Source: Candidatus Zhuqueibacterota bacterium (lineage in GTDB: Bacteria > Zhuqueibacterota > Zhuqueibacteria > Thermofontimicrobiales > Thermofontimicrobiaceae). Taken from it: a stretch of DNA of 56,834 nucleotides. The stretch is taken from assembly GCA_016783825.1 (NCBI GenBank), contig JADHVV010000005.1, forward strand, positions 1-56,834, in the 5' to 3' direction. Position numbers and translations under genes: made by a program. How positions within the stretch are numbered: the stretch's first letter is position 1; every line of letters begins with the position of its first letter. The notes beneath the pieces were generated by a model. The model did not search any database and was not told the DNA's origin. It saw only the letters and a list, made by a program, of their open reading frames with translations. Shown here piece by piece: positions 1 to 56,834 of the stretch.

Positions 1-167
1 ATATTGGCAGCGATTAGAGATAAACCGATAAGGGGCCAAACAAGTCCGCGACTTGCCAGAAAGAAATCCTCACTGGTTTCTTCTTTTCTGCTTTTGTACA
101 TGCTGACGCTGATAACAATGCCGAAGAATATTATAAACGTAGTAATATCGAGTAATCCTAATTGCAT
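1..167 (-). CDS. Sodium:solute symporter (SSS family), N-terminal part, runs off the window edge
   Basis: Not in the ORF track. Manual translation from ATG at 167: MQLGLLDITTFIIFFGIVISVSMYKSRKEETSEDFFLASRGLVWPLIGLSLIAAN, matching the SSS N-terminal 'DFFLAxR..W..G.S..A.N' pattern. Confidence 0.85.
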   Translation of the reverse strand, partial: MQLGLLDITTFIIFFGIVISVSMYKSRKEETSEDFFLASRGLVWPLIGLSLIAAN

Positions 168-256
168 TTTTTGTCCCTTTCTGTTTTGGGTTTAATTTTT
201 ATTTAGCATAGCGGATTTATTTTAGAACTATGCAAACAACAGCAAGACGCTATTTG

Positions 257-406
257 ACATGGCGACAAGGTGAGTGGGAGACAAGGTGAGAGGGAGAATT
301 TCAATCACGATATAAATTCTCTTTCTCCAATTCACCCTTTCTCCCACTCTCCCACTCTCACTCTCTCCCCTTCTCCATGTCTCCCACACACGCCATGCTC
401 CATGCG
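257..406. repeat. Nested tandem-unit palindrome (GGGAGA/TCTCCC arms inside CATGGCG/CGCCATG arms)
   Basis: Purine-rich left arm and complementary pyrimidine-rich right arm downstream of uxaC. Confidence 0.6.
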
Positions 407-407
407 A

Positions 408-1829
408 TCAAAGCTTATACGCCTGTTTCACCAAATCATAAGCCAGTGCCCTGCTCATAACCCGGGCTTCTTCCATATCAACAATATGACGAGTCACCAG
501 TCCGGCGAGAAAATTGCTATCTACACGGCGTGATAAATCATGCCTGGCTGGAATTGATGGGAAGGCGCGGGTATCATCGTTAAAGCCAACGGTGTTAAAT
601 ATGCCGGCTGTTTCCGTAACCATTTGTCGGTATCTGGTCATTCCTTCAATGGAGTCGTGAAACCACCAGGCAGGGCCTAACTTCATCGCAGGATAATGAC
701 CGGCTAACGGGGCTAATTCCCTGGTATAAGAATCTTCGTCTAAAGTAAAAACGATCAGGGTTAATCTCGGATCATTGCCATATTTATTTAATAAAGCGCG
801 CAAATTTCTTGTGTATTCTGTTTGTAAAGGAATGTCACATCCTTTGTCAGCGCCGAATTTATCAAAAACAGGTTGATTGTGATTCCGATATGATCCAGGG
901 TGAATTTGCATGACCAGCCCATCTTCAATGCTCAAACGAGCCATTTCCATTAAAATATTTCCGGTGAATTGCGCCTGATCCGCCCCATTTGTTTCACCTT
1001 TCAGCGCTTTTTGAAATAATTTATTTGCATCTGATTTTGTTAATTCAAAAGTATAAGGACTGGTTACTCCCTGGTCAGTGGAAACCGCGCCCATTGATTT
1101 AAAAAATTCTCTTCGATTTTCAAACGCTTTAATGAAATCATCATAAGAATTAATTTCAAAACCACATCTTTCGCTTAATAGGTCTATATTTTCTTTCCAC
1201 CCTTTAGCGGAGATGTTGACGACGCCATCCGGTCGGAAACAGGTAATTACCTTTCCTCCCCATCCGGAGTCTTTGATTGTTTTGTGGAATCGTAAATCAT
1301 CTTCTGCGCCTTCGGTTGTGGTAAGCGCTTCGATATTAAAACGATCGAACATGGCACGGGGTAAAAATTCCGGGGATTTCAGTTTTTCATCTATTTGATC
1401 ATAAATGGATTGTGCAGTCTCCCCGGATAATTTTTCCTTTATTCCAAAAACAGCAGAAAACACGTGGCTTAACCAGGCCCAGGTCGGCGTGCCATAAAAA
1501 AGGTAAAAATTATCGCCAAAAGTTTGCCAGATCTTTCGGAAATCAGTTTCCATAGGGCTGCCGTCCTTTGTTGGAATGCCCAGCGATTCCAGGCTAATGC
1601 CCTGTGAATAAAGCATCCGGAAAATGTAGTGATCCGGGATAAGTATTAATTCAGTCGGATTAGGAAAAGGCTTGTTGTCCGCTAATATTGATGGATCAAC
1701 GTGACCATGGGGACTGACGATTGGTAAGTCTTTTACACCCTCATACAATTCTCTGGCAATTTTGCGAATTGCCAGATCTGGGTCAAAGAATCTATTCTCA
1801 TTGACTACTAAGGTATTTGATTGTGACAA
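408..1829 (-). CDS. uxaC: Glucuronate (uronate) isomerase
   Basis: 473 aa; SPHGH metal motif, PDHY, AWWFHD, FNDDTRAF..RHD. Confidence 0.95.
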   Translation of the reverse strand: MSQSNTLVVNENRFFDPDLAIRKIARELYEGVKDLPIVSPHGHVDPSILADNKPFPNPTELILIPDHYIFRMLYSQGISLESLGIPTKDGSPMETDFRKIWQTFGDNFYLFYGTPTWAWLSHVFSAVFGIKEKLSGETAQSIYDQIDEKLKSPEFLPRAMFDRFNIEALTTTEGAEDDLRFHKTIKDSGWGGKVITCFRPDGVVNISAKGWKENIDLLSERCGFEINSYDDFIKAFENRREFFKSMGAVSTDQGVTSPYTFELTKSDANKLFQKALKGETNGADQAQFTGNILMEMARLSIEDGLVMQIHPGSYRNHNQPVFDKFGADKGCDIPLQTEYTRNLRALLNKYGNDPRLTLIVFTLDEDSYTRELAPLAGHYPAMKLGPAWWFHDSIEGMTRYRQMVTETAGIFNTVGFNDDTRAFPSIPARHDLSRRVDSNFLAGLVTRHIVDMEEARVMSRALAYDLVKQAYKL

Positions 1830-2005
1830 ATTTTTCCTCTTCTAACATTACTAATTCTGAACCACGAATCCGCCAAAAAGACGGCGGATCTACCTTCGGC
1901 AGATTTTTATTATGAATTGATTCGCCGAAGGAGAACTTTCAGTTTCACTAATTGATTTATTTTTTCTTCGTAAAATTAGTATAATTCGTGATTGTTGCTT
2001 TTTAT

Positions 2006-2170
2006 GTAAGAGATCAGTGAACGCCTTCCAATGTATCATTATTAATAATTAATTCCATGGTTGTCATGCCCGAATGTTTCTATCGGGCATCCAGTTCGTT
2101 ATCATACAATGGATTCCCGCTAAAAACGTGCGGGAATGACAAAGTCAGACGGACTTCAGTGAACTCTTAC
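2006..2170. mobile_element. MITE-like element carrying a GTCAT...ATGAC REP-like palindrome
   Basis: TIRs GTAAGAGATCAGTGAA / TTCAGTGAACTCTTAC; 8-bp flanking direct repeat CTTTTTAT / CTATTTAT; inner palindrome 2063-2140. Confidence 0.7.
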
Positions 2171-2190
2171 CTATTTATCAAGTGATCTAA

Positions 2191-3060
2191 TTAATTTTTT
2201 GAACTTAACCGTTCTTTTAAAAATGCCCTGAATTCTTTGGAAAATTCTTTTCGTTTCAAACCAAATTCAACAATAGTTTTTAAATAATCAATTTTACTTC
2301 CGATGTCGTATCTTTTACCTTCGATAGTATAGGAATAAATATTCTCTCTTTTGAGCAAAATTTTTAACGCATCGGTCAATTGTAGTTCATTATTCTTCCC
2401 TGGTTTGGTTTGTTCAAGCGCTTTGTATATTTCCGGTGTTAGGATATATCTACCGGCGATGGCTAAATTGGATGGGGCTTGCTTCACCGTTGGTTTTTCA
2501 ACAAGGTTGGATATTTCCATTATTCTGTCACTGATATTATTTCCACCAACAATACCATAACGGTTAACCTTTTCCTGGGGTACAACTTCAACGCCTAAAA
2601 TAGATTGTTGATATTGGTTATAAATATCAGCTAATTGCTGTGTCACCGGAATAATGGAATCGATCACTGTATCTCCCAGCAGTACGGCAAAAGGTTCATC
2701 GCCGGTATGAAGCCTGGCATGATAAATTGCATCACCTAAGCCTTTCATTTCTTTTTGACGAATGAAATGAATATTAGCCATATCCGAAATACGGCGGATC
2801 TCATTTAATACGCCGCCATTATTTTTATTTTCCAGCATATATTCAAGCTCAAAATTTCTATCAAAATGATCTTCAATGGCTCTTTTACCTTTTCCGGAAA
2901 TAATGAGAATATCTTCAATCCCTGAATCAACTGCCTCTTGAACAACATATTGTATTGTCGGTGTATCAATTATGGGCAGCATTTCTTTTGGTTGTGCTTT
3001 AGTTGCCGGTAAAAAACGGGTACCAATTCCTGCGGCTGGTATAACTGCTTTTTTTATCAT
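2191..3060 (-). CDS. galU: UTP-glucose-1-phosphate uridylyltransferase
   Basis: KAVIPAAGIGTRFLPATKAQPKEMLP, GLGDA, VEKP, ELQLTDA. Confidence 0.95.
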   Translation of the reverse strand: MIKKAVIPAAGIGTRFLPATKAQPKEMLPIIDTPTIQYVVQEAVDSGIEDILIISGKGKRAIEDHFDRNFELEYMLENKNNGGVLNEIRRISDMANIHFIRQKEMKGLGDAIYHARLHTGDEPFAVLLGDTVIDSIIPVTQQLADIYNQYQQSILGVEVVPQEKVNRYGIVGGNNISDRIMEISNLVEKPTVKQAPSNLAIAGRYILTPEIYKALEQTKPGKNNELQLTDALKILLKRENIYSYTIEGKRYDIGSKIDYLKTIVEFGLKRKEFSKEFRAFLKERLSSKN

Positions 3061-3074
3061 TTATTTATCACTCC

Positions 3075-4070
3075 TTACATAATATATGGTTTTATAACGC
3101 GCGCTTTTATCTTTTTTAACTCAACGATTAAATTTGTCAACATTTCATCATCTTTGTACGTGCCGATTATTGATCCTCCCGAACCGGTAAATTTTGCCGG
3201 AGCGCCACATTTTCTGGCAGTTTCGATTAATTCCATATTGCTCTTATTAATGTTCATTATTTCAGCCCGAAGATCAAAATTATTATTCATAATTTTATTT
3301 AACTTTTTATAATCCTTTTTCAAAATTGCTTTTTTGCCCTGCTCCGCACAGTCCGCAATTTGACGTAATTTATCAACAACAAACGAATCACCCTTTTCAA
3401 AACGGGTACGAATATCGTTCAAAACCTTGCCGGAAACTTTGCCTAACTCTATCTTGTATGCGATATAAAGATTGGGCAGTAATTTAGGATCAATCCGTTC
3501 ATATTTTCCGGTCTTATTTTCTTCTATGTATTGTTTATCAAAATCCATAAAAACGCATCCCTCGTACGCCTGAATCACACGATCCTGTAACCCGGCGCTG
3601 ATTCCCAATTCATCAATTTCGGCTGCAAGCACAACATTCGGTAAAATTTCCACAGGGATTTTGACATTGTAGAATTTCATCAACGCTTTCATCGTCGCAG
3701 TAATAATAGCGCTTGAGCCGGCTAATCCCACCTGTCTGGGGATTGAAGAATGATAACGAATGGTAAAATTTTTATTCACCAATTTAATTTCGTTTTCTTC
3801 ACAATAGTCGAGAAATTTCTTTATCGCAGCTTTAATCAAACGTTGACCACCATAATAGCCAAGCAGATTAACAGACTCTGCTAAATGGTACACACTTTTG
3901 TATTCATGGAGGTCCTCTTCAATCGGTTCAATATTTAATTCCGGTGTTTGATACAGGGTTACATGCGCGCCAAAATTCCGAACAATAATAGAAATGGTTT
4001 TTCCAAAATACCCATCCGAAGGATTACCCAATAATCCAGCCCTGGCATAAGCGCTTGATTCGATGATCAT
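3075..4070 (-). CDS. GHMP kinase, glucuronokinase-like
   Basis: YARAGLLGNPSDGYFGKTIS, IPRQVGLAGSSA, AGLQDRVIQ and KFTGSGG resemble plant glucuronokinase; adjacent to galU and uxaC. Confidence 0.8.
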   Translation of the reverse strand: MIIESSAYARAGLLGNPSDGYFGKTISIIVRNFGAHVTLYQTPELNIEPIEEDLHEYKSVYHLAESVNLLGYYGGQRLIKAAIKKFLDYCEENEIKLVNKNFTIRYHSSIPRQVGLAGSSAIITATMKALMKFYNVKIPVEILPNVVLAAEIDELGISAGLQDRVIQAYEGCVFMDFDKQYIEENKTGKYERIDPKLLPNLYIAYKIELGKVSGKVLNDIRTRFEKGDSFVVDKLRQIADCAEQGKKAILKKDYKKLNKIMNNNFDLRAEIMNINKSNMELIETARKCGAPAKFTGSGGSIIGTYKDDEMLTNLIVELKKIKARVIKPYIM

Positions 4071-4228
4071 TTATTTTCCTTTCTTATTATTAATGGGTGA
4101 AGTTCTTAATTTTTTGGTTGTTGGTAAAGCATATAATTTAAAAAAAATTATATAATTTGCAAGTCATTTTTTTATATGAATGCTAAACCTTTATTCGTCA
4201 ACTACCAATTAGTAAAGACAAAATAATG

Positions 4229-4375
4229 GACGACAAAATAATCCCGCCCCCCTCTTTTAATTATTTTGTCGTCTATCCCCGGAAAAAACTCGGGACAGGC
4301 ATTTTGTCTCTTTATTTTTTTGCTTGAAAACTAATAAATAATATTTGATGATAAAATTATAGATGACAGAATCAT
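4229..4375. repeat. Intergenic palindrome (GACAAAATAAT/ATTATTTTGTC family)
   Basis: GACGACAAAATAAT...ATTATTTTGTCGTC; related GGCAAAATGA/TCATTTTGCC hairpin near 45510-45545. Confidence 0.55.
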
Positions 4376-4378
4376 AAT

Positions 4379-5464
4379 TTAATGAAAATAGTCCAACCTT
4401 ACTCCTTCATCCACTTCAATTATAAATGGTTTTCCCCCAACATGTGATATTGCCTGTGCAACTTTTCCCGGATCATTCGGCGCACAAACAAACATGCAAC
4501 CACCGCCACCCGAACCATTTAGTTTTCCCCCGGTTGCTCCGGCATCGATAGCAGCATTTATCATTCTGTCCAGTTTTGGAGTTGAAATATAAAGCTTATC
4601 TCTAAGGATTGATTGGCAGTCACTTAAGAGTGATCCAACTACCTTTGTTTCAATATTATCCTGGTGAAATAATTTATATGCTTTTAGTGTAACTTCCCTG
4701 TTAGACAAAGCTCCCTCAACAAGGGCAATTTTATCTGCCGAAAGATGTTGTATTTTTGATTTTATTTCAGGAAATAAAGTTTTTTCAAGATTTATGTCCA
4801 CTCCATTGCTTTTAATATCTTTCAATATATCTAAAACACCATCCTTTACCCTGGCTAAAATTCCCGTCGTATCTTTTGGTTCTTCTGAATCTCCAAGAAC
4901 AAAACTTCCCAAATTTGATTTCAACTTTTCAACTTTTACCGGGTTTTTAAACTCAATGAATAAAACGCCTCCCAAACTGGTAGCATAATGATCCATCATT
5001 CCCCCCGGTTCATTGAATTCTATAACCTCAGCCCGATGAGCTAATTTTGCGATCTCCATTGGGTCATCTGCTCTGTAGTCTTCTGCAATTGTTAGTAAAA
5101 ATTTTATCCAGACAACAATTAGCGCGGACGAACTTGATGTCCCCGAGTTAATCGGAATTTTACCTCGAATCGTACAATCGTAACCCGACGGGATGTTTAC
5201 GTTTTCCCGTACCAGCACATTAAAAGCGCTTCGTAGGTAATCTCTTTCTTTGGTGTATTTCACAGTACCATCAAAGGAAAAACGATCTGTTTCATTTAAA
5301 TCAGGTAGATCAAATGTGAATTTTCTGTCGTTCCTTTTTGTGCCTTCAATTTCTATTCGCAGATTAATTGCGGCTGTAATGACTGGTAAATGTAAATAGT
5401 CCTGGTGTTCCCCAAAAAGGCAAATTCTGCCTGGCGCTGATGTTTTTAATTTTTGTATTTCCAC
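4379..5464 (-). CDS. Galactokinase-family GHMP sugar kinase
   Basis: APGRICLFGEHQDY, PINSGTSSSSA, GMMD, GSGGGG. Confidence 0.85.
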   Translation of the reverse strand: MEIQKLKTSAPGRICLFGEHQDYLHLPVITAAINLRIEIEGTKRNDRKFTFDLPDLNETDRFSFDGTVKYTKERDYLRSAFNVLVRENVNIPSGYDCTIRGKIPINSGTSSSSALIVVWIKFLLTIAEDYRADDPMEIAKLAHRAEVIEFNEPGGMMDHYATSLGGVLFIEFKNPVKVEKLKSNLGSFVLGDSEEPKDTTGILARVKDGVLDILKDIKSNGVDINLEKTLFPEIKSKIQHLSADKIALVEGALSNREVTLKAYKLFHQDNIETKVVGSLLSDCQSILRDKLYISTPKLDRMINAAIDAGATGGKLNGSGGGGCMFVCAPNDPGKVAQAISHVGGKPFIIEVDEGVRLDYFH

Positions 5465-5510
5465 TTAATTACCCTTTCGGTTATTTAGTATTTATCCTGA
5501 ATTATTCTTT

Positions 5511-5642
5511 CGCCACAAAGACACAAAGGCACAAAGTTTTAAAAAACAATGAATAAGAATATTATTCATAAATTATTAAAATAAAAATGAGTTTAAAATT
5601 TAATTAGCTTCTATCTTATTGTTTCTTCGTGTCTTGGTGGCA
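5511..5642. repeat. Tandem-unit palindrome (GCCACAAAGACACAAAG / CTTCGTGTCTTGGTGGC family)
   Basis: Same arms recur at about 26808-26957, 32927-32943 and 45616-45783. Confidence 0.7.
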
Positions 5643-5658
5643 AGAATTCATGAATAAT

Positions 5659-6861
5659 TCAGGTTATATCACCTTCATCAATCCTTCTCGAATGTTTATT
5701 CAACAAACTCGCTTTTTTTATTTTGTCAACTCCAAATTTATTTTGAACCATATCAATCACTTTATCAATTTTTTGCTGTTCCCTGTTTGATTCATCAAAA
5801 AAACCAAGTTGGTCGCCGCTTTCCGTATTTAGGTTGGACACGGCTACGCCAAGTAACCTGACATTTTTTCCTTTCCTGTCGAAATTGTGATATAAGTCCA
5901 TACAAACCGAGGCAATAATTTGAGATGAGTCGATAAGACTTTTGTAACTATGTGCCCGCGTAAAGGTGCTGAAATCTCCCAACCTGATCTTTAATGTAAT
6001 TGTTTTTCCCCTGAACTTTTTCTTTCTGAGAATTCGGCTGACATTATCTGATAGACTTCTAATAGATTCTTCAATTATCTTCTCATTTTCAACATCTTCA
6101 TAATACGTATTTTCCAGGCTGACAGATTTAACTTTGTGCCCTATCTCAACATCCCGATCATCGATGCCATTAGCTAAACTCCAAAAATGAAGTCCCACTT
6201 TGCCCATTCTTTTCACGATTGTTTCCCTGGGAATTTGAGCCAGTTTGCCAATGGTATCGATTCCTTTTGCTTTTAATTTCACTTCGGTTTTCTTTCCAAC
6301 ACCCCACATTTTTGAAATAGGCAAAGGTTTTAAAAATTCAATCACTTTCCCTTCTTCGACAACCACCAGTCCATCCGGTTTATCTAAATCTGATGCTATT
6401 TTCGCGACAAATTTAATAGGTGCCACGCCAACCGAAGCGGTCAATCCTGTTTGGCTTTTAATTCGTTGTTTGATTTTTTTAGCAATTTCAACAGGTTCGC
6501 CCAAAAGACGAATACAGCCGCTCACATCTAAAAAAGCCTCATCGATACTGATCGGTTCAACTTTAGGCGTGAATTCATAAAAAATTGAATGTATCTTTTT
6601 TGAAAATTCAACATATCGCTTCATACGAGGAAACGCATAGATTGCAGATGGACATCTCTTATAAGCCTGGGATATCGGCATGGCTGAATGGATGCCATAT
6701 TTCCGCGCCTCATAATTACATGTTGATACAACGCCCCTGCCTTTACCATCTTTAGGATCTGCCCCGACAACAACCGGTTTTCCGCGGTATTCCGGAAAAT
6801 CCAATTCTTCGATTGCGGCGAAGAATGCATCCATATCGATATGTAGGATTACTTTATTCAT
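5659..6861 (-). CDS. dinB: DNA polymerase IV
   Basis: HIDMDAFFA, CNYEARKYG, SIDEAFLD, KIASDLDKPDG. Confidence 0.95.
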   Translation of the reverse strand: MNKVILHIDMDAFFAAIEELDFPEYRGKPVVVGADPKDGKGRGVVSTCNYEARKYGIHSAMPISQAYKRCPSAIYAFPRMKRYVEFSKKIHSIFYEFTPKVEPISIDEAFLDVSGCIRLLGEPVEIAKKIKQRIKSQTGLTASVGVAPIKFVAKIASDLDKPDGLVVVEEGKVIEFLKPLPISKMWGVGKKTEVKLKAKGIDTIGKLAQIPRETIVKRMGKVGLHFWSLANGIDDRDVEIGHKVKSVSLENTYYEDVENEKIIEESIRSLSDNVSRILRKKKFRGKTITLKIRLGDFSTFTRAHSYKSLIDSSQIIASVCMDLYHNFDRKGKNVRLLGVAVSNLNTESGDQLGFFDESNREQQKIDKVIDMVQNKFGVDKIKKASLLNKHSRRIDEGDIT

Positions 6862-6886
6862 TTAAATAATTTTGACTCTAATTATT

Positions 6887-7705
6887 TTAACTTTTCTTAA
6901 CCAAAATGTATGAACGAACGCCATCGGTAAAAATTTTGAGCAAAATTTTCTCTATTTTCAGTATTCGACATCCATGATAAATGAGTAATGTTAAATTATC
7001 AAACACTTGCTGGTTCATTTGATTGAATTTTTGGGAGCGAAAGATTTTGTTCACAAATCTTCCAAATAGAAGAATAGCCGCAGGAATTTTTGCAGCATAT
7101 TTTACTTCTTTTTCCAATGTACCGGATTCGACTATCTTTAGCCCTGCTTTTTTTGCAAATTCGACTAATTGCTCAGGACGATATGCAGTGTGAAAATATC
7201 CGTCTTTATTGTCAAAGGACACACCGTATTGAGGCAACCTTCCTAATCCTATCCACTTCGGTCGATAGCGCTTATAATTGGGGGTTGTTAACAGAGCATA
7301 ACCATCATCTATTAATACGTGAGATATGCCTTTAAAAATTTCTATTGGATTTAAACAGTGTTCAAGCACTTCGCTGCATAAAACATTATCAAATGAGGAC
7401 TTTTTAAAGCATTGCAATTGTTCAGCATCAGCAACAACTAAATGTTGTATCTTTTTTTTACTCGTTTTTTTAAGAACATTAAAGCTAATATCAACACCAA
7501 AACGACTTCCCCCCTCATATTCATCCAAATACATGCCTTGGTTGCAGCCAATGTCGAGCAAAGAACCTTTAAAGTTATTTAAATAAGTGAGTATAAATTT
7601 TTTCCTTAATTTACCTCTTAGCGTTTTATAAACAATCTCTTCTTCGGGGTATTTTTCTCCGACTTCTTCATAAAATATTTTTAATTTTCTTTTTATTGTA
7701 TTCAT
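6887..7705 (-). CDS. Class I SAM-dependent methyltransferase
   Basis: LLDIGCNQG, FDNVLCSEVLEH, LTTPN. Confidence 0.85.
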   Translation of the reverse strand: MNTIKRKLKIFYEEVGEKYPEEEIVYKTLRGKLRKKFILTYLNNFKGSLLDIGCNQGMYLDEYEGGSRFGVDISFNVLKKTSKKKIQHLVVADAEQLQCFKKSSFDNVLCSEVLEHCLNPIEIFKGISHVLIDDGYALLTTPNYKRYRPKWIGLGRLPQYGVSFDNKDGYFHTAYRPEQLVEFAKKAGLKIVESGTLEKEVKYAAKIPAAILLFGRFVNKIFRSQKFNQMNQQVFDNLTLLIYHGCRILKIEKILLKIFTDGVRSYILVKKS

Positions 7706-7812
7706 CTAACTCTTATTCCTCTCAAATCAGTTGGCTGCTCATCCGTTGGTTTTTCCATTCAAATCTTCAATTTCACCTAGCGAACGTTTACACCAACAAA
7801 AATTTCATGATT

Positions 7813-9294
7813 TTAGAATTTCCACTTTATCTTTTTGATATATTGCTTTAGACTATTAATCTCGTTAGTTTCAAAAAATCCTGAAAAATATAGTAAAACG
7901 ATATAAGACAATAGTAACAGGATTTTTGTTAGGTAGACAAACGGAAGATTAATATAAGAATAAATCGAATAAATCACAGCACTGAATAATAATATTTTTA
8001 GTAATTTCCCAAATTCGTAATCAATTGGGTAATATTTTCGGGATAAAAAATAAATAAAAATTGCCATAAAAACAAATGAAATAATAGTAGAATAAGCAGC
8101 ACCCATGATATCAAACATTGGGATTAATATAAAATTTCCGATGATATTTACAACCGCGCCGCTGCCAGTTATTAATACTAACAGCTTTGTCTTTTCTTTC
8201 AAATAAATGCCAACCAAAAAATTCAAATATAAACCATAAGCAATATAAGCTAAAACAATGAATGGGACGATTACGGTGCTTCCCCAATATTGCTCACCAA
8301 AAATCGTTAATCCAAAAATACGTATTCGAACAATTTGGTTTATGTAAAAGGTGACAGCTAAAAATATAACACTGCAAATAAGGGAAAAATAGGTTAAAAT
8401 TTTTGAAAATATTTCTTTTGCATTCTCTTGTTTTGCAGTTGAAATAAAAAAAGGTATCCAGGCAAATTGAAAACCATTGATGAACATTTTCACTATCAAT
8501 CCCAGCTTATACCCGGCGCCATAATCTGCAGATGCTTCCATCCCAATAAATTCTTTTACAAATATTTTGTCGATTGAATTCATGAGAACCACGGACATTG
8601 TTGCTGGGATAAATGGAAGTCCGAACTGTAGCATTTTGTTCAGCAAGTTAAGTGATATTCCATGTTTCAGATGCTTCAAGGTGACGGGCAATAAAAATAA
8701 AAAGATCAATACTGAAGAAAAAATATTGGCTAAAAAGATACCTCTTACTCCCATTTGCCAACGTGCTACAAAAATAACATTAAAAATTAAATTCAATCCA
8801 ACATTCATAACGCTGAAAAATGCAAAACTTGCTGACTTTTCTTCGGCGCGCAGAATATTAAATGAGAGAAGAACAAGCGCATCAAATGTAAGGATGCCTA
8901 AACTAAAGACGATCAAATGGGAAAAGTCAACTGACTCGAACAGTAATTTAGCCACCGGGTTTTGAAAAATGAATAAAATTGCAGACAAAGTAATGGACGT
9001 GAAAATCGTGGAAAAGAAAGCAGTAGAGAAAAATCTATTTTTTTTCTCTTCATCAGGTTCCTGAATATAATATTGTAAGCAGGCAGTATTTAATCCATAA
9101 GAATAGATGATTGATGCAATCGCCAGAAATGCAAATAGTTGTGTCGCTATACCGTACTCAAACTTGTTTACATAATTAGTGTGAACAGGGAGTAAAAGGA
9201 TACTCAAAGATTTGGTAATAACATGCCCAACTCCGTAAATCGCCGAATGCCTGGTCAACTTTACTATTGATTTAATTTTAGATTCACCTGGCAT
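7813..9294 (-). CDS. Oligosaccharide flippase (Wzx/MOP family)
   Basis: Many TM helices, IYGVG..LLPV N-terminus; likely start is ATG at 9294 overlapping the upstream TAA (TAATG). Confidence 0.85.
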   Translation of the reverse strand: MPGESKIKSIVKLTRHSAIYGVGHVITKSLSILLLPVHTNYVNKFEYGIATQLFAFLAIASIIYSYGLNTACLQYYIQEPDEEKKNRFFSTAFFSTIFTSITLSAILFIFQNPVAKLLFESVDFSHLIVFSLGILTFDALVLLSFNILRAEEKSASFAFFSVMNVGLNLIFNVIFVARWQMGVRGIFLANIFSSVLIFLFLLPVTLKHLKHGISLNLLNKMLQFGLPFIPATMSVVLMNSIDKIFVKEFIGMEASADYGAGYKLGLIVKMFINGFQFAWIPFFISTAKQENAKEIFSKILTYFSLICSVIFLAVTFYINQIVRIRIFGLTIFGEQYWGSTVIVPFIVLAYIAYGLYLNFLVGIYLKEKTKLLVLITGSGAVVNIIGNFILIPMFDIMGAAYSTIISFVFMAIFIYFLSRKYYPIDYEFGKLLKILLFSAVIYSIYSYINLPFVYLTKILLLLSYIVLLYFSGFFETNEINSLKQYIKKIKWKF

Positions 9295-10610
9295 TATAAC
9301 GGCCATTCAATTGGAATTAATGGAAACATAGCTATTTGATAAGTGGATTTTTTGACTATTTTAGGATTTATTTTTTGTTCATTGAAAAAGACTTCCACCT
9401 GTTTATTTGCCGGAATTTTAAAACTAATTCCCTGGAAATCATCAATAGATGGGGAAAAAAAAGAGCTGAATTTATTGATCCCATTAATGTTAATAACATA
9501 CTTGCTATCCGTATCAGAATATTGCCAATCCAGGTTCTGATTTACGAGATTATATGTTAAGATTCGACTTGTTGTTCCAATCCAGACTCGCTCGGAAAAA
9601 AATAACTCCGCCAAGTCTCGAAATCTATCTACGACTGCTTTTCCCAATGGTAAATTATCATTTTTGTTTTTGCGATCGCCAAGATGGATGTACAGAATTA
9701 AATAACCGTGTTTTTCAAGTAACCGTTTTAATACTTTGTCGCTCAATAGATCAGAGAAATCGTCCTGCCAATCCAATCTCCCATTGCCAAATCTTTTAAA
9801 ACGGAATATGGGTGTACCATCTCTCAATTTTTCATTTTGAATAAGCGCATTTTGAAAATCAATTGGCTGCCAGGGAATAAAATGTTTGTGTGAAATTTTA
9901 TTATATCCATTATCAAGGAGTGATATAATCCCTTTAGTGACACTTTTACTTTTATTTTTAAAACCCTTGTAAAGAGGACTTCCCCAGTACGCTTCACTCC
10001 ATTTGCTTTTTCTGTTTTGCCCAACAATACCGGTTAAAGACAACTCACAATCCCAGTAAAATTTTATTCCGTATTCAGATAATAAATCCGAGTGATAATA
10101 AGGTGAAATGTTCTTTTCATTCAAATCTGAAGGTTCATTAAGAATTTCACCTTTACCCGATGAAAAAGCACCGATATTCTGTACACTTTCAACGCCGCCA
10201 TGATTTGTCCAAACCTTTAATTTCAAACCATATTTATCCAGTTCTTCAATTGCCTGAAGCGCCAATTTCCTGGAAAAATCCTGGGGGGAAGTAAAATTAC
10301 CATAACTATGAAGAACATCAATTATCCCCGCACGGATCAAATCACGAATCGCAGGGGCGTTTTTGGATTTTCTGCCTTTAAAATCTTTGAAATAAGAGAA
10401 TGCTGCATTCGCATTTCCCTCTTTGTCATACATCCAGAACGAATCGCCAACAGGCAGTGACAAGCCTCGTCCGAGAGCTGTTTTTTGATTTGAATTTAAA
10501 AATTTATGGATCGTTAAAAAATTATCCCATGATGTACTGTCAATGTCGCTGCAAATTGCTAAGGCAGCCTGAAAAGGATAGGGAAATTTTAAAAGCTCAA
10601 TATTGTTCAT
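9294..10610 (-). CDS. Hypothetical protein, possible polysaccharide deacetylase/GH57-like fold
   Basis: PYP..AALAICSDID, LHSYG and WTNHG motifs; polysaccharide-locus context. Confidence 0.5.
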   Translation of the reverse strand: MNNIELLKFPYPFQAALAICSDIDSTSWDNFLTIHKFLNSNQKTALGRGLSLPVGDSFWMYDKEGNANAAFSYFKDFKGRKSKNAPAIRDLIRAGIIDVLHSYGNFTSPQDFSRKLALQAIEELDKYGLKLKVWTNHGGVESVQNIGAFSSGKGEILNEPSDLNEKNISPYYHSDLLSEYGIKFYWDCELSLTGIVGQNRKSKWSEAYWGSPLYKGFKNKSKSVTKGIISLLDNGYNKISHKHFIPWQPIDFQNALIQNEKLRDGTPIFRFKRFGNGRLDWQDDFSDLLSDKVLKRLLEKHGYLILYIHLGDRKNKNDNLPLGKAVVDRFRDLAELFFSERVWIGTTSRILTYNLVNQNLDWQYSDTDSKYVININGINKFSSFFSPSIDDFQGISFKIPANKQVEVFFNEQKINPKIVKKSTYQIAMFPLIPIEWPL

Positions 10611-10616
10611 TTAAGA

Positions 10617-11135
10617 TTACTTTCTTTCCCCGATTTGTTTAGCAGGTACTCCACCAACAATGGTATAAGGCTGAACACTCTTTGTAACCACCGATCCTGC
10701 GGCAACTACAGCACCATTGCCGATTTCAATCCCGGGGAGAATAATTGAATATGCTCCCAACCAGACATCAGAACCAATATTTATATCCTGTTCAACGCCG
10801 TCCTGATCCCTAATTAGCTGTTCCTTTTTCAGTCCATGATTGTCAGAAGTAATAAATGATCCCGGCCCTATAATTGTATTATCACCCACTGTAACTTTTG
10901 ATTTTTTACCAGCCCAGATATAAACATTTCTTTGAACATGTACATTATCTCCCAGGAAAATATTTTCGGAATAAGCCAAAGACGCAGATGGACGCACATT
11001 GGTTTTCTTCCCACAAGCGCCCAAATGTTTTATGCCATAAACATTATCTGTGAAGAACAAGGCAATGAACTGTCTCAATTGAAACCAAAATACTTTTGAA
11101 AAAATAAGTGATAAATACTTAATAATTTTTTTCAC
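10617..11135 (-). CDS. Hexapeptide-repeat acyltransferase (sugar O-acetyltransferase)
   Basis: IGSDVWLGA..ILPG..IG.GAVVAAGSVVTK...GGVPAK. Confidence 0.9.
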   Translation of the reverse strand: MKKIIKYLSLIFSKVFWFQLRQFIALFFTDNVYGIKHLGACGKKTNVRPSASLAYSENIFLGDNVHVQRNVYIWAGKKSKVTVGDNTIIGPGSFITSDNHGLKKEQLIRDQDGVEQDINIGSDVWLGAYSIILPGIEIGNGAVVAAGSVVTKSVQPYTIVGGVPAKQIGERK

Positions 11136-11144
11136 AACAACTCC

Positions 11145-12011
11145 TCAGATTTGGACTACCAGTTTTTGATGAACTTTTTTCAAAAACCATTTGAAATTTG
11201 AGAAAGGAGAGAATAGATATTTTTGCCATCGTTCAGCAAATTGTTTAAAAAACGGATCATTAGTTATTCGAAATAATGATTCCAACTGTTTAATATGGAT
11301 TCGATGATAAAACTTTGCAGTTAAGCGGCGTGGATTTGCAAGCTCATAATAAGACCAATAACCACTGTCATATCGAAACATATTTTCTTTCAAACTTTCA
11401 ATAAACAGGTGAAATTTTTTTTGAGCGTCCTTATCCTGCAAATAAACGAAATAATCATAAACACCAAAAATCGCAAAGATAAATCCGTTTAAGACAGAGG
11501 AACGTTTTGAAGATGATGGGTATTCTTCAATTAATGGCAAACCGTCAGGAAATTCTGAAATAATCCCACCATCCTTTACCTTCACGTCAAAAATTCTCCA
11601 AGCAGCTTGAGCTGCTTCTAAATATTTTTTTTCACCCGAAATTTGAAACGCACGCAGTAAAACAGATATTGCTTGTCCCTGTGCCATTCCTGAAATCCAT
11701 GGCGCTTTAATATCGTAAAATGGGAGATCAAATTGATAAAACCAAACCGCAGACTTGTTTGGCCCATCTTTAGCATGTTCCAACAACCAATTTGCCTGGG
11801 ATAAAAAAATATCTTTGGATAAAGAAGATGAAGTTCTTAAATAATTATTAAAATGAAATAAACCATATTGGCATACTGTGATCGGATTATGTTTCCAACC
11901 AGGTAACCTGTGAAAACGACTTAACGGCACTCCATTATCATCAAATTCATACTCAGAAAAATCTTCGCCGAGGCGTTTATTCAAATCAATATAGTAAAAT
12001 CCTAATTTCAT
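11145..12011 (-). CDS. D-glucuronyl C5-epimerase family protein
   Basis: NPITVCQYG, WISGMAQGQ, EEYP....VLNGFIF, WSYY, YH..HI.QL. Confidence 0.9.
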   Translation of the reverse strand: MKLGFYYIDLNKRLGEDFSEYEFDDNGVPLSRFHRLPGWKHNPITVCQYGLFHFNNYLRTSSSLSKDIFLSQANWLLEHAKDGPNKSAVWFYQFDLPFYDIKAPWISGMAQGQAISVLLRAFQISGEKKYLEAAQAAWRIFDVKVKDGGIISEFPDGLPLIEEYPSSSKRSSVLNGFIFAIFGVYDYFVYLQDKDAQKKFHLFIESLKENMFRYDSGYWSYYELANPRRLTAKFYHRIHIKQLESLFRITNDPFFKQFAERWQKYLFSPFSNFKWFLKKVHQKLVVQI

Positions 12012-12793
12012 TCGTACATCCGGATGCGACGGTCATTGAAAATATCATTATTTTCTGTTATATATTTATTTTTTGCCAACAAAGGATCTATTTCACATAC
12101 AAATGTCTGCTCTTCTTTCGCTTTTGCCCGGTGAATTATTTCGCCCAAACAACCGGTAATTTGACTGCAACCGGAAAATTTCAGTTCCTGCCCATTTCGT
12201 ACTTCTTTTCCAATACGATTGGCAGTAATTGCAAATACTCTATTCTCAATGCATCTCGTAACCATAGCATCTTGACAAAATGGAAGCACTAAATTTGACG
12301 GATGACAAATAATATCAGCGCCGCGCAAAGCCAATGTTCGTGTTGCTTCCGGGAAAATCCAATCAAAACAGATCATTACACCAATTTTTGCAGTTCCAAT
12401 ATCCCACACTTGAAATGGTAAATTTCCCGGAGCAAACCATTTCTTTTCATTATCAAATAAATGAATCTTTCGATAAAAACCGATAACTTTACCCTCTTTG
12501 ACAACAACAGCCGAATTATAAAAATGATTTTTATCTTTTTCAGCCAACCCGGCTACAATGGTACAATTATTTTCGTTTGATAATTTTTTAAGAAATTCTG
12601 TAGTTACCCCATTGGGAATATCTTCTGATAAGTTTTCAACTTCGTCCTGGGAAGTGAATAAATAGCCTGTATTAAACAATTCAGGAAACACCCATAAATC
12701 TGCACTTTCATTTTTTATGAGGTGGGTAACAGTTTCGAAATTTCGATCCTTTTTTCCAAAGGCTATATTAAACTGAAGAAGTCCGATGCGCAT
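12008..12793 (-). CDS. Carbon-nitrogen hydrolase (nitrilase superfamily)
   Basis: FPEL, YRKIHL, ICFDWIFPE (E-K-C triad); likely start at MRIGLLQ. Confidence 0.9.
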   Translation of the reverse strand: MRIGLLQFNIAFGKKDRNFETVTHLIKNESADLWVFPELFNTGYLFTSQDEVENLSEDIPNGVTTEFLKKLSNENNCTIVAGLAEKDKNHFYNSAVVVKEGKVIGFYRKIHLFDNEKKWFAPGNLPFQVWDIGTAKIGVMICFDWIFPEATRTLALRGADIICHPSNLVLPFCQDAMVTRCIENRVFAITANRIGKEVRNGQELKFSGCSQITGCLGEIIHRAKAKEEQTFVCEIDPLLAKNKYITENNDIFNDRRIRMYE

Positions 12794-12814
12794 AATTAAT
12801 TTCCCATAATCCAA

Positions 12815-12990
12815 CCTGGACAAGCCAGAACCAATAAGCTAACTGGGTAATTAGTTTATTGGGTAATTGGGAATTCATAATATTGATTAATCTATTATTA
12901 CCCAATTTCCTTATTAGCAAATTACCTTTCAAGGGCTCTATTCTAATTTAGTAACTTTTTGCCCATTGTTTAACGATTTCACTTTGTAGG
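12815..12990. repeat. CCTGGACAAGCCAGAACC-headed element with GGTAATT/AATTACC arms
   Basis: Similar copies at about 13854-14079 and 35644-35856; same head with different (CGCAAAG) arms at 15842. Confidence 0.75.
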
Positions 12991-13000
12991 ATCTAAACTA

Positions 13001-13744
13001 TCATACCAGTGTCTTATTTATTCTTTTAATCAATTGAACCGCACGCTCGTTTCTTGGATTAATTTGCAAAAATTCCTTTAAAACTTCCAATGCTTTTTCA
13101 TTCCATCCGCTATCCACATAATATTCAGCTGCCATCAAGTAGGGATTTGCTGTTTTATCTTCACCAGTCAGTTTTATTATTATTGCATCATATTTCTCTT
13201 TGAAAATTGGTAAAATTTCCTCTCTATTATCGATAAAATACGAAATTAAATTGATATTTTCCTGGTGATCGGTTAACAATTGAATTAACAAATCAGCCCC
13301 TTGGTCAAACAACTCGGTAATTTTTCTAATGTTTGTGTTATAAGACTTTTTTGATTCCTGGTAAAATTCACTGTCTTTTTCATAATAATCGATTAAATAT
13401 TTAAGCTCCCTGGTAACCAGAACACGATGGAATAAAAGACCGATATTATTCATAAAATTTATTTCTCGCTCATTGGGAGTTATCTTATCAACTGCTTCAA
13501 AAATTTGTTTTTGGGGATTTAAAACTCTTTTGTAGATTAAATGGAAATTCTCTTTTGTTTCATATAAAATATCGCACATCTTTCTCAAATTACTAAAAGT
13601 TATCTGTTGCCGGGAACGATTTGACTTTAAACATTTACTGAATATCAAGAATGCATTTATGTACCCACTTATAATTTCCTGGATTTTCCAATCCTTTATT
13701 CCTGAAATATATGAGCTTACGTTGCTATCGTTATTCTCCGCCAT
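13001..13744 (-). CDS. Hypothetical helical protein with C-terminal TPR-like motif
   Basis: 247-aa ORF; C-terminal 'AAEYY..SG..EKALEVLKEFLQINP.N'. Confidence 0.65.
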   Translation of the reverse strand: MAENNDSNVSSYISGIKDWKIQEIISGYINAFLIFSKCLKSNRSRQQITFSNLRKMCDILYETKENFHLIYKRVLNPQKQIFEAVDKITPNEREINFMNNIGLLFHRVLVTRELKYLIDYYEKDSEFYQESKKSYNTNIRKITELFDQGADLLIQLLTDHQENINLISYFIDNREEILPIFKEKYDAIIIKLTGEDKTANPYLMAAEYYVDSGWNEKALEVLKEFLQINPRNERAVQLIKRINKTLV

Positions 13745-13792
13745 ACAAAATATCCTTATTTTTTGATTGCAAATTATTTTATGTGATCATTC

Positions 13793-13821
13793 AATATAAT
13801 AAAATTACTTCATATTTTCAA
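13793..13821 (-). promoter_or_regulatory. Sigma70-like promoter
   Basis: TTGAAA-N17-TATATT upstream of the ORF starting at 13744. Confidence 0.45.
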
Positions 13822-13853
13822 GTAAAATTAGATTTTTTTCTGGTAAAACCAAA

Positions 13854-14079
13854 CCAGGACAAGCCAAAACTAATCAGTTGAGAATGACTTTGTAAACGAA
13901 TTGAGTCTTTTGTAACGCTCTAAAAGGTAACTTGGTAATTAGTTTATCGGGTAATAAGGAATTCATAATGCTGATAATTTTTTATTACCCAATTTCCTTA
14001 TTACCAAATTACTTTTCAAATGTTCTTTTTTTGTATTCCGTATGCTTATGCCCAATGTTAAGGAATTTGTCTGTTCAAG
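13854..14079. repeat. Second copy of the CCTGGACAAG/GGTAATT element
   Basis: CCAGGACAAGCC head, GGTAATTAGTTTATCGGGTAAT...ATTACCCAATT arms, GCCCAATGTT tail. Confidence 0.75.
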
Positions 14080-14081
14080 AA

Positions 14082-15530
14082 CTAACAGTGATGGATTTTC
14101 TCCAGAAATAATTTATTTTCACTAATGTAACGGCGAGTTATTTCCAGGCACTTGTCTAAAGTTCCGCAATCATCCACATTAAAAAAATTCACCTTATTTT
14201 TATTCAAGTACAACCACCTCCAGATGATCTCTATTTGTTCCGAAGAAAAAGAATTCTCATTTTTACTATTTTTGAAGAAGAATTGTTGAACAGTATTTTT
14301 CAGCACAATAATATCAGGCTTGTCCTTATTAAAAGAATATCGTATTGCTGATTTTATTCCGTTAACTAAAAACAGGGTGATGGTGTTTAACATTTGAGAT
14401 GGCAGAAAAGCAATAACTCTCCTTTCTAAATATTTTTGTTCTTTTAAATGATGAATCTTGAATTGTCTATTCAATTCCGGTTGATATTGGTTTATATATT
14501 TATTTTCAAGCAGCAAAGCCTCCAATTCAGAACCAGTAGTTTCAATTTGTAAATCATAAATATCACTTAAAACTTTTTTACCTTTTTCGTCCACATCATA
14601 TCTATTTGCAAAATAAGATTCTACACGAGATTTCAGATTTTTAGCTTTGCCCACATAAAATACTTCACCTTCTTTATTTTTCATTAAGTATACACCTGGA
14701 GAAGATGGCAAATCTTTAATAAACTGCTCATCGAAATTATAGTTAGAAAAATTTACCCATTCAAATGTATCAGTTAAAAATATATTCAAATCTTCAATTG
14801 ATTCAATATTTATTTTTTTTAATTTATCTAATAATTCAATCCAGATATCAATAAAAAGATCAGTACGTTCAGAAAAATTTAGAGGTGAATGATAAGAAAT
14901 ATTTAATCCATCAGCAATATCTTCCACGGTTTTATTTTTATGACCAGGTATTAATTTCCTGGATAAATCTTTCAAATTTATTTTCTCAATCTCTAATTCA
15001 AATTTCCCATTCTGCCTGAAAAACCAGTTTAATCTATCCATGGTTTTACATGGCGAATCACTAACCAAAACAGAACCTGTTAGGCTCTCATAAATTGTAT
15101 CCAAATTGGTTAAAAATTTTCCATCAATTTCTGTTTGAGAGATTAGCGTTTCTCTCTTATTTTGAATTTCGTTTGAAATTTTAATTGGAATATCTATTGT
15201 GAATATTTTTTTAGATACCGGTTTAAAATTCTTAACTTGAGCAATCGCCAGTAAAACGGGCAATTCTTTTTTATTATTGATGGGAATAGTTTTGTATTCA
15301 ATGATTGAGAAGACAATATCATGCAAGCTCTGTTTTTTTTCTTGTTTTTTAACCGACCAAAAACCAGATTCTTCTTTCACAAATCGAACGTCATCTGATA
15401 ATATTGAATCAACAATTTTCTCTGCCTGGGGAATCGGTTTATCAAAAGTGTAAAAAAATTTTTCTAATATTTGCTCGGGTGTTATTGTCTCGTGTTTTTC
15501 AAGAAGGTATTTGTAGATTTTTTCTTTCAT
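14082..15530 (-). CDS. UvrC-like GIY-YIG nuclease fused to a degenerate DEDD/DnaQ-like region
   Basis: LPSSPGVYLMKN...YVGKAKNLKSRV.SYF, ELEALLLE...I....P.LN. Confidence 0.8.
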   Translation of the reverse strand: MKEKIYKYLLEKHETITPEQILEKFFYTFDKPIPQAEKIVDSILSDDVRFVKEESGFWSVKKQEKKQSLHDIVFSIIEYKTIPINNKKELPVLLAIAQVKNFKPVSKKIFTIDIPIKISNEIQNKRETLISQTEIDGKFLTNLDTIYESLTGSVLVSDSPCKTMDRLNWFFRQNGKFELEIEKINLKDLSRKLIPGHKNKTVEDIADGLNISYHSPLNFSERTDLFIDIWIELLDKLKKINIESIEDLNIFLTDTFEWVNFSNYNFDEQFIKDLPSSPGVYLMKNKEGEVFYVGKAKNLKSRVESYFANRYDVDEKGKKVLSDIYDLQIETTGSELEALLLENKYINQYQPELNRQFKIHHLKEQKYLERRVIAFLPSQMLNTITLFLVNGIKSAIRYSFNKDKPDIIVLKNTVQQFFFKNSKNENSFSSEQIEIIWRWLYLNKNKVNFFNVDDCGTLDKCLEITRRYISENKLFLEKIHHC

Positions 15531-15617
15531 ATCTCAAAAGTAAGAAAAATATTTGAAAAATCAAAATGATTTTATTATACTTTTTAAAATGTAATACCTC
15601 AATTATTGGTGGTAAAA

Positions 15618-15648
15618 ACTTTACTAAACCTTGAAGGTTTAGTAAAGT
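15618..15648. repeat. Short hairpin CTTTACTAAACCTT-AAGGTTTAGTAAAG
   Basis: Near-identical copy at 51903-51935. Confidence 0.75.
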
Positions 15649-15687
15649 TGCTCTTTCCGTAATAGTTCGCCACCCTAAACTAATGCT

Positions 15688-15816
15688 GTCATTCCGGCAT
15701 GTTTGTAGCCGGAATCTCCGGATGTTTTATACTGTTTGCGCAAAATAAACGTCCAAAAGTTGTATTATAGAGATTCCGGCATTCCTCCGCCAGCTGGCGG
15801 ATCCAGTCGGAATGAC
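15688..15816. repeat. REP-like GTCATTCCGG...GGAATGAC bipartite palindrome
   Basis: Family members at 2063, 32971, 33513 and 51974. Confidence 0.8.
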
Positions 15817-15841
15817 AGATGAACTATTACCTCTTTCCCAA

Positions 15842-16022
15842 CCTGGACAAGCCAGAACCGACTGAAAAAGAATCTCACGCAAAGTCGCGAAGCCGCAAAG
15901 AAATCGCAAAGTTTTTTTAGATTTTCTTTGCGTAATCTTTGCGTTTCTGCGGCTTTGCGTGAATTTTTTTTTTTGCCCATTGTGCAAGAAAATAACTTTT
16001 TAGATACTAATACTGATCCAAG
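15842..16022. repeat. CCTGGACAAG-headed element with CGCAAAG/CTTTGCG arms
   Basis: TCACGCAAAGTCGCGAAGCCGCAAAG ... CTTTGCGTTTCTGCGGCTTTGCGTGA; GCCCATTGT tail. Confidence 0.7.
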
Positions 16023-16178
16023 AATGATGTTTTACCTAAAAATGTAAAACCTCAGTTACATGTGGAAACAAGCACATTTACTTTGTGCCTTTGAAATATA
16101 ATTTCGAATGAAACATCAAGACGAATTTTTTAATGCAGTGATTTTTCTACTTCATTGTGGGATTGATAAAAAATCACC

Positions 16179-16489
16179 TGTATGACGTTATGAAACCTTA
16201 TTCTTGTTTTTTAAACCTTAGTAGTAAAAAACCAAGCCCCATTTTTACCTTATTACCTTATTCTTCTGCAAAGTCTCATGGTAATGTTTTATGAATTGTT
16301 CATAGTCATCAGCAAACGTTTCTTTTTTGTGATTCTCAGGTTGATTAAGCATACTGAATACAAAATGGGTGTCTAAGTTGTTATATTCTACTTTCATATC
16401 AAATAAGGTAATAAGGTTTACGGATTTAGTTGATTTTCATATTCTACTAAGGTTTTAAAGATAAAAATAAGGTTTTTATTAACTCAACA
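16179..16489. mobile_element. Gene-less mini-transposon with TGT...ACA ends and repeated ACCTTA sites (Tn7/Mu-like end architecture)
   Basis: About 80-bp imperfect inverted arms, four ACCTTA units on each side; no target-site duplication. Confidence 0.5.
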
Positions 16490-16677
16490 AGTAGCTCAGA
16501 TTTGATAACAACTGTCTCTCTTGCTCAGGGATGTGAGTGCACTGGACGCTAATACAACGATAGACTTTATATTTATAGTTTAACTGCCATCCCGGCAACA
16601 ATGCGTCATATAAAATAAAAGCAAAGCTACATTAATCTACCGATAACTGAGGTATTGCCTAAAAATTCAAATAATGC

Positions 16678-16706
16678 TTGACTCGTTGTTAAATATTGTT
16701 TAAATT
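16678..16706 (+). promoter_or_regulatory. Sigma70-like promoter
   Basis: TTGACT-N17-TAAATT upstream of 16769. Confidence 0.55.
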
Positions 16707-16768
16707 CAATGTGAAAAATTATTTTGATAATTATTAAGTCGGTTATTTACGCATAAAATTATTTATAT

Positions 16769-17179
16769 ATGAAAACTTTAACCAAAGAATTTAAAAAAAC
16801 TATTGAAGCCTGGCATGTTGTTTCAAATATATTATCAACCATTCATACTGAAGAGCAGTATAACAATGCTGTCGATCTTCTGGATACCTTAATAAACAAG
16901 GTTACGAAAGGGGAGAATTTTATAATTGAATCATTAATTGATACATTGGGTACATTAATTAAAGATTATGAAGATAGGAATTTTCCTGAACCTGAAGGAG
17001 ATCCGATAGGATGCTTAAAATTCCTGATGAACGAGCATGATATTAAAGAGTATGAGTTAATAGAACTTGGAAGTAGAAATGATATATTGAATATTTTAGA
17101 AGGAAAAAAACATCTAAATGTAGAACAGATCAAAGCATTGAGCAAAAAATTTCATGTTTCTCCTGCTGTATTTATTTGA
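16769..17179 (+). CDS. HigA-like HTH antitoxin/transcriptional regulator
   Basis: IHTEEQY..A...LD.L, LI.DYE, LKFLM.EH...LG, IL.GK..L..EQIKALS..FHVSPAVF. Confidence 0.85.
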   Translation: MKTLTKEFKKTIEAWHVVSNILSTIHTEEQYNNAVDLLDTLINKVTKGENFIIESLIDTLGTLIKDYEDRNFPEPEGDPIGCLKFLMNEHDIKEYELIELGSRNDILNILEGKKHLNVEQIKALSKKFHVSPAVFI

Positions 17180-17200
17180 ATAATTGATAAGAGATAAGAA

Positions 17201-17446
17201 ATGAAGAATATTATTAATTTGCTCGATGTAGTTGCACTTACTGTTGACTTGCCTGAATATAAATTATATAGAGGGCAAGTTGGCACAGTGGTTGAAATAC
17301 TTGCAAATGGTAAAGCGTATGAAGTAGAATTCAGCGATCAAAATGGTCGTACTTTTGAATCTATCGGCTTACGATCTGATCATATCATGGTATTGCATTA
17401 TGAGCCAATAACCGATGATTCAGTTCTTGTTGCAAATGCAGTATAG
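17201..17446 (+). CDS. DUF4926-like protein
   Basis: LLDVVALTVDLP...L.RGQVGTVVE......YEVEFSD..GRT. Confidence 0.85.
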   Translation: MKNIINLLDVVALTVDLPEYKLYRGQVGTVVEILANGKAYEVEFSDQNGRTFESIGLRSDHIMVLHYEPITDDSVLVANAV

Positions 17447-17454
17447 AGGAAAAA

Positions 17455-17697
17455 ATGGAATTCATCATAAGAGATGTCTTAAAAAACTGTCCAATATGTG
17501 ATTCTCATCGAATCAAACGTGTGGAAGGTACGGTTAAAAGAAAAATTCGCCGAAAAGTTATCCGAATACCTAAAGTAATATATTGGGTTTGTGAAAGTTG
17601 TGGTGAAAAGATTTTCTTTCCAGATTCTTTGAAACAAATGAGAACGTATGTAAAACAACATGCTGATTTGGAGACAGAAAGATTACAAACTTCATAG
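17455..17697 (+). CDS. YgiT/MqsA-type zinc finger protein
   Basis: CPIC...IPKV..WVCESCGE. Confidence 0.8.
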   Translation: MEFIIRDVLKNCPICDSHRIKRVEGTVKRKIRRKVIRIPKVIYWVCESCGEKIFFPDSLKQMRTYVKQHADLETERLQTS

Positions 17698-17706
17698 GTT
17701 AAGTAG

Positions 17707-17895
17707 TTGAGAAAATTTATGAACTTTTTAATTGAGAAGTTAGAGACAAGACTCAAGCCGCGTATTTCCGAAGGAGTAAAGGAACGGCTTGAAGAAATAA
17801 TTGAATTAGCTGACAATGATGTTTTAGATTTAATTCGCCCAAGAAATATTGAACAAGAAGTATTGGACATAATTGATGAAATTAAAACCAATTGA
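17707..17895 (+). CDS. Small hypothetical protein or gene fragment
   Basis: 62-aa co-directional ORF before the terminator; no recognisable motif. Confidence 0.35.
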   Translation: MRKFMNFLIEKLETRLKPRISEGVKERLEEIIELADNDVLDLIRPRNIEQEVLDIIDEIKTN

Positions 17896-17920
17896 ATTTC
17901 AGTCCACAAACCTGGTATAA

Positions 17921-17959
17921 TAAAAAAGTCTCACTATTTTCACAGCGAGACTTTTTTTA
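17921..17959. terminator. Bidirectional intrinsic terminator
   Basis: AAAAAAGTCTCAC-loop-GCGAGACTTTTTTT between convergent genes. Confidence 0.75.
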
Positions 17960-18036
17960 TTTAAATTAAACTAATAAAAACCAAGCGCGACAAATTGCGG
18001 TAATAGAGACATTCATAATCGTTCAATTTAAAGACT

Positions 18037-18089
18037 ACTGCAACTGCTACTTTATGAATAATACTGATAAATTTATTTTAAAACTTTTG
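18037..18089. repeat. 53-bp direct repeat, copy 1
   Basis: 48/53 identical to 30954-31006 by manual alignment. Confidence 0.8.
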
Positions 18090-18206
18090 TACAGTCTCTA
18101 CCATTTTAAAAATAGTAATGTAACTGCACAGGCACAGTCTGTATTCCTTTTAAAAAAATAAAGTAACTGTACAGGCAAAGAAACCGAAGATTTAACTGAT
18201 AACAAA

Positions 18207-19880
18207 CTACCGCATCGTACCCAAATATTCAGTGGTTAACTGTCGTTTCCTCACATCTGGATTACTATAATCAGGAAGCAGCATCGGGCCAACCTTGTCT
18301 TTGATTCCAGCGCCTTCAACTTCTTTATTAAATTTTTTAACATGATCCAACGACAAGTTCCCATTCCCAGCAAATCCTTTAATATATTCAGCAGCATTTA
18401 TGCCTGCAATTCTGCCGAATACAGTTACGTCAAGCAGTGAATTTCCCATCAAACGATTTTGACCATGAATTCCGCCTAAAACTTCACCAGCCATGTACAA
18501 ACCTGGGACTTTAGTTTCGCCCTTATTATTGGCTTCCATTCCCCCATTTTGATAATGAAGCGTCGGGTAAATCAACATGGGTTCTTTTGAAATATTAATT
18601 CCGTATCTCCTGAACAAAATACTTTTTCCTGGAAATTCCCTTGCTACGGTTCCTTCGCCCGATAACATATCGATCATTGGAGCATCCAACCACACACCGA
18701 ATTTTCCTGTGGGCGTTGGAACACCATTATTTCTATCTTTTGAACACTCCCGAATGATCGCCGAAGCTTCAACATCTCGCGGCTCACGCTCAAACACAAA
18801 TTGTTCGCCATGAACATTGACAATATTAGCGCCAGCGCCGCGCACTTTTTCAGTAATTAACAATCCTTCTGCCTGCTCTGGAAATACAGCGCCAGTTGGG
18901 TGATATTGTACGGTATGCAAGAAACAAACTGGCACTCCTGCACGGTAACTCATCACCAACCCATCACCTGTTGCGCCATAATGATTTGTGGTCATAAAAT
19001 CTTGAATGTGAAGTCTGCCAGTGCCGCCAGTCGCCATAATAACTGCTTTTGCTTTAATGATAAAATATTCTTCAGTTTCCAGATTATACATCACAGCGCC
19101 AACACATCTGCCACTGTCATCCAATAATAATTCCACGGCTGGTGAGAATTCAACAACTTTTATATCTTCAGGATGATTGCGCACTTCATCCCGAACTGTA
19201 CGCATAATTTCAGCGCCAGTAATGTCACCAGCATAATGCATTCTTTTACGTGATGTACCACCACCATGCATAGAATGAAGTTTTCCATCAGGATATTTAC
19301 TGAAAATCATTCCCAATTTTTCTAACCATTGCAAAGCTTTAGGGGCTTCAGTAACTAAAGTATAAACCAACTCTGGATCATTAACAAAATGTCCGCCGCC
19401 CAATACATCGAGGTAATGATAATATGGAGAATCTTTCCATGTTTTGCTTGCGCCTTGTATTCCGCCTTCTGCCATCATTGTATTAGCATCACCGTTGCGC
19501 AGCTTTGTCGCTAAAATAACTTTTGCACCGTTTTCCCTGGCAAGAAGAGCTGCCGAATTACCTGCGCCTCCCCCTCCGATAACCAGTACATCTGTCTCCA
19601 TGGCAACTTTTGAAAGATCAATTTTATCAGGATCGACCCTGCTTTTCGTTTCTAAAATATATGCATATTCCTGTGCAATGGCATATCCTTTACTGGCGCC
19701 GACTTTTAATTCTTTCCGGGTTCCAGCAATGAAATCAGGATGGTATTTTTTTAATATGTCCTGTCTTTTATCAACAGGAATACCAGTAAACTCTTCACCT
19801 TTCTTTTTTCTTTCGACTCGAGCGGGACGAGTTTCTTCAACTTTTTTGATTAAATTTTTTAATTCTGGTGTATATGGCAT
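18207..19880 (-). CDS. Fumarate reductase/succinate dehydrogenase-family flavoprotein (TfrA-like, non-covalent FAD)
   Basis: VIGGGGAG, AEGG, QYHPT, TEKVRG, PRD, HYQNGG, NRLMGNSL; no His before AEGG. Confidence 0.9.
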   Translation of the reverse strand: MPYTPELKNLIKKVEETRPARVERKKKGEEFTGIPVDKRQDILKKYHPDFIAGTRKELKVGASKGYAIAQEYAYILETKSRVDPDKIDLSKVAMETDVLVIGGGGAGNSAALLARENGAKVILATKLRNGDANTMMAEGGIQGASKTWKDSPYYHYLDVLGGGHFVNDPELVYTLVTEAPKALQWLEKLGMIFSKYPDGKLHSMHGGGTSRKRMHYAGDITGAEIMRTVRDEVRNHPEDIKVVEFSPAVELLLDDSGRCVGAVMYNLETEEYFIIKAKAVIMATGGTGRLHIQDFMTTNHYGATGDGLVMSYRAGVPVCFLHTVQYHPTGAVFPEQAEGLLITEKVRGAGANIVNVHGEQFVFEREPRDVEASAIIRECSKDRNNGVPTPTGKFGVWLDAPMIDMLSGEGTVAREFPGKSILFRRYGINISKEPMLIYPTLHYQNGGMEANNKGETKVPGLYMAGEVLGGIHGQNRLMGNSLLDVTVFGRIAGINAAEYIKGFAGNGNLSLDHVKKFNKEVEGAGIKDKVGPMLLPDYSNPDVRKRQLTTEYLGTMR

Positions 19881-19954
19881 TCTAATACCTCACGGGTTTT
19901 TATTACCACTAAATTCGTTTTTTTATTAATAATTTCTATTGTCTTTAAGCAAAA

Positions 19955-20060
19955 GTTTGAAGTGCCTAAATTGCCTAAAGTGCACTAAAGTACTTTTCTA
20001 TTATTAACTTTAGACTTGTACTTTAGTGCACTTTAAACTTTAGAGCACTTTAGATCACTT
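19955..20060. repeat. Tandem-unit palindrome (GAAGTGCCTAAAG family)
   Basis: Second copy at about 22638-22713. Confidence 0.7.
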
Positions 20061-20063
20061 GTA

Positions 20064-20810
20064 TCATAAATATTTTTTTTCATCAGGTTCCCACATTTCA
20101 TCTACATTATCCGGTTCCGGTTGTCTCTTAATATACAATTCTCTCAATTGATCTTTATCCATTCCCATTAAATCTTTGAGCATGGACTCATAACGACCTT
20201 CTTCAACCTGTTGCACCCGTTCTTCTAAATGTTCAGATTTTGGAAGCACATGGCGTCCATAAATTCGTCGTGCCATAATTCCAATATTATATTGAACTTC
20301 TTCAGCAGGACAACGGGCAGAACATAATCCGCACATCACACAATCAAAAGACATTTCAGCCGCTTCTTTTATATTACCTGCCATCGCCATTGCCACATAA
20401 TCCATCACTTTTATATCCATGGGACAGCTCAACGTACAATTATTACATCCCATACATTTGAAAATCTCTGGATAATAATCGGAAATAACACTTTCAGTTG
20501 GTTCTAATTTTTCCAAATCATAAGTCGCCTTATTTCCTGGAAAAAAGGGGATTTGGGTAATATACATATTTGATTCGACCACTGTCTGACAGGCAAGTCC
20601 GTAATATAATTTAGAATCATTGGGAAAGCGATAAATTGTTCCACAAGCGCCACAAATTCCACCACGACAACCACAGCCCCGGATAAGCTGGTAACCAGCA
20701 TATTCTGTTGCTTTTTGAATTGTCAGGGAATCAGGAACATCGTATCGTTTTCCCATTAAAAATATTGGAATTAAATTTCTTTTAGTTTCTTTGTCATTTG
20801 ATTTCTTCAT
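20064..20810 (-). CDS. Fe-S subunit (FrdB/TfrB-like: 2Fe-2S plus 2x[4Fe-4S])
   Basis: CRGGICGAC...C; CMGCNNCTLSCP; CVMCGLCSARCP. Confidence 0.9.
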   Translation of the reverse strand: MKKSNDKETKRNLIPIFLMGKRYDVPDSLTIQKATEYAGYQLIRGCGCRGGICGACGTIYRFPNDSKLYYGLACQTVVESNMYITQIPFFPGNKATYDLEKLEPTESVISDYYPEIFKCMGCNNCTLSCPMDIKVMDYVAMAMAGNIKEAAEMSFDCVMCGLCSARCPAEEVQYNIGIMARRIYGRHVLPKSEHLEERVQQVEEGRYESMLKDLMGMDKDQLRELYIKRQPEPDNVDEMWEPDEKKYL

Positions 20811-20825
20811 TTACACCCTCCTGAA

Positions 20826-20952
20826 TTCTGGATACTTGCTACTGGATGCTTGATTCTGGATACTGGAAGCCCGATTCAAGATGCTGGATGGAATTGGTAA
20901 AGCAAGTATCGAGCATCAAGAAACAAGCATCGAGTATCCAGCATCAAGTATC
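20826..20952. repeat. Tandem-unit palindrome (CTGGATAC/GTATCCAG family)
   Basis: Second partial copy at about 28970-29025. Confidence 0.7.
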
Positions 20953-21022
20953 TTTTCTCCAAATGAAAGTAATATTTAATAATAAGCTTAAAAAGAACTA
21001 CATTATTTAAAAACTTATCAAG

Positions 21023-21505
21023 TTACCACGTAACAAAAACACCGATAATAATTCCTAAAATAACAGCAACAAGCATCATAAAATAGTTATCAAGCGCTCT
21101 TGCTTTTTTTGATTGGGGAATAACCTCAACAACTCGATCTTCAACAATATAATCTTTGATCCCTGTATCAACCTGGGGGCATGCCATTACACAAGCATAA
21201 CATTGCTCGCAATCTTCCGCCACAATTGCCTCTAAAGCAAAAGATGTCCGCTGTACAGTGCGCGCTCGTCGGTCAGGTTCTCTGCGTAATACAGGACAGG
21301 AATCAACACAATTGCCGCAACCGATACAAGCGCGATCACCATCAATCCCCAAACCGTCTGGTAAATAAAGTCTGTGGTACGGTTCGATACCAGTCGAAAG
21401 CAATCTGCAACGGGCAACTGGCGGCTCTTTAATGTCCAAAATTGAATTTAGTACATTTATTTTTTGGGGAGTTAAAAATTCTTCTTTCCTGGTTATATAC
21501 TCCAC
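21023..21505 (-). CDS. Membrane-anchored 2x[4Fe-4S] ferredoxin-like protein
   Basis: CIGCGNCVDSCP, CEQCYACVMACP, hydrophobic C-terminal helix. Confidence 0.85.
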   Translation of the reverse strand: MEYITRKEEFLTPQKINVLNSILDIKEPPVARCRLLSTGIEPYHRLYLPDGLGIDGDRACIGCGNCVDSCPVLRREPDRRARTVQRTSFALEAIVAEDCEQCYACVMACPQVDTGIKDYIVEDRVVEVIPQSKKARALDNYFMMLVAVILGIIIGVFVTW

Positions 21506-21531
21506 AATTTACTCCTTACACTAAATTTTGT

Positions 21532-21688
21532 TAGTCTTCTGCAAAATTAAGCAAAATCTAATTCATCTTCGACTCCGCTCAGGATGAAGCTTCGCTTAAG
21601 TGATTGATAATTAAAGTCCGAAAGACTTCATGGTGAGCGGAGTCGAACCATGAAATTACAGTACTTTTACAAATTTTGCAGAACTCTA
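21532..21688. mobile_element. MITE with 10-bp target-site duplication
   Basis: TIRs TAGTCTTCTGCAAAATT / AATTTTGCAGAACTCTA; TAAATTTTGT on both sides; inner TTCGACTCCGCTCA/TGAGCGGAGTCGAA palindrome. Confidence 0.8.
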
Positions 21689-21701
21689 TAAATTTTGTTT
21701 T

Positions 21702-22598
21702 CTAATCAACATTCAGTTGTATATTCGGATGACACTTGACACAATTTTCTGTATTAGTCAAATCTTCACATTCAGCCTTAAAAATTTGAAACTTGCCATG
21801 AATTTTTCCATGATGACATTTTTGACATGTTTCTTTAGACGGAAATTTCATATCATTGCCCGGGTGTGTTGTCGGCAGGGCATCTTCATGGCAGCCAGCA
21901 CAGCTAATTGGATTGCGCGCTGTATAATTTACTGTTTTATCAACAACATTTTTACCTATCTCATCCTTTTTAGATTGAATATGACAGGTCTCGCAATTTC
22001 CTATTCTAATTTTTTCCAGTAGTGTAAATTCTTCCTGTTCATCTTTATTCAAATTATCCTTAACTCGAAGCTGCTTCCAACGTTGTTCATCTTCCGCCCT
22101 GAAATGTTCAAATCGATAATGAATGTTATGGTCATATCTTAAACCGATGTCTTTAACTTGAAGCGGTAAATTCGGTTCATCGACTTCAGCCAAACTTAAA
22201 ATTTCAGGGTGGCAGCTAATACATTCTTCATCCTGGTAAATATTTTGAGAATCAACGCTTTCTTTTACACGAAGATTGGCAACACGTTGAGAATACTTTG
22301 GCACTTTTTTTAGACTTCTTATTAAAAGCATTTCCACAGCTTTATCGGGATGGCAGGAAACGCAAGTAGGTCCACCTTTATTGATATCTTTATGGGCAGG
22401 GATGCGCATATCTAACGAGACATAAGTGCCTTGATTTTTGTGGCATTTCTGGCAAAAAGTTTCAGACTGATTATATAACACCATTCCGCTAAATACAACA
22501 ATCCCGCCGATTGGCGCAATAATTAACACCAGCATAATGTGCCGTTTTATAATGAAATTTTTAACTTTCTCAAAAATTTCTTTTCTGTTGATTTGCAT
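21702..22598 (-). CDS. Membrane-anchored heptaheme cytochrome c
   Basis: N-terminal TM helix; seven CxxCH motifs (CQKCH, CVSCH, CISCH, CETCH, CAGCH, CQKCH, CVKCH). Confidence 0.9.
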   Translation of the reverse strand: MQINRKEIFEKVKNFIIKRHIMLVLIIAPIGGIVVFSGMVLYNQSETFCQKCHKNQGTYVSLDMRIPAHKDINKGGPTCVSCHPDKAVEMLLIRSLKKVPKYSQRVANLRVKESVDSQNIYQDEECISCHPEILSLAEVDEPNLPLQVKDIGLRYDHNIHYRFEHFRAEDEQRWKQLRVKDNLNKDEQEEFTLLEKIRIGNCETCHIQSKKDEIGKNVVDKTVNYTARNPISCAGCHEDALPTTHPGNDMKFPSKETCQKCHHGKIHGKFQIFKAECEDLTNTENCVKCHPNIQLNVD

Positions 22599-22711
22599 AA
22601 TTTATTTTAATTCCTAGATTACGGTGTACTTATGACAGAAGTTTGAAGTGCCAAAAGTGCCTAAAGTGAGATAAAGAAATAATTCTTTAGGCACTTCAAA
22701 CTTTAGGCACT

Positions 22712-24934
22712 TTAGCTCACTTTATTAACTTTAACTTTTACATCCTTCCACGCCTGCCCTTTGCCCGATGGGTCGATAGAAACTGGAATAACAAAATTGG
22801 GATTAGTGCCGTTGCCATCCTTTTCCCACCAGATAAATTCTGTATCCGGGTCTTCACTTTTAAACTTTTTCGATTGAGCAATTCTTCCGTATTCCCAATG
22901 TCCCAATCCTTTGGAAATGGCAATCGCTCCCGGATAAATACCCTGTGTAATGTGCGCTTTGATAACAATTTTTCCAATTTCAGATTCCAACATTACATAG
23001 TCGCCCTCTGCAATTCTCAATCGTCGGGCAGTTTTGGCATTTATTAAAGCTTTATTAGTATGATTGATTTCAGCCAACCATTTTAAATTGGTCAAATCCT
23101 GACGCATCACATTTGTGCTGTACGAAATTAAAAAAAGTTCATTTTTAGAAACGTTAATATGTTCCGTAATTGGTTCATATTTCGGCAAACCATTTGACCC
23201 GGCAATTTCAAATTTTCTTGAGCGAGTAGCGAATCGCTGTTTTTTATAAAGCTCATATTCTGGATTGGCATTTTTATCGTACCAGATACCCTGTTTTTTC
23301 AATTTATTAAATTGTTTCTCATCAGATAAACCAGGTATTTGGGCAACTGATTGTTTAATAAAATCTTCGACACTTTCATAATTCATCGAATTGCTAATGC
23401 TCTCCCCCATTCTCCGCGACAATTTAAGAAAAACATCATTAAGGGATAAAGCTTGCCCGTGCGGTTTTATTACTGGTTGCGCCAGCGAAACAAAGGGAAC
23501 CATTTCAAAGGATGGCGTTGAATCCAAATCCCAGCTTTCTACAAAAGTCGCTGCTGGAAGAATCAAATCTGCCAGCGCCGCTGTTTCACTTTTTACGGTA
23601 TCCATCACCACAGTAAACGGCATCAGGCTTTCGTCTTTCATCACTTGCTGGGTGAAATTGCAGTCCGGATATTCATAAACAGGATTATTTTTATAAGCGA
23701 AATATAAATCGACCTTTTGTTTTTCTTTCTTAATCCTCTCGAAAAATTGGACGGTTGACGGTTCGTTTTCATTAATTTCTATTGGAGAAAAATCGTTTAA
23801 CTGATAAGTTCGGGCAAGGCAGACACCGCCTTTTTTATCAATATTTCCCACCAGCGCATTGAGCAGCATAATGCTCCGTTCAGTCTCAAAACCGTTAACG
23901 TGCTGGGCAACACCTGAGCCTGAAAAAGCAACGGCGGGTCTGTTAGCGGCAAACTCGATGGCAATTCGTTCGATAGTGGCTGCGTCGATGGCGCTGATTT
24001 TTGCCGCTTTTTCGATAGTGTATTGAGACAGGTGCGACTTCAGTTGGGAAATAGGAATGTTTGTCCAGCGGCTGATAAATTCAGCGTCATATAAACCTTT
24101 CTGCACGATAACATTCGCCATTGCCAGCGCCACAATACCATCAGTTCCGGGTTTTATTGGAATCCACTCATCACTTTTACCGGCGGTATTGGATAACAGC
24201 GGGTCCATGGTAATCAATTTTGCATAATTATTTATTCTTGCTTCAGCCAGGCGTTGATTAAAACTTACAAAATAGGAATGGGACTCAAACGGATTGCTGC
24301 CGAAATTTAGAAAATATCTACAATTTTCAGCATCGATTATTTCTCTTTCTTCGCCCCAAATTGATTTTTGAGCAGTAGTTTTATTTAAGTCATTTAAAGC
24401 AGATGAGTTTAATATTGTCGCATTTTCAAAATTATTCAAAAACCTGCGCGCTAAACCGCGGTAATTTTGAGTATCAGTATGAAAGACAAATTCATGGTTA
24501 CGGTTTTCATTATTAATCGTTTGCAGGCGGTTGGAAATTTCAGTTAATGCTTGTTCCCAGCTAATTTTTTTCCATTTTCCCTCTCCCCGAGCTCCAACAC
24601 GTTTCAGTGGATGAAGCAATCTATCCGGGTCATAAACCTGGTTTACGCCGGCAATTCCCCGCGCACAAATTTTACCCTGGTTATTAATATGGTGGGGATT
24701 CCCTTGAATAGCCGCTAAATCTTCATATCTTAAAAAACCAATTACGCCGCATCTGTTTGGACAAAGATTACAAATTGTTGGAATGCCTTTACGAAACTTG
24801 CTGGTAAACATTGATACATTTCTGCCCCGCATGCCAACAATGGGAATCACTCCTCCAAACGAAGCTCCGAACGAGATTGCGGTTGCGCCTAATGTTCCTA
24901 TTTTTAAAAATTTTCGACGATTTATTTCTTTCAT
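22712..24934 (-). CDS. Tat-exported molybdopterin oxidoreductase (PsrA/TtrA/ArrA-like, DMSO reductase family)
   Basis: NRRKFLK; CNLCPNRC...C; YDPDRL..PLKR; PGTDG; SETA..AD.ILP. Confidence 0.9.
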   Translation of the reverse strand: MKEINRRKFLKIGTLGATAISFGASFGGVIPIVGMRGRNVSMFTSKFRKGIPTICNLCPNRCGVIGFLRYEDLAAIQGNPHHINNQGKICARGIAGVNQVYDPDRLLHPLKRVGARGEGKWKKISWEQALTEISNRLQTINNENRNHEFVFHTDTQNYRGLARRFLNNFENATILNSSALNDLNKTTAQKSIWGEEREIIDAENCRYFLNFGSNPFESHSYFVSFNQRLAEARINNYAKLITMDPLLSNTAGKSDEWIPIKPGTDGIVALAMANVIVQKGLYDAEFISRWTNIPISQLKSHLSQYTIEKAAKISAIDAATIERIAIEFAANRPAVAFSGSGVAQHVNGFETERSIMLLNALVGNIDKKGGVCLARTYQLNDFSPIEINENEPSTVQFFERIKKEKQKVDLYFAYKNNPVYEYPDCNFTQQVMKDESLMPFTVVMDTVKSETAALADLILPAATFVESWDLDSTPSFEMVPFVSLAQPVIKPHGQALSLNDVFLKLSRRMGESISNSMNYESVEDFIKQSVAQIPGLSDEKQFNKLKKQGIWYDKNANPEYELYKKQRFATRSRKFEIAGSNGLPKYEPITEHINVSKNELFLISYSTNVMRQDLTNLKWLAEINHTNKALINAKTARRLRIAEGDYVMLESEIGKIVIKAHITQGIYPGAIAISKGLGHWEYGRIAQSKKFKSEDPDTEFIWWEKDGNGTNPNFVIPVSIDPSGKGQAWKDVKVKVNKVS

Positions 24935-24946
24935 ATTAATTCCTGA

Positions 24947-25843
24947 TTAAATTATCGGCAACGCCTGTCCACCATAAACTACAACAAATCTCATAAATAA
25001 AATTCCCACAACCACCAATGCGGAAGCGATAGCTATATTTCTAATAGACCTGAGTTTAGGCGTGAGTACAATTATCATCGGTACAAATTTACCAAAGAAA
25101 TTTTCAACTCCTAAAAACAAAGGACTCAATTCCCCGGCTATGAGTAGATGTGTCGTTTCTTTTGCTTCTGCATGAGATACGGATAAAGTAGAAATATCAC
25201 AAAAAACCAACACCAAATCAAAAACAATCAACCAGCCTAACATACTGGCAAGAGTATAAATAATTTCTTTATTAATTATTTTCTCTTTAGAGAAAAATTT
25301 ATCTTTTATCATTAAAATTAGTATCATTACAGCGATACCGGACACAATGGCTGAAACCAAAAATAAGAACGGCATTAATGCTGTATTCCATAAGGCGCGG
25401 GCTTTACCGAATGCAAGAATAAACCCGGTATAGCCGTGAACGGTAATCGCCAGTGGGATGCCAATCATACCGAACATTTTAGTTTTTTTCATATCACCTT
25501 TAAACATGAAGTAGCCGTAAATCATACAATTTACCGGGTACGCCATTAATAAAAAAGCGCCGTAGGACATTGGAGAATGAAAATTTAAAAAAGTAAAATG
25601 GTTCCATACTGAACGAACGGGCCAGCCCACCTGAAGAAGAAGCATTACTGGAGCAATAAATAAAAGCAGTGTCGCCATAACAACGCCGACTTTACCGGCT
25701 GGTTTAAACTTCTCCAACCCAAAGCCATAAGCCAGTGTTGAAATAACAAATGAACCAGCGCTCATGCCGGTAAAATAAAAATATAACGCGATTAACCATC
25801 TAAAAGTAACCTGGTGATGAACATCGTAAACCAGTTCTGTCAT
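24947..25843 (-). CDS. NrfD/PsrC-family membrane anchor
   Basis: W.IALYFYFTG.SAG, SPMSYG, YTGF...R.LW, RF.VV.GGQ. Confidence 0.9.
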   Translation of the reverse strand: MTELVYDVHHQVTFRWLIALYFYFTGMSAGSFVISTLAYGFGLEKFKPAGKVGVVMATLLLFIAPVMLLLQVGWPVRSVWNHFTFLNFHSPMSYGAFLLMAYPVNCMIYGYFMFKGDMKKTKMFGMIGIPLAITVHGYTGFILAFGKARALWNTALMPFLFLVSAIVSGIAVMILILMIKDKFFSKEKIINKEIIYTLASMLGWLIVFDLVLVFCDISTLSVSHAEAKETTHLLIAGELSPLFLGVENFFGKFVPMIIVLTPKLRSIRNIAIASALVVVGILFMRFVVVYGGQALPII

Positions 25844-26430
25844 AGTACATCGACCTCTCGTTTTATTTCTACTGCATCATGGTCTAAATTTATATAAAAA
25901 ACATGCGGTTTGGTGCCGATTTCTGGTTTAAGTACTTGAACCGGTTGTTTGGCTAATAATTTAGAAACTTCACTTTCCGGGTCATTCAAATCGCCAAAAA
26001 TCCGTGCACCGCTGGGGCAGGCTTCAACGCAGGCTGGCTGCAATCCCACTTTAACGCGATGCAGACACCAATTGCATTTTTCGACTATTTTCTTAATAGG
26101 ATGCACATAGCGCACTTCATACGGACAGGCAGCCATACAATATCTGCAAGCCACACACCTGTGCGGGTCAGTGCTAACAATGCCATTTTCTTCAACTCTA
26201 TTGGCATTAACAGGACAGACTGTTACACAAATCGGTTCCTCACAATTATTACAAAGCAATGGCAAAAACGACTTGCTTACATTTGGATACTCGCCTTTTT
26301 GAATGTGCTTCACCCACGATTTCCATACGCCGATGTGTACTGCATTTTCACTTTTACATGCTACCGAACACGTATTACAACCAATACATTTTCGCAAATC
26401 AATTACCATTGCATATCGGATTTTTGACAA
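25840..26430 (-). CDS. NrfC/PsrB/DmsB-family 4x[4Fe-4S] subunit
   Basis: CIGCNTCSVAC, CNNCEEPICVTVCP, CVACRYCMAACPY, KCNWC..PACVEACP. Confidence 0.93.
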   Translation of the reverse strand: MSKIRYAMVIDLRKCIGCNTCSVACKSENAVHIGVWKSWVKHIQKGEYPNVSKSFLPLLCNNCEEPICVTVCPVNANRVEENGIVSTDPHRCVACRYCMAACPYEVRYVHPIKKIVEKCNWCLHRVKVGLQPACVEACPSGARIFGDLNDPESEVSKLLAKQPVQVLKPEIGTKPHVFYINLDHDAVEIKREVDVL

Positions 26431-26504
26431 AACTTAAATCTCCTCGTAAGAAAATATATTTAATCTCTGTGGCTGACTTATATCATTATGTAAATTTTTT
26501 GTTT

Positions 26505-26706
26505 CTAAAAGCACCAAATTACAAGTACCAAATTTCAAATAAAACTCAAATTCAAAATTTCAATGACCGAAACATTTTTTTTATACACATAAATAAAAAA
26601 ATTCTTACACCGTAAAGGCGCAAAGTTCTAAAAAATAATTTGTTTTGAATTTTGAATTTTGGTTTTTGTTATTTATTTGTAATTTGTTTTTTGTTATTTG
26701 TAATTT
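26505..26706. repeat. Tandem-unit palindrome (CAAAT/ATTTG heptad arms)
   Basis: AAATTACAAGTACCAAATTTCAAAT ... ATTTGTAATTTG. Confidence 0.6.
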
Positions 26707-26734
26707 TATTTATTCCCTATTCAAAATAAAAAAT

Positions 26735-27312
26735 CTAACCTTCCGCTAATGCCCTTTCTCGCTTTTTCTCTTTTATCCCAAATAATGCAATAGAAATAAT
26801 AAAAATTGCCACAAAGACTCGAAGACACCAAGAATCACAAAGATAAACAGAGTTCATTTTTTTAAAATTATAGGACAAAAAAGTGAAAAAATCTTATTTA
26901 TAAATGATTTTTAAATTCTTTAAAAATCAACCCTTTGAGTCTTGGAGTCTTCGTGGCTATTGCATTATCTGGGTTTATGAAATATGCATTAGCCGCTGCC
27001 GCGATACTCGGTCCTGAATCACCTACTGGACATTTTCCCGCACAGCGAGAACAAGCCACACAAAATTTTGAAAGATATTTTACTTTTTCATAATCTCCCA
27101 ATCGTGCAGCCAAAATCATTGTCATGGGATAGGGTTCACCATCAACGACTTTTATGGGACAAACACCAACGCAGGTCTGGCAATTGTAACAATTTAACGC
27201 CTGACCAGTACCTTTCACCAATACAGGCTGCAATGTATAATCAAATACCAACTCAATACAGAAAAGAATTGCCAATGCATTGAATGTTGGCAGATCAAGT
27301 CTGAATTTTGAA
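26735..27312 (-). pseudogene. 3' remnant of a diverged allele of the 27974-28948 gene, interrupted by a MITE
   Basis: 26979-27312 matches about 28016-28350 mostly at synonymous sites; removing the MITE restores NAYF-IKEKKRERALAEG* versus NAYF-KKEKQRKKDLADV*. Confidence 0.85.
26777..26973. mobile_element. MITE, CCCA(A/G)ATAATGCAATAG TIRs, 5-bp TSD
   Basis: TTTAT duplicated on both flanks; sister element at 45600-45812. Confidence 0.85.
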
Positions 27313-27367
27313 ATAACACAAATTGTGTGTTGCAGTTTGTACATTCCACACCAACGAATTGTTAGCC
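27311..27367 (-). mobile_element. attC-like integron recombination site (57 bp)
   Basis: GGCTAAC-AATTC-GTT(G)GTGTG...CACAC-AAT-TTGT-GTTA: R'', L'' with an extra base, L', R'; directly after the toxin stop codon. Confidence 0.65.
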
Positions 27368-27382
27368 CAATTTTTCAATATT

Positions 27383-27679
27383 CTAAAATTTTCTATGCTT
27401 CCAATACCCTGATCTTCGGCTTAAATGCATAAGAGCAAATAACCGGATTTTATTCTTTTCGTTTCGAAATATGATTGCGAAAGGAAAGCGATGTATAAGA
27501 AAACGCCGACAACCTTCACAATAGAGCGACCATGTATTTGGAAACTTTCGAATGAGATCAATTGCACGATCAACTTCATCCAGGAATTCGATTCCCAATC
27601 TTTTTGCCTGATTTTCGTACCATGCCCTGGATTGCTCTAATTCTTTATAAACTTCAGGATGTACTTCAACCTGTAACAA
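27383..27679 (-). CDS. RelE/ParE-family toxin
   Basis: HPE...EL.....WYE.Q...LG.EF, RFPFAI, A.MH..R...YW. Confidence 0.9.
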   Translation of the reverse strand: MLQVEVHPEVYKELEQSRAWYENQAKRLGIEFLDEVDRAIDLIRKFPNTWSLYCEGCRRFLIHRFPFAIIFRNEKNKIRLFALMHLSRRSGYWKHRKF

Positions 27680-27917
27680 CGCTATTTCTCCGAAGTCTTT
27701 CCCGTACTACTTCCCATGGAAGGCAGTCCACAATTCCATTATCAACTTCCTTAATTCGGTTGCTAATTTCATTTTGCCATGCAATTTCTACATTTAAATC
27801 TGCTTCTGTATCCAGGCTGGAGATGAGCCGTTCTGCGATGAAAGCACGATCTTTTGGTTTTGTCTGCAAAGCTTGTGTTAATATTTTCTCTACAGCCTTT
27901 TCCATTTTTTTCTCCAT
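27666..27917 (-). CDS. Addiction module antitoxin
   Basis: R..IAE.L..SLD...W..EI..R......G......W..V. Confidence 0.88.
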   Translation of the reverse strand: MEKKMEKAVEKILTQALQTKPKDRAFIAERLISSLDTEADLNVEIAWQNEISNRIKEVDNGIVDCLPWEVVRERLRRNSVVTG

Positions 27918-27973
27918 TTATATTTTTTTTGACTTACATTGTTTAAACTATCTAACTTCACTCAATATCCAAA

Positions 27974-28948
27974 TTAAACATCAGCCAAATCTTTCTTCCT
28001 CTGTTTTTCCTTCTTAAAATAAGCATTTGCCTGCGCCGCAATGCTGGGCCCCGAATCCCCAACCGGACATTTCCCGGCACAGCGAGAACAAGCTACACAA
28101 AATTTTGATAAATATTTTACCTTTTCATAATCTCCCAACCTGGCTGCCAGAATCATTGTCATGGGATAGGGTTCGCCATCAACAATTTTAATGGGACAAA
28201 CACCAACGCAGGTCTGGCAGTTGTAGCAATTTAACGCCTGACCGGTTCCTTTCACCAGTACAGGCTGCATTGTATAATCAAATACCAACACAATACAGAA
28301 AAGAATTGCCAATGCATTAAATGTTGGTAGATCAAGTTTGAATTTTGAAAAATAGTGCATCACTTTTGTAAATGAAGAATATTCGGGTTTTTCAGGAACA
28401 CCTTCCCACAGTGCATAACTCACTGCTTCAAGAAAACCGCTTGTGGCTTCAATTGAACCGTGAGTTGTCGAAGGGATAAGATCAGCAGCTAATGAATTTT
28501 GTACAATAATCTGCTCTTCCAAATCATCAAGAGCTGTTATCATTTCCTGGTGCTGCAGAACTTTAATGTTCAATATTTTGTGATCTTCAATTTCAACTTT
28601 GACTTTGATGGGACCACGCAATCCCTGACCAGTTCCCTCATAAGTACCATCCAAAACTAATTCAAGATCAAGCGGTGAATGATCGAGTATGTAGCTGCTT
28701 ACCCGATTATAATCAATAATAAAATAAACGCCTGAAATCAAAAGCAAGACAATTAATGGAATTATAATCCCAAAATATGATTTTTTTTCAACAAATAATA
28801 CTTTAATCGCGCTGATAAACAGGACGATTCCTAAAACTGAAAAAAGAATCAACCTGCCGTAAACAAAAGCAAGCGCAAATATAATCAACAAAATTGTTAA
28901 TCGCCAGGGACGTAAAATTAGGTTTTGTAGCTGTAATTTTATTTTCAA
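27974..28948 (-). CDS. Membrane protein with FMN-binding domain and HdrC-like 2x[4Fe-4S] domain
   Basis: Three TM helices, DGTYEGTGQGLRGPIKVKV, a further TM helix, CYNCQTCVGVCP, CVACSRCAGKCP. Confidence 0.85.
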   Translation of the reverse strand: MKIKLQLQNLILRPWRLTILLIIFALAFVYGRLILFSVLGIVLFISAIKVLFVEKKSYFGIIIPLIVLLLISGVYFIIDYNRVSSYILDHSPLDLELVLDGTYEGTGQGLRGPIKVKVEIEDHKILNIKVLQHQEMITALDDLEEQIIVQNSLAADLIPSTTHGSIEATSGFLEAVSYALWEGVPEKPEYSSFTKVMHYFSKFKLDLPTFNALAILFCIVLVFDYTMQPVLVKGTGQALNCYNCQTCVGVCPIKIVDGEPYPMTMILAARLGDYEKVKYLSKFCVACSRCAGKCPVGDSGPSIAAQANAYFKKEKQRKKDLADV

Positions 28949-29060
28949 ATTTAATACCTTTTAAAAAAACGATGCTTGATTCTGGATACTTGTTTCTGGA
29001 TATTTTTTACCCGCATCGAGTATCTATGAAATTAATGAAATTTTGACAAAGTAGATACAA

Positions 29061-29375
29061 TTATAAGCTTCTTCTTTTAAGATTTTTTACTATCCAGGCA
29101 GGATCGCGCCGCATTGGTAAAACAGCAACAACCCTTGCAATATCACCTTTGACTTCATAATAAATTGAATATGGGAACCGCTTGGATATCATCCGATGGT
29201 AACCTGATTTTTTAATATGAATTCCAGCAAAAAGATAGAGTGATTCAATATCTGCCATCAAACTATCCCAAAAATAATCCCCTAAACCAGGAGTTCGTCT
29301 ATCGTAAAAGGCTTTGCCATCGTTTAAATCTTCGGACACTTCATATAGAGTAATAATACCTCTTATCCTGATCAT
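29061..29375 (-). CDS. RelE/ParE-family toxin
   Basis: DL..G..FY....GLGDYF...L..DI, KRFPYSIYY, AVL..RRDP. Confidence 0.85.
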   Translation of the reverse strand: MIRIRGIITLYEVSEDLNDGKAFYDRRTPGLGDYFWDSLMADIESLYLFAGIHIKKSGYHRMISKRFPYSIYYEVKGDIARVVAVLPMRRDPAWIVKNLKRRSL

Positions 29376-29575
29376 TTACGACTCGCCTTCAACTCGTCAA
29401 GTGAAATAAATTTTGCTTCATCATTATTGATGTTCTCCATACGTTCCCGGAGAACATCTTCATGCCATGCAGGAGATTCTATTTTGGATTCATCTTCTAA
29501 CAAAGAATCCCAAAGCATTTCCATAGCTTGCAGGCGTTCAGTAAAATTCATTCTTTTTATTTCTGAAGCCGTCAT
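29372..29575 (-). CDS. Addiction module antitoxin
   Basis: E.LQAME.LWDSL.....SP.WH..VL.ER. Confidence 0.88.
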   Translation of the reverse strand: MTASEIKRMNFTERLQAMEMLWDSLLEDESKIESPAWHEDVLRERMENINNDEAKFISLDELKASRK

Positions 29576-29602
29576 TTTATGTCCTTTTATTACCTTGTTT
29601 GA

Positions 29603-30148
29603 TTATGTTAAAAACGCAGCCACATCATCAATAAAATCTTTATTAATTAACCCTTTTTCAAAAGCATTTTGAATCATGCGTTTGGGAATTTTTCCTTGTT
29701 TCAAAGCTTTCATGGTTTGAAGCTGCATGGTGCCAAAAATTTGGGCAAGATTCAAATATTGTACACAGAAACTCTGGCACGAGCCGCAACGAATGCATCG
29801 CAAACCACCATTTTTCAAAAAGCGATCGTAATCACTGACACGAGCTGCTACTACCAACTCTGCCTGAAATGCAATCCCAACAGGACACTTATCCTGTGTG
29901 CCGTAACAAGCACGGCATTCGTAACAATAGATAGTCTGCGGATTTTTATTAACGACAGCTTTTCCAACATCAACCGCCAAAACAGCAGCAATCCCAAACA
30001 TCGCTGTCCGATTTAGATTTTTGGTTAAAGCACGATCATCAACGTTAGTGAAAAATTGGAAGCGTCGAATGCCAGGCATAACAATTGGTTGATCTTCGTC
30101 GCTGCGGACACCGATTTTTGTTTTTTTATTTTCTTCTTTTTCTTTCAT
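29603..30148 (-). CDS. HdrC-like Fe-S protein
   Basis: CYECRAC....CP and CIRCGSCQSFC. Confidence 0.75.
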   Translation of the reverse strand: MKEKEENKKTKIGVRSDEDQPIVMPGIRRFQFFTNVDDRALTKNLNRTAMFGIAAVLAVDVGKAVVNKNPQTIYCYECRACYGTQDKCPVGIAFQAELVVAARVSDYDRFLKNGGLRCIRCGSCQSFCVQYLNLAQIFGTMQLQTMKALKQGKIPKRMIQNAFEKGLINKDFIDDVAAFLT

Positions 30149-30197
30149 TGTTTTTTGAGTGTATTAAAATTATATTTTTTAATAAAGATAAACTCTC

Positions 30198-30686
30198 TTA
30201 ATTCTCATTGGCAATTTCTAAAATTCGTGAATACAATTTTTCACTAATCCAGAAACCTGCTCTCTTTTTTAAATCATCCAACAATGGTTTAATATTACCT
30301 ACCATACCATTAGATTTTGCATCTATTAATAAACCTAATAATCCAACATATTTTAGATTAAATCGCGAGGCGACTTTACGACCAATTTTTTCATCAATTA
30401 ACAATAAATCTGCATTCAACTCTTTTGCAAGTGCGATTGCTTCGGCTTCACCATCGTCTAATTCAAGTTGAAATGCTTTTACTAATGACTTATTTGATAC
30501 TTTTTTTGTAGTTATCCAATCATATTTTCTAACTTCATTCGCGCCAGGTTGTCCAGCTCCAATTATAACTATTTCATGATACACAGCTTCTGCAATAATG
30601 ATATTCCCAAAGAGCTTGTGTAGTATATCAAGTCTATCTATAGCTGCAAGATTTATTATTGGAGATGTATTACTCACAATTATCAC
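30198..30686 (-). CDS. DUF3368 PIN-domain toxin-like protein
   Basis: VSNTSPII.L, LDDGEAEAIALA, LLIDE..GR. Confidence 0.9.
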   Translation of the reverse strand: MIIVSNTSPIINLAAIDRLDILHKLFGNIIIAEAVYHEIVIIGAGQPGANEVRKYDWITTKKVSNKSLVKAFQLELDDGEAEAIALAKELNADLLLIDEKIGRKVASRFNLKYVGLLGLLIDAKSNGMVGNIKPLLDDLKKRAGFWISEKLYSRILEIANEN

Positions 30687-30928
30687 AGTCGCCCAAGCTC
30701 CTTTAATGTCGCTATATCATCCTTTAAATCATTTTCATCATAATGCAAAGGAATTTGACGAGCTGAAATAAGATGTTGAAATTGAAATTGACTCACATCA
30801 GCCAACCGACTGGCTTGTCCTAATGTTAATTTCTCTTTTTGAAAAAGCATTATGGCTATTTCTTGAGTCAATTCTGGAATTGTCATTCGAGTAGATTGAA
30901 TTATTTCATCGGGAATAGTTAAACTCAT
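30683..30928 (-). CDS. UPF0175-family antitoxin-like protein
   Basis: EIAI.LFQ..KLTLGQASRLA....FQ.......IP.HYD. Confidence 0.9.
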   Translation of the reverse strand: MSLTIPDEIIQSTRMTIPELTQEIAIMLFQKEKLTLGQASRLADVSQFQFQHLISARQIPLHYDENDLKDDIATLKELGRL

Positions 30929-30953
30929 TTTTATTATCCTTTATTTTACTGCC

Positions 30954-31006
30954 ACTGCCACTGCTACTTTTTGAATGGTACTGATAAATTTATTTAAAAA
31001 CTTTTG
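30954..31006. repeat. 53-bp direct repeat, copy 2
   Basis: Matches 18037-18089. Confidence 0.8.
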
Positions 31007-31037
31007 CCAAAAAAACTAAAATTGAACTGACAACAGA

Positions 31038-31190
31038 TTACCTCGGCAACATCATCGCCATTAAAAATCCAGCAATCAAGCCTCCAGCCGCACCCTGTAA
31101 TAACTCTTTCGGGGTTTTCATGTCCATGGCATAGGCAATAATTACACCTGACAGAGCCCCTGCAAATAAAAATGATAATATCGTTAACAC
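31038..31190 (-). CDS. 50-aa two-helix membrane peptide homologous to the C-terminus of the upstream 563-aa protein (small gene or remnant)
   Basis: GTG start after AAGGA; LSFLFAGALSGVIIAYA...LLQGAAGGLIAGFLMAMMLPR versus IYFLFSGGIAGAVLAFA...IIQGFVGGVFAAFLIGVMIPK. Confidence 0.6.
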   Translation of the reverse strand: MLTILSFLFAGALSGVIIAYAMDMKTPKELLQGAAGGLIAGFLMAMMLPR

Positions 31191-31206
31191 AAATAAATTC
31201 CTTCTA

Positions 31207-32898
31207 TTATGCTGTTTTTCTCACTACTGAAAGTGTTTTGGGAATCATTACCCCAATTAAAAATGCCGCAAAAACACCACCGACGAATCCCTGGATAATT
31301 TCAAGATATTGCAATTCGTAAACTGCAAAAGCGAGCACTGCACCGGCAATTCCACCACTGAATAAAAAATAGATCAACTGCAGCCGCCAATTTTTTTTAT
31401 TGTTATTGGAGACCATTTTGCTCATAAGTGACATCATCCCAATTGATACACCGATAATGACAAATGTGTATAAAATTATAGTAACTATATTTTGTGAAAA
31501 TTCAGGGTTATTGGGAGAAAAAACTGTAAAATTCATAAATTTCATATAAAGTGCTGCCAGTGGCGCCATAATTGCCATCGAAGTATAAGTATAGGCGCCT
31601 TTGATGAATCCTGATTCTGCCCGCATTTGTCCTTCTCCCATCGTGCCACCACCGCCAAGTGGTGATGGACCGCAGGATGTTGTTGCATTAATCATGTAAG
31701 CAGCCATCACAATCGCTAATTGAGGCCAGGTCAGCAAATTAAATTTTGCCGGACCAAAAAGGTACAAAACAGGAACCAATGCTGCCGTTAAAATTCGAGA
31801 ACAGGAAAGCGGTAAAATCGTTTGCATTTGGACAAAGATAGCTAACATTCCTGCGACGCCAAGGATTTGTATGGTGGAAAGACTTTTCAGAAGCACCCCA
31901 AGTGCATCAAAACCGCCAGTGGCTGCCAGCGCACCTGCTGCCATAAATCCCGAAGCCATTGCCGTAACAGGCAGCAGAATAATCCCGTTCATCAAATCCT
32001 GAATTTTAGCCTGACAAAAAATAATAATAAAAATTCCGCCTGCTACGAGTATGGTTTGTACTGGCATCGCTTTTCCAAAAGGTTGAAAAATCGCAATCAT
32101 TAATGATGCGACAAAGATGAAAAGCGATAAATATCCTCGGAACGGAGCGGTTACTTTTGGCAAAGTAATCTTATCGGTCTCTTCTGAATTTTCTGGTTTG
32201 TCACGTAAGGTCACATCATCAGGATATAATTTTTCAGAAATGAATTTTATAAAAAGGGCGGTTACAGCAGTTCCTATCATCAGAGCAAACGCCTGGGGAG
32301 ATCGCAAAATTCCATCGCTGGCAGTTGGGAAAAACGCGCCGAGAAATCCTTCGCCAATTTGCCCCACGCCGCCGATGGGAGATGGACCGCATGAACCCAT
32401 TGCATTACGTGTAAAAGCTGCAATGAGAACCACAAGTTGAGTTTTTGTTAAAATGCCCATTCCGCCTTCATAACCAAACGAGAATAATAAAGGCAGAAGC
32501 GCAGCAGCGATAATTCTTCCACATGGCAATGAAGCGATCACAGGCAAATTTATGAGTATCACCACAGTCCCTGCTAATCCGATGGGCGACTTTTTTAATT
32601 TATCGATGATAACTTTCAGCGCATCAAATCCCTGTGTGGCATCAAGCGCGCCCGCTAAAAACAATCCTCCCAACAGCGCCGTAATCGGATGTAAGATGAT
32701 CCCTCCGATCATCTCATTGGGTAGCAGTACAGCGCTGTTAAATCCTTCCGTCATAAACCTGAAAATAGCGCCGATGATTAAACACACAAAACTCACTAAT
32801 ACAAGAACAGTCTGAACTGGTAGATTTATTTTCCTGAACAAAGTCAGGACCATGGTTACAATAAAAATCGTTAAAGTAATATATCCTAAATATTCCAC
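31207..32898 (-). CDS. Polytopic membrane protein with internal duplication (transporter-like)
   Basis: Highly hydrophobic; repeated AGAL.AT.GFDAL, L.C.RI..AAL.P and SCGPSP.GG.G..GEG. Confidence 0.75.
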   Translation of the reverse strand: MEYLGYITLTIFIVTMVLTLFRKINLPVQTVLVLVSFVCLIIGAIFRFMTEGFNSAVLLPNEMIGGIILHPITALLGGLFLAGALDATQGFDALKVIIDKLKKSPIGLAGTVVILINLPVIASLPCGRIIAAALLPLLFSFGYEGGMGILTKTQLVVLIAAFTRNAMGSCGPSPIGGVGQIGEGFLGAFFPTASDGILRSPQAFALMIGTAVTALFIKFISEKLYPDDVTLRDKPENSEETDKITLPKVTAPFRGYLSLFIFVASLMIAIFQPFGKAMPVQTILVAGGIFIIIFCQAKIQDLMNGIILLPVTAMASGFMAAGALAATGGFDALGVLLKSLSTIQILGVAGMLAIFVQMQTILPLSCSRILTAALVPVLYLFGPAKFNLLTWPQLAIVMAAYMINATTSCGPSPLGGGGTMGEGQMRAESGFIKGAYTYTSMAIMAPLAALYMKFMNFTVFSPNNPEFSQNIVTIILYTFVIIGVSIGMMSLMSKMVSNNNKKNWRLQLIYFLFSGGIAGAVLAFAVYELQYLEIIQGFVGGVFAAFLIGVMIPKTLSVVRKTA

Positions 32899-32970
32899 CT
32901 ATTCCTCTTTTCGTTATAAAAGAATTGCCACGAAGACACGAAGTTCAATAACTTAATCTTACGAATCAAT

Positions 32971-33092
32971 GTCATTCCGGCAATCCTGTACAGTTACATT
33001 ATAAAAAAAAACAAGGAAATACAGACTGTGCTTTTAGCCGGAATCTCTTGTATTTATTAAGGAGATTCCCGCTAAAAACATGCGGGAATGAC
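32971..33092. repeat. REP-like GTCATTCC...GGAATGAC element with a 47-bp insert in its first loop
   Basis: Insert 32985-33031 is an inverted copy of 18132-18175. Confidence 0.75.
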
Positions 33093-33126
33093 AGCCGTAG
33101 TGTGACACTCATTCGGTGTACGATGC

Positions 33127-33453
33127 CTAAATATTTTTACAAGCAGAAATTTTTCTTTTCAACCTGAACGGTAAATTTATTTGATATTTCCCTTTCGCAT
33201 AAATAAGATAAACTTCATCGCCAACATTAAAATCACCAAGACACACCGTGCACTTAAACGCTTCAGCATCTACCTCTCTGCCATCTGTCAATCTTACCTT
33301 CATTTGTCCTGAAATCGAATTTTCAATTCCCAAAAGTGATGGATAAATATAAACAACTTCACCCTTGATGTAATGGCGAGCCCGATATATTTCCACCGCA
33401 ATAAAAAATATAATCAAAGCAATAAATGTATAAAATACAATTAGGTCATGCAT
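33127..33453 (-). CDS. Small membrane-anchored protein with CxxC
   Basis: N-terminal TM helix, CTVC, co-directional in the cluster. Confidence 0.65.
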   Translation of the reverse strand: MHDLIVFYTFIALIIFFIAVEIYRARHYIKGEVVYIYPSLLGIENSISGQMKVRLTDGREVDAEAFKCTVCLGDFNVGDEVYLIYAKGKYQINLPFRLKRKISACKNI

Positions 33454-33484
33454 CAGGAGTATTTTTCCCTTTGTTAAAATTTTA

Positions 33485-33653
33485 GTAACTGTTCAGTTGT
33501 TGGTGAATAAATGTCATTCTGAACGAGGGATGTGATTGGGGATGATGGGAAGTGAAGAATCTCACAGTATACTAGAAAATGTAGAATAATTGTGGAGATT
33601 CTTCGGTCGCAAGCTCCCTCAGAATGACATTTAAGACCACGCTGAACAGTTAT
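33485..33653. mobile_element. MITE with 8-bp TSD carrying a REP-like palindrome
   Basis: GTAACTGTTCAG / CTGAACAGTTAT; AAATTTTA on both flanks; inner element 33513-33628. Confidence 0.75.
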
Positions 33654-33782
33654 AAATTTTATTTATTTTGAAGGAGTATTGGATTAATGGAGTTTTGCAT
33701 ATTAAAATCTCACTCTATTCACAATACTCCAATAATCCATCACTCTATTTCTCCCCGCCAAAAAAATTAGATTTTATAAAAG

Positions 33783-34754
33783 TTATGATTCCCACTTTGT
33801 GATTAAAACTTGTTTTAATTCTGCATCAACAATATAGAATGTATTTTCTGAATTAATTTGAAGAGTCGTGGGCTTTTTCAATCCATCTGTCTTTGCACTG
33901 ATGAATTTTCCATCAGGACTAAATTTTTGAATACGGCTGTTTAAAGAATCGCAGACATAAATATTTTGTTTTGTATCGATCGCTATTCCTTCAGGCGTAT
34001 TGAATTGTCCATCACTGCTACCCAGTTCACCAAATCTGAATAAAAATCGTCCTTCCGAATCCAGCACTTTCACCTGACCATGTTTGCTGTCAACGACATA
34101 AATTTTCCCATCATTTGATGTAACAACATCTGTTGGCAGCCGAAAATGGTAATCCAAACTTCCTTCAAACAAATCTTTCGGATCATCACCCAGATCACCA
34201 TACTTTGCAATTAAACGAAACGTGTTTTTTTCATAAACTGCAATGAAATGGTTTCGGGTATTGCAGACATAGATTTTATCCGTAATATGAATCCCTTTTG
34301 GCGTGTAAAAAGCATCAGGATATCCGCCTATTTTTCCAAACGAAGTTTTGTAATTTCCATCAAGATCGTAAATGGAAACTCTGCCATTATTTGAATCCAT
34401 CACGTATATCAAACCGTTTTCATCAATACCCAATCCCTGGGGATAATTAAAAGCTCCTTCCCTGCTGCCTGGCTTGCCAATAGATTTTAAAAGCGTGCCA
34501 TTGCGATCAAATATTTTCAAACAATATCCTGCCGCATCGGAAACATAAATTCGACCATCGGCGCCAAGTGCAACACCGTAGGGCTCTTTAAAATCGATTA
34601 TATTTTTTGCGGTAATATTTGAATTGGATTGACTGAATATAGATTTGGTGAAAGTAAAGCTAACGGCTGATGCAGCGCTTACAGCGATGCTTTTTTTCAG
34701 GAATTGTCTTCGCGATAAAGTTTTCTTCGGGGAAACTTCTGTATTTTTTTTCAT
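33783..34754 (-). CDS. Tat-exported NHL-repeat beta-propeller protein
   Basis: SRRQFLK; repeated F..P.G...D..G.IYV.D..N.R. Confidence 0.9.
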   Translation of the reverse strand: MKKNTEVSPKKTLSRRQFLKKSIAVSAASAVSFTFTKSIFSQSNSNITAKNIIDFKEPYGVALGADGRIYVSDAAGYCLKIFDRNGTLLKSIGKPGSREGAFNYPQGLGIDENGLIYVMDSNNGRVSIYDLDGNYKTSFGKIGGYPDAFYTPKGIHITDKIYVCNTRNHFIAVYEKNTFRLIAKYGDLGDDPKDLFEGSLDYHFRLPTDVVTSNDGKIYVVDSKHGQVKVLDSEGRFLFRFGELGSSDGQFNTPEGIAIDTKQNIYVCDSLNSRIQKFSPDGKFISAKTDGLKKPTTLQINSENTFYIVDAELKQVLITKWES

Positions 34755-34778
34755 CGGCTAAAAAGTTTCTTCTGTATT

Positions 34779-34835
34779 AAAAATAAAAAAAGACCATAAA
34801 ATTTGCATTTAGCTAATGCTTCATTTTATAGTCTT
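34779..34835 (-). terminator. Terminator-like hairpin in the 5' leader (possible attenuator)
   Basis: AAGACTATAAAA...TTTTATGGTCTT followed by a T tract, between promoter and first ATG. Confidence 0.6.
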
Positions 34836-34920
34836 CAAAGTTTATCCGTAATAAGATTGTGGACATTGTTGTTTATCTTGCCTAAAAAATATTCACTTTG
34901 ACATTTAATTTAAGGTCATT

Positions 34921-34949
34921 AATATAATCTAACAATAAATAAAAGTCAA
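34921..34949 (-). promoter_or_regulatory. Sigma70-like promoter of the respiratory cluster
   Basis: TTGACT-N17-TATATT; TGAC-N12-GTCA dyad at 34899-34918 near the predicted start site. Confidence 0.6.
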
Positions 34950-35048
34950 GTAAAAAAATAAATAAATGTGATTTTTCCAGGTCATCGTGCGCGATATTTT
35001 TAAAACATTAATAAACTTTATCCAAATACTGACAAAAAATACTTCAGC

Positions 35049-35618
35049 CTATATTACTAAATCATTTGTATTAGCACCTTCCATGGTTGCATTATCCAAT
35101 TGAGCCGGTTTCATAAAAGCGCCTGAAAGATTAGCATTATTCAAATTCGCATTACGAAGATCAGATCGTTCCAAATGTGCATTGGATAAGTTAGCGCCCT
35201 GAAAATTGGCATTCTTTAAATTGGAACGTTTTAACCTTCCTGTTGCCAAATCAGCTTTTTCAAAATTTGCGTTTTCACCCTGCACACCAAATAATTTAGC
35301 ATGAAAAAGGTTTGCTTCTTTAAAGCTGGTTTTTTCAAGATTCGTGTCCTGCAAATTCCCTTCAGCAATATTAGCCCGATCCAAACAAGCACCGGCTAAA
35401 TTTGCGCCAAACAGAAAAATGCTTTTCATTTGAGCATCGGCAAAGTTTGCACCTTCTAAATTCGCATTTTGCAAATGAGCGTCAGATAAATTAGCTCCTG
35501 AAAAATCTGCGCCCTTAAAACTCTCATACGACAAATCAATGCCAGACAGGTCCAAATCTTTAAATGATTCCCCTTGCTCATATTTTTTAAAAATCTCTTC
35601 ACGAGATAATTGTGACAT
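35049..35618 (-). CDS. Pentapeptide repeat protein
   Basis: Tandem A(N/D)LxxA repeats. Confidence 0.92.
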   Translation of the reverse strand: MSQLSREEIFKKYEQGESFKDLDLSGIDLSYESFKGADFSGANLSDAHLQNANLEGANFADAQMKSIFLFGANLAGACLDRANIAEGNLQDTNLEKTSFKEANLFHAKLFGVQGENANFEKADLATGRLKRSNLKNANFQGANLSNAHLERSDLRNANLNNANLSGAFMKPAQLDNATMEGANTNDLVI

Positions 35619-35643
35619 ACTTATTCTCCTTAAATAAACTCAA

Positions 35644-35856
35644 TCTGGACGAGCCAGTTCAAATTAGATGAAAAAACTAAGTAAATGAAGTGAGTGTTTT
35701 ATACCAGTCAAAAAGGTAATTTGGTAATTAGTTTATTGGGTAATTAGGAATTCATAATGCTGATAAATTTTATATTACCAAATTTCCCAATTACCTTTCA
35801 AATGCTTTTATTTTATTCAGTATTTTATTTGGCTCGATTATAAAATGTCCCCCGGT
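35644..35856. repeat. Third copy of the CTGGAC-headed GGTAATT element
   Basis: GGTAATTAGTTTATTGGGTAATT...ATTACCAAATTTCCCAATTACC. Confidence 0.7.
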
Positions 35857-35862
35857 TATGAA

Positions 35863-36198
35863 CTAATAACTGTTAACAGCCTCATCAATTGATTCAAAGG
35901 ATGAAAAAACAGATTCCAGTTTTGTTATCTCAAGTGTTCTTCTGACTCTATCCGACACATTTGCCAACCTCATATCGCCGCCGCTGCTTCTTATTGTTGT
36001 TAATCCACTGATTAAAAGACCCAAGCCGGAACTGTTCATCCAGTTAACATTTGCTAAATCGATTACAATGTTAACGGTATCATTTTCAATTGCATCGTAA
36101 ATAATGTTCCGAAAATCTCCGGATTCAGCGCCTCCCATAATATCTCCATTCAGTTCGACAATTAAAACATTGTCAATTTTGCGTGTATTCATTTCCAT
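35863..36198 (-). CDS. STAS-domain anti-sigma factor antagonist
   Basis: DLANVNWMNSSGLG.L; GGAGG RBS before ATG at 36198. Confidence 0.9.
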   Translation of the reverse strand: MEMNTRKIDNVLIVELNGDIMGGAESGDFRNIIYDAIENDTVNIVIDLANVNWMNSSGLGLLISGLTTIRSSGGDMRLANVSDRVRRTLEITKLESVFSSFESIDEAVNSY

Positions 36199-36218
36199 AA
36201 AAATTTCCTCCAAGCTCA

Positions 36219-37442
36219 TTATTCATATCTTAAAGCAACAATCGGATCCAATCGAGCCGCTTTTGCTGCCGGATAAATACCAAAAAATAATCCTACAACT
36301 GAACAAAAACCTACCCCCAAAAATATCGCCCAAATAGGAATTGCAGTTGGTAATGGTGTAACAGCTCCAATAAAAACACCAATTAATACGCCAAAAATAA
36401 TGCCAAGAAAACCGCCTAAATTTCCTAAAATTACTGCTTCGGTAATGAACTGCCATAAAATATCACGTCGTTTTGCGCCAATTGATTTTCTTATTCCAAT
36501 TTCCCGTGTTCTTTCTGTAACTGAAACCAACATAATATTCATTATCCCGATCCCCCCAACAAGCAACGAGATAAACGCTATCCCGATCGCTGCAATTTTT
36601 ACATATCGCGACATATCATTAAAGGTATCAATTAAAGATTCACTTGTGAAAATTTCAAAATCATTGGGTTTACCGGGTAGCACTTTCCGAACAGCACGCA
36701 AAACCCCTGTAACCTGGTCAATCGCTTCATTCATCCGGGAAGGATCTTTCACTTGCACTGTAATATGTAAACTTCTTTTTTCGCCAAATATTTTATGAAA
36801 TGTTGTTATCGGAATTAATACACGATTATCTTTGCTTTGCCCAAAAGAACTTCCCTGCTTTTCCACTGTTCCAATCACTTTAAACTTATTCGCTCCAATT
36901 CGGACATATTGTCCAAGTGGGCTTGTGTGGGGAAATAGTATCTCAACAATATCGAGTCCAAGAACTACGACTGATCGATTAAATTCAACATCGATTTCAT
37001 TAACAAATCTTCCTTCATCAGCAAAATAGTTATTGGCAGCCTGAAATTCCGGAGTTACACCAACAGTCAGTACATCAGGATTTGTCTTTTTATCTTTATA
37101 TTTAATAACCTGCCCCCAATTCCAGGTTTCCGGTCCAACCGATTGTACAAGAGATGCATATTCTTTTATGGCATAGGCATGATCTAAAGTCAATATTTTT
37201 CGATTTCTGTATTTTTCATCAAGATGCCCCATTTGAATCGCCGGATTCTTTTGAACTTGAAAAGTATTTGAACCCAAAACGCTCAACTCATTCACCATAA
37301 AATTCTGCAGTCCCTGGATGATTGACATCATTCCGATAATTGTAGTTACCCCAATAATAATGCCCAGTGTTGTTAACGCCGACCGCATTTTATTGGATCG
37401 TAATGCATCTAATGAAACTGATAAACTTTCTTTAAAATCCAT
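36219..37442 (-). CDS. MacB/FtsX-type ABC permease
   Basis: [44 protein letters not shown]. Confidence 0.93.
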
Positions 37443-37562
37443 AAACTTGTTTTTATTTTAAGTAAGAAGTTTAGTTTTTTTGCATGGCGCATAGTGCAAG
37501 GCGCATGGCGTTTGGTTTAAAATACATCCCTACTGTGCGCCAAGCCCTCTGCGCCATGCCCA

Positions 37563-38792
37563 TCATTCATACCTCAACGCCTCAATCGGATCTAACTTCG
37601 CCGCTTTATAGGCTGGATAAATGCCAAAAAATAGTCCCACCATGCTAATGAAAATTATTCCGATCAGTACAGAAACTATCGAGACAGAGGCAGATAAAAA
37701 TGTAGCAGAGGCAACCAATTTCGCTAATAAAAAACCACAAATAATACCAATAATTCCCCCGACTGCGCTTATTGCTACAGATTCAATTAGAAATTGCCAG
37801 AGAATATCCCTTTTGCGTGCCCCGAGCGCTTTTCTGATACCGATTTCACGTGTTCGTTCAGTAACAGAAACCAGGAGAATATTCATAATTCCAATTCCAC
37901 CAACAATTAGCGCGATTGCGCCGACTCCAAAAGCAACAGCATACAGGGCAGTTGTTAAACTCATATATAATTCCGCAATCATATCTTGCTGATTAATGGC
38001 AAAATCGTTGTCTTCACCGGGCGGTACTTTTCTCACTCTTCGCAAAATTCCTGTTATCTCATCCTTTGCTTCATCAATGAGTTCCGGTGAAGCAACTTTC
38101 ACTTCAATGGTAATCCATCTCCGCGAACCGTATAATTTTTGAAACAATCCGATGGGAATAACTATTTCTGTATCCAAATTATGTCCAAAAATACTGCCGC
38201 GTTTTTCTAATACACCAATTACACGGAATTTATACGAACCGATGCTTATCCTTCTGCTAAGAGGACTAACATTTTTAAACAATTTGTCTGCTATTTCCCA
38301 CCCGATAATGCAGACATTTCGGCGATGTTTTACATCCCCTGCAGAAAGATTTCGCCCGTATTCCGGGTTGATGTTGGAAGTGATTGCATACTCATCATTT
38401 GTGCCGATTACAACTATATTTGATAACTTTTCACTTTTATATTTTACTGTTCGGCGAGTGCCCACGGTTGGCGCTACAGCTTTCACCAATGTGGCGTGTT
38501 CTTTGATAGCGTTTCCTTCTCTCTTTAACGTAATGTCTTTCCTATTTCGCGCCTCTATCCAATCGGTTCGCGACATCCATGAAAATTTTCCAACATACAA
38601 TGTGTCTGAACCCAATGCAGAAATTGAAGTATAAAATGCATCGTTCAGTCCCTGGATAATTGAATGAATCCCGATCACGGTAGTGATGCCAATAACGATA
38701 CCCAGCGTTGTGAGCAAAGAACGCATTTTATTTGCTCTCAAAGCCTGAAAGGCAATTTTAATTCCTTCCCAAATGTCGGTAAATAGTCTCAT
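37563..38792 (-). CDS. MacB/FtsX-type ABC permease (paralog)
   Basis: Same signature motifs. Confidence 0.93.
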   Translation of the reverse strand: MRLFTDIWEGIKIAFQALRANKMRSLLTTLGIVIGITTVIGIHSIIQGLNDAFYTSISALGSDTLYVGKFSWMSRTDWIEARNRKDITLKREGNAIKEHATLVKAVAPTVGTRRTVKYKSEKLSNIVVIGTNDEYAITSNINPEYGRNLSAGDVKHRRNVCIIGWEIADKLFKNVSPLSRRISIGSYKFRVIGVLEKRGSIFGHNLDTEIVIPIGLFQKLYGSRRWITIEVKVASPELIDEAKDEITGILRRVRKVPPGEDNDFAINQQDMIAELYMSLTTALYAVAFGVGAIALIVGGIGIMNILLVSVTERTREIGIRKALGARKRDILWQFLIESVAISAVGGIIGIICGFLLAKLVASATFLSASVSIVSVLIGIIFISMVGLFFGIYPAYKAAKLDPIEALRYE

Positions 38793-38988
38793 AGTTTTTT
38801 GGTATATTTATGCCCTATGGGCTCCATGGTTCATTATTTGATGTTTTAAAAGGTCAAGGTTAAGATCGAGATTGAGAAAAAAAGTAATCTTAATTTCTTC
38901 TTGATCTCGACCTTGACCTTTTCTGTTTTCAAAATCAATTCGAGTATTTCATTTTAATACAACGATTTACATAAAATGGGAAGATGAA

Positions 38989-39675
38989 TCAATCTCCATT
39001 CTTCGATTCATCTCTTTCAACTTTACCGTCCCTCAACCTGACTATTCTGTTCGTATGTTCGGCAATGTATTCTTCATGGGTTACTAAAATAATGGTATTC
39101 CCATTGTCGTGAAGATCTTCAAAAATTTCCATAATTTCTTCACCGGTACGTGTGTCCAAATTTCCGGTTGGTTCATCAGCTAAAATAATTTTTGGACTAT
39201 TCACCAGCGCCCTGGCGATGGCTACTCTTTGCCGTTGTCCACCCGAAAGTTCGTTGGGACGGTGAGTTACCCTGTCAGATAAGCCAACACGATCCAGCGC
39301 TTCTTTTGCAATTTTCTTCCTTTTTGCTGCTGGTGTACCGTTATAAATCAACGGTAATTCAACATTATGTAAAGCTGTAGCTCTGGGAAGTAAGTTGAAT
39401 GTTTGAAATACAAAGCCGATTTCCCGATTTCGAATATCCGCTAACTGGTCATCACTCATTTCACCTATCGATTCATTGACAAACTTATACGTACCGTTAC
39501 TCGGTGTATCCAGGCAGCCAAGCACATTCATTAATGTTGATTTACCCGAACCTGAAGGTCCCATGATTGCCAGGTATTCATTATCTTCAATATTCATTGA
39601 GACGCCGCGCAAAGCGTGCACTTCCTGGGTGCCGACTTCGTAAACCTTAGTGATATTATCAATTTTAATTAACAT
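38989..39675 (-). CDS. ABC transporter ATP-binding protein (LolD/MacB type)
   Basis: [29 protein letters not shown]. Confidence 0.95.
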
Positions 39676-39713
39676 GACTTAAACCTTTATTAATTTTTTT
39701 ATTAGTGTTCCAT

Positions 39714-40952
39714 TTATTCTTCAGATTTTGATTTATCTTTCTTAGAAATTTTTATAGGGCTGCCATCCTTTAATGTTTTTGTAAGCACCCGATAGCTTCC
39801 AATAACAACCTGTTGATCCACTTCTAAACCGCTTTTGACTTCAATATCCGTATCACTTGAAATACCTGTTTCAACCGGAATAATTTTGGCAGTGCCTTCT
39901 TCAACAATAAATACAACCTCGATCATTTCATCTTTATCAGTTGATTTTGTTTCAGATTCATCTTGCTTCACTTGAACAGAATCATCCTTCGCTTCCTGTT
40001 CTTCTTCATCTGATGGGATATCTTTGGGGGCACGAACCGTAACCGATTGTATGGGGATTTGAAGAATATTCCTTCTAATTTCCGTTCTGATATCCACTGT
40101 TGAAGACATTCCCGGGCGAAGCTTTTCTACTTCATCCACAATCGCTATCTTAACTTTAAAATTTGTGATTTCTTCCTGTGTCCCCCTCCCCCTGGTATTG
40201 CCTGCCAAAGCCATTTCAGAAACAATGCCAATAAATGTAGTATCAGGAATGGCGTCGATTTCTATATCGGTTGTATCCCCAATTTCAACTAATGGAATAT
40301 CATTCTCATCGATTTCAGCCAATACTTCCATTCGGGAAAGATCAGCCACTTCCAGAATAACATCAGCCTGAAACATGGAACCAAGCGCTATCTCTCCAAT
40401 TTCTTTATTAATGATGGTTACTGTGCCATTAAAAGGGGAAAAAAGCTTAGTTTTTACCAAATCATCATTAGCCTGATCCAAGCTGGCAATTGCCTGCTCC
40501 AACTGGCTTTCAGCAAGTTTTAAATTTGCCTCAGCGTTTTCCAGATCAGCCGTTGACGAAAGCTTTTGATTATAAAGGTCTTTTGCCCTTTGAAAATCAT
40601 TTTCCGCTTTTTTGAGACTTGCTTCGGCAGCTTTTTTGGTAGATTTTGCTCTTTGAACCGCAGCTTGATATTTTGTACGATCCAGCTCAATTAAAAGCTG
40701 TCCCTTTTCTACCATCTCCCCTTCTTTGACGTAGAGACCGATTATTTCAGCGCTGACATTTGCAGAAATTTTAACATCAGTTTCTGGTTGAATTTTACCA
40801 GAAGCGGAAACAACCTGGGTGATATCTCCCCGCTTGACTTTTTCAACCTGGACAGAGATTTCACCTCCGCGTCCTTTTTTCATATTCACTATTACAAAAA
40901 CTGCAATAATGATTACTACACCGATTATAATGAATATTTTTTTCTTAGTCAT
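39714..40952 (-). CDS. Efflux periplasmic adaptor (MacA/HlyD-like)
   Basis: N-terminal TM helix, lipoyl-like V.EG..V.KGQ, coiled coil, LRPGMS. Confidence 0.92.
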   Translation of the reverse strand: MTKKKIFIIIGVVIIIAVFVIVNMKKGRGGEISVQVEKVKRGDITQVVSASGKIQPETDVKISANVSAEIIGLYVKEGEMVEKGQLLIELDRTKYQAAVQRAKSTKKAAEASLKKAENDFQRAKDLYNQKLSSTADLENAEANLKLAESQLEQAIASLDQANDDLVKTKLFSPFNGTVTIINKEIGEIALGSMFQADVILEVADLSRMEVLAEIDENDIPLVEIGDTTDIEIDAIPDTTFIGIVSEMALAGNTRGRGTQEEITNFKVKIAIVDEVEKLRPGMSSTVDIRTEIRRNILQIPIQSVTVRAPKDIPSDEEEQEAKDDSVQVKQDESETKSTDKDEMIEVVFIVEEGTAKIIPVETGISSDTDIEVKSGLEVDQQVVIGSYRVLTKTLKDGSPIKISKKDKSKSEE

Positions 40953-41192
40953 TCATGTTCTCCTAACTATTCCTTTATTCTTTGTTTTTCTCTTTTTGTA
41001 AAACTAATGTACCAAACCCGCTAGAGGTAAATTCAAAAGTAGCAGTCGCTAGTGGCAGTAGCAGTGGGATCACAGTAACTAGAACTCTTAAAAAACTGCT
41101 TCTGCTACTGCAACTGCTACTTATCAGGTTTACAGTTACTTTTTACCTAAGTTGTCGGATGTTACATTTTAACCCATAACAAGTATATATTA

Positions 41193-42512
41193 CTACCAAC
41201 TCAATCTTCCCACAGCTAAATCAAGAACAGTAATCGCGTATTTGTAATCATAAATTGCCTGAATCCTGTTAACACGCGCCCTGGTTAATGAATTTTGCGC
41301 GGTGAGTTGTTCTATCAATGTGCCGGCGCCAATGCGGTATCTTTCACTTGCCAGGCGGTAATCCTCTTCTGCGGAAATAACATTTTCTTTTGTAACATCG
41401 ATATTTTCTTTTGCTTTTTCAATTTCAAGAACAGCTTGTTTCACATCCAAAATGACCTGTCTTTTCGCCTGCTCCAGGTCTGCTTCGGCAGCGACAACCT
41501 GTGCTTTTGCCTGCTGAATATTGGAACTTGTCTTTAGACCATTAAACAAATTCAAATTCATACTTACGCCAAAACTGTATGTATCGAATTCGTCAATATC
41601 TCGTTTGCTCTGCGGGAACTGAACATCCCACCAACTATAGTTACCAAAGAAAGATATTGAAGGCAAATGCGCGCTGCGCTGAATTGTTACCGAAGATTTT
41701 GTGCTTGTTAGATTGTTTTGATATGATTTAAAATCCAAACGATTCTGTAAAGCTTGTTCAACAGAATTATCAAAATCAATGTCTATTATACTCACTTCAG
41801 TTTCAATTGGTTCTCGAACCAAATCAATCTCTTCGGTAATATCGATACCCAGTGTATGATTAACATGAGTCTTTGCAGTTATATAAGCATTTCTTGCATT
41901 TACTAAAGCGAGTTTGTTTTCACCAACACGAACTTTTTGCTGGTAAACTTCCGCTCGAGATACTACGCCAATTTTTTCCATTGTTTCAATTCTGTTGAGT
42001 TCTTTGTTACTTGTTTGCAACGCTTCTTCTGCCACTTTTAATAGTTGTTCATTTTTAAGTACATTGTAGTATTTTAATTTCACATCAAGAACAACAGTTT
42101 GCTGAGTCCATGTCAAAGTGTTTTTGTAGCGCTCATTTTCAGCTTTACTTTGCTTTAAAGTTGCATAATTTCGTAATCCGGTAAAAATAGGCTGGTCAAT
42201 CCTTACTTGATAGTAGTATGATTCTTTAGAAGTTACTAACTGATCAAACCGAATTGTGTACATATTCTGCTCTCTTTTCTGCCATTGGGAATAAGCACCG
42301 ATTGTCGGCAAAAAATTTCCAATTGAAGACTTTAAACCGGCTTGTGCAATTTTTGAATAACTTTTTGCCGAAACAATACTGGTGTTGTTTTTCAGCGCTA
42401 TTTTTATGCAATCGTCTAATGAAAGCTTTTTAATTGTCTGGGAAAATAGCGCTGAACTAAAAAGAGAAACTGTTAAAATTATTACAGATATCATAAAGTG
42501 AAACTTTTTCAT
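41193..42512 (-). CDS. TolC-family outer membrane protein
   Basis: Signal peptide, LSLDDCIKIALKNN, RY..G; AGGAG before ATG at 42512. Confidence 0.9.
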   Translation of the reverse strand: MKKFHFMISVIILTVSLFSSALFSQTIKKLSLDDCIKIALKNNTSIVSAKSYSKIAQAGLKSSIGNFLPTIGAYSQWQKREQNMYTIRFDQLVTSKESYYYQVRIDQPIFTGLRNYATLKQSKAENERYKNTLTWTQQTVVLDVKLKYYNVLKNEQLLKVAEEALQTSNKELNRIETMEKIGVVSRAEVYQQKVRVGENKLALVNARNAYITAKTHVNHTLGIDITEEIDLVREPIETEVSIIDIDFDNSVEQALQNRLDFKSYQNNLTSTKSSVTIQRSAHLPSISFFGNYSWWDVQFPQSKRDIDEFDTYSFGVSMNLNLFNGLKTSSNIQQAKAQVVAAEADLEQAKRQVILDVKQAVLEIEKAKENIDVTKENVISAEEDYRLASERYRIGAGTLIEQLTAQNSLTRARVNRIQAIYDYKYAITVLDLAVGRLSW

Positions 42513-42546
42513 GTTATAACTCCTATTCATATATTTGTGCGTTATC

Positions 42547-43251
42547 CTATCCAAACATTTGTGAAAAACCAGCTGATATTAAAATAGTGATCAAAAATAA
42601 AACAGCCATGGTCCAGCCGGATTTTTTCATACTAAATTTATAAATGACCGCAAATCCGATGGCTAAAACGATGTACTGCCAGATAGCAAATATATCAAAA
42701 CCTTTGAGAATATTATAAACAAATGTTTTCGATTGATCAGCAGGTAAAAATGAAGCTATACTAAAGTGAACATCTGCTGTTTGTTTGGACAGAATTAATG
42801 GAATTCTCAGCAGCAACCCGAACATCCCGATAAGTGATGAATAAGTATAAACAGAAAACATCTTTTTGAATGTTGTTTGTCCGCCTAAAACGATATTTCC
42901 CACGAACCAAAAAATAAGCGCAAAAATAAGAAGCATAATTGGTACTACTATAACAGCGCCAATTGGTCCAGAAATTTTACCTATCTTTTCACCCATTGCC
43001 ATTGCCTGATCGATTTCATCATCAGACATGCCTCGCTCCTCAAACTTTACTCGTTGTTTTTCCATTTGTTCGGGCATAGTTATTGGCAAAGTAACCATTG
43101 TAAAAATAAGGGTAATAAGAACGACAACAATAAGCGGCACCAACCAATCTGGTTTTCTATCAATGGATTCAAAAGAATCTCTTGGTGAGAAGAAAACACC
43201 GACTAATTTTTGAACGACACTCAAATCTTTACTTGTGTTATTCTCTTCCAT
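42547..43251 (-). CDS. Yip1-family membrane protein
   Basis: FFSP...F......P.W..P pattern, about five TM helices. Confidence 0.8.
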   Translation of the reverse strand: MEENNTSKDLSVVQKLVGVFFSPRDSFESIDRKPDWLVPLIVVVLITLIFTMVTLPITMPEQMEKQRVKFEERGMSDDEIDQAMAMGEKIGKISGPIGAVIVVPIMLLIFALIFWFVGNIVLGGQTTFKKMFSVYTYSSLIGMFGLLLRIPLILSKQTADVHFSIASFLPADQSKTFVYNILKGFDIFAIWQYIVLAIGFAVIYKFSMKKSGWTMAVLFLITILISAGFSQMFG

Positions 43252-43417
43252 TTTATCCTCCGGTTTTTAAAATTCATTAGATTAAGGTTATACTGAAAAG
43301 GTACTACGTTGATTTGGAATTTAAAGTTGTTTGACCATTAGGAACGGAATATAACATTAAAAGTTTCAAAAATAAACATAGCGAAAATATTTGAATTATG
43401 CAAGATATATTCGTTAA

Positions 43418-43621
43418 CTAAATGTCCCCCAAAAATTTAGGACAAAAGCTCTTCAAATCCCATAAAATAAGGATCTTTTGGGGATTGGAATGTGAAAATA
43501 AAATTTTGAAAAGTTAACACTATTTTGATAGAAAAATATAATTTATATGCCGTAAGGATACTATTTACAATACAGCTGATTTTTGAAATCCTAAATTTTA
43601 AAAAAAATGGGGGTCATTCAG
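43418..43621. mobile_element. MITE with 11-bp TSD
   Basis: CTAAATGTCCCCCA / TGGGGGTCATTCAG; ATATTCGTTAA on both flanks. Confidence 0.85.
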
Positions 43622-43940
43622 ATATTCGTTAAGGGTTAAAATGTAACAATCATCTAAAATATTTCTTTTGACTGTTATTATCTGTTACCATAAATGCATG
43701 GCGCAAAGAGCATGGCGCATGGCGTAAAATATGCGTTTAGCACCATGCTCTATGCGCCTTGCTTTTCTTGACAGGCCTCTTTACTTAAGAAAAGGAATGT
43801 TTTATATGTTACAAAATAAACCTCAACGAGTATAATATCAAATTATCTGAATCTTTTTATTTTATACTACATCTAATTGATTTGAATTTAAAAACCTTTT
43901 TTTTATAAACTGGAACAATTAATTTCGGAGACTTTTATCA

Positions 43941-44177
43941 GTGAAACATTTTAAGAAAATTGCAGTTGTTGTAATAGGCGCAGCATTAGGATTTGCGTAC
44001 TATCGATTTGTTGGCTGCCAGTCCGGAGTTTGTCCGTTAACAAGCAATCCCTGGATAAGCACCGGTTATGGCGCATTAATTGGTTTTGTTTTTACCATTA
44101 ACGGTAAACAGAAGGAACAAACTCTTAACGGAAAACAGGGCGAGCAAAAAAACGATCAGGAAAAGGAGAGTAATTAA
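43941..44177 (+). CDS. DUF6132-like small membrane protein (CxxxxC)
   Basis: GA.LGFAYY.FVGC.SG.CPLTSNP..S..YG. Confidence 0.8.
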   Translation: MKHFKKIAVVVIGAALGFAYYRFVGCQSGVCPLTSNPWISTGYGALIGFVFTINGKQKEQTLNGKQGEQKNDQEKESN

Positions 44178-44342
44178 ATGGACTTTTGGGAAATAATCAT
44201 ATTTTTCGCTGCTTATTTTGTTGTAATGAAATATATCCTGCCCAAAATGGGTATGCCAACCTGAATGTCCACATCATGCGACCTTCCGGGTGAAAGTCAA
44301 AAAAAATCTGAAACTGAAATTATCGAAAATAAAAATGAATAA
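44178..44342 (+). CDS. Candidate 54-aa membrane selenoprotein (UxxxxC)
   Basis: AGGAG RBS; MDFWEIIIFFAAYFVVMKYILPKMGMPT-TGA(44262)-MSTSCDLPG...NE*; SECIS-like stem 44280-44298. Confidence 0.6.
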
Positions 44343-44475
44343 TTGATTCAGTTCAAAAAAAATCTAAACCTCGAATTACACTAATTTCACTGATTATTTC
44401 TTTTTAATTCGTGCAATTCGTGTAAATTAGTGGTTTATCAGTGAACTTATTATTTAATGGAGGATTGTTTAAGAA

Positions 44476-44685
44476 ATGCCGATTTATGAATACCGTTGTA
44501 ACAAATGTGATCACAAGTTTGAAATGTTTCAAAGTATTGGCGCATCAAATGAATCATTGAATTGCCCAAACTGTAATGAACCAAAACCCGATAGAATTTT
44601 TTCTGTTTTTGGTTCTGCCAGTGGTGGTGATTCAGCATTCAGTGGTGGTGGATGCAGCCCATCCAGCCCATTTTCGTGAGGTTAG
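44476..44685 (+). CDS. FmdB-family zinc ribbon protein, candidate C-terminal Sec (...PFS-U-G*)
   Basis: MPIYEYRC..C...CP.C; TGA at 44677 then GGT TAG; hairpin TAAAGC-AGTTT-GCTTTA downstream. Confidence 0.75.
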
Positions 44686-44887
44686 AAACAATAAAGCAGT
44701 TTGCTTTAAATTTGATTTGATAGGAATGTTATTATTATCTTTTTAAAAATTTTAAAATTAATCATCCGGCATTATTGAAAAGCAGCAGTTGTAGTAGCAG
44801 GAAAAATTTTGACGTACGATTATTACTGCCGCTGCTTCTGCTACTTGCAACACACTATGCTGGGAATTCTAAATATATGGAGGTATC

Positions 44888-45475
44888 ATGAAAAAATTAT
44901 CAACTATGTTTTTAATATTAGCAATCGTCTTTGTCTGGGGCTGTTCGGGTACTGATAGTGAATCAATCGCTCAGGACAGTAAAGAGAAGAAAGTTGAGAA
45001 AGCGCATGAAGAAGTAGTTTGGACAACTTTTGATGAAGGTCTGGCAAAAGGCGTCAAAGAGAATAAAAATATCATTGTGGATTTCTACACCGATTGGTGT
45101 CACTGGTGTAAAGTGATGGATGAAAAAACATTCGGTGAGAAAAAAGTAGCTGCCAAATTAAAAGAAAGATTTGCCACTGTTCGGCTTAATGCTGAAAGTA
45201 ACAGTGAGTTTGCAAATTATAAAGGAAAGAAATATTCAAACATGGAGTTGACAAGAGCTTTCCAGGTTACAGGATTTCCTTCTTTAGCATTTCTCAGCCC
45301 TGAAAAAGAAATCATTACTGTTATTCCCGGCTACGTTCCGGCAGATCAATTTTATCATATTCTCGACTTCATTGATAAAGAATGCTATAAAAAGAAAATG
45401 ACGCTTGAAGAATTCATCAAGAAAAAAGGTGAATGCGAAGAATCTAAAAAAGAAGAGTCAAAGAATGAGAAATAA
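44888..45475 (+). CDS. Thioredoxin-fold lipoprotein (SoxW/DUF255-like)
   Basis: Lipobox VWGC, DFYTDWCHWC, GFP. Confidence 0.88.
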   Translation: MKKLSTMFLILAIVFVWGCSGTDSESIAQDSKEKKVEKAHEEVVWTTFDEGLAKGVKENKNIIVDFYTDWCHWCKVMDEKTFGEKKVAAKLKERFATVRLNAESNSEFANYKGKKYSNMELTRAFQVTGFPSLAFLSPEKEIITVIPGYVPADQFYHILDFIDKECYKKKMTLEEFIKKKGECEESKKEESKNEK

Positions 45476-45599
45476 AGTCATTGCGACAAATTAAGAATCA
45501 GCATTAAAAGGCAAAATGAATTATTGGCATAATAATCATTTTGCCTTTTTTTTTGTCAAATTATTTTGACTTCAATCATTTTGACTTTGAATTTTTTAA

Positions 45600-45812
45600 T
45601 CCAAATAATGCAATAGCCACGAAGACACGAAGGTTTTAATACCCGAAGGGTGCACAAAGAATTAAATTATAATTAGTTATGAATACATATTTAGCAAACT
45701 TTTTTCATTTTTTTATACATCAACTTTACAACAGAACTTATGTTTTTCCTTTGTGTTTCTTGGTGGCTTTGTGTCTTTGTGGCAACTCTTTTTTTCTACT
45801 GCATTATCTGGG
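45600..45812. mobile_element. MITE, same TIR family as 26777-26973
   Basis: TCCAAATAATGCAATAG / CTACTGCATTATCTGGG; TTTAA TSD. Confidence 0.8.
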
Positions 45813-45963
45813 TTTAAGTAACATTACATTTGTAGCTAATATTCTCCCGCAGAAATAAAAAAACACTTGCTTAATGTAAATTTATTTTTAAATTATAGGC
45901 TTACAAGCATATTTAAAATAAATTGGCTGCAAATGAATTATTGCAAACAAAAGGCATTTATAA

Positions 45964-48315
45964 ATGGAAAACAAATACACATTAGATTCTATCGTTGAAA
46001 AAACGATACTTGAAAAAACAGGGCAACAAGCTATTTACCCGGCTCACGAAAAAATCCCGGTTATTATTGTAGAAAATTTTCCCACATTAGGAAAATTCAC
46101 AGCGATTCGTTTTATTGAGTGGGTACAAAAAAATCCCGATGGCGTTATTTCCTTGCCTACAGGTAAAACACCGGAACATTTCATCAAGTGGGTTCGACAC
46201 TACATTAGAAACTGGAATAAAACAGAAACTAAAAAAGACCTTGAATCCTGGGGAATTGATCCATCGAAAAAACCGGAAATGAATAAATTGCATTTTGTCC
46301 AAATCGATGAATTCTATCCCATCAATCCGCTGCAAAACAACAGCTTCTACCATTACATCAATCGTTTTTATATTAAGGGATTTGGACTAGACAAAAATAA
46401 AGCGCTATTGATCAATGCGTATCGAATTGGGGTGCCAAAAGAGATGGATCCCCAGCAAGTGTTCCCGGATGACAAGATTGATCTTAGCCTCAGAACAAGA
46501 CAGCCAAATAACAAAATAGAAAGAATTCAAAAAAAAGTTATTGAAGATGTTGATCAATATTGTACCGAATATGAAAACAGAATTCGGGATTTGGGAGGAA
46601 TTGGTTTTTTCCTCGGTGGAATAGGACCCGATGGACATATCGCTTTTAACATCAAAGGCTCTGACCATTATTCAACAACCCGCCTCATGCCTACAAACTA
46701 TGAAACCCAGGCAGCCGCGGCTTCTGACATGGGTGGAATTGAGGTTGCACGAAACAGACTGGTGATAACCATTGGATTGAGTACCATTGTTCATAATAAA
46801 GAAGCCGTTACAATCATTATCGCATCAGGCGAAGCAAAAGCAAAAATTGTTGCCCAGGCAGTGGAAAATGAAGATAACAATCTTTACCCGGCAACTGTGC
46901 TTCAATCGTTGGAAAACTCCCGATTCTACATAACACAAGGCGCGGCAAAACATTTGGTGGAAAGACGCTTCCACGCATTGACTACGAAAGAGCAGATAAG
47001 TGACCAGGATATTGAGCGAGTTGTCACAAACCTTTCATTGCTTATTAATATTCCAATCAACAGCTTGAGCGATAAAAATTTCAAGGATAATAAATTTGGG
47101 AACGAGATTCTATTAAAAACCGAAAAATCATCAGCGGTTTTAAAAAAGGAAGTGGAAAAATCTATTCTCGCTAAAATAGAAGATGGGCTGCAACCTGTTG
47201 AAGGAAAAATTTTCCTGCACACTGCGCCCCATCATGATGACATCATGTTAGGTTTTTGGCCCTACATGGTTCACCTGGTTAGAGATCCCAAAAACAGCCA
47301 CTATTTCAATTACATGACCAGTGGATTCACTGCTGTCACCAATAAACATGTGCTTGACTTATTGGTAACTCTGAAGCATCTCGTTGATACTCCAAAATTC
47401 CACAAATTAATGGGAAGAAATTATTTTGATCCTGACGCTGAAATGGGCAAAAATAGAGATGTGTATCATTATCTCGATGGCATTGCGGCACATAGTCGTT
47501 CAATAAAAGAAGAAGCTGAAAGCAGACGTTTACTCCGAAACCTTATTTCTATTTTTGAAGAAGACAGCCTTGACCATCTGAAAGATCGTGTTAGCGAAAT
47601 GATCAACTACTTCAAAACACAATATCCCGGAAAAAAAGATATTCAGTATATTCAAGATTTAAAAGGAATGATTCGTGAATGGGAAGCTGATTTACTGTGG
47701 GCTTACCTGGGATTCAACTGTTCCAATGTTAAGCATTTACGGTTAGGATTTTACAAAGGTGAAATTTTTACAGAAGAGCCGGATATAAATCGCGATGTAC
47801 CACCAATATTAGAAATGATTGAAAAAATCCGTCCTAACATTGTAACAGTTGCACTTGACCCGGAAGGCAGCGGCCCTGACACCCATTACAAAGTAATGCA
47901 AGCTATTAGCGAAGCATTGAGAATTTATCAAAAGAAAAATAAAAGAAAAGATATCGAAGTATGGGGTTACAGAAATGTTTGGTTTCGTTTTCATCCATCT
48001 GAAGTAACTACGGCTGTTCCGGTCTCATTGAATTCCTATGCCAGCCTGGAATATGCGTTTATGAATTGTTTCGGTTCACAACGTGCTGCTTCATTCCCCA
48101 GTTATGAAATGGATGGACCTTTTTCAAGGTTAGCGCAGCAAATAATGGTAGAACAGTATCAGAATATTAAAACATGCCTTGGCAGGGAATATTTATTTAA
48201 CCACGATCATCCGCGCTTACGGGCAGCACGTGGATTTAATTTTCTCAAAAAAATGTCGTTGGATGAGTTTTTTGAGCATTCAATGGAGTTGAAGAAATCT
48301 ACGGAGAATAGATGA
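45964..48315 (+). CDS. nagB: Glucosamine-6-phosphate deaminase fused to a PIG-L-like deacetylase domain
   Basis: LPTGKTP, QIDEFYP, GGIGPDGHIAFN; second domain APHHDD, DPEG..PDTH. Confidence 0.85.
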   Translation: MENKYTLDSIVEKTILEKTGQQAIYPAHEKIPVIIVENFPTLGKFTAIRFIEWVQKNPDGVISLPTGKTPEHFIKWVRHYIRNWNKTETKKDLESWGIDPSKKPEMNKLHFVQIDEFYPINPLQNNSFYHYINRFYIKGFGLDKNKALLINAYRIGVPKEMDPQQVFPDDKIDLSLRTRQPNNKIERIQKKVIEDVDQYCTEYENRIRDLGGIGFFLGGIGPDGHIAFNIKGSDHYSTTRLMPTNYETQAAAASDMGGIEVARNRLVITIGLSTIVHNKEAVTIIIASGEAKAKIVAQAVENEDNNLYPATVLQSLENSRFYITQGAAKHLVERRFHALTTKEQISDQDIERVVTNLSLLINIPINSLSDKNFKDNKFGNEILLKTEKSSAVLKKEVEKSILAKIEDGLQPVEGKIFLHTAPHHDDIMLGFWPYMVHLVRDPKNSHYFNYMTSGFTAVTNKHVLDLLVTLKHLVDTPKFHKLMGRNYFDPDAEMGKNRDVYHYLDGIAAHSRSIKEEAESRRLLRNLISIFEEDSLDHLKDRVSEMINYFKTQYPGKKDIQYIQDLKGMIREWEADLLWAYLGFNCSNVKHLRLGFYKGEIFTEEPDINRDVPPILEMIEKIRPNIVTVALDPEGSGPDTHYKVMQAISEALRIYQKKNKRKDIEVWGYRNVWFRFHPSEVTTAVPVSLNSYASLEYAFMNCFGSQRAASFPSYEMDGPFSRLAQQIMVEQYQNIKTCLGREYLFNHDHPRLRAARGFNFLKKMSLDEFFEHSMELKKSTENR

Positions 48316-48389
48316 TTGATGGGAGATTTTTGGGAGTATTTTAATTGTGATGGTTACCTTGAAAAACAAATCCAATCCGCCGCGGCGGA

Positions 48390-49254
48390 AAACAACCCAA
48401 CGGATAAAAAATTAAAGATGTGAAATGGAATTATTACATAAAGATTTGTCGCATGATTTGATCGGGTGTTTCTTTCATGTGCATAATACATTAGGAGTGG
48501 GATTTGATGAAAAAACTTACCATAATGCTTTGGAGTACCACTTGGGAAAATGTGGGATAAATCATTTTTCAAGGGAGAGAAAAGCACTTTATCATCGCGG
48601 CTATCAGGTGAGGTCGTTTGAAACAGATTTTGTAATTTCAGGAAAGATAATTTTAGAATTAAAAGCTATTCAATCCCGCTTTATTCAAGCAAATTATGTA
48701 CAAATTCTTTCGGAGTTGAAATTATGGAAAATGCAATTGGGATTGCTTGTTAATTTTGGTTTACAAAAAGTTATTATTGAAAGAATACCCTTTTCAGAAA
48801 AACCAAAAACGATTTATGAAAACTATGATCATATCAAAGATAATATTGATGAGAATGATAGAAAAATATTGGCAGCGGTTCGTGACAGTATTCTTTATGT
48901 TTTCGAGGTTCATGGTTTGGGTTATGGCGGCGCTCTCTATCGTAAATTGATCGAAACAGAACTTGAATTTAAGAAACTAAATTATCAGAAAAAAATTCCT
49001 ATCTCAGTGAAATACGAGGGTGAAGTAATATCAGAATTCAAAATGAAACCAATGGCAGTAGAGAATTGAATTATCTGTGCCATAAATGCACTCGGGGATA
49101 AAATTGATTTTTATGACATTGCAAAAATCAAATCTTACTTAAGAGTGTTAGGCTTACAAATTGGTATTATCGTTAATTTTGGAAAAAGCAAATTAGAAAT
49201 AAGAGCTATTTCTATCTAATATTCAAAAAAAATCTTTTATCCGTTGGGTTGTTT
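48390..49254. mobile_element. GxxExxY-carrying unit bounded by perfect 20-bp inverted repeats
   Basis: AAACAACCCAACGGATAAAA (48390-48409) / TTTTATCCGTTGGGTTGTTT (49235-49254). Confidence 0.7.
48425..49219 (+). pseudogene. Tandem two-domain GxxExxY (PD-(D/E)xK-like) protein with in-frame TGA at 49067
   Basis: GFDEKTY, ELKA, VNFG; the second domain continues after the TGA (IICAINAL...SYL...GIIVNFG) to TAA at 49219. Confidence 0.8.
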
Positions 49255-49337
49255 CTATCCGTTGGTTTTGCCTATAACTTCCAATATTTTAATCAATTAA
49301 ATATCACAGAACAAAAACAGTTAACCCGGAGACCACA

Positions 49338-49682
49338 ATGAAAAAATTAACTTTTAGCCTCACAACAATTCTACTAATCGCTCTGATAAGCTGTGCCGCC
49401 AGAACAAGAATATTTGATATTAAACAAACCCCGAGAAGATTTCATGATAAAACGGTTACGGTTGCAGGAACGGTTACTAATACAATTTCACTTCCTGTTC
49501 TCAAAGTAGGTGTATTTCAAATTGATGACGGCTCAGGGAAAATTTGGGTAAAACCAAAACATAACACCCCATTCAAAGGTGACCGGGTGGCAGTAACCGG
49601 AACAATCAAAGTTGGTATCACCATTTCCGGGCGTAGTTTTGGTGTAATTCTATTTGAGTCTGACACTGATGAACCGTTGTAA
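49338..49682 (+). CDS. OB-fold lipoprotein
   Basis: Lipobox LISC; V.V.G.V, DDGSG.IWV, GDRV.V.G. Confidence 0.75.
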   Translation: MKKLTFSLTTILLIALISCAARTRIFDIKQTPRRFHDKTVTVAGTVTNTISLPVLKVGVFQIDDGSGKIWVKPKHNTPFKGDRVAVTGTIKVGITISGRSFGVILFESDTDEPL

Positions 49683-49763
49683 ATTTATAATTTGAAAATT
49701 TTTTAATTGACTATAATTGTTTTTATTACTATCTTTATCTTTTAAAATTTCGCACAGAATTTC

Positions 49764-49893
49764 ATTAATGACTCTGTTGATTTAGTCAATTTTTTGGATT
49801 TGAACTACACTATATAGTTGCACACAAGATTATGCAATATAATATATTGACAATTTGAATGTTATAAGGCATAAAATCAACAGAGTCATTAAT
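49764..49893. mobile_element. MITE-like element with perfect 20-bp inverted ends
   Basis: ATTAATGACTCTGTTGATTT / AAATCAACAGAGTCATTAAT. Confidence 0.65.
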
Positions 49894-49937
49894 ATTTAAA
49901 ATCAGTTATTATTTGCATAGAGGAGAGGCACCCGATA

Positions 49938-50909
49938 GTGTTAGAAAAAATTTGTCTGCCAATCAAGAAAGAATTAGAGGAACTCGAACAGGAATTTTCA
50001 TCAATTATAGAAACAGACGTTAAACTCATCCAGGATATTTTTTCTTATGTAATTTCTAATAAGGGTAAACGGTTACGCCCGATACTCTTATTATTATGTA
50101 GTGGCTTAAAAGGAAAATCCACTGAAATATCATTGAAAACTGCTATGATCGTTGAGTTATTGCACTCCGCCACCTTAATTCATGATGATGTGGTGGATAA
50201 CTCAAATTTGAGAAGAGGTAATCCTTCAGTCAACTCAATTTGGGAAAACAAGATATCTGTTCTGATTGGCGATTTTTTATTTGCTCACATTTTTGGCAGT
50301 TTGGTGGGAATGAAGGACAACCGGCTGATTAAAATCATTGCGGAAGTAACTTCACAAATGAGCCAGGGGGAACTGCTCCAAATGGAGCGGGTACAAGATT
50401 TTCAAATGGATGAAGAAACTTACATGAAGTTAATTTCTCGTAAAACAGCCTCGCTTTTAGCAGCCACCTGTCAAATTGGCGCCATTACATCATCAGTTGA
50501 TAATGAAACAAAACACATTGAAAACATGAGGATGTTTGGAGAAAATCTTGGTATCGCATTTCAGATAAAAGATGATTTATTAGATTTTTATGGAAGTCAG
50601 GACGACCTGGGAAAGCCGATTGGAAAAGATTTAATTGAAAATATCATCACTCTGCCTGTTTTATACAGTCTGAAAAACACAGATGAAGACACCCGGGAAA
50701 AAATGCTCTCAATTCTTGAAAATGGCAAAGAAGACGAGATGCAAACCATCATTGAATTTGTAAAAAAATCAGGCGGTCTTAATTATGCCGAAAAGAAAGC
50801 AAATTTTTATATCAAGAGTGCATTAGATTGTTTGGACAACTATCCCCCATCTTTATACAAAGAATCACTTATTCTTTTATCAGAATACATTACTGCACGG
50901 AATAAATAG
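49938..50909 (+). CDS. ispB: Polyprenyl diphosphate synthase
   Basis: GKRLRP, LIHDDVVD...RRG, KTA, FQIKDDLLD. Confidence 0.88.
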   Translation: MLEKICLPIKKELEELEQEFSSIIETDVKLIQDIFSYVISNKGKRLRPILLLLCSGLKGKSTEISLKTAMIVELLHSATLIHDDVVDNSNLRRGNPSVNSIWENKISVLIGDFLFAHIFGSLVGMKDNRLIKIIAEVTSQMSQGELLQMERVQDFQMDEETYMKLISRKTASLLAATCQIGAITSSVDNETKHIENMRMFGENLGIAFQIKDDLLDFYGSQDDLGKPIGKDLIENIITLPVLYSLKNTDEDTREKMLSILENGKEDEMQTIIEFVKKSGGLNYAEKKANFYIKSALDCLDNYPPSLYKESLILLSEYITARNK

Positions 50910-50912
50910 TTT

Positions 50913-51920
50913 ATGAGAAAAATCCCCCGGTTCGTTGTAATAATTTTAATATTTATAAGTTGTTCATCCTCCCAAAAATTTAATCCGGTGGAACAGACAA
51001 GAATTTTAATGGACACTTTTGTCCAGGTTCAAATTTTCGACCAGGACAAACCGGAAGAAGAACTTAAAAGAATAATCGAAGCAACTTTTCAGCGTATAGA
51101 AGAGATTGATAGTATTACAAACAATTACAACGACTCAAGTTTGATTGCGTTTATCAATCGTAATGCCGGTTTAAAGTCAGTGGTGTTGGACAGTATTTTA
51201 GAATACATCATTCAAACAAGTGAAAAAATATCAGAAGAATCCAATGGTTTGTTTGATATCACCATTGGCAGCATCAAACAGTTATGGAATTTTTCTTCTG
51301 ATAACCACCGGATACCAAAATCCGATGAAATTGAAAAGAAACTTAACGATGTAAATTATCAACTCATCAAACTAAAAAATCATAAGATTAAATTTCTTTC
51401 ACCCGGGATCGAAATTGATTTAGGCGCCATTGCCAAAGGATTTGCTATTGATGAAGCAATCCGGGTTTTAAAGAAAAACAATATTACAGATGCAATGGTA
51501 AATGCCGGGGGTGATTTGCGGGCAATTTGCAGTGAATTAACCAGAGGGAAAAGAAAGGTGTGGATCAGGCATCCCAGAATTGAAAATCGCCGCTTTGGTT
51601 ATTTTCAAATGGATAACGGCAGTGTTGCCACATCAGGAGATTATGAACGATTTTTTTTCCAGGATTCAATTCGGTACCATCACATTTTAAATCCCGGAAC
51701 AGGCTATCCAGCCAACGAATGTGTTAGTGTTACTGTCCAAACAGAAGAGGCAATTTACGCTGATGGGTTGTCAACCGCGATATTTGTTTTGGGTCCGAAA
51801 ATGGGAATGGAATTAGTTAAAAAATTAACCGGCGTTGAGGCTGTTATTCTTTTCCTGCGCAATGGAGAACTGGATTGGATTGTTTCAAGTGGTTTAAAAA
51901 ATAGCTTTACTAAACCTTAA
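50913..51920 (+). CDS. apbE: FAD:protein FMN transferase
   Basis: FDITIG, DLGAIAKG, NAGGD, ATSGDYER, HHILNP. Confidence 0.93.
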   Translation: MRKIPRFVVIILIFISCSSSQKFNPVEQTRILMDTFVQVQIFDQDKPEEELKRIIEATFQRIEEIDSITNNYNDSSLIAFINRNAGLKSVVLDSILEYIIQTSEKISEESNGLFDITIGSIKQLWNFSSDNHRIPKSDEIEKKLNDVNYQLIKLKNHKIKFLSPGIEIDLGAIAKGFAIDEAIRVLKKNNITDAMVNAGGDLRAICSELTRGKRKVWIRHPRIENRRFGYFQMDNGSVATSGDYERFFFQDSIRYHHILNPGTGYPANECVSVTVQTEEAIYADGLSTAIFVLGPKMGMELVKKLTGVEAVILFLRNGELDWIVSSGLKNSFTKP

Positions 51921-51937
51921 AGGTTTAGTAAAGCTAA

Positions 51938-52089
51938 TTCTATTTTGTCAGATTAGAAAAATTACCAAAAAGTGTCATTCCGGCACGTTTTTTTGCCGGA
52001 ATCTCCTGCTAAATTCTAACGAGATTCCGGTATTCCGCTTCGCTTCAACCGGAATGACAAACGAATTGTGGTAATGTGACAAAGTAGAA
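51938..52089. mobile_element. MITE with 4-bp TSD carrying a REP-like palindrome
   Basis: TTCTATTTTGTCA / TGACAAAGTAGAA; CTAA on both flanks; inner element 51974-52058; solo end TGACAAAGTAGA at 29044. Confidence 0.7.
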
Positions 52090-52185
52090 CTAATATGCCA
52101 TAAATAACTCATTCTCAAAATTGTGATTAACTAAGATTTTTTTGAACATCAACCGTGATTTATGATTATAACGGAGACGATAATT

Positions 52186-53121
52186 ATGCCAAGAACTTTA
52201 GTAACAGGTGGAGCCGGATTTTTAGGCTCTCACATTTGTGAATATCTTCTGAATAAAGGTCACCAGGTTATTGCAATAGATAATCTGCTTACTGGCTCTA
52301 TCAAAAATATTGAACCGTTGCAATGTGACAATTTTAAATTCATCAAACAAGATGTTACCGAATATTTATACATTGGAGGAGAAATTGATTACATTCTCCA
52401 TTTTGCTTCTCCAGCAAGTCCATTAGATTATTTAGAACTGCCAATACAAACATTGAAAGTTGGCGCCCTGGGGACTCATAAAGCGCTTGGATTGGCATTG
52501 TCAAAAGGAGCACGGTTTCTATTAGCGTCCACTTCTGAAATTTATGGAGATCCATTAATTCACCCGCAGAGTGAAGACTATTGGGGAAATGTAAATCCTG
52601 TTGGTCCACGAGGAGTTTATGATGAAGCAAAACGTTATGGAGAAGCATTAACCATGGCATATCACAGGTACCATAATGTTGATGCAAAAATTGTAAGGAT
52701 TTTCAATACGTATGGTCCAAGGATGCGTCCTAAAGACGGCAGGGCTATTCCAACTTTTATTCCCCAGGCGTTAAAGAATGAACCGATAACTATTTTTGGT
52801 GATGGTTCTCAAACCCGCAGCTTTTGTTATGTATCCGACCTGGTTGAAGGTCTTTACCGATTAATTGTGTCTGACACGAATGAACCCGTTAATATTGGCA
52901 ATCCAATTGAAATGACCATTAAAGAGATGGCAGAAACTGTTATAAAAATTTTAGGAAGCACAAGTCAACTAATCTATAAAGATTTACCAGTTGATGATCC
53001 CAAAATAAGACAGCCAAATATTAGCAGGGCAAAAGAAATATTAGACTGGGAACCAAAAATTGACTTTGAAGAGGGCATAACAAAAACGATTGAGTGGTTC
53101 AAAACACAACAATTAGATTGA
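52186..53121 (+). CDS. UDP-glucuronate decarboxylase (UXS-like SDR)
   Basis: [38 protein letters not shown]. Confidence 0.9.
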
Positions 53122-53122
53122 T

Positions 53123-54205
53123 ATGAGAGATGATTCATCAACAAAACCACCTCAAAAAATTCTGCTAATTCGTTTAAGTTCAATTGGTGACATATTATTA
53201 ACAACGCCTGTTATCAGGGTTTTGAAATTAACTTTTCCCAACTGTACAATTGATTTTGTGGTCAAAAATCAATTTGCTGAATTATTAGAAAATCATCCAT
53301 CGCTGAACCGGTTGTACAAATTAGAGAAAGGAAACAATAACCAAACATTAAAAAAAATTAAGCGCCAAATAAAAAATAATAATTACGATCTTATTGTTGA
53401 TCTTCACAAGAATTTTCGCAGCTATTGTTTGACTTTTCGAGTCGGGGCAAAAAAGATTGTACGATACACAAAATTTGTATTCCGCCGATTTTTATTCGTC
53501 AAACTAAAGATCAATTTATTCAAACAAATTATTCCCATTTTTGAGCGTTATTTTTTGGCCCTTGTTCCGTTTAACATCCAATACGATGATTCAGGATTGG
53601 AAATATATTTTAATAAACAAACCGAAAAAAAAATAAAAACAACTTATGAACATTTTATAAATAATCAGGATGATATTTTTATCGGCATTGCCCCGGGCGC
53701 CAGTTTCGCAACCAAACGGTGGACTATTGAGGGCTTCCAAAATGTGATCACTTATTTTATTGAGCAGCAAAATGTTAAAATCATCCTTTTTGGTAATAAG
53801 CTTGACAGGGAACTTATTGAATCATTACACATAACAAAAAATCAAAATATATTAAATAGCGCAGGAAATCTTTCCATTTCAGAAACAGGTGTATTGATGG
53901 ATCGATGCCACGTTGTTCTGACAAATGACAGTGGTCTATTGCATTTGGCATCGGCGCTAAAAAAACCGGTTGTCGCCATCTTTGGAAGTACAACTGAAGA
54001 ACTTGGATTTTTTCCATCAACTACGAAAAATATTGTAATACAAAATAGTAATTTAAAATGCCGTCCCTGTTCACATGTTGGCAGGAACAAATGTCTAAAA
54101 GATCATTTTAAATGTATGAAAGATATCACTTCAAATGAAGTAATAAAAGCGGTTGAAAAATTGGTAACCGTTCATAAAGTGAGTAATACAAATTCCAACG
54201 GATGA
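53123..54205 (+). CDS. GT9 heptosyltransferase (WaaF-like)
   Basis: IRLSSIGD, APGA...KRW, NDSG..H.A, C.PC...C. Confidence 0.88.
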   Translation: MRDDSSTKPPQKILLIRLSSIGDILLTTPVIRVLKLTFPNCTIDFVVKNQFAELLENHPSLNRLYKLEKGNNNQTLKKIKRQIKNNNYDLIVDLHKNFRSYCLTFRVGAKKIVRYTKFVFRRFLFVKLKINLFKQIIPIFERYFLALVPFNIQYDDSGLEIYFNKQTEKKIKTTYEHFINNQDDIFIGIAPGASFATKRWTIEGFQNVITYFIEQQNVKIILFGNKLDRELIESLHITKNQNILNSAGNLSISETGVLMDRCHVVLTNDSGLLHLASALKKPVVAIFGSTTEELGFFPSTTKNIVIQNSNLKCRPCSHVGRNKCLKDHFKCMKDITSNEVIKAVEKLVTVHKVSNTNSNG

Positions 54206-54358
54206 GCGGCCAACGGATACGAATTTAAATTTCTGATGAACTTAAATTGTTTTTTTACTGAATGTCTGATGATGTTTTCGTTTAATCAATTTTTTTTAAG
54301 AGGCATTCTAATAAAAAAAATTACAATAGCCAAAATCCGTTGGCTGCTCATCCGTTGG
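54195..54358. repeat. Gene-less CCAACGGAT-arm palindrome
   Basis: CCAACGGATGAGCGGCCAACGGAT / ATCCGTTGGCTGCTCATCCGTTGG; solo arm at 7726-7749. Confidence 0.8.
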
Positions 54359-54498
54359 GCATAATTTTTCTTTTTTACCAGCATGATTTTATCCACTCTT
54401 TATTTATCAGATGAACGGATACAAAAACTGATTTTAATAAAACAAAAATCACCAATAACAAATCACCATTAACCAAACACAAGGAGGTTATTCCCATT

Positions 54499-54846
54499 TT
54501 GGAATCAAAGGAATTAGCCAAATTAATTGCAGATTATTCACTTGAAAAAAAAGCTGAAGATGTTGTTTTACTAAATCTCAAAGATGTTACAACAATAACC
54601 GACTACTTCATTATCTGTTCAGCCGATTCTGATGTTCAGGTGAAAGCCATAACCGATAATATTATTGGAAGATTAAAAGAACAGAAAATAAAGGTTTGGC
54701 ACACTGAAGGTTATCAATCATTGAAATGGGTGCTTCTCGATTTAGTTGATGTTGTTGTCCATGTTTTTCAACCTGAAACACGTGATTTTTTTGGTCTGGA
54801 AAAATTATGGGGAGATGCAGAAATTACGAAAGTGGAAGATTTATGA
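54499..54846 (+). CDS. rsfS: Ribosome silencing factor
   Basis: KKAEDV, DYFIICS, W.L.D..DVVVH.F....R.F..LE.LW. Confidence 0.95.
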   Translation: MESKELAKLIADYSLEKKAEDVVLLNLKDVTTITDYFIICSADSDVQVKAITDNIIGRLKEQKIKVWHTEGYQSLKWVLLDLVDVVVHVFQPETRDFFGLEKLWGDAEITKVEDL

Positions 54847-56495
54847 AAAATATTCAGGAAATATTAGGCGAAATAATCACTAATGCGCTTCAACAACTCA
54901 ACGTTGATATTGATAAATACAAGATTATTTTGGAGCGTCCGAAACAGGAAAATCACGGCGATTGGTCTGTGAACATTGCCATGCAATTGGCTTCTGTTCT
55001 AAAAAAAGCGCCACGACAAATTGCCGAAGAAATAAAAAACAATATTCCTTTTGATTCAGGTTTGATTGAAAAAATTGAAATTGCCGGCCCGGGTTTTATA
55101 AATTTCTACCTGGGGTGGGATTATTTTCGGGAAGCGCTTGGCGCTATAATTCAGCAAAAGCAAAATTATGGTCAAACGGATTGGGGAAAAAACGAAAAAC
55201 TTCAAATAGAATTTGTAAGTGCTAATCCCACAGGGCCTCTCAATGTCGTAAGCGCCCGCGCTGCGACAATCGGCGATATTATGGTGAACCTGTATAATGC
55301 TGTCGGTTTTAAAGCTGATCGTGAAAATTATTTGAACGATTGCGGAAGACAGGTACGGCTGTTAGGTGAATCAGTCAGTAGTCATTATATGGCGATTTTC
55401 AATCGAAATGAAGAATTCCCGGAAGAAGGTTACCACGGAGAATATGTTAAAGAAATCGCCCGTGATATTGCAGATGAACATGGTAATAAGTTCATTGAGT
55501 TGGAAAAGAAAGTGCGAACTCAAAAACTGGCGGACATTGCTCTAAAAGAAATGATCCGGCTGCAAAAAGAGATCATGGACTTATATCGCGTCAATTTCCA
55601 GACCTGGTTTCCGGAAAGTAATGTGCGTGATACAAACAAACACCTTGAAGTCTTGGATTTACTTAAACAGAGGGGATACACTTTCGAACAAGATGGCGCT
55701 ACCTGGTTTCAATCGAGCAAATTTGGCGATGAAAAAGACCGGGTGTTGCTGACCCAGGAAAACGAGCCGACCTATTTTTTAGTTGATATTGCCTATCATC
55801 AGACGAAATACGAACGCGGCTACAAAAAAATGTTTGACATTTGGGGACCGGATCATCACGGTTATGTCCCCAGGATGAAAGCAGCGCTCCAGGCGCTTGG
55901 TTATCCGCAAGACAGTTTTGATGTTGAAATTGTTCAACAAGTTAATCTGTTACGCGGCGGAGAGGCGGTGAAGATGTCAAAGCGAGCAGGGCAGATCATC
56001 GAGATGAAAGAAGTCATCGATGAAGTTGGTGTTGATGCTGCCCGGTTCTTTTTTGTAAATCGAAAAAGCTCCAGCCACCTGGATTTCGATATCGACCTGG
56101 CAAAAAAAGAGACTGATGAAAATCCTGTCTATTACGTTCAATATGCCCACGCCAGGATATGCAACATAATTAAATTTGCCGGAGAGCAGGGGATAATTCC
56201 TGACGACCAGGTTGATTTGAATTTATTAGTAAAAGATGAAGAAAAACAATTGATCAAAAAACTGCTTCAATACCCGGATGTGATTTCCGGCGCAGCTCAA
56301 TCGTGGGAACCTCATCGGTTGACAACTTATCTCCAGGAACTGGCGGCAACCTTTCATCGTTTTTATCATTTTCACCGCGTTGTTTCGGAAGATAAATCGT
56401 TAAGCAAGGCACGCTTGACTTTAACAAAAGCCACTAAAATTGTGTTGGCAAATGGATTTAAGATTTTAGGAATTTCAGCGCCGGAGAATATGTAA
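54843..56495 (+). CDS. argS: Arginine--tRNA ligase
   Basis: AGPGFIN, EFVSANPTGPL, GPDHHGY, MSKR.G, YVQYAHAR; ATG overlaps the rsfS stop codon. Confidence 0.96.
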   Translation: MKNIQEILGEIITNALQQLNVDIDKYKIILERPKQENHGDWSVNIAMQLASVLKKAPRQIAEEIKNNIPFDSGLIEKIEIAGPGFINFYLGWDYFREALGAIIQQKQNYGQTDWGKNEKLQIEFVSANPTGPLNVVSARAATIGDIMVNLYNAVGFKADRENYLNDCGRQVRLLGESVSSHYMAIFNRNEEFPEEGYHGEYVKEIARDIADEHGNKFIELEKKVRTQKLADIALKEMIRLQKEIMDLYRVNFQTWFPESNVRDTNKHLEVLDLLKQRGYTFEQDGATWFQSSKFGDEKDRVLLTQENEPTYFLVDIAYHQTKYERGYKKMFDIWGPDHHGYVPRMKAALQALGYPQDSFDVEIVQQVNLLRGGEAVKMSKRAGQIIEMKEVIDEVGVDAARFFFVNRKSSSHLDFDIDLAKKETDENPVYYVQYAHARICNIIKFAGEQGIIPDDQVDLNLLVKDEEKQLIKKLLQYPDVISGAAQSWEPHRLTTYLQELAATFHRFYHFHRVVSEDKSLSKARLTLTKATKIVLANGFKILGISAPENM

Positions 56496-56499
56496 CTTT

Positions 56500-56834
56500 G
56501 GCATGGTGCATGGAGCAAAGCGCATGGCATAATATCACAATCCTATGCGCCATGCGCCTTGCTCCATGCGTTTTTATTAACAAACAGATGCTAACATATT
56601 AAATTACCATAACGCACTAAAGTGCAGGCGAAGGCTGAGGCGAAGGCGAAGGAAAAAAAAGAATATCCTTGAATCTTATACCTTGCTTCGCCTTTGCCTT
56701 CGCCTCAGCCTTTTCGTTGTAATAGTAATTGATCTTTATTAAAAAACTTTTGCATAAAAAACAAAGATTCAACTGGTAATACTATAACGCACTAAAGTGC
56801 AGGCGAAGGCTGAGGCGAAGGCGAAGGAAAAAAA
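56500..56834. repeat. CATGG-arm palindrome followed by AGGCGA-arm palindrome, whose left part is duplicated at the window end
   Basis: 56609-56659 identical to 56784-56834; CATGG family also at about 37480-37560 and 43695-43765. Confidence 0.75.

Follow-up and report, generated by a model that had tools for sequence, protein, structure and literature searches.

The word-built hairpins in the intergenic gaps of the window (the whole analysed stretch of 56,834 nucleotides) probably belong to a class of selfish DNA that can be called hairpin cassettes, of which they would be amplified copies lacking the gene. In its complete form, such an element would consist of a small gene between two inverted arms, each arm repeating a single short word imperfectly in tandem, and the cargo would be either a GxxExxY protein of ~125 aa or a four-helix-bundle (4HB) protein of ~120 aa from the 23S-IVS S23p/Avd family. 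The short form would comprise arms and loop, sometimes with a tail, and would have dispersed to intergenic positions in tens or hundreds of copies; its relation to the cassette would resemble that of REPINs to a RAYT gene, or of MITEs to a transposon. A preliminary description of this DNA had already seen a mobile element class in these palindromes; the predicted filled copies, the distinction from terminators, the placement in operons and the lack of fixation have held, whereas the interpretation as empty footprints, the tie to GIY-YIG genes and the definition by architecture only have not.

On manual inspection, 20 of the 34 window gaps of at least 40 nt contained one or more palindromes with both arms made of 6-9 nt units in tandem; two were occupied by the arms of a gene-bearing CCAACGGAT cassette, eight held solo arms or palindromes without tandem units and nothing else, and four were empty of any such repeat. 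The best ungapped inverted repeat scored at least 12 in 20 of the 34 gaps, against a mean of 0.83 and a maximum of 3 gaps in 30 dinucleotide-preserving shuffles. The elements are real and lie where they had been placed, although in about two-thirds of the gaps and not in almost every one. All 12 unit families originally named were recovered with their copy numbers, but several of these copies are solo arms: a CCAACGGAT family arm of two CCGTTGG units (7725..7750), an AGTAGC-type arm with a conserved tail (...TGATAAATTTATTT.AAAACTTTTG; 18025..18100), a CACAAAG-type arm (26795..26855; 25 loci), an ACTGCC/ACTGCT arm with the same tail as the 18025..18100 element (30945..31010; 20 loci), and a CACGAAG arm (32920..32960). 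The families were also said to be unrelated in sequence, which applies to a part of them only; CACAAAG/CACGAAG, CGCAAAG, CACGAAT and, more loosely, CCAACGGAT have a common CRCNRAK-like core that is tied to GxxExxY genes.

Locus counts given here refer to the genome assembly (G000; 4.5 Mb, 83% complete), and hairpins and solo arms are listed without strand. Within the CRCNRAK-like group, CACGAAT/CACTAAT arms occur at 1865..2012, with nested inner hairpins, and at 44370..44442 (32 loci), and these words also flank a GxxExxY gene on contig C16; the non-word 14-mer ACTTTCAGTTTCAC has 11 occurrences in G000, one in this filled C16 cassette and ten elsewhere, namely in the 1865..2012 palindrome and at nine further loci. 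CACAAAG arms enclose an AT-rich loop of ~90 nt at 5508..5652 (32 loci), and a CACGAAG/CACAAAG-armed palindrome at 45600..45815 (47 loci) lies within an outer inverted repeat (AATAATGCAATAG ... CTACTGCATTAT). The CGCAAAG-armed palindrome at 15865..15972 (35 loci) overlaps an 86-aa ORF (15727-15987) that gave no match in a family search and is probably spurious. The CCAACGGAT family is represented by an element of ~175 nt with a 116-nt loop at 54190..54362, for which nine full-length copies were aligned. Words that also flank 4HB genes elsewhere in the genome are found in a GGTCAAGG/GATCGAGA-armed palindrome between permease and ATPase genes (38848..38922; 56 loci; 4HB gene on C146), an AGTAGC/AGTGGC-armed palindrome (41040..41125; C137), and two AGGCGA family elements at 56605..56834 (one at 56605-56715, the other from 56785 up to the end of the window; C220), a family of 183 loci, 106 of them at 80% coverage or more; a further AGTAGC-type palindrome lies at 44772..44850 (19 loci).

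The GGTAATT family (126 loci, of which 83 reach at least 80% coverage) has members at 12836..12928, 13923..14016 (with a consensus from 75 copies) and 35712..35798. GCATGGC arms form palindromes between two MacB-type permease genes (37482..37559) and at 43692..43766 (32 loci), and a GCATGG-armed palindrome directly follows argS (56508..56569). GTGCCTAAA-armed palindromes occur in a flavoprotein/Fe-S gene spacer (19960..20060) and at 22639..22724; a CTGGATAC/CTTGAT-armed palindrome (20825..20952) starts directly upstream of the AGGAGG of the next gene, and a short CTGGATAC-type element lies at 28971..29035. The remaining word-built palindromes carry GGAGT/ATGGAGT arms (33668..33752; 13 loci), CAAATTAC/TTTGAAT arms (26509..26706), GGGAGACAAGGTGAG-type arms of 8/16-nt units, with one end adjoining the uxaC stop codon (261..391; 12 loci), or a two-tier arrangement in which a 139-nt core is enclosed first by TTACCTTA/AATAAGGT units and then by outer AAACCTTA... 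arms (16193..16475; 32 loci). Tandem units are lacking in a double hairpin at 32970..33100 (GTCATTCCGG...CCGGAATC / GATTCCCGC...GCGGGAATGAC; repeat cluster 4, 178 loci), whose first loop harbours a small nested element (CCTGTACAG...), and in a palindromic repeat at 51902..51936 (TAGCTTTACTAAACCTT; cluster 1, 30 members) with the apbE stop codon at its tip.

Genome-wide, the 35 window elements correspond to dispersed families of 4-183 loci each, often with a conserved loop. An inverted repeat scoring at least 14 was present in 693 of 2388 intergenic regions (29%), compared to 10 (0.4%) in shuffles, and periodic arms in 308 (12.9%), compared to 2; the word-type families seen in the window occurred in 541 of 2393 intergenic regions, and all families seen in the window together make up 2% of the genome and reach 749 of these regions, with a higher repeat density in the window than genome-wide. 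The family consensus sequences end sharply, nine CCAACGGAT copies can be aligned across the full 175 nt, and the gene-less copies, which are old (~70-80% pairwise identity), have conserved loops of 12-120 nt plus tails that are common to tens of copies. Since the families number up to 183 loci and the gene-less copies preserve loops and tails of their own, the word-built hairpins are amplified repeats that multiply as units, not excision scars. The original proposal, in which each gene-less palindrome marks the place where a gene-bearing element was excised, has become very improbable; arms are indeed common to filled and empty copies, and the CACGAAT copy at 1865-2012 resembles the C16 cassette minus its gene, yet independent excision scars would not share conserved loops, and there is one filled copy per family of up to 183 members. 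An origin in place, by microsatellite slippage and palindrome formation with no transfer from site to site, would suit the variable unit numbers and imperfect arms, and unit-number variation is documented for the Coxiella IVS in excerpts of PMC4990558; it is hardly conceivable given homology over whole elements, non-repetitive loops and tails included, at dozens of loci, and the recurrence of the same words around homologous genes throughout the phylum.

Filled copies with the unit families of the gene-less elements were found around GxxExxY and 4HB genes. The window itself contains a filled GxxExxY cassette on the plus strand (48385..49275; left arm ...AACAACCCAACGGATAAAA, right arm TTTTATCCGTTGGGTTGTTTCTATCCGTTGG); its gene (48425-49069, plus strand; TIGR04256, 115 bits vs. 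a cut-off of 35) is followed by a second GxxExxY-like domain that reaches about position 49207 and is broken by a TGA, and a two-domain gene in another MAG, 63% identical to the cassette gene, keeps the CCAACGGATAGAAACAACCCA.CGGAT arm words. In G000, seven of eight GxxExxY genes and four of five 4HB genes (23S-IVS/Avd family) are located between inverted word arms, each with a different word, and the same pattern recurs in 13 related genomes. When 150 nt on each side were compared in 14 genomes of the family, G000 included, at least three inverted 7-mers were common to both flanks at 24 of 27 GxxExxY and 22 of 25 4HB loci; neither of the two small GIY-YIG genes in G000, which had been suggested as a further cargo, is bracketed by inverted arms. 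The largest families are 4HB-linked, as in the case of AGGCGA. In the 83%-complete assembly, no resident cargo gene was found for six window word families (GGTAATT, GCATGGC, CTGGATAC, GTGCCTAAA, GGAGT and GGGAGACAAGG), and no gene-less family for three resident GxxExxY cassettes (C235, C11, C170); both findings weigh against the cassette reading. Based on its structure model (pLDDT 94.6), the GxxExxY protein is predicted to be a minimal RecB/Cas4-like PD-(D/E)XK nuclease; Cas4 SSO0001 (4ic1, TMq 0.60) was the best fold match, ahead of lambda and alkaline exonucleases and Hjc, and the residues D68, E78-x-K80 and Q93-x-x-x-Y are conserved among 32 sequences. We know of no catalytic activity for the 4HB protein, which also counts against this reading given the size of the 4HB-linked families.

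The arm words are specific to the cargo and co-vary with the GxxExxY protein. At least three CRCNRAK words in gene-sense polarity were found at 23 of 27 GxxExxY loci and at none of the 25 4HB loci in the 14 genomes; the motif was defined after the first loci had been seen, and it was borne out by 25 further, previously unseen genomes from other families of the phylum, where the GxxExxY arms were of CRCNRAK type in 19 of 25 cases. The 4HB arms have periods of 7 (17 loci), 6 (four loci), 8 (two loci) or 9 nt (one locus), with one weak case. Among 43 cassettes, the nearest GxxExxY protein from another genome shared the word class in 36, compared to ~11.5 expected; mean protein identity was 0.51 within and 0.41 between word classes, a gap that was reached in none of 2000 label shuffles, and only one of 13 within-genome paralogue pairs had a common word class. 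Therefore, sequence counts besides structure, contrary to the earlier notion of a shared architecture without shared sequence. As a caveat, protein and arm could co-vary simply because they are linked and inherited together. The match of words and cargo also bears on a different scenario, in which the hairpins, mobile or host-made, are primary and are moved by another enzyme, for example a Y1/RAYT transposase, while the GxxExxY and 4HB genes came to lie in hairpin loops as passengers, by insertion or capture. Three intact Y1/RAYT-like genes exist in G000, gene-less copies greatly outnumber filled ones, six families have no resident cargo gene, and the gene-less CCAACGGAT loops contain no clear gene remnant; but the RAYT-like genes are each flanked by their own palindromes without tandem units, and we regard such passenger genes as unlikely because random capture would not yield a cargo-specific arm dialect, recovered in the hold-out genomes, or a word class that follows protein clades and is rarely shared by paralogues of the same genome.

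The insertion context of the elements is not that of ordinary terminators, as the preliminary description had maintained; terminator-like sites numbered 18 vs. 14 ± 4 expected, and none of the 18 was a palindrome with tandem-unit arms, so that the elements are not canonical terminators. Two window repeats without tandem units were flagged as terminator-like, the CTTTACTAAACC palindrome and, with two of its small hairpins, the GTCATTCC element; the only other flagged sites in the window were two sub-hairpins of 6 pairs each that adjoin the right arm of the CCAACGGAT element (54328-54361). Starts at or inside stop codons were confirmed for apbE (repeat 51902-51936, stop 51918-51920), for the Mo-oxidoreductase subunit (element 22639-22724, stop 22712-22714) and for the GT9 heptosyltransferase, whose last codons and stop are provided by the 54190..54362 element (TGA at 54203-54205, within the first CCAACGGAT word), but such cases are a minority genome-wide (45 of 687 stop-side distances at or below zero). 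Target-site duplications were not evident; flank repeats of at least 5 nt were found in one of 75 and one of 20 copies, with no excess over re-paired flanks. The elements are located inside conserved operons, without being fixed at orthologous positions. At six operon spacers, the G000 palindrome was absent from every relative examined, all from other genera; the counts for four operon spacers are 11 of 11 relatives for the 37482..37559 palindrome, four of four for 38848..38922, and six of six each for 19960..20060 and 20825..20952, the last spacer containing other families in two of the six. Other word families occupy two of these spacers in genomes G013 and G008, and orthologous spacers without an element measure 23-100 nt. 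Some filled cassettes occupy one site in two genera (L022, L032) and can therefore be stable for long. The comparison of metagenome strains with the window revealed no mobilisation event; the strains were identical wherever contigs bridged window elements, an independent contig carries the 37482..37559 palindrome with zero differences, and all element-skipping joints have short sides.

These observations also limit a host function, in which hairpins would be kept for RNA processing or stability, attenuation, or REP/BIME-like protein binding, and families would arise by duplication and gene conversion. The elements are found downstream of genes and avoid divergent gaps (4 observed vs. ~12.8 expected for 129 copies), their stems are very stable (z -5 to -9 vs. 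shuffles), arms are better conserved than loops in three of six families, and most Xanthomonas heptamer repeats are transcribed, as reported by Rehm et al. (PMC4692102). On the other hand, orientation relative to transcription is unbiased (26:33, 17:15, 10:10), no excess of compensatory change between arms was detected in the gene-less copies, short element-free spacers suffice in related genera, one spacer can hold different families in different genera, the terminator signature is absent, and gene 3' ends are overwritten by elements; retention for a host function thus appears improbable.

For the movement of hairpin cassettes and their gene-less derivatives, we infer a mechanism that depends on the cargo. 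The cargo protein may recognise its own word array in a folded single strand or stem, and could promote the copying of its own cassette and, in trans, of word-matched gene-less copies; a nuclease cargo might cut at or beside the arms, and the copy could then arise through repair or through transfer of a single strand. In transcripts, the long stem could be an RNase III substrate, as experiments have shown for the Coxiella 23S IVS; this would let the element sit within operons at little cost.

Among known systems, REP/REPIN sequences and their RAYT genes (Y1 HUH, IS200/IS605-like) share several traits with these elements: intergenic palindromes that are short, number tens to hundreds, are enriched downstream of genes and lack target-site duplications, and a resident gene bordered by repeats from its own family, with several such pairs per genome. 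The flanked gene there is a Y1 transposase and here a predicted PD-(D/E)XK GxxExxY nuclease or a 4HB protein; a REP is a single hairpin with a conserved tetranucleotide, whereas in the present arms a 6-9 nt word is repeated in tandem, and the RAYT-like genes of G000 have separate palindromes. MITEs are likewise small, non-autonomous, sometimes nested, equipped with inverted ends and derived from gene-bearing elements; in contrast, the G000 elements lack target-site duplications, and a DDE transposase partner for the hairpin elements was not found. Integron attC sites are imperfectly palindromic, are recognised in the folded single strand and conserve structure above sequence, but a single site at one cassette end requires IntI, whereas two arms enclose the gene here and word sequence and protein are conserved together. 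The heptamer repeats (STRR) of cyanobacteria, Xanthomonas and Beggiatoaceae, reportedly first described by Mazel and colleagues in 1990, are intergenic 7-nt arrays with many word types in several phyla; to our knowledge, their mechanism is not known. In G000, the arrays pair to form hairpins, fall into families of whole elements and are matched to cargo genes. Excerpts of the STRR literature give words such as GGGAATC/GGGGAYT (PMC4692102) and TAACTGA (PMC4679880) and note convergent (inverted) pairs of Xanthomonas heptamers, and these excerpts mention no tie to flanked genes or mobile elements. Finally, in the ORF-bearing 23S rRNA intervening sequences of Coxiella, Leptospira, Brucella and Xanthomonas, a 4HB (S23p) gene lies in the loop of a long stem; as excerpted from PMC4990558, RNase III cuts the 28-bp terminal stem of the Coxiella IVS, and GACAGAT heptamers lie in tandem in the arm upstream of its S23p ORF; intervening sequences of this kind are regarded as selfish elements. 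A search of the G000 23S gene showed no long inverted repeat; in contrast to the 23S IVS, the G000 cassettes and gene-less copies lie between protein genes, a second and unrelated cargo (GxxExxY) occurs in the same design, and the gene-less forms are amplified.

The window carries ordinary bacterial genes (uxaC, galU, dinB, a MacAB-TolC-type exporter, apbE, a heptosyltransferase and argS) and also encodes a polysulfide/thiosulfate-reductase-like Mo enzyme cluster; it belongs to a metagenome-assembled genome of 4.54 Mb in 260 contigs (37% G+C), rated as 83% complete with 2% contamination. The twelve palindrome families named in the preliminary description were all found at the places indicated there, and the palindromes are real and far above chance, as judged from counts against shuffled sequence. 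An ungapped inverted-repeat score of at least 12 was reached in 20 of 34 window gaps, whereas in 30 shuffles that preserve dinucleotides the mean number of such gaps was 0.83 (maximum 3); genome-wide, a score of 14 was reached in 693 of 2388 intergenic regions (29%) vs. 10 in shuffled copies, and 308 of these 693 regions had periodic arms vs. 2 in shuffles, in a scan that used crude gene calls (greedy ORFs of at least 90 aa) and omitted five regions longer than 1500 nt. The statement that almost every gap holds such a palindrome was overstated: among the 34 window gaps of at least 40 nt, 20 hold one or more palindromes with two arms, each arm an imperfect tandem array of a 6-9 nt unit (hereafter, word), two are occupied by the two arms of a gene-bearing copy, eight hold solo arms or palindromes without tandem units only, and four are empty; the window is also denser than the genome average. 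Two predicted ORFs, at 15727-15987 (86 aa; no family match on profile scan) and 270-533 (87 aa), are built largely from palindromes and are probably not real genes; word repeats can seed false genes in annotation. The core of a two-tier AAGGTAAT palindrome (16263-16401) contains a possible minus-strand mini-ORF of ca. 48 codons.

The elements are not assembly artefacts, since independent metagenome contigs carry them unchanged and break at them. Four metagenome runs from three studies (X2, X8, X9, and X14) were compared to window positions 36835-56834; a run labelled metatranscriptomic, but probably DNA, gave short contigs only. Contigs stop at repeat elements, and those that bridge elements (37093-41184 in X2; 38595-39187 in X8) are identical to the window; joints that skip an element have sides of at most 36 letters throughout, and probably come from other copies. 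Summed word depth in X2 is ca. 65-75 and rises to hundreds or thousands at the elements; word repeats thereby interrupt contigs in a systematic way.

When 35 window elements were used as BLAST queries, each recovered between 4 and 183 loci in this genome. The AGGCGA family is the largest (183 loci, 106 of them at 80% coverage or more), followed at the same coverage by GGTAATT (126 loci, about 80), GGTCAAGG (56, 32), CTGGATAC (50, 12), CGCAAAG (35, 17), CCAACGGAT (35, 9), CACAAAG (32, 7), and GCATGGC (32, 16); the families represented in the window alone account for 2.0% of the genome sequence and for 10% of intergenic bases. Consensus elements from alignments of 75, 51, and 20 copies have sharp ends and conserved loops, the AGGCGA consensus has asymmetric head and tail sequences, and nine CCAACGGAT copies can be aligned along the full 175 nt, including the loop of ca. 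120 nt. The preliminary interpretation of these palindromes as empty footprints, or excision scars, gives way to dispersed repeat families with conserved loops; gene remnants, sought in the loops of gene-less CCAACGGAT copies, yielded only matches of 16 nt or less. Pairwise identity between copies is 70-88%, and arms are more conserved than loops in three of six families (GGTAATT, 0.78 vs. 0.55; GGTCAAGG, ca. 0.77 vs. 0.59; CCAACGGAT, 0.78-0.89 vs. 0.71). Stems are far more stable than shuffled sequence (mean z of -5.3 to -9.4); compensatory changes in the stems do not exceed the level of column shuffles, and since RNAalifold returned no consensus structure for the GGTAATT alignment, a fold of the consensus sequence was used in its place. 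A palindromic element of ca. 45 nt, CCTGTACAGTTACATT...AAGGAAATACAGACTGTGC, occurs at 83 loci in this genome (window 32985-33040 and 18112-18192; contig C220, downstream of a four-helix-bundle gene) and is nested within the loop of a GTCATTCCGG hairpin and within an AGGCGA arm; it has the appearance of a tiny mobile repeat with other repeats as its targets.

Orthologous spacers were compared with other genera of the same family, at ca. 65-79% nucleotide identity in coding DNA (the genus itself, g1, is represented by this genome only); gene order is conserved, and spacers are therefore comparable between genera. Palindromes are not fixed at orthologous sites in the four spacers compared, in agreement with the mobile-element reading of the preliminary description. 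The GCATGGC element between two MacB permease genes (spacer of 120 nt) is absent from 11 of 11 relatives (23-246 nt), one of which has another hairpin there; the GGTCAAGG element between permease and ATPase genes (196 nt) is absent from four of four, with spacers ranging from overlap to 122 nt. Between the flavoprotein and Fe-S genes (183 nt), GTGCCTAAA is absent from six of six relatives (54-102 nt in four), and in the following spacer (212 nt) CTGGATAC is likewise absent from six of six (48-64 nt in three). In the flavoprotein spacer, the related genomes G013 and G008 carry a different palindrome with CCAAAT/TCAAAT words (ca. 250 nt); in the adjacent one, G013 has a CCAAAT-type and G008 a CCAACGG-type palindrome. 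Two further spacers measure ca. 76 and 48 nt in the relative G003, compared to 196 and 113 nt here. In every lineage, insertion has taken place immediately next to, but not within, the conserved AGGAGG in front of the downstream gene. The same operon spacers have been taken repeatedly and independently by different families, which is the expectation for mobile DNA; mobility of these elements over evolutionary time is well supported.

Orientation of the elements relative to co-directional neighbor genes is unbiased in three families (26:33, 17:15, and 10:10); 4 of 129 copies lie in divergent gaps (ca. 12.8 expected) and 14 in convergent gaps (ca. 12.2 expected). Elements sit nearer to stops than to starts, with distances of zero or less in 45 of 687 stop-side and 19 of 699 start-side cases, and at apbE, the heptosyltransferase, and the Mo subunit the element provides the final codons and the stop, consistent with the stop-codon overlaps noted previously; the heptosyltransferase TGA (54203-54205) falls within the family-conserved AAATTCCAACGGATGA. 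A terminator scan of positions 35000-54900 (short GC-rich stem, loop of 3-8 nt, U-tract) found 18 sites (14 ± 4 expected); palindromes with tandem-unit arms are not among them, which bears out the earlier view that these are not ordinary terminators. The window repeats flagged were the CTTTACTAAACC palindrome and two small hairpins of the GTCATTCC element (both repeats lack tandem units), as well as two 6-pair sub-hairpins adjoining the right arm of the CCAACGGAT element (54328-54361). MITEs would be recognized by target-site duplication and a related element with a DDE transposase; here, flank repeats of at least 5 nt occur in 1 of 75 and 1 of 20 copies, not above re-paired flanks, and flank direct repeats are at the re-paired level (1.32 vs. 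1.66, and 1.55 vs. 1.28), so that the elements do not qualify as MITEs.

Gene-bearing copies link these families to two types of small genes. Profile searches of this genome gave ten matches to TIGR04256 (nine above the cut-off), corresponding to eight GxxExxY genes plus fragments, and six matches to TIGR02436 (five above the cut-off), corresponding to five four-helix-bundle (4HB) genes. As anticipated in the preliminary description, filled copies exist: seven of eight GxxExxY genes and four of five 4HB genes lie directly between inverted word arms. The arm words differ for every resident cassette (CGCGGAG, CACGGAT, CACCGAG, CGCAAAG, CACAAAG, CACGAAT, and CCAACGGAT for GxxExxY; GGTCAAGG, AGGCGA, TTGGTCA, and AGTGGC for 4HB), and the gene-less families in the window are made of these same words. 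GIY-YIG genes, also proposed as cargo, did not follow this pattern; neither of the two small GIY-YIG genes in this genome is bracketed by arms. A non-word 14-mer is common to the filled cassette on contig C16 and 10 other loci; local alignments of the CACGAAT gene-less copy to the C16 cassette flanks score 47.5 and 45, not above mononucleotide shuffles (maximum 52.5), and homology there is supported by the exact 14-mer count only. A long-range inverted-repeat search for further cargo returned mostly ordinary genes between two complete elements of the same family. Of 121 sampled genomes of the phylum, 110 contain GxxExxY; one genome in this tally (G105) is unpublished, and none of the loci used comes from it.

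The filled copy in the window (48385-49275) contains a two-domain GxxExxY gene with its second domain broken by a TGA; the gene at 48425-49069 scores 115.2 bits against a TIGR04256 cut-off of 35. The second domain of this fused gene (48425-49230) is intact in relatives, namely cargo locus L013 and G008:C35 (290-aa frame), and the window copy may be decaying. A search with the single GxxExxY protein led to one relative; an intact two-domain gene in another MAG, 63% identical, has the same CCAACGGATAGAAACAACCCA.CGGAT arm. Toxin-antitoxin-like pairs (contigs C129 and C32) and a DUF433-like ORF (C118) are likewise located between word arms. In the window, two small toxin-antitoxin-like pairs (27383-27917 and 29061-29596) are wedged among respiratory Fe-S genes; one includes a TIGR02574 addiction-module component, and their neighbors are solo CACAAAG and CTGGATAC elements. 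On contig C21 (6315-6971), possibly a contaminant, long arrays of TTGGTCA/GTCATTGG heptamers lie on both sides of a 4HB gene; we take this heptamer to be the same unit as the cyanobacterial STRR2.

Arms are matched to the type of cargo. In 150-nt flanks of loci from 14 genomes of the taxonomic family, including this one, at least three inverted 7-mers common to both flanks were found at 24 of 27 GxxExxY loci and 22 of 25 4HB loci, and at many cargo loci a complete hairpin stands on either side of the gene. At least three words of the form C-R-C-N-R-A-K, with gene-sense polarity, occur at 23 of 27 GxxExxY loci vs. 0 of 25 4HB loci; the arms of the latter have periods of 7 (17 loci), 6 (four), 8 (two), or 9 nt (one; one further locus is weak) and use many unrelated words. 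Because CRCNRAK was defined post hoc on these loci, it was tested on a second set of 25 loci, taken from as many other genomes of the phylum; 19 of them passed, compared to 12.8% of random 300-nt pieces from the same loci. For co-variation, 53 GxxExxY loci were reduced to 43 cassettes by excluding 10 with proteins outside 105-150 aa, internal stops, or fewer than three words. Within a cassette, the words hardly vary at positions 2 and 7 (purity 0.91 and 0.89), and for 36 of the 43 cassettes (ca. 11.5 expected) the closest protein from another genome falls in the same class as defined by these two positions. Mean protein identity is 51% for same-class pairs (n = 241) and 41% for different-class pairs (n = 649), a gap reached in none of 2000 label shuffles; since kin share labels, this co-variation alone is compatible with recognition as well as with linkage. 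Only 1 of 13 paralogue pairs within a genome is of the same class, and two genera share one cassette (L022/L032) at the same position, its arms being identical in both. Where arms stay in their class although the protein has diverged to 50-60% identity, they are under constraint.

To our knowledge, no function has been assigned to GxxExxY or to 4HB ("23S-IVS") proteins, although tiny genes of both families are very numerous. Among 32 GxxExxY sequences, G24, G26, E29, Y32, D68, K80, N110, F111, and R120 are invariant, and E78 and Q93 are near-invariant (90% or more); conserved D68, E78, K80, and Q93 indicate D...ExK and QxxxY motifs. A sequence search of the PDB gave no match to GxxExxY; the structure model (pLDDT 94.6) is closest to the Cas4 protein SSO0001 (4ic1; E 2e-4, TMq 0.60), followed by lambda and alkaline exonucleases and Hjc. 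Motifs and modeled fold agree with a RecB/Cas4-like PD-(D/E)XK enzyme, and GxxExxY is a predicted nuclease; a survey of this superfamily enters PDDEXK_3, the family of GxxExxY, as "unknown, multiple transfers" (PMC3424549). The 4HB protein of contig C220 matches 2GSC, the Xanthomonas S23p pentamer XCC0516 (E 1.9e-15), and by profile match the 4HB proteins belong to the 23S-IVS family (TIGR02436, PF05635, Avd-like); PF05635 is listed as the Avd-like family of diversity-generating retroelements (PMC10053308).

We conclude that the palindromes are related to IVS-like hairpin cassettes with GxxExxY or 4HB genes, of which they represent amplified copies that lack a gene. How they spread can be proposed only tentatively. 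The cargo protein would read its own word array and drive copying, and RNase III processing would render the elements tolerable within operons. In its full form this proposal appears possible and somewhat doubtful: GxxExxY, as a minimal Cas4/RecB-like nuclease, or an Avd-like 4HB protein would read the array of its own 6-9 nt word in a folded single strand and propagate both the cassette and swarms of word-matched gene-less copies, in a REPIN-RAYT-like partnership with different proteins and in many phyla. Four points chiefly weaken this reading: the largest families go with a 4HB cargo that is not an enzyme, the copies are old, movement has not been observed, and six families, including GGTAATT, GCATGGC, GTGCCTAAA, and GGAGT, have no resident cargo gene in an incomplete assembly. 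We know of no mechanism for heptamer repeats or rRNA intervening sequences, although both have been described for decades; if true, a word-programmed system would also explain the intervening sequences of 23S rRNA and the heptamer repeats known from cyanobacteria, Xanthomonas, and Beggiatoaceae. With an arm code that is specific to the cargo and varies along with the protein, these puzzles come together in one testable hypothesis, protein/word recognition. The practical consequences of these repeats (ca. 2% of the genome, 10% of intergenic DNA) are assembly breaks at every copy, spurious ORFs, and rewritten gene 3' ends.

A literature search, with subscription journals and bioRxiv supplements outside its range, found no description of this kind of cassette; its parts resemble several known systems. 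As in REP/REPIN-RAYT systems, the word families are many-copy extragenic palindromes without target duplication, and at many loci hairpins stand on both sides of the cargo gene as REPs do around RAYT genes. An identity of the two would place a Y1 HUH gene between the word families, which flank GxxExxY and 4HB genes instead. Four PF01797 matches were found in this genome. The three intact Y1 (IS200/RAYT-like) genes (C183:16779-17234, C245:4009-4566, and C204:11546-12235) have their own palindromes without tandem units, and the word families are therefore a separate system. These genes with their palindromes show the classical REP/RAYT layout, coexisting with the word hairpins; the fourth copy, on contig C170, is a pseudogene ca. 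1.2 kb from a GxxExxY cassette. The stem-plus-ORF layout at four of five 4HB genes resembles 23S intervening sequences, such as that of Coxiella, described with a 28-bp terminal stem, tandem GACAGAT heptamers before the S23p ORF, and excision by RNase III (PMC4990558). In the 23S gene of this genome (C22:22266-25278) no inverted repeat scoring 14 or more was found; a GGAGT-type palindrome (C22:20883-20978) lies outside it. Heptamer arrays, some in convergent pairs, are reported from Xanthomonas and Nostoc (PMC4692102), and TAACTGA arrays from Beggiatoaceae, cyanobacteria, and Bacteroidetes (PMC4679880); the consulted passages of these three papers draw no link from the repeats to flanked genes. 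Intergenic 7-nt tandem arrays, the hallmark of STRR-like heptamer repeats, are present in this genome as well; unit length here varies between 6 and 9 nt, and arrays pair up to form hairpins.

Follow-up and report, generated by a model that had tools for sequence, protein, structure and literature searches.

The question raised by this locus is whether a run of redox and membrane genes, read in a preliminary description as a respiratory supercluster, encodes a single electron path, and with which substrate. The window (the whole stretch of DNA analysed) is 56,834 nt long, and all 18 ORFs in the interval 18207-34754 are co-directional, on the minus strand. The conserved gene set comprises 12 genes, rather than the eleven first counted, and is a predicted respiratory cluster whose hosts are uncultured marine sediment bacteria. 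In this genome the set is broken up by three toxin-antitoxin pairs and one duplicated gene fragment. The single promoter initially proposed for all genes was not upheld, with intergenic gaps of up to 467 bp and 74 promoter-like sites versus 65.0 +/- 9.5 in shuffles. The conserved genes, from the first of the set, are:

33783-34754, minus strand: Tat-signal NHL-repeat beta-propeller, 323 aa, predicted periplasmic (Pfam NHL, 1.3e-34)
33127-33453, minus strand: small protein, 108 aa (N-terminal hydrophobic segment, residues 4-22; conserved CxxC in a 9-sequence alignment)
31207-32898, minus strand: internally duplicated membrane protein, 563 aa, DASS/ion-transporter fold (AF2 model, Foldseek)
29603-30148, minus strand: HdrC/RnfC-type two-cluster Fe-S protein, 181 aa, predicted cytoplasmic (Fer4_8, 22.2 bits, below cut-off; rnfC C-terminal region, 5.3e-8)
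27974-28948, minus strand: membrane protein with FMN_bind-like and HdrC-like two-cluster Fe-S domains, 324 aa (Pfam Fer4_9, 1.3e-6; FMN_bind, 0.0011)
25840-26430, minus strand: PsrB/TtrB/DsrO-type four-cluster Fe-S subunit, 196 aa (Pfam Fer4_11, 2.8e-23)
24947-25843, minus strand: NrfD/PsrC-type integral membrane subunit, 298 aa (Pfam NrfD, 7.8e-44)
22712-24934, minus strand: Tat-signal Mo-bisPGD-family subunit, Psr/Phs-like, 740 aa (Pfam Molybdopterin, 4.7e-40)
21702-22598, minus strand: membrane-anchored heptahaem c-type cytochrome, 298 aa (Pfam Cytochrom_NNT, 3e-7; hydrophobic segment, residues 23-41)
21023-21505, minus strand: tail-anchored two-cluster ferredoxin, 160 aa (Pfam Fer4_10, 3.3e-10; hydrophobic segment, residues 142-160)
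20064-20810, minus strand: SdhB/FrdB/TfrB-N-like Fe-S subunit, 248 aa (Pfam Fer2, 22 bits; Fer4_9, 5.9e-9)
18207-19880, minus strand: TfrA-like flavoprotein, 557 aa (Pfam FAD_binding_2, 2e-75, residues 97-482)

Hydrophobic segments were called by hydropathy, and a Pfam search of the window ORFs placed Fer4 domains in five genes and one fragment. No subunit of the set reached a curated NCBIfam cut-off, and so the functional names all rest on resemblance. As had been noted earlier, no SdhC/D family match was found among the window ORFs (Pfam, NCBIfam). Similarly, no description of the gene set was found in the literature searched, and the combination appears to match no described respiratory complex, in line with the original suspicion.

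Conservation of the gene set

Comparison of gene neighbourhoods bore out the linkage of these genes. Among 14 loci of relatives (KSB1/Zhuqueibacterota), eight carry all 12 genes colinearly, with tight spacing in some of them (for example 2-206 bp in L019). A Desulfomonilaceae MAG (G041) carries the same 12 genes in another order, its PsrB-NrfD-Mo block lying downstream of the flavoprotein instead of mid-set. The NHL orthologue comes first in the eight colinear loci and in this MAG, and the position of the 108-aa gene, whose product matched no Pfam family at E<=0.01, is also conserved in both. The set is thus conserved as a unit, its genes being kept together across phyla despite rearrangement.

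Furthermore, in five other relatives' loci the flavoprotein and its Fe-S partner adjoin HdrC-HdrB-HdrA-MvhD without the 563-aa membrane protein, which points to a modular "AB-type" fumarate reductase. Soluble AB-type fumarate reductases with other partner modules are described in passages of two papers (PMC6315080; PMC13147460).

The flavoprotein and its Fe-S partner

The flavoprotein is extended by 95 aa at its N-terminus and is short at its C-terminus, and its orthologues are 76-87% identical across residues 1-557. TfrA is its best NCBIfam model (345.5, cut-off 718), followed by Sdh/Frd (286.4) and NadB (279.5). Alignment to E. coli SdhA (1NEK) shows that the HPTG His, Thr-Glu, the catalytic Arg, the second His and the second Arg are kept, and that Asn occupies the position of the covalent-FAD His, broadly as the first reading of these residues had it. 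On this alignment the fumarate/succinate (dicarboxylate) site is complete. With Asn in place of the covalent-FAD His, the FAD is expected to be bound non-covalently, and in Sdh/Frd enzymes this argues against succinate oxidation. Non-covalent FAD and fumarate reductase activity are therefore predicted, and the unknown imported substrate of the preliminary description finds no support: the proposed substrate is fumarate, for which import is not required. The flavoprotein query found no second SdhA/FrdA/NadB-like gene in the 82.8%-complete assembly.

The 248-aa Fe-S subunit adjoins the flavoprotein in each of the 13 loci that extend far enough to tell. Its translation, inspected by eye for motifs, contains a 2Fe-2S motif and two CxxCxxCxxxCP motifs and no CCG domain. 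By Pfam and NCBIfam, the pair has no CCG, NAD(P)H or quinone subunit to serve as its own electron donor module, and only the adjoining Fe-S proteins could fill this role.

Proteins of the predicted periplasmic side

The 740-aa subunit scores 340 with PhsA (cut-off 694) and 225 with QrcB (cut-off 440), and it retains the FS0 cluster motif. Its sequence is Psr-like, as first described, but its standing as a molybdoenzyme is weakened at the Mo-ligand position, where Cys173 of its best PDB relative, 2VPW, aligns to Asn. Across nine sequences this position is occupied by N, E, Q, E, T, Q, K, S and Y, with no conserved residue, and the Desulfomonilaceae orthologue has no Cys in the Mo-ligand stretch. 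The Psr-like module, judged from these residues, may be a Qrc-like electron-transfer module; the Mo-like subunit might still act catalytically on a periplasmic substrate, whether through a non-Cys ligand or with no ligand at all, which would count against a single complex. The 196-aa subunit scores 211.8 with TtrB (cut-off 416) and 190.7 with DsrO (cut-off 200), and the NrfD/PsrC-type subunit is the likely quinone site.

The N-terminal part of the cytochrome is NapC/NirT/NrfH-like. The heptahaem assignment held well, with seven CxxCH motifs in all nine KSB1 sequences (this one and eight of eight orthologues) and in the Desulfomonilaceae MAG, and the protein also matches MtrC/MtrF-type domains (1.2e-9, Pfam). 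The TAT_signal match of the NHL protein is weak (18.5 bits, cut-off 22.7), and its RRxFLK motif was recognised by eye.

HdrC-type Fe-S proteins

Several Fe-S proteins, at least two of them membrane-anchored, had been reported here, and the hydropathy calls agree: the 324-aa protein has four hydrophobic segments, the 160-aa ferredoxin one at its C-terminus and the 181-aa protein one that is weakly hydrophobic. The 181-aa protein is 73-83% identical in KSB1 loci, 58% in the Desulfomonilaceae MAG and 41% in a Planctomycetota MAG; the ferredoxin is 53.5% identical in the Planctomycetota locus. In the predicted topology of the 324-aa protein, hydrophobic segments are followed by a periplasmic FMN_bind-like domain, one more segment and a cytoplasmic Fe-S domain.

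The description of this protein as an FMN membrane protein stands in part. The modelled domain, which lies between hydrophobic segments, matches the FMN-binding domain 8P2B (TM 0.80, rmsd 1.9 A) as well as RnfG and NqrC, but its FMN_bind score of 20 bits is below the Pfam cut-off of 22. Moreover, the canonical flavinylation Thr (TGAT motif), kept in the Planctomycetota homologue, is absent from the KSB1, Syntrophales and Desulfomonilaceae proteins, which makes a flavin relay at the outer face doubtful.

The 563-aa membrane protein: transporter or electron conduit

The duplicated, Cys-containing, transporter-like protein of the preliminary description was recovered with all of these properties. 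It matches no Pfam or NCBIfam family, and a search of 1.84 billion representatives yielded just 75 clusters; there are 365 homologues, and all 120 among the matches listed carry the source name 'hypothetical protein'. Four Cys (C126, C170, C366 and C409) are invariant in nine sequences down to 26% identity. The AF2 model (pLDDT 84.5) matches VcINDY, NaDC3 and ArsB in Foldseek at probability 1.0 (TM 0.45-0.64), and the Atlas structure likewise indicates a DASS/ArsB fold (TM 0.59-0.64).

This fold most simply indicates a transporter, which counts against a single complex. A secondary transporter of the DASS/ion-transporter kind, sharing an operon with a dicarboxylate-site enzyme, could import or exchange a dicarboxylate or sulfur-containing anion that the flavoprotein reduces, the Fe-S proteins serving only for electron delivery. 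We consider this unlikely. In place of the two SNT (Ser-Asn-Thr) substrate motifs of DASS, the protein has Cys-containing motifs (in a weak profile alignment, hhalign probability 11%), which account for two of the four invariant Cys, and the invariance of its four Cys also speaks against transport. Distant relatives in archaea and bacteria have an HdrC-like match in 26 of 41 loci and the flavoprotein in none, and the flavoprotein pair occurs in five loci without the 563-aa protein. Among ten scanned loci of distant relatives, neighbours have Fer4-type domains in nine, CCG in four and Fer4_5 in four. The protein tracks HdrC/HdrB-like Fe-S proteins and not the flavoprotein. We propose that it is a membrane partner or electron conduit; that it is a new transmembrane electron carrier, by analogy with NqrD/E, is a more tentative idea, which we would rate as possible at best.

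A proposed membrane-bound complex

From the genes present and their conservation, domains, motifs and predicted topology, we infer that the proteins assemble into one complex, that its substrate is fumarate and that electrons flow to fumarate from the quinol or periplasmic side. The chances that the 12 genes encode one membrane-bound complex, through which electrons pass between fumarate reduction in the cytoplasm and either the periplasm or the quinone pool, seem to us evenly balanced. At the outer face would stand the Tat-exported NHL propeller, the anchored heptahaem cytochrome and a Psr/Qrc-like module made up of the Mo-subunit-like protein without a conserved Mo ligand, the four-cluster Fe-S subunit and the NrfD quinone subunit. 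At the inner face, an HdrC-type Fe-S chain (the 181-aa protein, the C-terminal domain of the 324-aa protein and the tail-anchored 160-aa ferredoxin) would lead to the SdhB-like subunit and then to the TfrA-like flavoprotein with non-covalent FAD, where fumarate would be reduced to succinate. The 563-aa DASS-fold protein with its four Cys and the 324-aa protein could stand in for the missing SdhC/D anchor and join both faces.

The Tat motifs of the NHL and Mo proteins, the hydrophobic segments listed and the FMN_bind placement together give a topology that fits such a complex. Tat- or Sec-exported redox proteins are predicted outside and Fe-S proteins and the flavoprotein inside, consistent with the periplasm-to-cytoplasm chain originally envisaged. 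The interruption of the operon by three toxin-antitoxin pairs and its wide gaps count against a single complex.

The genes could also be independent units with no common electron path. One would be a Psr/Phs-type periplasmic reductase working with a NapC-type cytochrome, another a soluble fumarate reductase, and a third, unrelated in function, a membrane protein together with its accessory Fe-S proteins. Each block resembles a known self-sufficient system, the Psr-like block shifts position as one unit, the AB pair has other partners elsewhere and the gaps here are large. However, the blocks stay adjacent in two phyla despite rearrangement, the AB pair has only neighbouring Fe-S proteins as a possible donor and no ligand residue is conserved in the Mo-like subunit, and this arrangement therefore seems improbable. 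Least probable by our estimate, and only a slim chance, is a reverse flow or a different substrate. The flavoprotein would then oxidise succinate, L-aspartate or an unknown 2,3-saturated acid in the cytoplasm, and the Fe-S chain and haems would carry the electrons to an acceptor in the periplasm or outside the cell, for which the Mo-like subunit or NHL protein would be responsible. In favour of this are the close NadB and Sdh/Frd scores, the MtrC/MtrF-type matches and the presumed suitability of NHL propellers and multihaem cytochromes for outward electron transfer; against it stand the expected non-covalent FAD, the top score of TfrA, a fumarate reductase, and the view of AB-type relatives as fumarate reductases in passages of two papers (PMC6315080; PMC13147460).

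Inserted toxin-antitoxin pairs and a duplicate fragment

The insertions within the set, missing from the preliminary description, are as follows:

30198-30928, minus strand: toxin-antitoxin pair, UPF0175 antitoxin (30683-30928) and DUF3368/PIN-like toxin (30198-30686) (Pfam 9.6e-22 and 2.5e-13)
29061-29575, minus strand: toxin-antitoxin pair, Unstab_antitox antitoxin (29372-29575) and ParE-like toxin (29061-29375) (Pfam 1.6e-13; ParE_toxin weak, 0.0066)
27383-27917, minus strand: toxin-antitoxin pair, Unstab_antitox antitoxin (27666-27917; Pfam 1.1e-11) and 98-aa toxin-like ORF (27383-27679; no Pfam family)
26898-27344, minus strand: 148-aa ORF duplicating the transmembrane and Fe-S end of the 324-aa gene (direct repeat)

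The UPF0175/DUF3368 pair lies outside the conserved set, with no match of >=50 bits in any of the 14 relatives' loci, and the Unstab_antitox and ParE-like ORFs at 29061-29575 overlap by 4 nt. An independent metagenome contig spans 26949-29647 with 0 differences. The direct repeat (26980-27279 and 28017-28316) is 88% identical, and over 110 codons the 148-aa duplicate differs from the 324-aa gene by 30 synonymous and 7 non-synonymous changes.

Gene content of the cluster

Window 18207-34754 holds 18 ORFs that all run in one direction on the minus strand.

Features of the cluster in order of transcription
33783-34754, minus strand, Tat-signal NHL propeller, transcribed first
33127-33453, minus strand, 108-aa single-pass protein
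31207-32898, minus strand, 563-aa membrane protein, no family in Pfam or NCBIfam
30198-30928, minus strand, UPF0175/DUF3368 toxin-antitoxin pair
29603-30148, minus strand, 181-aa HdrC/RnfC-type Fe-S protein
29061-29575, minus strand, Unstab_antitox/ParE-like pair
27974-28948, minus strand, 324-aa membrane protein with an FMN_bind-like domain and a two-cluster Fe-S domain
27383-27917, minus strand, second Unstab_antitox pair
26898-27344, minus strand, 148-aa ORF
25840-26430, minus strand, PsrB-like four-cluster protein (Fer4_11, 2.8e-23)
24947-25843, minus strand, NrfD (Pfam NrfD, 7.8e-44)
22712-24934, minus strand, Tat-signal subunit of the Mo-bisPGD family
21702-22598, minus strand, anchored cytochrome with 7 CxxCH motifs
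21023-21505, minus strand, tail-anchored ferredoxin
20064-20810, minus strand, SdhB-like 2Fe-2S/4Fe-4S protein
18207-19880, minus strand, 557-aa FAD_binding_2 flavoprotein, transcribed last

The redox and membrane genes are co-directional, as the preliminary description had noted, although the conserved set numbers twelve rather than eleven and lies within a longer run of ORFs that includes toxin-antitoxin pairs. Two further details of that description hold: the cytochrome is heptahaem by its CxxCH motifs, and SdhC/D are missing, with no match to SdhC/D or to a CCG-type SdhE among the 18 ORFs in Pfam or NCBIfam. Each part of the cluster resembles a known family, though every test of membership by curated family score failed. 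The flanks are unrelated, with genes for polysaccharide synthesis at one end and, at the opposite end, genes for a pentapeptide protein, STAS and MacB-type efflux, and promoter and terminator scans of the window gave counts not above those of shuffles. Elsewhere in the window, two long ORFs (45964-48315, 783 aa; 9294-10610, 438 aa) match no Pfam family at E ≤ 1e-8.

Conservation of the gene set

Of 41 related genomes, 20 have the flavoprotein at 76-87% identity (18 full-length copies and two partial), and for 14 of the copies a surrounding stretch of up to 20 kb was compared by tblastn. This gene-neighbourhood comparison, which had been proposed as a check on the set, bears it out: the same twelve genes stand in the same order in eight of the 14 loci, with much tighter spacing than in the window, and all twelve are also found together in G041, a Desulfomonilaceae MAG locus. 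The eight colinear loci belong to two families of one order, five others carry the FeS/flavoprotein pair alone, and one is too short for a call. At E ≤ 1e-100 the 563-aa protein was detected in 13 of the 151 genomes sampled from the phylum, all 13 from those same two families, and MAGs of Desulfomonilaceae, Syntrophales and other Thermodesulfobacteriota have copies that are 66-70% identical. Every genome locus with the long form of this protein (76/76) comes from an uncultured organism, as a MAG.

In G041 the PsrB-NrfD-Mo block follows the flavoprotein gene, whereas in the window it precedes the cytochrome gene. A Syntrophales contig (L033) has the core order without this block but stops within the flavoprotein gene and, with the block of G041 lying downstream, a Syntrophales version without the Psr-like block was considered and dropped.

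That the whole set is kept across phyla despite rearrangement is our main argument that its modules work together. The cluster is real, conserved and uncharacterised, and can be described as a variant arrangement of known respiratory building blocks, possibly with a new membrane electron carrier at its centre. From its content, order and conservation, together with its motifs and predicted sidedness, we infer, with about an even chance of being right, that the twelve proteins form one complex that directs electrons to fumarate reduction. The loci in which the FeS/flavoprotein pair stands alone would suit a different explanation, namely that the cluster consists of independent neighbouring units; given the retention of the whole set through rearrangement, we regard this as unlikely.

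A literature search, whose scope took in few subscription journals, found no description of this gene combination, and term searches through the main text of the Zhuqueibacterota paper (PMC11683472) gave no match for fumarate, succinate, polysulfide, thiosulfate, heterodisulfide or molybdopterin.

The flavoprotein and its iron-sulfur partner

The A and B subunits are homologous to Frd/Sdh (PDB matches 1NEK, 1KF6 and 7D6V, E 1e-53 to 1e-67). As had been read from the sequence, the covalent-FAD His is absent, an Asn aligning with that His of E. coli SdhA (1NEK, in which we take it to be His45) and of 7D6V, and the dicarboxylate site is kept, with the HPTG His, the Thr-Glu, the catalytic Arg, the second His and the second Arg identical to 1NEK. 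The flavoprotein has a 95-aa N-terminal extension that is kept in orthologues (matches span residues 1-557) and a short C-terminus in which the Pfam search found no Succ_DH_flav_C domain. The best model of all is TfrA with 345.5 bits, under its cut-off of 718; sdhA_frdA_Gneg (286.4 against 567.3), fum_red_Fp (222.9 against 932.7) and NadB (279.5) also score under cut-off. The family comprises at least 7999 proteins at E ≤ 1e-50, a number equal to that of all candidates scored, and in the window's own 82.8%-complete assembly the flavoprotein query finds no second SdhA/FrdA/NadB-like gene.

The 248-aa partner carries a plant-type 2Fe-2S motif and two CxxCxxCxxxCP motifs, its Pfam domains being Fer2 and Fer4 alone; it has no CCG domain, and the TfrB model gives 30.7 bits against a cut-off of 385. 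At the five pair-only loci the pair adjoins HdrC, an HdrB/SdhE-like CCG protein, HdrA and MvhD (all under curated cut-offs), and the flavoprotein orthologues beside these HdrABC-MvhD genes are 76-78% identical.

Compared with FrdABCD and SdhABCD, the cluster has homologous A and B subunits with all substrate-site residues kept, but differs in the Asn that replaces the covalent-FAD His, in having no SdhC/D or SdhE-type anchor, in the 4Fe-4S type of the third cluster motif of its B subunit and in scores that fall under the cut-offs. Like TfrAB of Methanothermobacter and the bacterial AB-type enzymes, it combines a flavoprotein with a 2Fe-2S/4Fe-4S subunit and has no SdhC/D, whereas the N-terminal extension, the short C-terminus, the FeS subunit without CCG and the TfrA score under cut-off set it apart from them. 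In two published accounts (PMC13147460, PMC6315080), AB-type enzymes are treated as soluble fumarate reductases with exchangeable electron-input modules, for example the five-subunit NADH enzyme of Hydrogenobacter (FrdABCDE) and the tubeworm symbiont (Endoriftia), in which tfrAB is interspersed with flxABCD-hdrABC. A variable partner module, shown here by the close orthologues beside HdrABC-MvhD, is a further shared trait, as has been suggested for the symbiont genes (PMC6315080, PMC13147460); the partner predicted here, however, is a membrane complex and not a soluble NADH or Hdr module.

The Psr-like block and the cytochrome

What had been called a Psr-like molybdoenzyme deserves the first half of that name by its Psr-like sequence and its four-cluster FeS and NrfD subunits, but not clearly the second, as no Mo ligand is conserved. 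Among PDB chains the Mo-family subunit most resembles T. thermophilus PsrA (2VPW, 180 bits), and its FS0 cluster motif is intact; an Asn aligns with the Mo ligand Cys173 of that protein, nine Zhuqueibacterota (KSB1) sequences have N, E, Q, E, T, Q, K, S and Y at this position, and the G041 protein has no Cys at the Mo-ligand stretch. The subunit varies more than any other protein of the set (38-60% identity, where PsrB and NrfD have 60-86%), and scores remained under cut-off for PhsA (340 against 694) and QrcB (225.2 against 440), as did that of the QrcC model (135.1 against 400). Judged from its sequences, the block may act as a module for electron transfer and quinones and not as a catalytic reductase.

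The same four kinds of component, an anchored multihaem cytochrome c, a Mo-family subunit, a four-cluster FeS subunit and NrfD, make up Qrc. The Mo-family subunit of Qrc has no Mo cofactor; in that of the cluster, the feature seen is the lack of a conserved ligand residue. In contrast to Psr and Phs, the cluster is without a Cys or other conserved Mo ligand, its scores for the Qrc and Phs models lie under the cut-offs, and in contrast to all of these and to Ttr, Tmc and Hmc it has neither a cytochrome b nor a CCG protein and encodes its terminal enzyme in the same cluster. The B-C-A gene order of the block is that of ttrBCA, and in Tmc and Hmc of sulfate reducers periplasmic electrons are passed to a cytoplasmic reductase, which is the same idea as the one proposed here.

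The 563-aa membrane protein

No Pfam family matches the 563-aa protein even at E ≤ 1. It has 365 relatives in a set of 5.8 billion proteins, all named 'hypothetical protein' at source among the 120 matches listed, and 75 clusters among 1.84 billion representatives. An alignment of nine full-length members, with identities as low as 26%, has only 30 invariant columns, among them four Cys (C126, C170, C366 and C409), two in each repeat. In the AF2 model (pLDDT 84.5, pTM 0.86) each Cys falls within a helix-break-helix element, and there are three extra C-terminal helices compared with DASS. Foldseek matched the model to VcINDY, NaDC3, NaS1 and ArsB (prob 1.0, TM 0.45-0.64), and the ESM Atlas structure agrees (TM 0.59-0.64 by query). 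The earlier impression of a duplicated, Cys-containing, transporter-like protein is consistent with the two repeats, the invariant Cys and this predicted DASS/ArsB fold. At the level of sequence, the family profile found 0 PDB chains at E ≤ 10, and the protein has no Pfam match to Na_sulph_symp, CitMHS, ArsB or Rnf-Nqr.

In DASS proteins, Ser-Asn-Thr motifs at the hairpin tips form the substrate/Na+ site. An hhalign comparison with seven DASS genes of relatives, which spans 404 columns but is weak (probability 11.4%, E 0.0026), aligns C126 and C366 with the Ser residues of the two SNT motifs. The 563-aa protein shares with the DASS/ion-transporter superfamily its fold, two-repeat architecture and helix-break-helix elements, and is distinguished by the want of a sequence-level match and, on that weak profile alignment, by Cys in place of Ser.

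With a four-sequence alignment as query, 41 loci of divergent relatives were fetched, which span Altiarchaeota, Thermoplasmatota, Halobacteriota, Undinarchaeota, Spirochaetota, Acidobacteria, Planctomycetota and others. As raw counts with no control set, an HdrC-like domain (of the 324-aa or 181-aa protein) was matched in 26 of the 41 and the flavoprotein in none. A Pfam scan of 52 neighbours from ten of these loci recovered Fer4-type domains at nine, HdrB-like CCG at four and Fer4_5 polyferredoxins at four. At the Planctomycetota locus the genes for the membrane protein, for a 181-aa-like protein with a cytochrome b561 fusion, for an FMN_bind+Fer4 protein and for a protein like the 160-aa one stand in a row, and several archaeal loci encode the two repeats in separate genes that lie side by side. 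The neighbours of these distant relatives indicate that the 563-aa protein follows Fe-S proteins and not a particular substrate enzyme. Its predicted fold would fit a true transporter feeding the enzyme, an alternative that, beside such neighbours, we consider improbable.

Some half-size, single-repeat relatives (P0134, P0136, P0137, P0144 and P0147) have an N-terminal fusion to a NosD-like right-handed beta-helix or, weakly, to CARDB. Two archaeal clusters, in an Altiarchaeales MAG (L041, 6089-14077) and a Methanomassiliicoccales MAG (L070, 4600-12181), combine the four-Cys protein with HdrC-like, HdrB-like (CCG) and Fer4_5 polyferredoxin proteins and carry either a DsbD_2 membrane protein with a GXGXG protein or a GltD-like NAD(P)H oxidoreductase fusion; they look like uncharacterised membrane-linked Hdr systems.

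A tentative reading, which we count as possible rather than probable, is that the 563-aa protein represents a new class of transmembrane electron carrier in which the substrate tips of a DASS fold have been turned into a four-Cys site. This site would hold an Fe-S cluster or a redox-active thiol pair mid-membrane and would act as a relay between the periplasmic haems and FMN_bind-like domain and the cytoplasmic HdrC-type clusters, possibly with an elevator-type motion of the cofactor. Bacteria and archaea could use such a carrier to link HdrBC-like enzymes and fumarate reductase to the cell outside, as a non-homologous counterpart of NqrD/E and RnfA/E.

In NQR, according to a published account, the four Cys of NqrD/E, which are inverted duplicates, hold an intramembrane 2Fe-2S cluster and electrons cross the membrane to the FMN of NqrC (PMC10643135). 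The 563-aa unit is likewise built as an inverted duplication around four conserved central Cys, as in NqrD/E (RnfA/E), and its gene adjoins that of a protein with a periplasmic FMN_bind-fold domain, comparable to NqrC (RnfG). However, it is not homologous to NqrD/E, having the DASS/ion-transporter fold, and the FMN_bind-like domain is without the flavinylation Thr. NqrD/E would therefore be the nearest functional analogy by architecture, not by homology. Five classes of transmembrane electron transfer are named in a survey of flavinylation-linked systems, NapH-like, MsrQ-like, PepSY, DsbD and RNF/NQR-like, and the 563-aa protein is not among them (PMC8238504).

The 324-aa protein and flavinylation

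By hydropathy, the 324-aa protein has three N-terminal segments, a domain of about 125 residues, one more segment and an Fe-S domain. The middle domain of its model, which has a low overall pLDDT of 64, resembles 8P2B (TM 0.80, rmsd 1.9 Å) and also 8P2A, RnfG and NqrC. The FMN_bind score in Pfam is 20 bits for the window protein, against a cut-off of 22, and 35.2 bits for the Planctomycetota homologue. ApbE flavinylates the motif [S/T]GA[S/T]; the window protein has Ile at the flavinylated-Thr position, and TGAT occurs in one of 11 aligned sequences, that of the Planctomycetota locus L065. A complex prediction for the 563-aa and 324-aa proteins scored 0.12 against a mark of 0.32.

Proteins of the NosR/PceC/NapH-like kind are about twice the size of the 324-aa protein. 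They have the same layout of an extracytosolic FMN_bind-fold domain, membrane helices and cytoplasmic 4Fe-4S motifs, as the survey of flavinylation-linked systems describes them (PMC8238504), but PF12801 (Fer4_5) is absent from the 324-aa protein and the flavinylation motif has been lost in its clade.

A polyprenyl synthetase gene and an ApbE flavin transferase gene lie at window 49938-51920, 15 kb from the cluster and on the other strand. The presence of ApbE implies that the organism flavinylates some exported protein, though the FMN_bind-like domain of the cluster is without the canonical site.

Proposed electron path

If the twelve proteins do form one complex, the NrfD/FeS/Mo-like block and the NapC-like heptahaem cytochrome would exchange electrons at the outer face with the quinone pool or periplasmic carriers. 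The four-Cys protein and the 324-aa protein would bridge the membrane and, at the inner face, three HdrC-type proteins would pass electrons through the SdhB-like subunit to FAD, where fumarate would be reduced. If fumarate reduction inside is coupled to the oxidation of quinol outside, the process would be electrogenic. Reverse electron flow or another substrate seems highly unlikely.

In its textbook form, fumarate respiration uses complex II with SdhC/D anchors. The cluster would place a widespread, predicted AB-type fumarate reductase on a different membrane apparatus, at the centre of which stands a protein family with neither a name nor a Pfam model. If the four-Cys protein does carry electrons, cells would have a new means of moving electrons through the membrane that needs neither haem b nor quinone loops, and it would account for HdrBC-linked gene clusters in Altiarchaeota, Thermoplasmatota, Halobacteriota and others. 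Read plainly, the cluster still offers a testable model of energy conservation for the KSB1, Desulfomonilaceae and Syntrophales of anoxic sediments.

Insertions, a duplicated fragment and repeats

Three type II toxin-antitoxin pairs occupy three successive intergenic spacers of the cluster (30198-30928, 29061-29575 and 27383-27917), and two of the three antitoxins belong to the same Pfam family, Unstab_antitox. Because the toxin-antitoxin proteins of the window have no match of at least 50 bits in any of the 14 loci of relatives, these genes are taken to be insertions in this lineage. The 148-aa ORF (26898-27344), which sits just past one of the pairs, is an 88%-identical copy of the final 300 nt of the 324-aa gene; over 110 codons the two differ by 30 synonymous and seven non-synonymous changes, and the duplicate is either under selection or imported from a related lineage with the toxin-antitoxin cassette. 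A metagenome contig from another study spans 26949-29647 with 0 differences, so the insertions and the duplicate within it are no assembly artefact of this record.

Short intergenic repeat families occur at 22536-23102 and 32742-33875, at 18026-18089/30943-31006 and at 19950-20035/22636-22703. Across four metagenome runs the summed contig depth reaches about 1000 at repeat sites, against about 13 elsewhere, and metagenome contigs connect 19991 with 33510, a pattern that resembles a multi-copy REP-like element, either in this population or in several organisms. The DNA of the window occurs at marine and estuary sites, and none of its listed holders is recorded as RNA. Two runs that are labelled metatranscriptomic, and flagged 'probably DNA', contain short contigs identical to parts of several genes.

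Follow-up and report, generated by a model that had tools for sequence, protein, structure and literature searches.

Two predicted selenoproteins, a one-helix membrane protein and an FmdB zinc ribbon, in a compact, putative membrane redox locus of a Candidatus Zhuqueibacterota bacterium

Organization of the four-gene locus

The window, the whole 56,834-nucleotide stretch of Candidatus Zhuqueibacterota DNA that was analysed, holds four co-directional genes at 43941–45475, which encode a DUF6132 protein, a small membrane protein, an FmdB zinc ribbon and a thioredoxin lipoprotein. The first-pass annotation had described them by their motifs (CxxxxC, a UxxxxC transmembrane protein, C...U-G and CHWC, respectively), and all four are present at those positions. 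Genes 2 and 3 contain in-frame TGA codons at 44262 and 44677, 415 bp apart. The features of the region are as follows.

43941–44177, + strand: gene 1, DUF6132 two-helix membrane protein, 78 aa, GTG start (PF19628, 6.2e-12, 45.4 bits, cut-off 23.2)
44178–44342, + strand: gene 2, predicted single-pass membrane selenoprotein, 54 aa; its ATG abuts the TAA of gene 1
44262–44264, + strand: in-frame TGA of gene 2, predicted Sec29, based on conservation and Cys homologues
44280–44298, + strand: bSECIS-like hairpin of gene 2, GACCTTC-CGGGT-GAAAGTC, 7 pairs with one mismatch, 15 nt past the last base of the TGA
44343–44475, no strand: palindromic dispersed repeat between genes 2 and 3, 59 matches in its own genome, self included
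44476–44685, + strand: gene 3, predicted FmdB-type zinc-ribbon selenoprotein, 69 aa (PF09723, Zn_ribbon_8, 55.1 bits, cut-off 34.4; TIGR02605, 61.2 bits, cut-off 31.3)
44677–44679, + strand: in-frame TGA of gene 3, predicted penultimate residue Sec68, followed by GGT TAG
44692–44708, + strand: bSECIS-like hairpin of gene 3 in the 3′ untranslated region, TAAAGCA-GTT-TGCTTTA, 12 nt past the TGA
44731–44862, no strand: second dispersed palindromic repeat, between genes 3 and 4, with a strong hairpin (fold z -3.43); 16 matches in its own genome, self included
44888–45475, + strand: gene 4, thioredoxin-fold lipoprotein, 195 aa (PF13098, 66.4 bits, and PF03190, 59.3 bits, both against a cut-off of 27; also PF13899 and PF00085)
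45506–45554, + strand: intrinsic terminator-like hairpin with a U run at the end of the operon (fold -24.5 kcal/mol, z -4.16)

In the DUF6132 protein, the motif G-C26-QSG-V-C31-P sits between the two hydrophobic helices. The family alignment (A6) carries the motif G-C-x-S-G-x-C-P, and its G, C, G, C, P, S, N and P are invariant. The product of gene 4 has a signal peptide, a lipobox cysteine (Cys19) and, as read from its sequence, the active site W-C71-HW-C74-K. It resembles DsbH/DUF255 proteins and the gamma domain of DsbD, with the NCBIfam models DsbH, DsbD and TsoB matching below their cut-offs only; the scores against the equivalog models are 60.3 for DsbH (cut-off 190) and 56.6 for DsbD (cut-off 330).

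Genes 2 and 3, as well as genes 3 and 4, are split by the inserted repeats, so that co-transcription of the four genes is assumed. In relatives no repeat lies between genes 2 and 3, which abut or overlap, and the spacer between genes 3 and 4 is only about 5–50 nt in the close ones. The strong intergenic hairpins (44343–44475 and 44766–44862) were considered as SECIS or recoding signals and rejected, since they are dispersed repeats that are absent from the operons of relatives. The terminator was seen by folding alone; a consensus terminator scan found nothing, because the loop of the hairpin is longer than the limit of the scan. An Rfam scan of 43200–46000 at E ≤ 10 gave chance-level matches only.

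The sequence of the region was compared with independent assemblies. A DNA contig of run X2 covers 43687–45651 with one difference, which lies outside both TGAs, so the TGAs are not assembly errors. Over the TGA of gene 3, contigs of three runs (X2, X13 and X14) show no difference. Two runs are labelled metatranscriptomic and flagged as probably DNA; their contigs lie over the DUF6132 gene, the FmdB gene (including its TGA) and the thioredoxin gene, and are not counted as evidence of expression.

Predicted selenocysteine at the two in-frame TGA codons

Read with TGA as U, gene 2 gives MDFWEIIIFFAAYFVVMKYILPKMGMPT-U-MSTS-C-DLPGE..., in which a hydrophobic helix (residues 4–21, approximately) is followed by LPKMGMPT-U29-MSTS-C34-DLPGE and a charged tail. 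The motif G-x-P-T-U-M-S-x-x-C comes directly after the transmembrane helix. By the positive-inside rule, a rule of thumb applied here to an acidic N-terminus and Lys/Arg residues after the helix, the U-x4-C motif is predicted to lie at the cytoplasmic face. A match to gene 2 with exactly one in-frame TGA is present in 47 of the 61 genomes of the class; a weak match in genome G015 (E 0.0016) has TAA where TGA would be expected. In the loci of 20 relatives the ATG lies about 28 codons upstream of the TGA, and the alignment of these forms (A3) has invariant P, G, T, U, S and C. A search with a degenerate DNA pattern around the TGA gave 114 stretches from at least 10 phyla, all of which (114/114) are HMM-confirmed homologues keeping the TGA. 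Their sources are Geobacter, Syntrophobacteraceae, Desulfomonile, Acidobacteriota, Planctomycetota, Obscuribacterales, Thermodesulfobacteria, KSB3, Anaerolineales and Spirochaetes. Carriers include the cultured Desulfacinum hydrothermale DSM 13146 and Thermodesulfatator autotrophicus S606, as well as relatives of Geobacter; in D. hydrothermale (L222) an FmdB-Sec gene adjoins the small gene.

Cysteine takes the place of the predicted selenocysteine in 28 of the 31 public homologues that were read (GIPT-C-MSGAC), the other three being one with W and two stubs ending in PT or ST. The same position is Cys in 41 Cys-form loci. One natural Cys homologue, P0019, belongs to an unnamed protein cluster of 123 members that has no Pfam family (score 0.87, a lead only). 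Gene 2 itself has no match in Pfam or NCBIfam, and eight forms of the small protein gave no hits against the NCBIfam selenoprotein models.

Gene 3 has the layout of an FmdB protein, with N-terminal MPxYEY...CxxC, about 17 residues and a second CxxC. The CxxC...CxxC ribbon at residues 8–33 is followed by a Gly/Ser-rich tail that ends ...GGGC60-SPSSPFS-U68-G69-stop. Tails of the form ...C-x(4-7)-F-[TSG]-U-[GA]-stop recur in 44 loci, namely in 18 of 19 relatives and in 26 loci from other phyla; no more than two codons follow the U in 40/44, and G or A follows it in 42/44. All four zinc-ribbon cysteines are present in all 18 + 26 sequences. The forms from KSB3 have no upstream Cys but carry U-A-G-x-C, so the Sec/Cys pair is kept. 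One locus (L036) has a Cys-rich FmdB tail in place of the Sec tail. A clear Cys version of the tail was not found, as 0 of the 120 best public homologues end in ...C[GA]. Against NF041197, the model of a dual CXXC small selenoprotein, the FmdB-Sec forms score at most 15.2 bits (cut-off 40).

What do the homologues tell about the residues beyond the TGAs? For gene 2, conservation extends on both sides of the codon. For gene 3 it takes the form of a fixed tail, and since only one or two residues follow the TGA, conservation beyond it has, taken alone, little power. The first-pass annotation had also expected standard annotation to truncate or miss such genes, and this is what the public entries look like: among the 120 best FmdB homologues, 105 stop at ...F[TSG], immediately ahead of the TGA, and the Sec tail is missing from all 120, while the entries for the small protein are stubs of 28–30 aa or, in one case, read the TGA as W.

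Each TGA had been paired with a hairpin within 450 bp of DNA. The TGAs stand, and the hairpins need a comparative reading: the single-sequence folds after the two TGAs are weak and not significant (z 0.73 and 0.27). Over 20 relatives, 87.1% of the cells of the gene 2 hairpin are paired, versus 34–53% in slid controls; three of the seven pairs change on both sides, and 0 of 500 shuffles reach the observed covariation score. In other phyla a hairpin is found at the same position with different stems and GG or GU loops, and the mean fold z of the region is -1.25 (123 distinct sequences). Downstream of gene 3, a hairpin with an (A/C/G)G(G)T-type loop lies 7–15 nt after the TGA in 18/18 relatives, with differing stems. 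Such loops on varying stems accompany FmdB in other phyla too, and the mean fold z is -1.59 (38 distinct sequences). Across both genes the hairpins start 7–18 nt after the TGA and are small and covarying, with G-rich loops; some of the FmdB hairpins have trailing T runs, and many have no T run at all. The small hairpins after both TGAs are thus probable bSECIS-like signals, convincing only across relatives.

The genome has the machinery to read such signals. Its tRNA-Sec (selC) scores 63.5 bits (cut-off 47), with the anticodon tca by ARAGORN, and selA (576.5 bits), selB (371.1 bits) and two copies of selD (396.5 and 366.1 bits) all score above their curated cut-offs; the second selD copy has an in-frame TGA of its own. 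The first-pass annotation had let its proposal depend on a genomic set of selA, selB, selC and selD and on homologues conserved beyond the TGAs, and both were found. Judged by this comparison of sequences, both TGAs almost certainly specify selenocysteine.

Gene neighbourhoods and a proposed sulfur relay

Conservation of the neighbourhood, which had also been proposed as a check, holds for part of the operon. The FmdB-Sec gene adjoins the small gene in 19 of 20 relatives (the locus L035 of genome G011 has no FmdB), and the DUF6132 gene does so in 18 of 20. The thioredoxin lipoprotein follows FmdB in 12 of the 20, and among the loci of its own homologues only 7 of 80 hold the module. Its place in the operon is confirmed at this locus; the gene was ruled out as a core member, and the linkage is a lineage-specific addition.

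Beyond the class, FmdB-Sec adjoins the small gene in 26 of 114 Sec-form loci, whose flanks are short, versus 0 of 41 Cys-form loci. DUF6132 adjoins the Cys-form small gene in 7 of 41 loci. In five Myxococcota loci, all of the Cys form, the order is thioredoxin, DUF6132, small gene and a DsbD_TM/Trx (CcdA-Trx) gene. A complex prediction for a Myxococcota DUF6132 protein with its Cys-form small protein (alignments A6 and A7) returned 'no answer', with a score of 0.00. Of the 41 Cys-form loci, 10 have the small gene next to a fusion of Pyr_redox_2, dim and rhodanese domains (CoA-disulfide-reductase/rhodanese); a scan of the nearest ORFs (140 ORFs) found such a neighbour in 8 Sec-form loci. MBL-rhodanese genes (persulfide dioxygenase-rhodanese) occur in four loci and TauE in two. 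Sec-form neighbours further include thioredoxin or Trx2 in five loci, cysteine desulfurase in three (Acidobacteriota) and redoxin in three. A YgaP-like transmembrane gene follows the small gene in two loci (L143 and L158). ArsR-type regulators adjoin the module in five loci of the Sec- and Cys-form sets combined. The flanks are heterogeneous, and many Sec-form loci (Geobacter, Thermodesulfobacteria) lie beside unrelated genes such as gltX, lgt and histidine kinases.

From these neighbours we infer a membrane-associated selenol/thiol relay that would handle sulfane sulfur or disulfides. The joint explanation that we favour, with a probability of roughly 0.55, is that genes 2 and 3 encode real selenoproteins, recoded by means of SelB-type hairpins, which form a Sec/Cys redox relay acting on sulfane sulfur or disulfides. 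The UGA at 44262 would be read as Sec29 of the 54-aa single-pass membrane protein, and that at 44677 as Sec68, the penultimate residue of a zinc ribbon whose flexible Gly/Ser tail would end in C-x7-U-G; comparison with homologues bears out both assignments. Recoding of each UGA would be directed by the small SelB-type hairpin 12–15 nt downstream, which in gene 3 lies beyond the stop codon. The two Sec/Cys pairs may then exchange selenenylsulfide bonds. The tail of the zinc ribbon might act as a swinging arm, by analogy with the C-terminal arm of thioredoxin reductase, and shuttle reducing equivalents or sulfane sulfur between cytoplasmic enzymes of the thioredoxin or rhodanese type and the membrane-anchored U-x4-C site. 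A further membrane member would be DUF6132, whose two helices flank C-x-S-G-x-C, and in this lineage the DsbH-like thioredoxin lipoprotein would be a periplasmic one. The likeliest substrates would be sulfur of the persulfide, polysulfide or thiosulfate type, or membrane-proximal disulfides.

A bolder version of the relay can be offered as a tentative idea only. The widespread two-selenoprotein module might be a minimal Cys/Sec relay, made of a one-helix U-x-S-G-x-C protein and a zinc-ribbon C...U-G arm, with DUF6132 or YgaP-like two-helix proteins as helpers. Sulfane sulfur, thiosulfate or selenium would be taken up at the cytoplasmic membrane or across it and passed on to enzymes of the rhodanese, CoA-persulfide-reductase or thioredoxin kind, in effect a group translocation of the YeeE/YeeD type by mini-proteins. 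FmdB-Sec would join only those membrane partners that have Sec, in keeping with its adjacency in 19 of 20 and 26 of 114 Sec-form loci and in 0 of 41 Cys-form loci.

Several other readings of the module have to be weighed against the sulfur relay. It is rather unlikely that the selenoproteins supply the periplasmic thioredoxin lipoprotein with reducing power from the other side of the membrane, through a minimal DsbD/CcdA-like conduit formed by DUF6132 and the small protein and with FmdB-Sec as the cytoplasmic donor. Such a conduit would suit the Cys pair of DUF6132 between two membrane helices, the likeness of gene 4 to DsbH and the DsbD gamma domain (though below cut-offs) and the five Myxococcota loci in which Cys-form DUF6132 and small protein lie between a thioredoxin and a DsbD_TM/Trx fusion. 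However, the lipoprotein is linked too seldom, both among relatives and among its homologues' loci, most Sec-form loci of other phyla have no adjacent periplasmic thioredoxin, and U-x4-C is predicted to face the cytoplasm. The genome, moreover, already has DsbD (156 bits) and a CcdA-like gene (47 bits) of its own, and the idea that the module replaces an absent DsbD or CcdA was rejected for this reason.

The first-pass annotation had left a choice between a thiol-redox and a metal-handling system. The gene neighbourhoods support the first, in the form of thiol or sulfane-sulfur redox chemistry, and leave the second as a rival with a still smaller chance than the conduit. In that case the module would bind or move a soft metal or metalloid (Hg, As, Cu, Te) through Sec/Cys ligands, in the manner of small membrane proteins of the MerT/MerP/MerF type and of metal-binding selenoproteins. 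ArsR-family regulators beside the module in five loci, an ArsA fragment near the module in L197 and RND efflux genes upstream of several Omnitrophota loci could be taken in its favour, as could the many newer selenoproteins implicated in metal or metalloid resistance according to the accessible text of a 2026 review (PMC13188914). But ArsR-type repressors also include sulfane-sulfur sensors, as the accessible part of another paper states (PMC12423496), none of the four proteins matches a Mer, HMA, CopZ or Ars transporter family at E ≤ 1, and rhodanese, persulfide and thioredoxin enzymes are the dominant neighbours.

More doubtful again is an import of selenium, or of thiosulfate or selenosulfate, by a miniature analogue of YeeE/YedE and the small cytoplasmic YeeD/YedF, with FmdB-Sec as the acceptor. 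The [C/U]-x-S-G of DUF6132 and the small protein does resemble the GUxSG listed for YeeE/YedE selenoproteins (table of PMC13188914), a reactive Cys of YeeD receives thiosulfate by way of the membrane cysteines of YeeE (PMC11073785, accessible text), and cysteine desulfurase genes lie beside three Acidobacteriota loci. Genes 1 and 2, however, have no PF04143 match at E ≤ 1, the likeness stays at the level of the motif, an assembly of one helix and two helices is far smaller than YeeE, and the loci examined have no linkage to selD or selA. The shared motif itself does not make the two membrane proteins a family: in a profile–profile comparison only C-x-S-G-x-C was aligned, at a probability of 1.7%, which is not significant, so that homology is not supported.

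Finally, it is very improbable that the TGAs are ordinary stops, leaving gene 2 as a 28-aa membrane peptide (possibly with a re-initiated 25-aa peptide), FmdB with the end ...PFS and the hairpins as attenuators or terminators, since, for all that the TGA of gene 2 directly precedes an ATG, that public gene calls terminate at both TGAs and that T runs follow some FmdB hairpins, the stop is always TGA across very different genome compositions (47/47 strong matches in relatives, 114/114 loci of other phyla, 44/44 FmdB loci), continuous Cys-form ORFs place C-M-S-G-x-C where the Sec forms have the TGA, the FmdB TGA is followed by a fixed and short tail that has G or A, many hairpins have no T run and the genome has the Sec machinery.

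Significance and comparison with known systems

The system had been called undescribed, and within the reach of the search this agrees with what was found: no NCBIfam selenoprotein model scores above its cut-off, and the 119 prokaryotic selenoprotein families tabulated in the 2026 review (PMC13188914) include neither protein. The literature searched contained no publication describing either of them. The two proteins would add to the prokaryotic selenoproteome a family of membrane selenoproteins of about 50 aa and a new position of Sec in FmdB, both of them systematically missed by gene callers in many phyla. They would also offer a first way into the function of three orphan families (DUF6132, the FmdB zinc ribbons and the unnamed family with GIPTCMSGAC), which may all be linked, at the membrane, with the chemistry of persulfide, thiosulfate and thioredoxins. 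A membrane protein with Sec can be paired with a soluble partner that also has Sec, and in Cys-form loci this pairing is missing; the contrast amounts to a natural experiment on why cells bear the expense of selenium.

FmdB selenoproteins have been predicted before, in the GOS marine metagenome (Zhang & Gladyshev 2008, PMC2398784, accessible text), and are listed as 'UxxU', TIGR02605, in PMC13188914. They share with gene 3 the PF09723/TIGR02605 family, the small size and the predicted Sec. In the accessible text on the GOS proteins, Sec replaces Cys within the CxxC of the zinc ribbon (CxxU/UxxU), whereas in gene 3 the ribbon is all Cys, with no Sec in a ribbon CxxC, and Sec is predicted as the penultimate residue of a Gly/Ser tail. 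Unlike the GOS proteins, gene 3 would also have its SECIS beyond the stop codon. In this last respect it is like the 'star' selenoproteins (UXX-star NF041114/NF041211 and KCU-star NF033934; table of PMC13188914), in which Sec stands 1–3 residues from the stop, so that the recoding hairpin lies in the untranslated region; these differ in domain and motif, and their models match neither protein at E ≤ 1.

The YeeE/YeeD (TsuA/TsuB) thiosulfate uptake pair likewise combines, according to the accessible text of PMC11073785, a membrane Cys relay with a small cytoplasmic partner that has one reactive Cys, in a sulfur context and with a [C/U]-x-S-G-like motif. There is no sequence homology between the two systems; YeeE is a large hourglass transporter, in contrast to one plus two helices, and its partner has a TusA fold and not a zinc ribbon. 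With DsbD/CcdA, their periplasmic partners of the thioredoxin fold and Chlamydia DsbH, the locus has in common the weak match of gene 4 and the Cys-form relatives beside DsbD_TM/Trx fusions. It differs from them in that gene 4 scores far below the cut-offs, the operon has no DsbD_TM domain and the genome has a DsbD and a CcdA of its own.

Animal thioredoxin reductase ends in a C-terminal Gly-Cys-Sec-Gly arm. Unlike that enzyme, gene 3 has no flavoprotein body, its Cys lies 5–8 residues upstream of Sec and not adjacent to it, and it is bacterial, with a SelB-type hairpin as the putative recoding signal. The two are alike in a penultimate Sec followed by Gly (in gene 3, as predicted), in a flexible C-terminal extension and in a nearby Cys, an arrangement that would be suited to a selenenylsulfide swinging arm.

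The four-gene operon and its two UGA-containing genes

Positions 43941–45475 of the window hold four open reading frames, all in one direction. The first-pass annotation had listed here a DUF6132 protein, a small membrane protein, an FmdB zinc ribbon and a thioredoxin lipoprotein; ORF reading with Pfam and NCBIfam located all four at its coordinates, which confirms that observation, and the first reading, of a selenium-dependent system, is supported.

Features of the operon
43941–44177, + strand: gene 1, DUF6132 (Pfam)
ATG abutting the gene 1 stop, TGA at 44262, + strand: gene 2, 54 aa if the TGA is selenocysteine (Sec, U)
44476–44685, + strand: gene 3, FmdB zinc ribbon; TGA at 44677, then GGT TAG
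44888–45475, + strand: gene 4, thioredoxin fold, lipoprotein-type signal, CHWC site
45506–45554, downstream of the operon: terminator, hairpin plus U-run, fold z −4.16

On the 5′ side the operon is bounded by a 690-bp intergenic region, beyond which lie divergent Yip1 and outer-membrane-efflux genes; the gene after the terminator (45964–48315) has Glucosamine_iso as its sole Pfam match.

In 47 of 61 same-class genomes a six-frame search found a gene 2 match interrupted by a single in-frame TGA, and the only further match below 0.01 was weak (E 0.0016), with TAA instead of TGA. In 20 fetched loci an ATG, often preceded by an AGGAG-like site, lies about 28 codons 5′ of the TGA; the consensus protein opens with M-D/E and a hydrophobic helix and continues as L-P-K-L/M-G-x-P-T-U-M-S-x-x-C-D-L-P-G-E. 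At E ≤ 0.001 the public protein collection contains 108 homologues; each is either unnamed or labelled 'hypothetical', and Pfam assigns no domain to any of them. Among 31 homologues examined, 28 have Cys at the exact U position (G-I-P-T-C-M-S-G-A-C), one has W, and two are stubs of 29–30 aa stopping just before U. A degenerate DNA pattern (P-K-x-G-x-x-T-TGA-ATG-TC-x-x-TGY) returned at least 114 stretches, and the family HMM confirms all 114 of the matches listed as gene 2 homologues. By title, carriers of this Sec form include Geobacter, Geobacteraceae, Syntrophobacteraceae, Desulfomonile, Acidobacteriota, Planctomycetota, Obscuribacterales/Melainabacteria, Thermodesulfobacteria, KSB3, Anaerolineales and Spirochaetes, with the isolates Thermodesulfatator autotrophicus S606 and Desulfacinum hydrothermale DSM 13146 among them. 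Conservation beyond the TGA, on which the earlier claim had hinged, is thus found in the 20 loci and the at least 114 stretches, and gene 2 is, judging from its sequence, very probably a conserved selenoprotein gene.

In 18 of 19 relatives, FmdB ends in C-x(4-6)-(P/G)-F-(T/S/G)-TGA, and the stop comes after one further codon or two (G, A, AS, GV, GF, GI, GG or GA). The exception, locus L036 of genome G034, has a Cys-rich end, CAGGCCCGN, replacing the Sec tail before TGA; the adjacent small gene keeps its own Sec codon. The same tail plan recurs in 26 further FmdB genes adjoining Sec-form small genes in other phyla; of the 44 pooled loci, 40 have no more than two codons beyond the TGA, and 42 have G or A directly after it. 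In three KSB3/Moduliflexus loci (L179, L188, L191) the upstream Cys is absent and the tail reads U-A-G-x-C, so that the Sec/Cys pair is kept by a Cys supplied from the tail. Among the best 120 public FmdB homologues, named 'zinc ribbon domain-containing protein' or 'putative FmdB family regulatory protein' and several from candidate division KSB1, none has a Sec tail and 105 end in ...F-[TSG], which, on comparison of the protein sequences, is the end that truncation at the TGA would give. With the two gene 2 stubs, this bears out the expectation that standard annotation cuts or misses both genes. Gene 3 is very probably a selenoprotein gene with a penultimate Sec.

Recoding hairpins, spacer repeats and Sec machinery

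Hairpin signals had been claimed after both TGAs. What stands is the TGA-proximal hairpins, seen across relatives; in the window sequence alone the folds after both TGAs are unremarkable, and the large intergenic hairpins are repeats. For gene 2, a 7-pair helix (alignment columns 19–25/31–37, window 44280–44298) shows pairing in 87.1% of 140 cells, compared with 34–53% for six slid controls; at three pairs both partners vary (CG 13/UA 7; CG 8/GC 4/UA 4), and none of 500 shuffles reached the covariation score. The stem is kept despite changes in the peptide (DLPGE, DFQDES, DVPWER, RLPEEG). For gene 3, a hairpin lies 7–15 nt 3′ of the TGA in 18 of 18 relatives, with stems varying from AAAGC/GCTTT to GGGAGCG/CGCTCCC, loops such as AGTT, GGT and CGTG, and the T run absent from many. 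Other phyla show unrelated stems with GG/GU loops at the same positions. Mean fold z against shuffles is −1.25 for gene 2 (123 distinct sequences) and −1.59 for gene 3 (38).

The operon spacers 44343–44475 and 44690–44885 contain palindromic repeats of separate families; counting both strands and the copy itself, the own genome has 59 matches to the first and 16 to the second. These spacers are missing from relatives, and in close relatives the genes abut. The large intergenic hairpins are therefore ruled out as recoding signals, being inserted copies of dispersed repeats that look like REP/MITE-type insertions. Upstream, the GC-richer palindromic sequence at 43671–43883 (GCATGGCGCA...) looks like another multi-copy element; in DNA run X2 its summed contig depth is 5–10-fold higher, and contigs show joints and loose ends there. 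At 45600–45800, 3′ of the terminator, inspection by eye shows inverted repeats of the form CCACGAAGACACGAAGG ... CTTTGTGTCTTTGTGG, a possible additional repeat element.

The genes for selA, selB, selC and selD, proposed as a check, are all present in the own assembly (260 contigs, 82.8% complete): tRNA-Sec scores 63.5 bits, over the Rfam cut-off, with anticodon tca (ARAGORN), selA and selB are neighbours on a single contig, and there are two selD genes (L017, L018; G000:C258:11487-12413 and G000:C97:4758-5678). One encodes a Sec-containing SelD whose in-frame TGA falls at U-x-x-K, the usual site; the other lies inside a 766-aa open frame, where a fusion to another domain is possible. A selD element, CGCAG-GTG-CTGCG, is comparable to the gene 2 and gene 3 hairpins.

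Module composition and gene neighbourhoods

Across 20 loci of relatives, the small gene has FmdB as a neighbour at 19, DUF6132 at 18 and the thioredoxin lipoprotein at 12. The genes run DUF6132-small-FmdB(-Trx), or, in families further removed, small-FmdB-DUF6132; the flanking genes vary. Since this module occurs at only 7 of 80 loci of lipoprotein homologues, which span many phyla, the lipoprotein linkage is recent and local. FmdB-Sec adjoins the small gene in 26 of 114 Sec-form loci among the matches listed, with flanks of only 300–1200 bp, and in none of 41 Cys-form loci. In distant families of the class (L028, L031, L036, L040) DUF72 precedes the module and a multihaem cytochrome c gene (Cytochrome_C554-like) follows. 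The KSB3 order is ArsR-FmdB-small selenoprotein-Trx2; in Acidobacteriota (L193, L204, L209) it is class-V aminotransferase (cysteine desulfurase type)-small selenoprotein-thioredoxin-FmdB-Sec, which hints at sulfur or selenium mobilisation.

Near Cys-form genes, Pfam was applied to 150 of 159 ORFs, leaving out nine short antisense ones. A Pyr_redox_2, dimerisation and rhodanese fusion, which we take to be the architecture of CoA-disulfide/persulfide reductases, lies directly 3′ in 10 loci, two of them with ArsR-type regulators. An MBL-rhodanese fusion lies upstream in four loci, together with a further flavoprotein and, at two, TauE. Five Myxococcota loci have a sigma-54 activator, then thioredoxin-DUF6132-small gene-DsbD_TM/thioredoxin fusion; remaining neighbours are thioredoxins, zf-HC2 anti-sigma factors or Usp-DUF302-PIG-L, and some loci have a YgaP-like two-helix membrane gene directly 3′. 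PIG-L-family deacetylase genes adjoin the small gene at L123, L126, L138 and L140. Among the nearest Sec-form ORFs (140), the same flavoprotein fusion occurs at eight loci, thioredoxin/Trx2 at five (with ArsR in KSB3), cysteine desulfurases at three and redoxins at three; flanks are unrelated at many loci. Sulfane-sulfur and thiol-disulfide chemistry is the common thread.

Novelty and proposed role

No model for the small protein exists in Pfam or NCBIfam (June 2026 release; nine forms tested), and the FmdB forms match the generic family only. The parts consulted of a May 2026 review of 119 prokaryotic selenoprotein families or subfamilies (PMC13188914) contain no counterpart of the small protein and give FmdB solely with UxxU; an earlier marine metagenome (GOS) study, as far as consulted, gives CxxU (PMC2398784). 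The consulted part of a KSB1 paper mentions only selABD genes. A full-text literature search returned nothing relevant on either protein, although further papers, supplements or later database releases might describe them. Within these sources the label 'undescribed' holds, and the two are very probably genuine, unannotated selenoproteins forming a conserved pair.

Two predicted Sec/Cys pairs, one membrane-anchored and one on a flexible soluble zinc-ribbon tail, are adjacently encoded at Sec-form loci (19/20; 26/114). We infer a membrane-associated selenol/thiol relay for sulfur or disulfide handling, in which the two pairs would exchange selenenylsulfide bonds and connect cytoplasmic thioredoxin- or rhodanese-type enzymes with a membrane site; DUF6132, or elsewhere YgaP-like proteins, may supply an additional membrane component with cysteines. 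The module could instead be a trans-membrane conduit of the DsbD kind, though none is needed because the own genome carries DsbD and CcdA. Of the earlier proposal of thiol-redox or metal handling, the neighbours favour the thiol/sulfur half; metal handling, like selenium trafficking, has lower odds.

For the proposed relay, Pfam detects no homology to the YeeE/YedE family. The [C/U]-x-S-G motif nevertheless resembles the GUxSG listed for YeeE/YedE selenoproteins in the consulted part of the 2026 review, and YeeE/YeeD, in which membrane cysteines form a relay to a small partner with a reactive site, is, from the portion of its description consulted (PMC11073785), the nearest worked-out analogue.

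Follow-up and report, generated by a model that had tools for sequence, protein, structure and literature searches.

The segment at positions 44178..44342 on the forward strand of the window (the whole 56,834-nucleotide stretch of Candidatus Zhuqueibacterota DNA analysed here) most probably constitutes one gene for a 54-residue, single-pass membrane selenoprotein in which an in-frame UGA is read as selenocysteine (Sec). Judging from the comparative sequence evidence laid out below, we put the chance that this is right at about nine in ten. With less assurance, though still on the favourable side, we read its relatives as an undescribed, cross-phylum family of proteins of about 55 residues that share a single membrane pass and the motif T-U-M-S-x-x-C, are possibly among the commonest bacterial selenoproteins, and form part of a module linked to FmdB-type and DUF6132 genes.

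A sequence-only reading of the window had proposed such a gene from a strong ribosome-binding site, a transmembrane helix, an in-frame TGA with open frame beyond it, and a stem-loop close by; all four elements were recovered. The start codon at 44178 directly abuts the TAA of an upstream DUF6132 gene and is preceded, 9 nt to its 5' side, by a Shine-Dalgarno sequence, AAGGAG, that can be read directly at 44163..44168 (forward strand). GGAG-type sites likewise precede the start in sister loci, where the start lies 28 codons 5' of the TGA. The 28-codon ORF ahead of the TGA is hydrophobic, and AlphaFold2 models residues 3–23 (44184..44246) as a single helix with a pLDDT of ~89, the predicted transmembrane segment. 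The translation then runs through L-P-K-M-G-x-P-T-U-M-S-x-x-C, where U29, the putative Sec, corresponds to the UGA at 44262..44264 and C34 (TGC, 44277..44279) lies five residues farther on, giving a U-x4-C motif. Past the TGA come an ATG and 24 further sense codons, the 25 codons of the original proposal, which encode a charged tail and end with a TAA at 44340–44342. The stem-loop GACCTTC / CGGGT / GAAAGTC occupies 44280..44298, with a stem of 44281–44286 paired with 44292–44297 and an apical loop, CGGGU, at 44287–44291 that begins 22 nt past the UGA; RNAalifold and comparison of homologous loci delimit it as the candidate SECIS element. The assignment of U29 draws on conservation of the TGA column, replacement of Sec by Cys in homologs, and the presence of the Sec machinery.

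Conservation across the TGA and the downstream hairpin

The TGA column is strongly conserved. Among 60 relatives, all 47 matches at E < 1e-3 contain exactly one TGA and continue to align past it. In the window's phylum a match was found in 100 of 167 genomes, 98 of which have TGA at the Sec column; selA is present in 95 of the 100 carriers, and 95 of 130 selA-positive genomes carry the family. These carrier counts are inflated by kinship, related genomes not being independent. A sample centred on Desulfobacteraceae gave matches in 128 of 301 genomes, with TGA in 129 of 132 among the matches listed; the column was verified in 11 fetched Sec-form loci, 6 of which are near-identical. In a third sample, centred on Planctomycetaceae, 17 of 201 genomes matched, 16 of them with TGA at the column. 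As to whether homologs simply end at this codon, they do not: the sole TAA among the 100 phylum carriers is that of genome G015, in which selA is present. TGA otherwise serves as a stop codon here, the neighbouring FmdB gene terminating with TGA where its homologs end.

Conservation extends to both sides of the TGA, as the selenoprotein reading predicted. In the family alignment P22, G25, T28, U29 and C34 are invariant, and L21, M30 and S31 are conserved in at least 90% of sequences. The residues beyond the TGA are held by different codons: across 43 sequences Ser31 is encoded by TCN in 30 and by AGY in 10, and Cys34 by TGC in 26 and TGT in 17. Over codons +1 to +5 the third positions are the most variable (entropy 1.31, against 0.96 and 0.61 for the other two), and the frame past the TGA stays open for 20–38 codons in all 30 loci inspected.

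Homologs with Cys at the TGA position, another expectation of the original proposal, were found in quantity. One comes from the same class as the window genome (G126, locus L052), where the column reads TGC; ten usable loci from other phyla also carry Cys there; and an exhaustive profile search (771 matches at E <= 1e-3) placed Cys at the column in ~104 of the best 150 representatives. It was through this profile search that the family was reached, a word-indexed homolog search having found only P0002, an 82%-identical ortholog that keeps the same frame. Among the best 150 representatives, the U-x4-C spacing is held in 89 of 102 Cys-forms and in 27 of 28 forms in which the Sec codon was called as Trp. 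The Cys-forms are single continuous ORFs in which Met30 is equally conserved, and one family member, P0144, is fused at its C-terminus to a thioredoxin domain. In four of five Cys-form genomes selA was not found, and the Cys-for-Sec versions would appear to do the same job in those genomes. The Cys-form of G126, the one checked by eye, keeps the peptide motif and lacks the hairpin.

RNAalifold predicts the downstream hairpin unaided from the homologous loci. The family hairpin spans 17–35 nt past the UGA, with a stem formed by nt 17–22 and 28–33. In 43 sequences, 93.0% of stem cells pair, compared with 33–49% when the stem is slid along the alignment; all six stem pairs show double-sided changes (77 cells, against a shuffled mean of 23.6), and none of 500 shuffles reached the covariation score. 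At loop column 27, 41 of 43 sequences have G; at column 28, 37 have G and the other 6 have T; and the UGA-to-loop distance is 22 nt, without indels, in all 43. The apical loop measures 5 nt, a length that pairing of columns 26 and 30, where it occurs, reduces to 3 nt, and the family stem 6–7 bp.

The window's own copy of the hairpin is among the weakest of the 43. A central C·A mismatch divides its stem into 3 + 3 bp, its energy is -3.3 kcal/mol, and the minimum-free-energy (MFE) fold of 44262–44305 is a different, shifted hairpin of -6.1 kcal/mol. As stand-alone evidence it was rejected (z = -0.09; 87 of 200 shuffles are as stable or more so), and since this copy alone is no better than chance, the significance of the hairpin comes only through the homologous loci. 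Two of these, L027 and L033, are likewise mismatched at that stem position and intact in other respects. The published bSECIS criteria comprise a loop of 3–9 nt, an upper stem of 4–16 bp, a UGA-to-loop distance of 16–37 nt, a G in the first two loop positions, usually followed by G or U, and an MFE of -7.5 kcal/mol or lower (PMC13188914, Fig. 2). Loop size, stem length, the loop G-G/U and the 22-nt spacing agree with the consensus as given there. The energy limit is failed by the window hairpin (-3.3, best 44-nt fold -6.1 kcal/mol) and passed by 17 of 43 family members, a rough comparison in that our segment of 22 nt may be shorter than that used by bSECISearch.

The window genome is equipped to decode Sec. 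It carries adjacent selA and selB genes on contig C191, one selD gene, which itself has an in-frame TGA, and a tRNA-Sec scoring 63.5 bits, and all four exceed their curated cut-offs. As for expression, no run recorded as RNA contains the stretch. Two runs that bear a metatranscriptomic label and are flagged 'probably DNA' partly cover the DUF6132, FmdB and thioredoxin-like genes and leave the Sec ORF uncovered.

Neighbouring genes and possible function

Three neighbours of the candidate gene encode cysteine motifs. Immediately upstream, the DUF6132 gene (43941..44177, forward strand; PF19628, E = 6.2e-12) encodes a small two-helix membrane protein with, in the alignment, an invariant G-C-x-S/T-G-x-C-P loop. 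Of 34 phylum loci, 23 have this motif: in 15 it abuts the family gene on the upstream side, in 1 it lies at a greater distance upstream, and in 7 it follows FmdB downstream. None of 12 loci in the Desulfobacteraceae-centred sample showed it. Downstream, an FmdB-family zinc-ribbon gene with an ordinary TGA stop (44476..44679, forward strand; PF09723 at 7.7e-15, TIGR02605 at 6.9e-17) encodes two CxxC pairs and a Ser/Gly linker; a fifth Cys, also invariant, lies in the C-terminal tail, C-x3-4-G-x-F-T/S. FmdB adjoins the gene in 29 of 34 phylum loci, the tightest linkage of any neighbour here, and does so in 8 of the 11 Sec-form loci from the Desulfobacteraceae-centred sample. A role for FmdB as a universal or Sec-specific partner was considered and then rejected when the Planctomycetaceae-centred sample showed FmdB next to the gene in 1 of 17 loci; it was also absent from all 10 Cys-form loci. 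Third, a thioredoxin-like gene of the DsbH/DUF255 type (44888..45475, forward strand; Thioredoxin_2 at 3.3e-18, Thioredox_DsbH at 6e-16) encodes a WCHWCK motif; the N-terminus is hydrophobic, with a Cys after it, and by eye resembles a putative lipoprotein signal peptide. Such a gene is present in 14 of 34 phylum loci.

The wider family keeps varied company. DsbD_TM genes lie beside three loci (L058, L073, L075). Six of the 10 Cys-form loci adjoin genes for MBL-rhodanese fusions, YgaP-type rhodanese, TauE, thioredoxin or ArsR, and four (L052, L057, L062, L064) have unrelated neighbourhoods, L052 with an ORF bearing the DUF6132 motif downstream. No partner gene is universal across the family. 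Between the candidate gene and FmdB the window has a 133-nt spacer (44343..44475) with inverted repeats and a short repeated element; 44366–44407 matches other contigs with unlike flanks. The spacer is at most 20 nt in 27 of the 28 sister loci that have FmdB, and the window's repeat-bearing spacer is unique among those 28. A search of 43200–45600 against Rfam found nothing near the gathering score, and a terminator scan of 43200–45700 found no terminator. Complex prediction for the window FmdB with P0002 (Trp at the Sec column, run without alignments) scored 0.01 against a mark of 0.34, a value that speaks neither for nor against binding.

The charge distribution in 30 sequences, with a mean net charge of -1.07 on the N-terminal flank and +1.87 on the 12 residues past the helix, together with the C-terminal thioredoxin fusion of P0144, predicts a topology with the N-terminus outside and the C-terminus inside. 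The comparisons indicate that the ribosome translates the 28-codon N-terminal segment with its transmembrane helix and, on reaching the UGA, inserts selenocysteine instead of terminating; a bacterial-type SECIS hairpin in the following codons would recruit SelB with Sec-tRNA. Translation then runs on through M-S-x-x-C into a charged, probably disordered tail. The helix would anchor the protein so that the U-x4-C pair lies at the membrane on its cytoplasmic side and may cycle between the selenol/thiol and selenenylsulfide states. Likely partners would be the presumably co-transcribed DUF6132 protein with its C-x4-C-P loop, the FmdB protein, perhaps translationally coupled and carrying its fifth Cys on a flexible arm, and the thioredoxin-like protein. 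We tentatively propose that the protein, tethered to the membrane, acts with the products of its gene neighbours as a redox or sulfane-sulfur relay. For all four proteins to relay directly to one another would not be simple, since the predicted topology makes the U-x4-C pair cytoplasmic and, by our reading, the DUF6132 loop and the thioredoxin-like protein would be periplasmic.

Alternative readings

The sequence-only reading had itself raised the alternative that the TGA is a true stop, so that the locus would encode a 28-residue membrane micropeptide and, by restart at the adjacent ATG, a second peptide of 25 residues. An ATG does follow the TGA in 39 of 43 sequences, public gene callers emit a product of 28–31 residues for 8 of the best 150 representatives, and G015 has its TAA at this very codon. 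The account founders on G126 and the many Cys-containing representatives, in which the two halves are one continuous protein, and on the two of 43 sequences whose TGA is followed by CTC or ACG, codons that do not serve as starts. Met30, being just as conserved in the Cys-forms, is evidently a motif residue and not a start. Add the covarying hairpin, with its bSECIS-type loop at a canonical distance past the TGA, and the near-universal presence of selA in carriers, and a stop followed by a restart becomes scarcely credible. Hardly any better placed is the idea that the protein ends at the TGA and that what is conserved beyond it is an RNA element, an attenuator or regulatory hairpin for the FmdB gene. 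In its favour stands a conserved hairpin upstream of a tightly linked FmdB gene, but between the TGA and the hairpin conservation acts on amino acids: Ser persists although its codons come from two families, Cys persists as either TGC or TGT, third positions vary most, the frame remains open in every locus, and the Cys-form of G126, inspected by eye, retains the peptide motif without the hairpin.

Two further possibilities accept the selenoprotein and differ on its condition or its chemistry. The gene could be a true member of the family that is decaying or poorly expressed in the window genome, as its mismatched stem, weak enough to be indistinguishable from shuffles, and the repeat-bearing insertion ahead of FmdB, unique among the 28 loci having that gene, might suggest. 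We regard this as improbable: the ORF is unbroken before and after the TGA with every invariant residue kept, the ortholog P0002 preserves the frame, L027 and L033 share the position of the mismatch and show no other damage, and the identical sequence occurs in contigs of two studies, either of which may be the source of this assembly. A less remote competitor, though in our judgement still an unlikely one, is that the U-x4-C pair, like carriers of the MerT or CopZ type, binds or transfers selenium itself or a soft metal or metalloid (Hg, Cu, As), and does no thiol or sulfur redox chemistry. Metal carriers typically have closely spaced Sec/Cys pairs on flexible segments near the membrane; the neighbouring genes encode Cys-rich proteins, with a fifth Cys in the zinc ribbon and the C-x4-C-P loop in DUF6132; and a MerT-related selenoprotein group and metal-linked CU motifs are on record in a preprint (10.1101/2022.07.06.499078). 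Yet no metal-resistance genes (mer, cop, ars transporter or reductase) were observed beside the annotated loci, and the neighbours that recur are thioredoxins, DsbD_TM, rhodanese, MBL-rhodanese fusions and TauE. A single ArsR-family regulator lies at L065; it decides neither reading, because the ArsR family holds both sulfide and metal sensors. The redox or sulfane-sulfur relay is the function we favour for the selenoprotein.

Relation to known families and significance

The family appears to have been missed by current selenoprotein lists and protein-family databases, in line with the earlier description of the gene as unannotated. The read-through protein has no match in NCBIfam (release 20) and no significant match in Pfam at E <= 1. 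Among 35 stand-alone Cys-forms there was no NCBIfam match and, at E <= 0.01, one sub-threshold Pfam match (P0006 to PF04602, 17.3 bits against a cut-off of 25); for the Cys-form P0005 the ESM Atlas returned only an unnamed cluster (0.87). Public gene calls truncate the protein or read the TGA as Trp. Our literature search on the family, its motif, and selenoproteins together with DUF6132 or FmdB, confined to the main text of papers, found no relevant paper. New bacterial selenoprotein families still arrive in small numbers: a 2025 deep-Sep paper added nine and a 2026 review counts 119 (PMC13188914), and Table 1 of that review holds no U-x4-C or single-helix entry and no match to the present family.

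In its organization the gene resembles other bacterial selenoprotein genes with the SECIS element inside the ORF, as summarized in the Zhang and Gladyshev consensus (PMC13188914): an in-frame UGA is followed within the coding sequence by a hairpin with a G-G/U loop, the UGA-to-loop distance is 22 nt, Cys homologs exist, and selA, selB, selD and tRNA-Sec are present. Points of difference are the protein family itself and the stem, which is short (6–7 bp) and often weaker than the consensus energy limit. In brevity, and in having a Sec/Cys motif as the only obvious feature, the protein is like the KCU-star/DUF466, OS_HP3 dual-CXXC and TsoA LULAxC families, small bacterial selenoproteins of a kind typically truncated in databases, but the motifs listed for those families (CU, RxU, LULAxC) differ from T-U-M-S-x-x-C (PMC13188914, Table 1). 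The corresponding models (NF033934, NF041197 and NF045695) gave no match to the window protein at E <= 1. We know of no membrane helix in any of the three families.

The eukaryotic proteins SELENOK and SELENOS are small and have a single transmembrane helix at the N-terminus; their disordered cytosolic tail bears Sec near the extreme C-terminus, and their SECIS is a kink-turn element in the 3'-UTR. They have no sequence relationship to the present family, in which Sec lies 6–10 residues past the helix within U-x4-C, and the likeness is one of analogy only. DUF6132 (PF19628) is likewise a small membrane protein with a (C/U)-x-S/T-x-x-C motif right after a Gly/aromatic-rich helix, but it differs in having a second helix and an invariant C-P-x-T-S-N-P continuation, and each copy seen has Cys in place of Sec; homology between the two was considered and is unsupported (hhalign probability 7%). 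FmdB-family proteins (TIGR02605 / PF09723), for which a thiol-related redox role has been suggested, are also small and Cys-rich, and rare Sec-containing members are recorded in ocean metagenomes (PMC2398784). The selenoprotein described here is not an FmdB protein, and its FmdB partner contains Cys and no Sec.

If the reading is correct, most genomes of the window's phylum that use Sec carry the family, as do roughly four in ten genomes in the Desulfobacteraceae-centred sample, and it could rank among the commonest bacterial selenoproteins. It would have stayed invisible because gene callers cut its members down to 28 residues or take the UGA for Trp. Should the family indeed have been missed so far, annotation pipelines systematically output 28-residue fragments or Trp-substituted artefacts, and the selenoproteome sizes of whole phyla are underestimated. 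The gene, compact at 165 nt including its own SECIS, would make a convenient natural reporter of Sec insertion. The protein would be the first bacterial counterpart of the tail-type membrane selenoproteins and would define a new selenenylsulfide module, tethered to the membrane, in which it works with FmdB zinc-ribbon and DUF6132 proteins. It may thereby offer a first functional handle on the orphan FmdB-type zinc ribbons and DUF6132 proteins, linking them to thiol-disulfide and reactive-sulfur genes.

The reading frame at 44178–44342 and its relatives

We put the probability that the stretch at 44178–44342 on the forward strand is a genuine selenoprotein gene at about 0.9. Comparison with its relatives shows one gene, whose UGA is predicted to be decoded as selenocysteine (Sec) via a SECIS element lying within the ORF; the mechanism of Sec insertion here is the known one. 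In the region 43800–44700, a Shine-Dalgarno sequence AAGGAG (44163–44168) precedes an ATG at 44178 that immediately adjoins the TAA of the upstream gene, and the ORF listing gives a hydrophobic 28-codon ORF that ends at an in-frame TGA (44262–44264). Past this codon the frame continues, on the same strand, through an ATG and 24 further sense codons to a TAA at 44340–44342, with a Cys codon five residues on (44277–44279); every element that the sequence-only reading had described is where it was said to be.

A six-frame search that read through stops, with the read-through protein as query against 60 relatives, yielded 47 matches at E below 1e-3, each with exactly one TGA and each aligning on to query residues 38–54. 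Among 30 fetched loci, nearly all start 28 codons ahead of the TGA, preceded by a GGAG-type site, and the frame stays open for 20–38 codons beyond it. The family protein alignment has P22, G25, T28, U29 (the Sec column) and C34 invariant, with L21, M30 and S31 conserved at 90% or more. The tail appears to be translated, since in 43 sequences Ser31 is encoded by TCN (30) or AGY (10) and Cys34 by TGC (26) or TGT (17), and third positions are the most variable in codons +1 to +5 past the TGA. A profile search of the window's phylum found matches in 100 of 167 genomes. Of the 167, 130 have a selA match, among them 95 of the 100 carriers; the 167 include two genomes flagged as unpublished (G159 and G163), both selA-positive and neither listed as a carrier. 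Completeness is 73–95% in the five carriers where selA was not found. Of 301 genomes sampled from the phylum of a Desulfobacteraceae MAG, 128 match, with TGA in 129 of the 132 matches listed, and the Sec column was verified in 11 Sec-form loci fetched from this sample. Of 201 genomes sampled around a Planctomycetaceae MAG, 17 match, and TGA occupies the Sec column in 16 of the 17.

The sequence-only reading had named Cys homologs and conservation past the TGA as checks, both now found, and homologs ending in TAA or TAG as the result that would count against it; in the window's phylum 98 of the 100 carriers keep TGA, and a TAA occurs in genome G015. This TAA belongs to a sub-group (locus L053 on G015:C54 and database members P0053 and P0074) with one extra residue between the redox positions (M-N-P-x-x-C), in which the two database members have Arg at the Sec column; TAA or Arg there suggests a lineage that has lost Sec. 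Cys stands at this column in G126, a genome of the same class as the window's, which has TGC and no stop despite having selA. When species genomes were scanned for the motif back-translated with Cys, 12 loci emerged. Ten are usable Cys-forms, from MAGs whose titles name Bacteroidota, Myxococcales, Deltaproteobacteria, Chloroflexota, Planctomycetes and others; of five Cys-form genomes examined for selA, four gave no match. An exhaustive HMMER search with the family alignment against 1.84 billion cluster representatives returned 771 matches at E up to 1e-3. The best 150 comprise about 104 true Cys-forms (102 by regular expression plus two mis-hits of that expression judged by eye), 28 with Trp, where the gene caller read TGA as Trp, eight Sec-forms cut at the TGA and so ending exactly at the Sec column, three with Gly (for which a TGA origin is possible, not certain), three with Ser, two with Arg and two spurious stray matches. 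The second Cys keeps its x4 spacing in 89 of the 102 Cys-forms and 27 of the 28 Trp-called forms.

The window's own assembly (82.8% complete) encodes the full machinery for UGA-to-Sec decoding: selB (371 bits) next to selA (576 bits) on contig C191, two selD genes, of which one contains an in-frame TGA, and a tRNA-Sec of 63.5 bits, above the Rfam threshold. TGA is otherwise an ordinary stop in this genome; the FmdB-type gene 134 nt downstream terminates with TGA at exactly the residue where its homologs end. The selD genes lie at C97:4758–5678 (L010) and C258:11487–12413 (L009). One is itself a selenoprotein, with the TGA at a G-U site, a 9-bp SECIS stem and an AAGA loop 19 nt past the UGA; the other, free of TGA, lies inside a 766-residue open frame and may encode a fusion protein.

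The hairpin downstream of the TGA

A SECIS hairpin had been proposed from the inverted repeat GACCTTC/CGGGT/GAAAGTC (44280–44298, forward strand); comparison upholds it in covariation, loop and distance from the UGA, but the window copy does not stand alone. A C·A mismatch interrupts the middle of its stem, which reaches only -3.3 kcal/mol, and positions 44262–44305 folded alone form another, shifted hairpin (z = -0.09) that 87 of 200 shuffles equal, so that by itself it is not beyond chance. Across the family, the 45 nt from the TGA onward align gap-free, and RNAalifold, given no hint, places a 6-bp stem at columns 20–25 and 31–36. In 30 sequences of the window's phylum (7-pair stem) and 43 sequences of two phyla (6-pair stem), respectively, 86.2% and 93.0% of cells pair, against 33–54% and 33–49% when partners are slid by 1–3 columns, and 5 of 7 and 6 of 6 pairs show compensatory changes. 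Cells changed on both sides number 29 (shuffled mean 11.2) and 77 (23.6), and the covariation score was attained by 0 of 500 shuffles in each set, tests that are inflated by kinship of the sequences. The slid controls point in the same direction, and so do the stem sequences of the second phylum, which are entirely different. Among the 30 sequences, pair 21:35 is CG in 19, UA in 9 and UG in 2, none broken, and pair 22:34 is CG in 10, GC in 9 and UA in 5. Within the loop, 41 of 43 sequences have G at column 27, and all 43 have G or T at column 28; in the Cys-form of G126 the stem positions, read by eye, no longer pair.

A 2026 review of 119 selenoprotein families (PMC13188914) gives as bacterial SECIS criteria the sizes of loop and stem, a loop beginning with G followed by G/U, a distance of 16–37 nt from the UGA and an MFE of -7.5 kcal/mol or lower. 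By these, the family hairpin fits in size, loop start and distance, and the window hairpin fails the MFE limit, which only 17 of 43 sequences pass with the 22-nt segment folded. Weak MFE may be one reason why SECIS-based pipelines miss the family.

Topology, gene neighbourhood and possible function

AlphaFold2 on the family alignment gave the single transmembrane helix that had been read from the sequence (residues 3–23, pLDDT about 89), with an unstructured tail and a mean pLDDT of 68. Net charge averages -1.07 ahead of the helix and +1.87 over the 12 residues after it, a bias that by the positive-inside rule predicts the N-terminus outside and the U-x4-C site at the cytoplasmic face. The eukaryotic SELENOK and SELENOS would be the nearest architectural analogy. 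The 208-residue database member P0144 has an in-frame C-terminal thioredoxin domain with a WCGPC motif; this apparent fusion, which may be a gene-calling run-on, agrees with a cytoplasmic tail and is a possible Rosetta-stone link of the family to thioredoxin.

No single neighbour gene is universal among family loci. At 34 loci of the window's phylum, an FmdB-type zinc ribbon occurs at 29 (44476–44679 in the window), a DUF6132 motif gene (43941–44177) at 23, abutting upstream at 15, further upstream at one and downstream of FmdB at seven, and a downstream DsbH-like thioredoxin-fold gene (44888–45475) at 14. The FmdB partner has four zinc-ribbon Cys and a fifth, all invariant; the fifth belongs to a C-terminal tail, C-x3-4-G-x-F-T/S, which follows a Ser/Gly linker and is not covered by the Pfam/TIGRFAM zinc-ribbon model. 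The FmdB start usually lies between -14 and +20 nt relative to the selenoprotein stop; L054 has 51 nt, and the window's spacer (44343–44475) measures 133 nt, whereas 27 of 28 sister loci have no more than 20 nt. This spacer holds 21-nt inverted repeats (44376–96 and 44405–25), in two metagenome runs its positions 44366–44407 have matches in other contigs whose flanks differ, and its content looks like a small inserted repeat element. A 35-nt segment between the FmdB and thioredoxin genes (44817–44851) recurs in several other contigs of runs X2, X3 and X13, again between differing flanks, and is possibly another short dispersed repeat. Both the DUF6132 protein and the selenoprotein have (C/U)-x-S/T-x-x-C directly past a helix; hhalign aligns the two motifs with a homology probability of only 7%, which lends no support to kinship.

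In the Desulfobacteraceae-centred sample, FmdB (Pfam-checked) lies near 8 of 11 Sec-form loci, seven downstream and one upstream, six of the 11 being near-identical, and DsbD_TM genes adjoin L073 and L075; in the Planctomycetaceae-centred sample FmdB is adjacent at 1 of 17 loci. By Pfam, Cys-form loci carry MBL-rhodanese fusions (L060, L061, L063), rhodanese with a YgaP-like TM domain (L060, L063, L065), TauE (L061, L063), thioredoxin (L056, L058, L063), DsbD_TM-thioredoxin (L058) and an ArsR-type regulator (L065). Pfam-annotated neighbours are unrelated at L052, L057, L062 and L064; L052 has a DUF6132-motif ORF downstream. MBL-rhodanese fusions and TauE under ArsR-type repressors are described as the known make-up of sulfide/persulfide detoxification operons (PMC5823870, PMC12934615).

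At the inner membrane face, carried on a flexible tail, the U-x4-C pair would form a selenol/thiol couple with redox activity. The neighbours that recur (thioredoxin, DsbD_TM, rhodanese, persulfide-dioxygenase-type and TauE) point, tentatively and at somewhat under even odds, to a role in thiol-disulfide or sulfane-sulfur chemistry; metal handling, the main rival for the function of the family, seems rather improbable. A simple relay of four proteins is not compatible with the predicted topology.

Place among known families

The gene is unannotated, as had been claimed: the read-through protein has no match at E up to 1 in Pfam-A or NCBIfam (release 20, June 2026), and 35 stand-alone Cys-forms gave no NCBIfam match and one sub-threshold Pfam match (E up to 0.01). 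None of the 119 families in Table 1 of PMC13188914 has a T-U-M-S-x-x-C-type motif or the single-helix architecture, and the NCBIfam models of the three domain-less families of the deep-Sep paper do not match. No description was found in the literature searched, a search that a supplementary-only listing would escape. Members are labelled 'hypothetical protein' or are nameless in their source databases, and one NCBI-sourced member is a 29-residue truncation. The family is widespread, and it is fairly probable that it is uncatalogued; its artefact sequences, misread as Trp or stopped at the TGA, stand in large protein collections as if natural.
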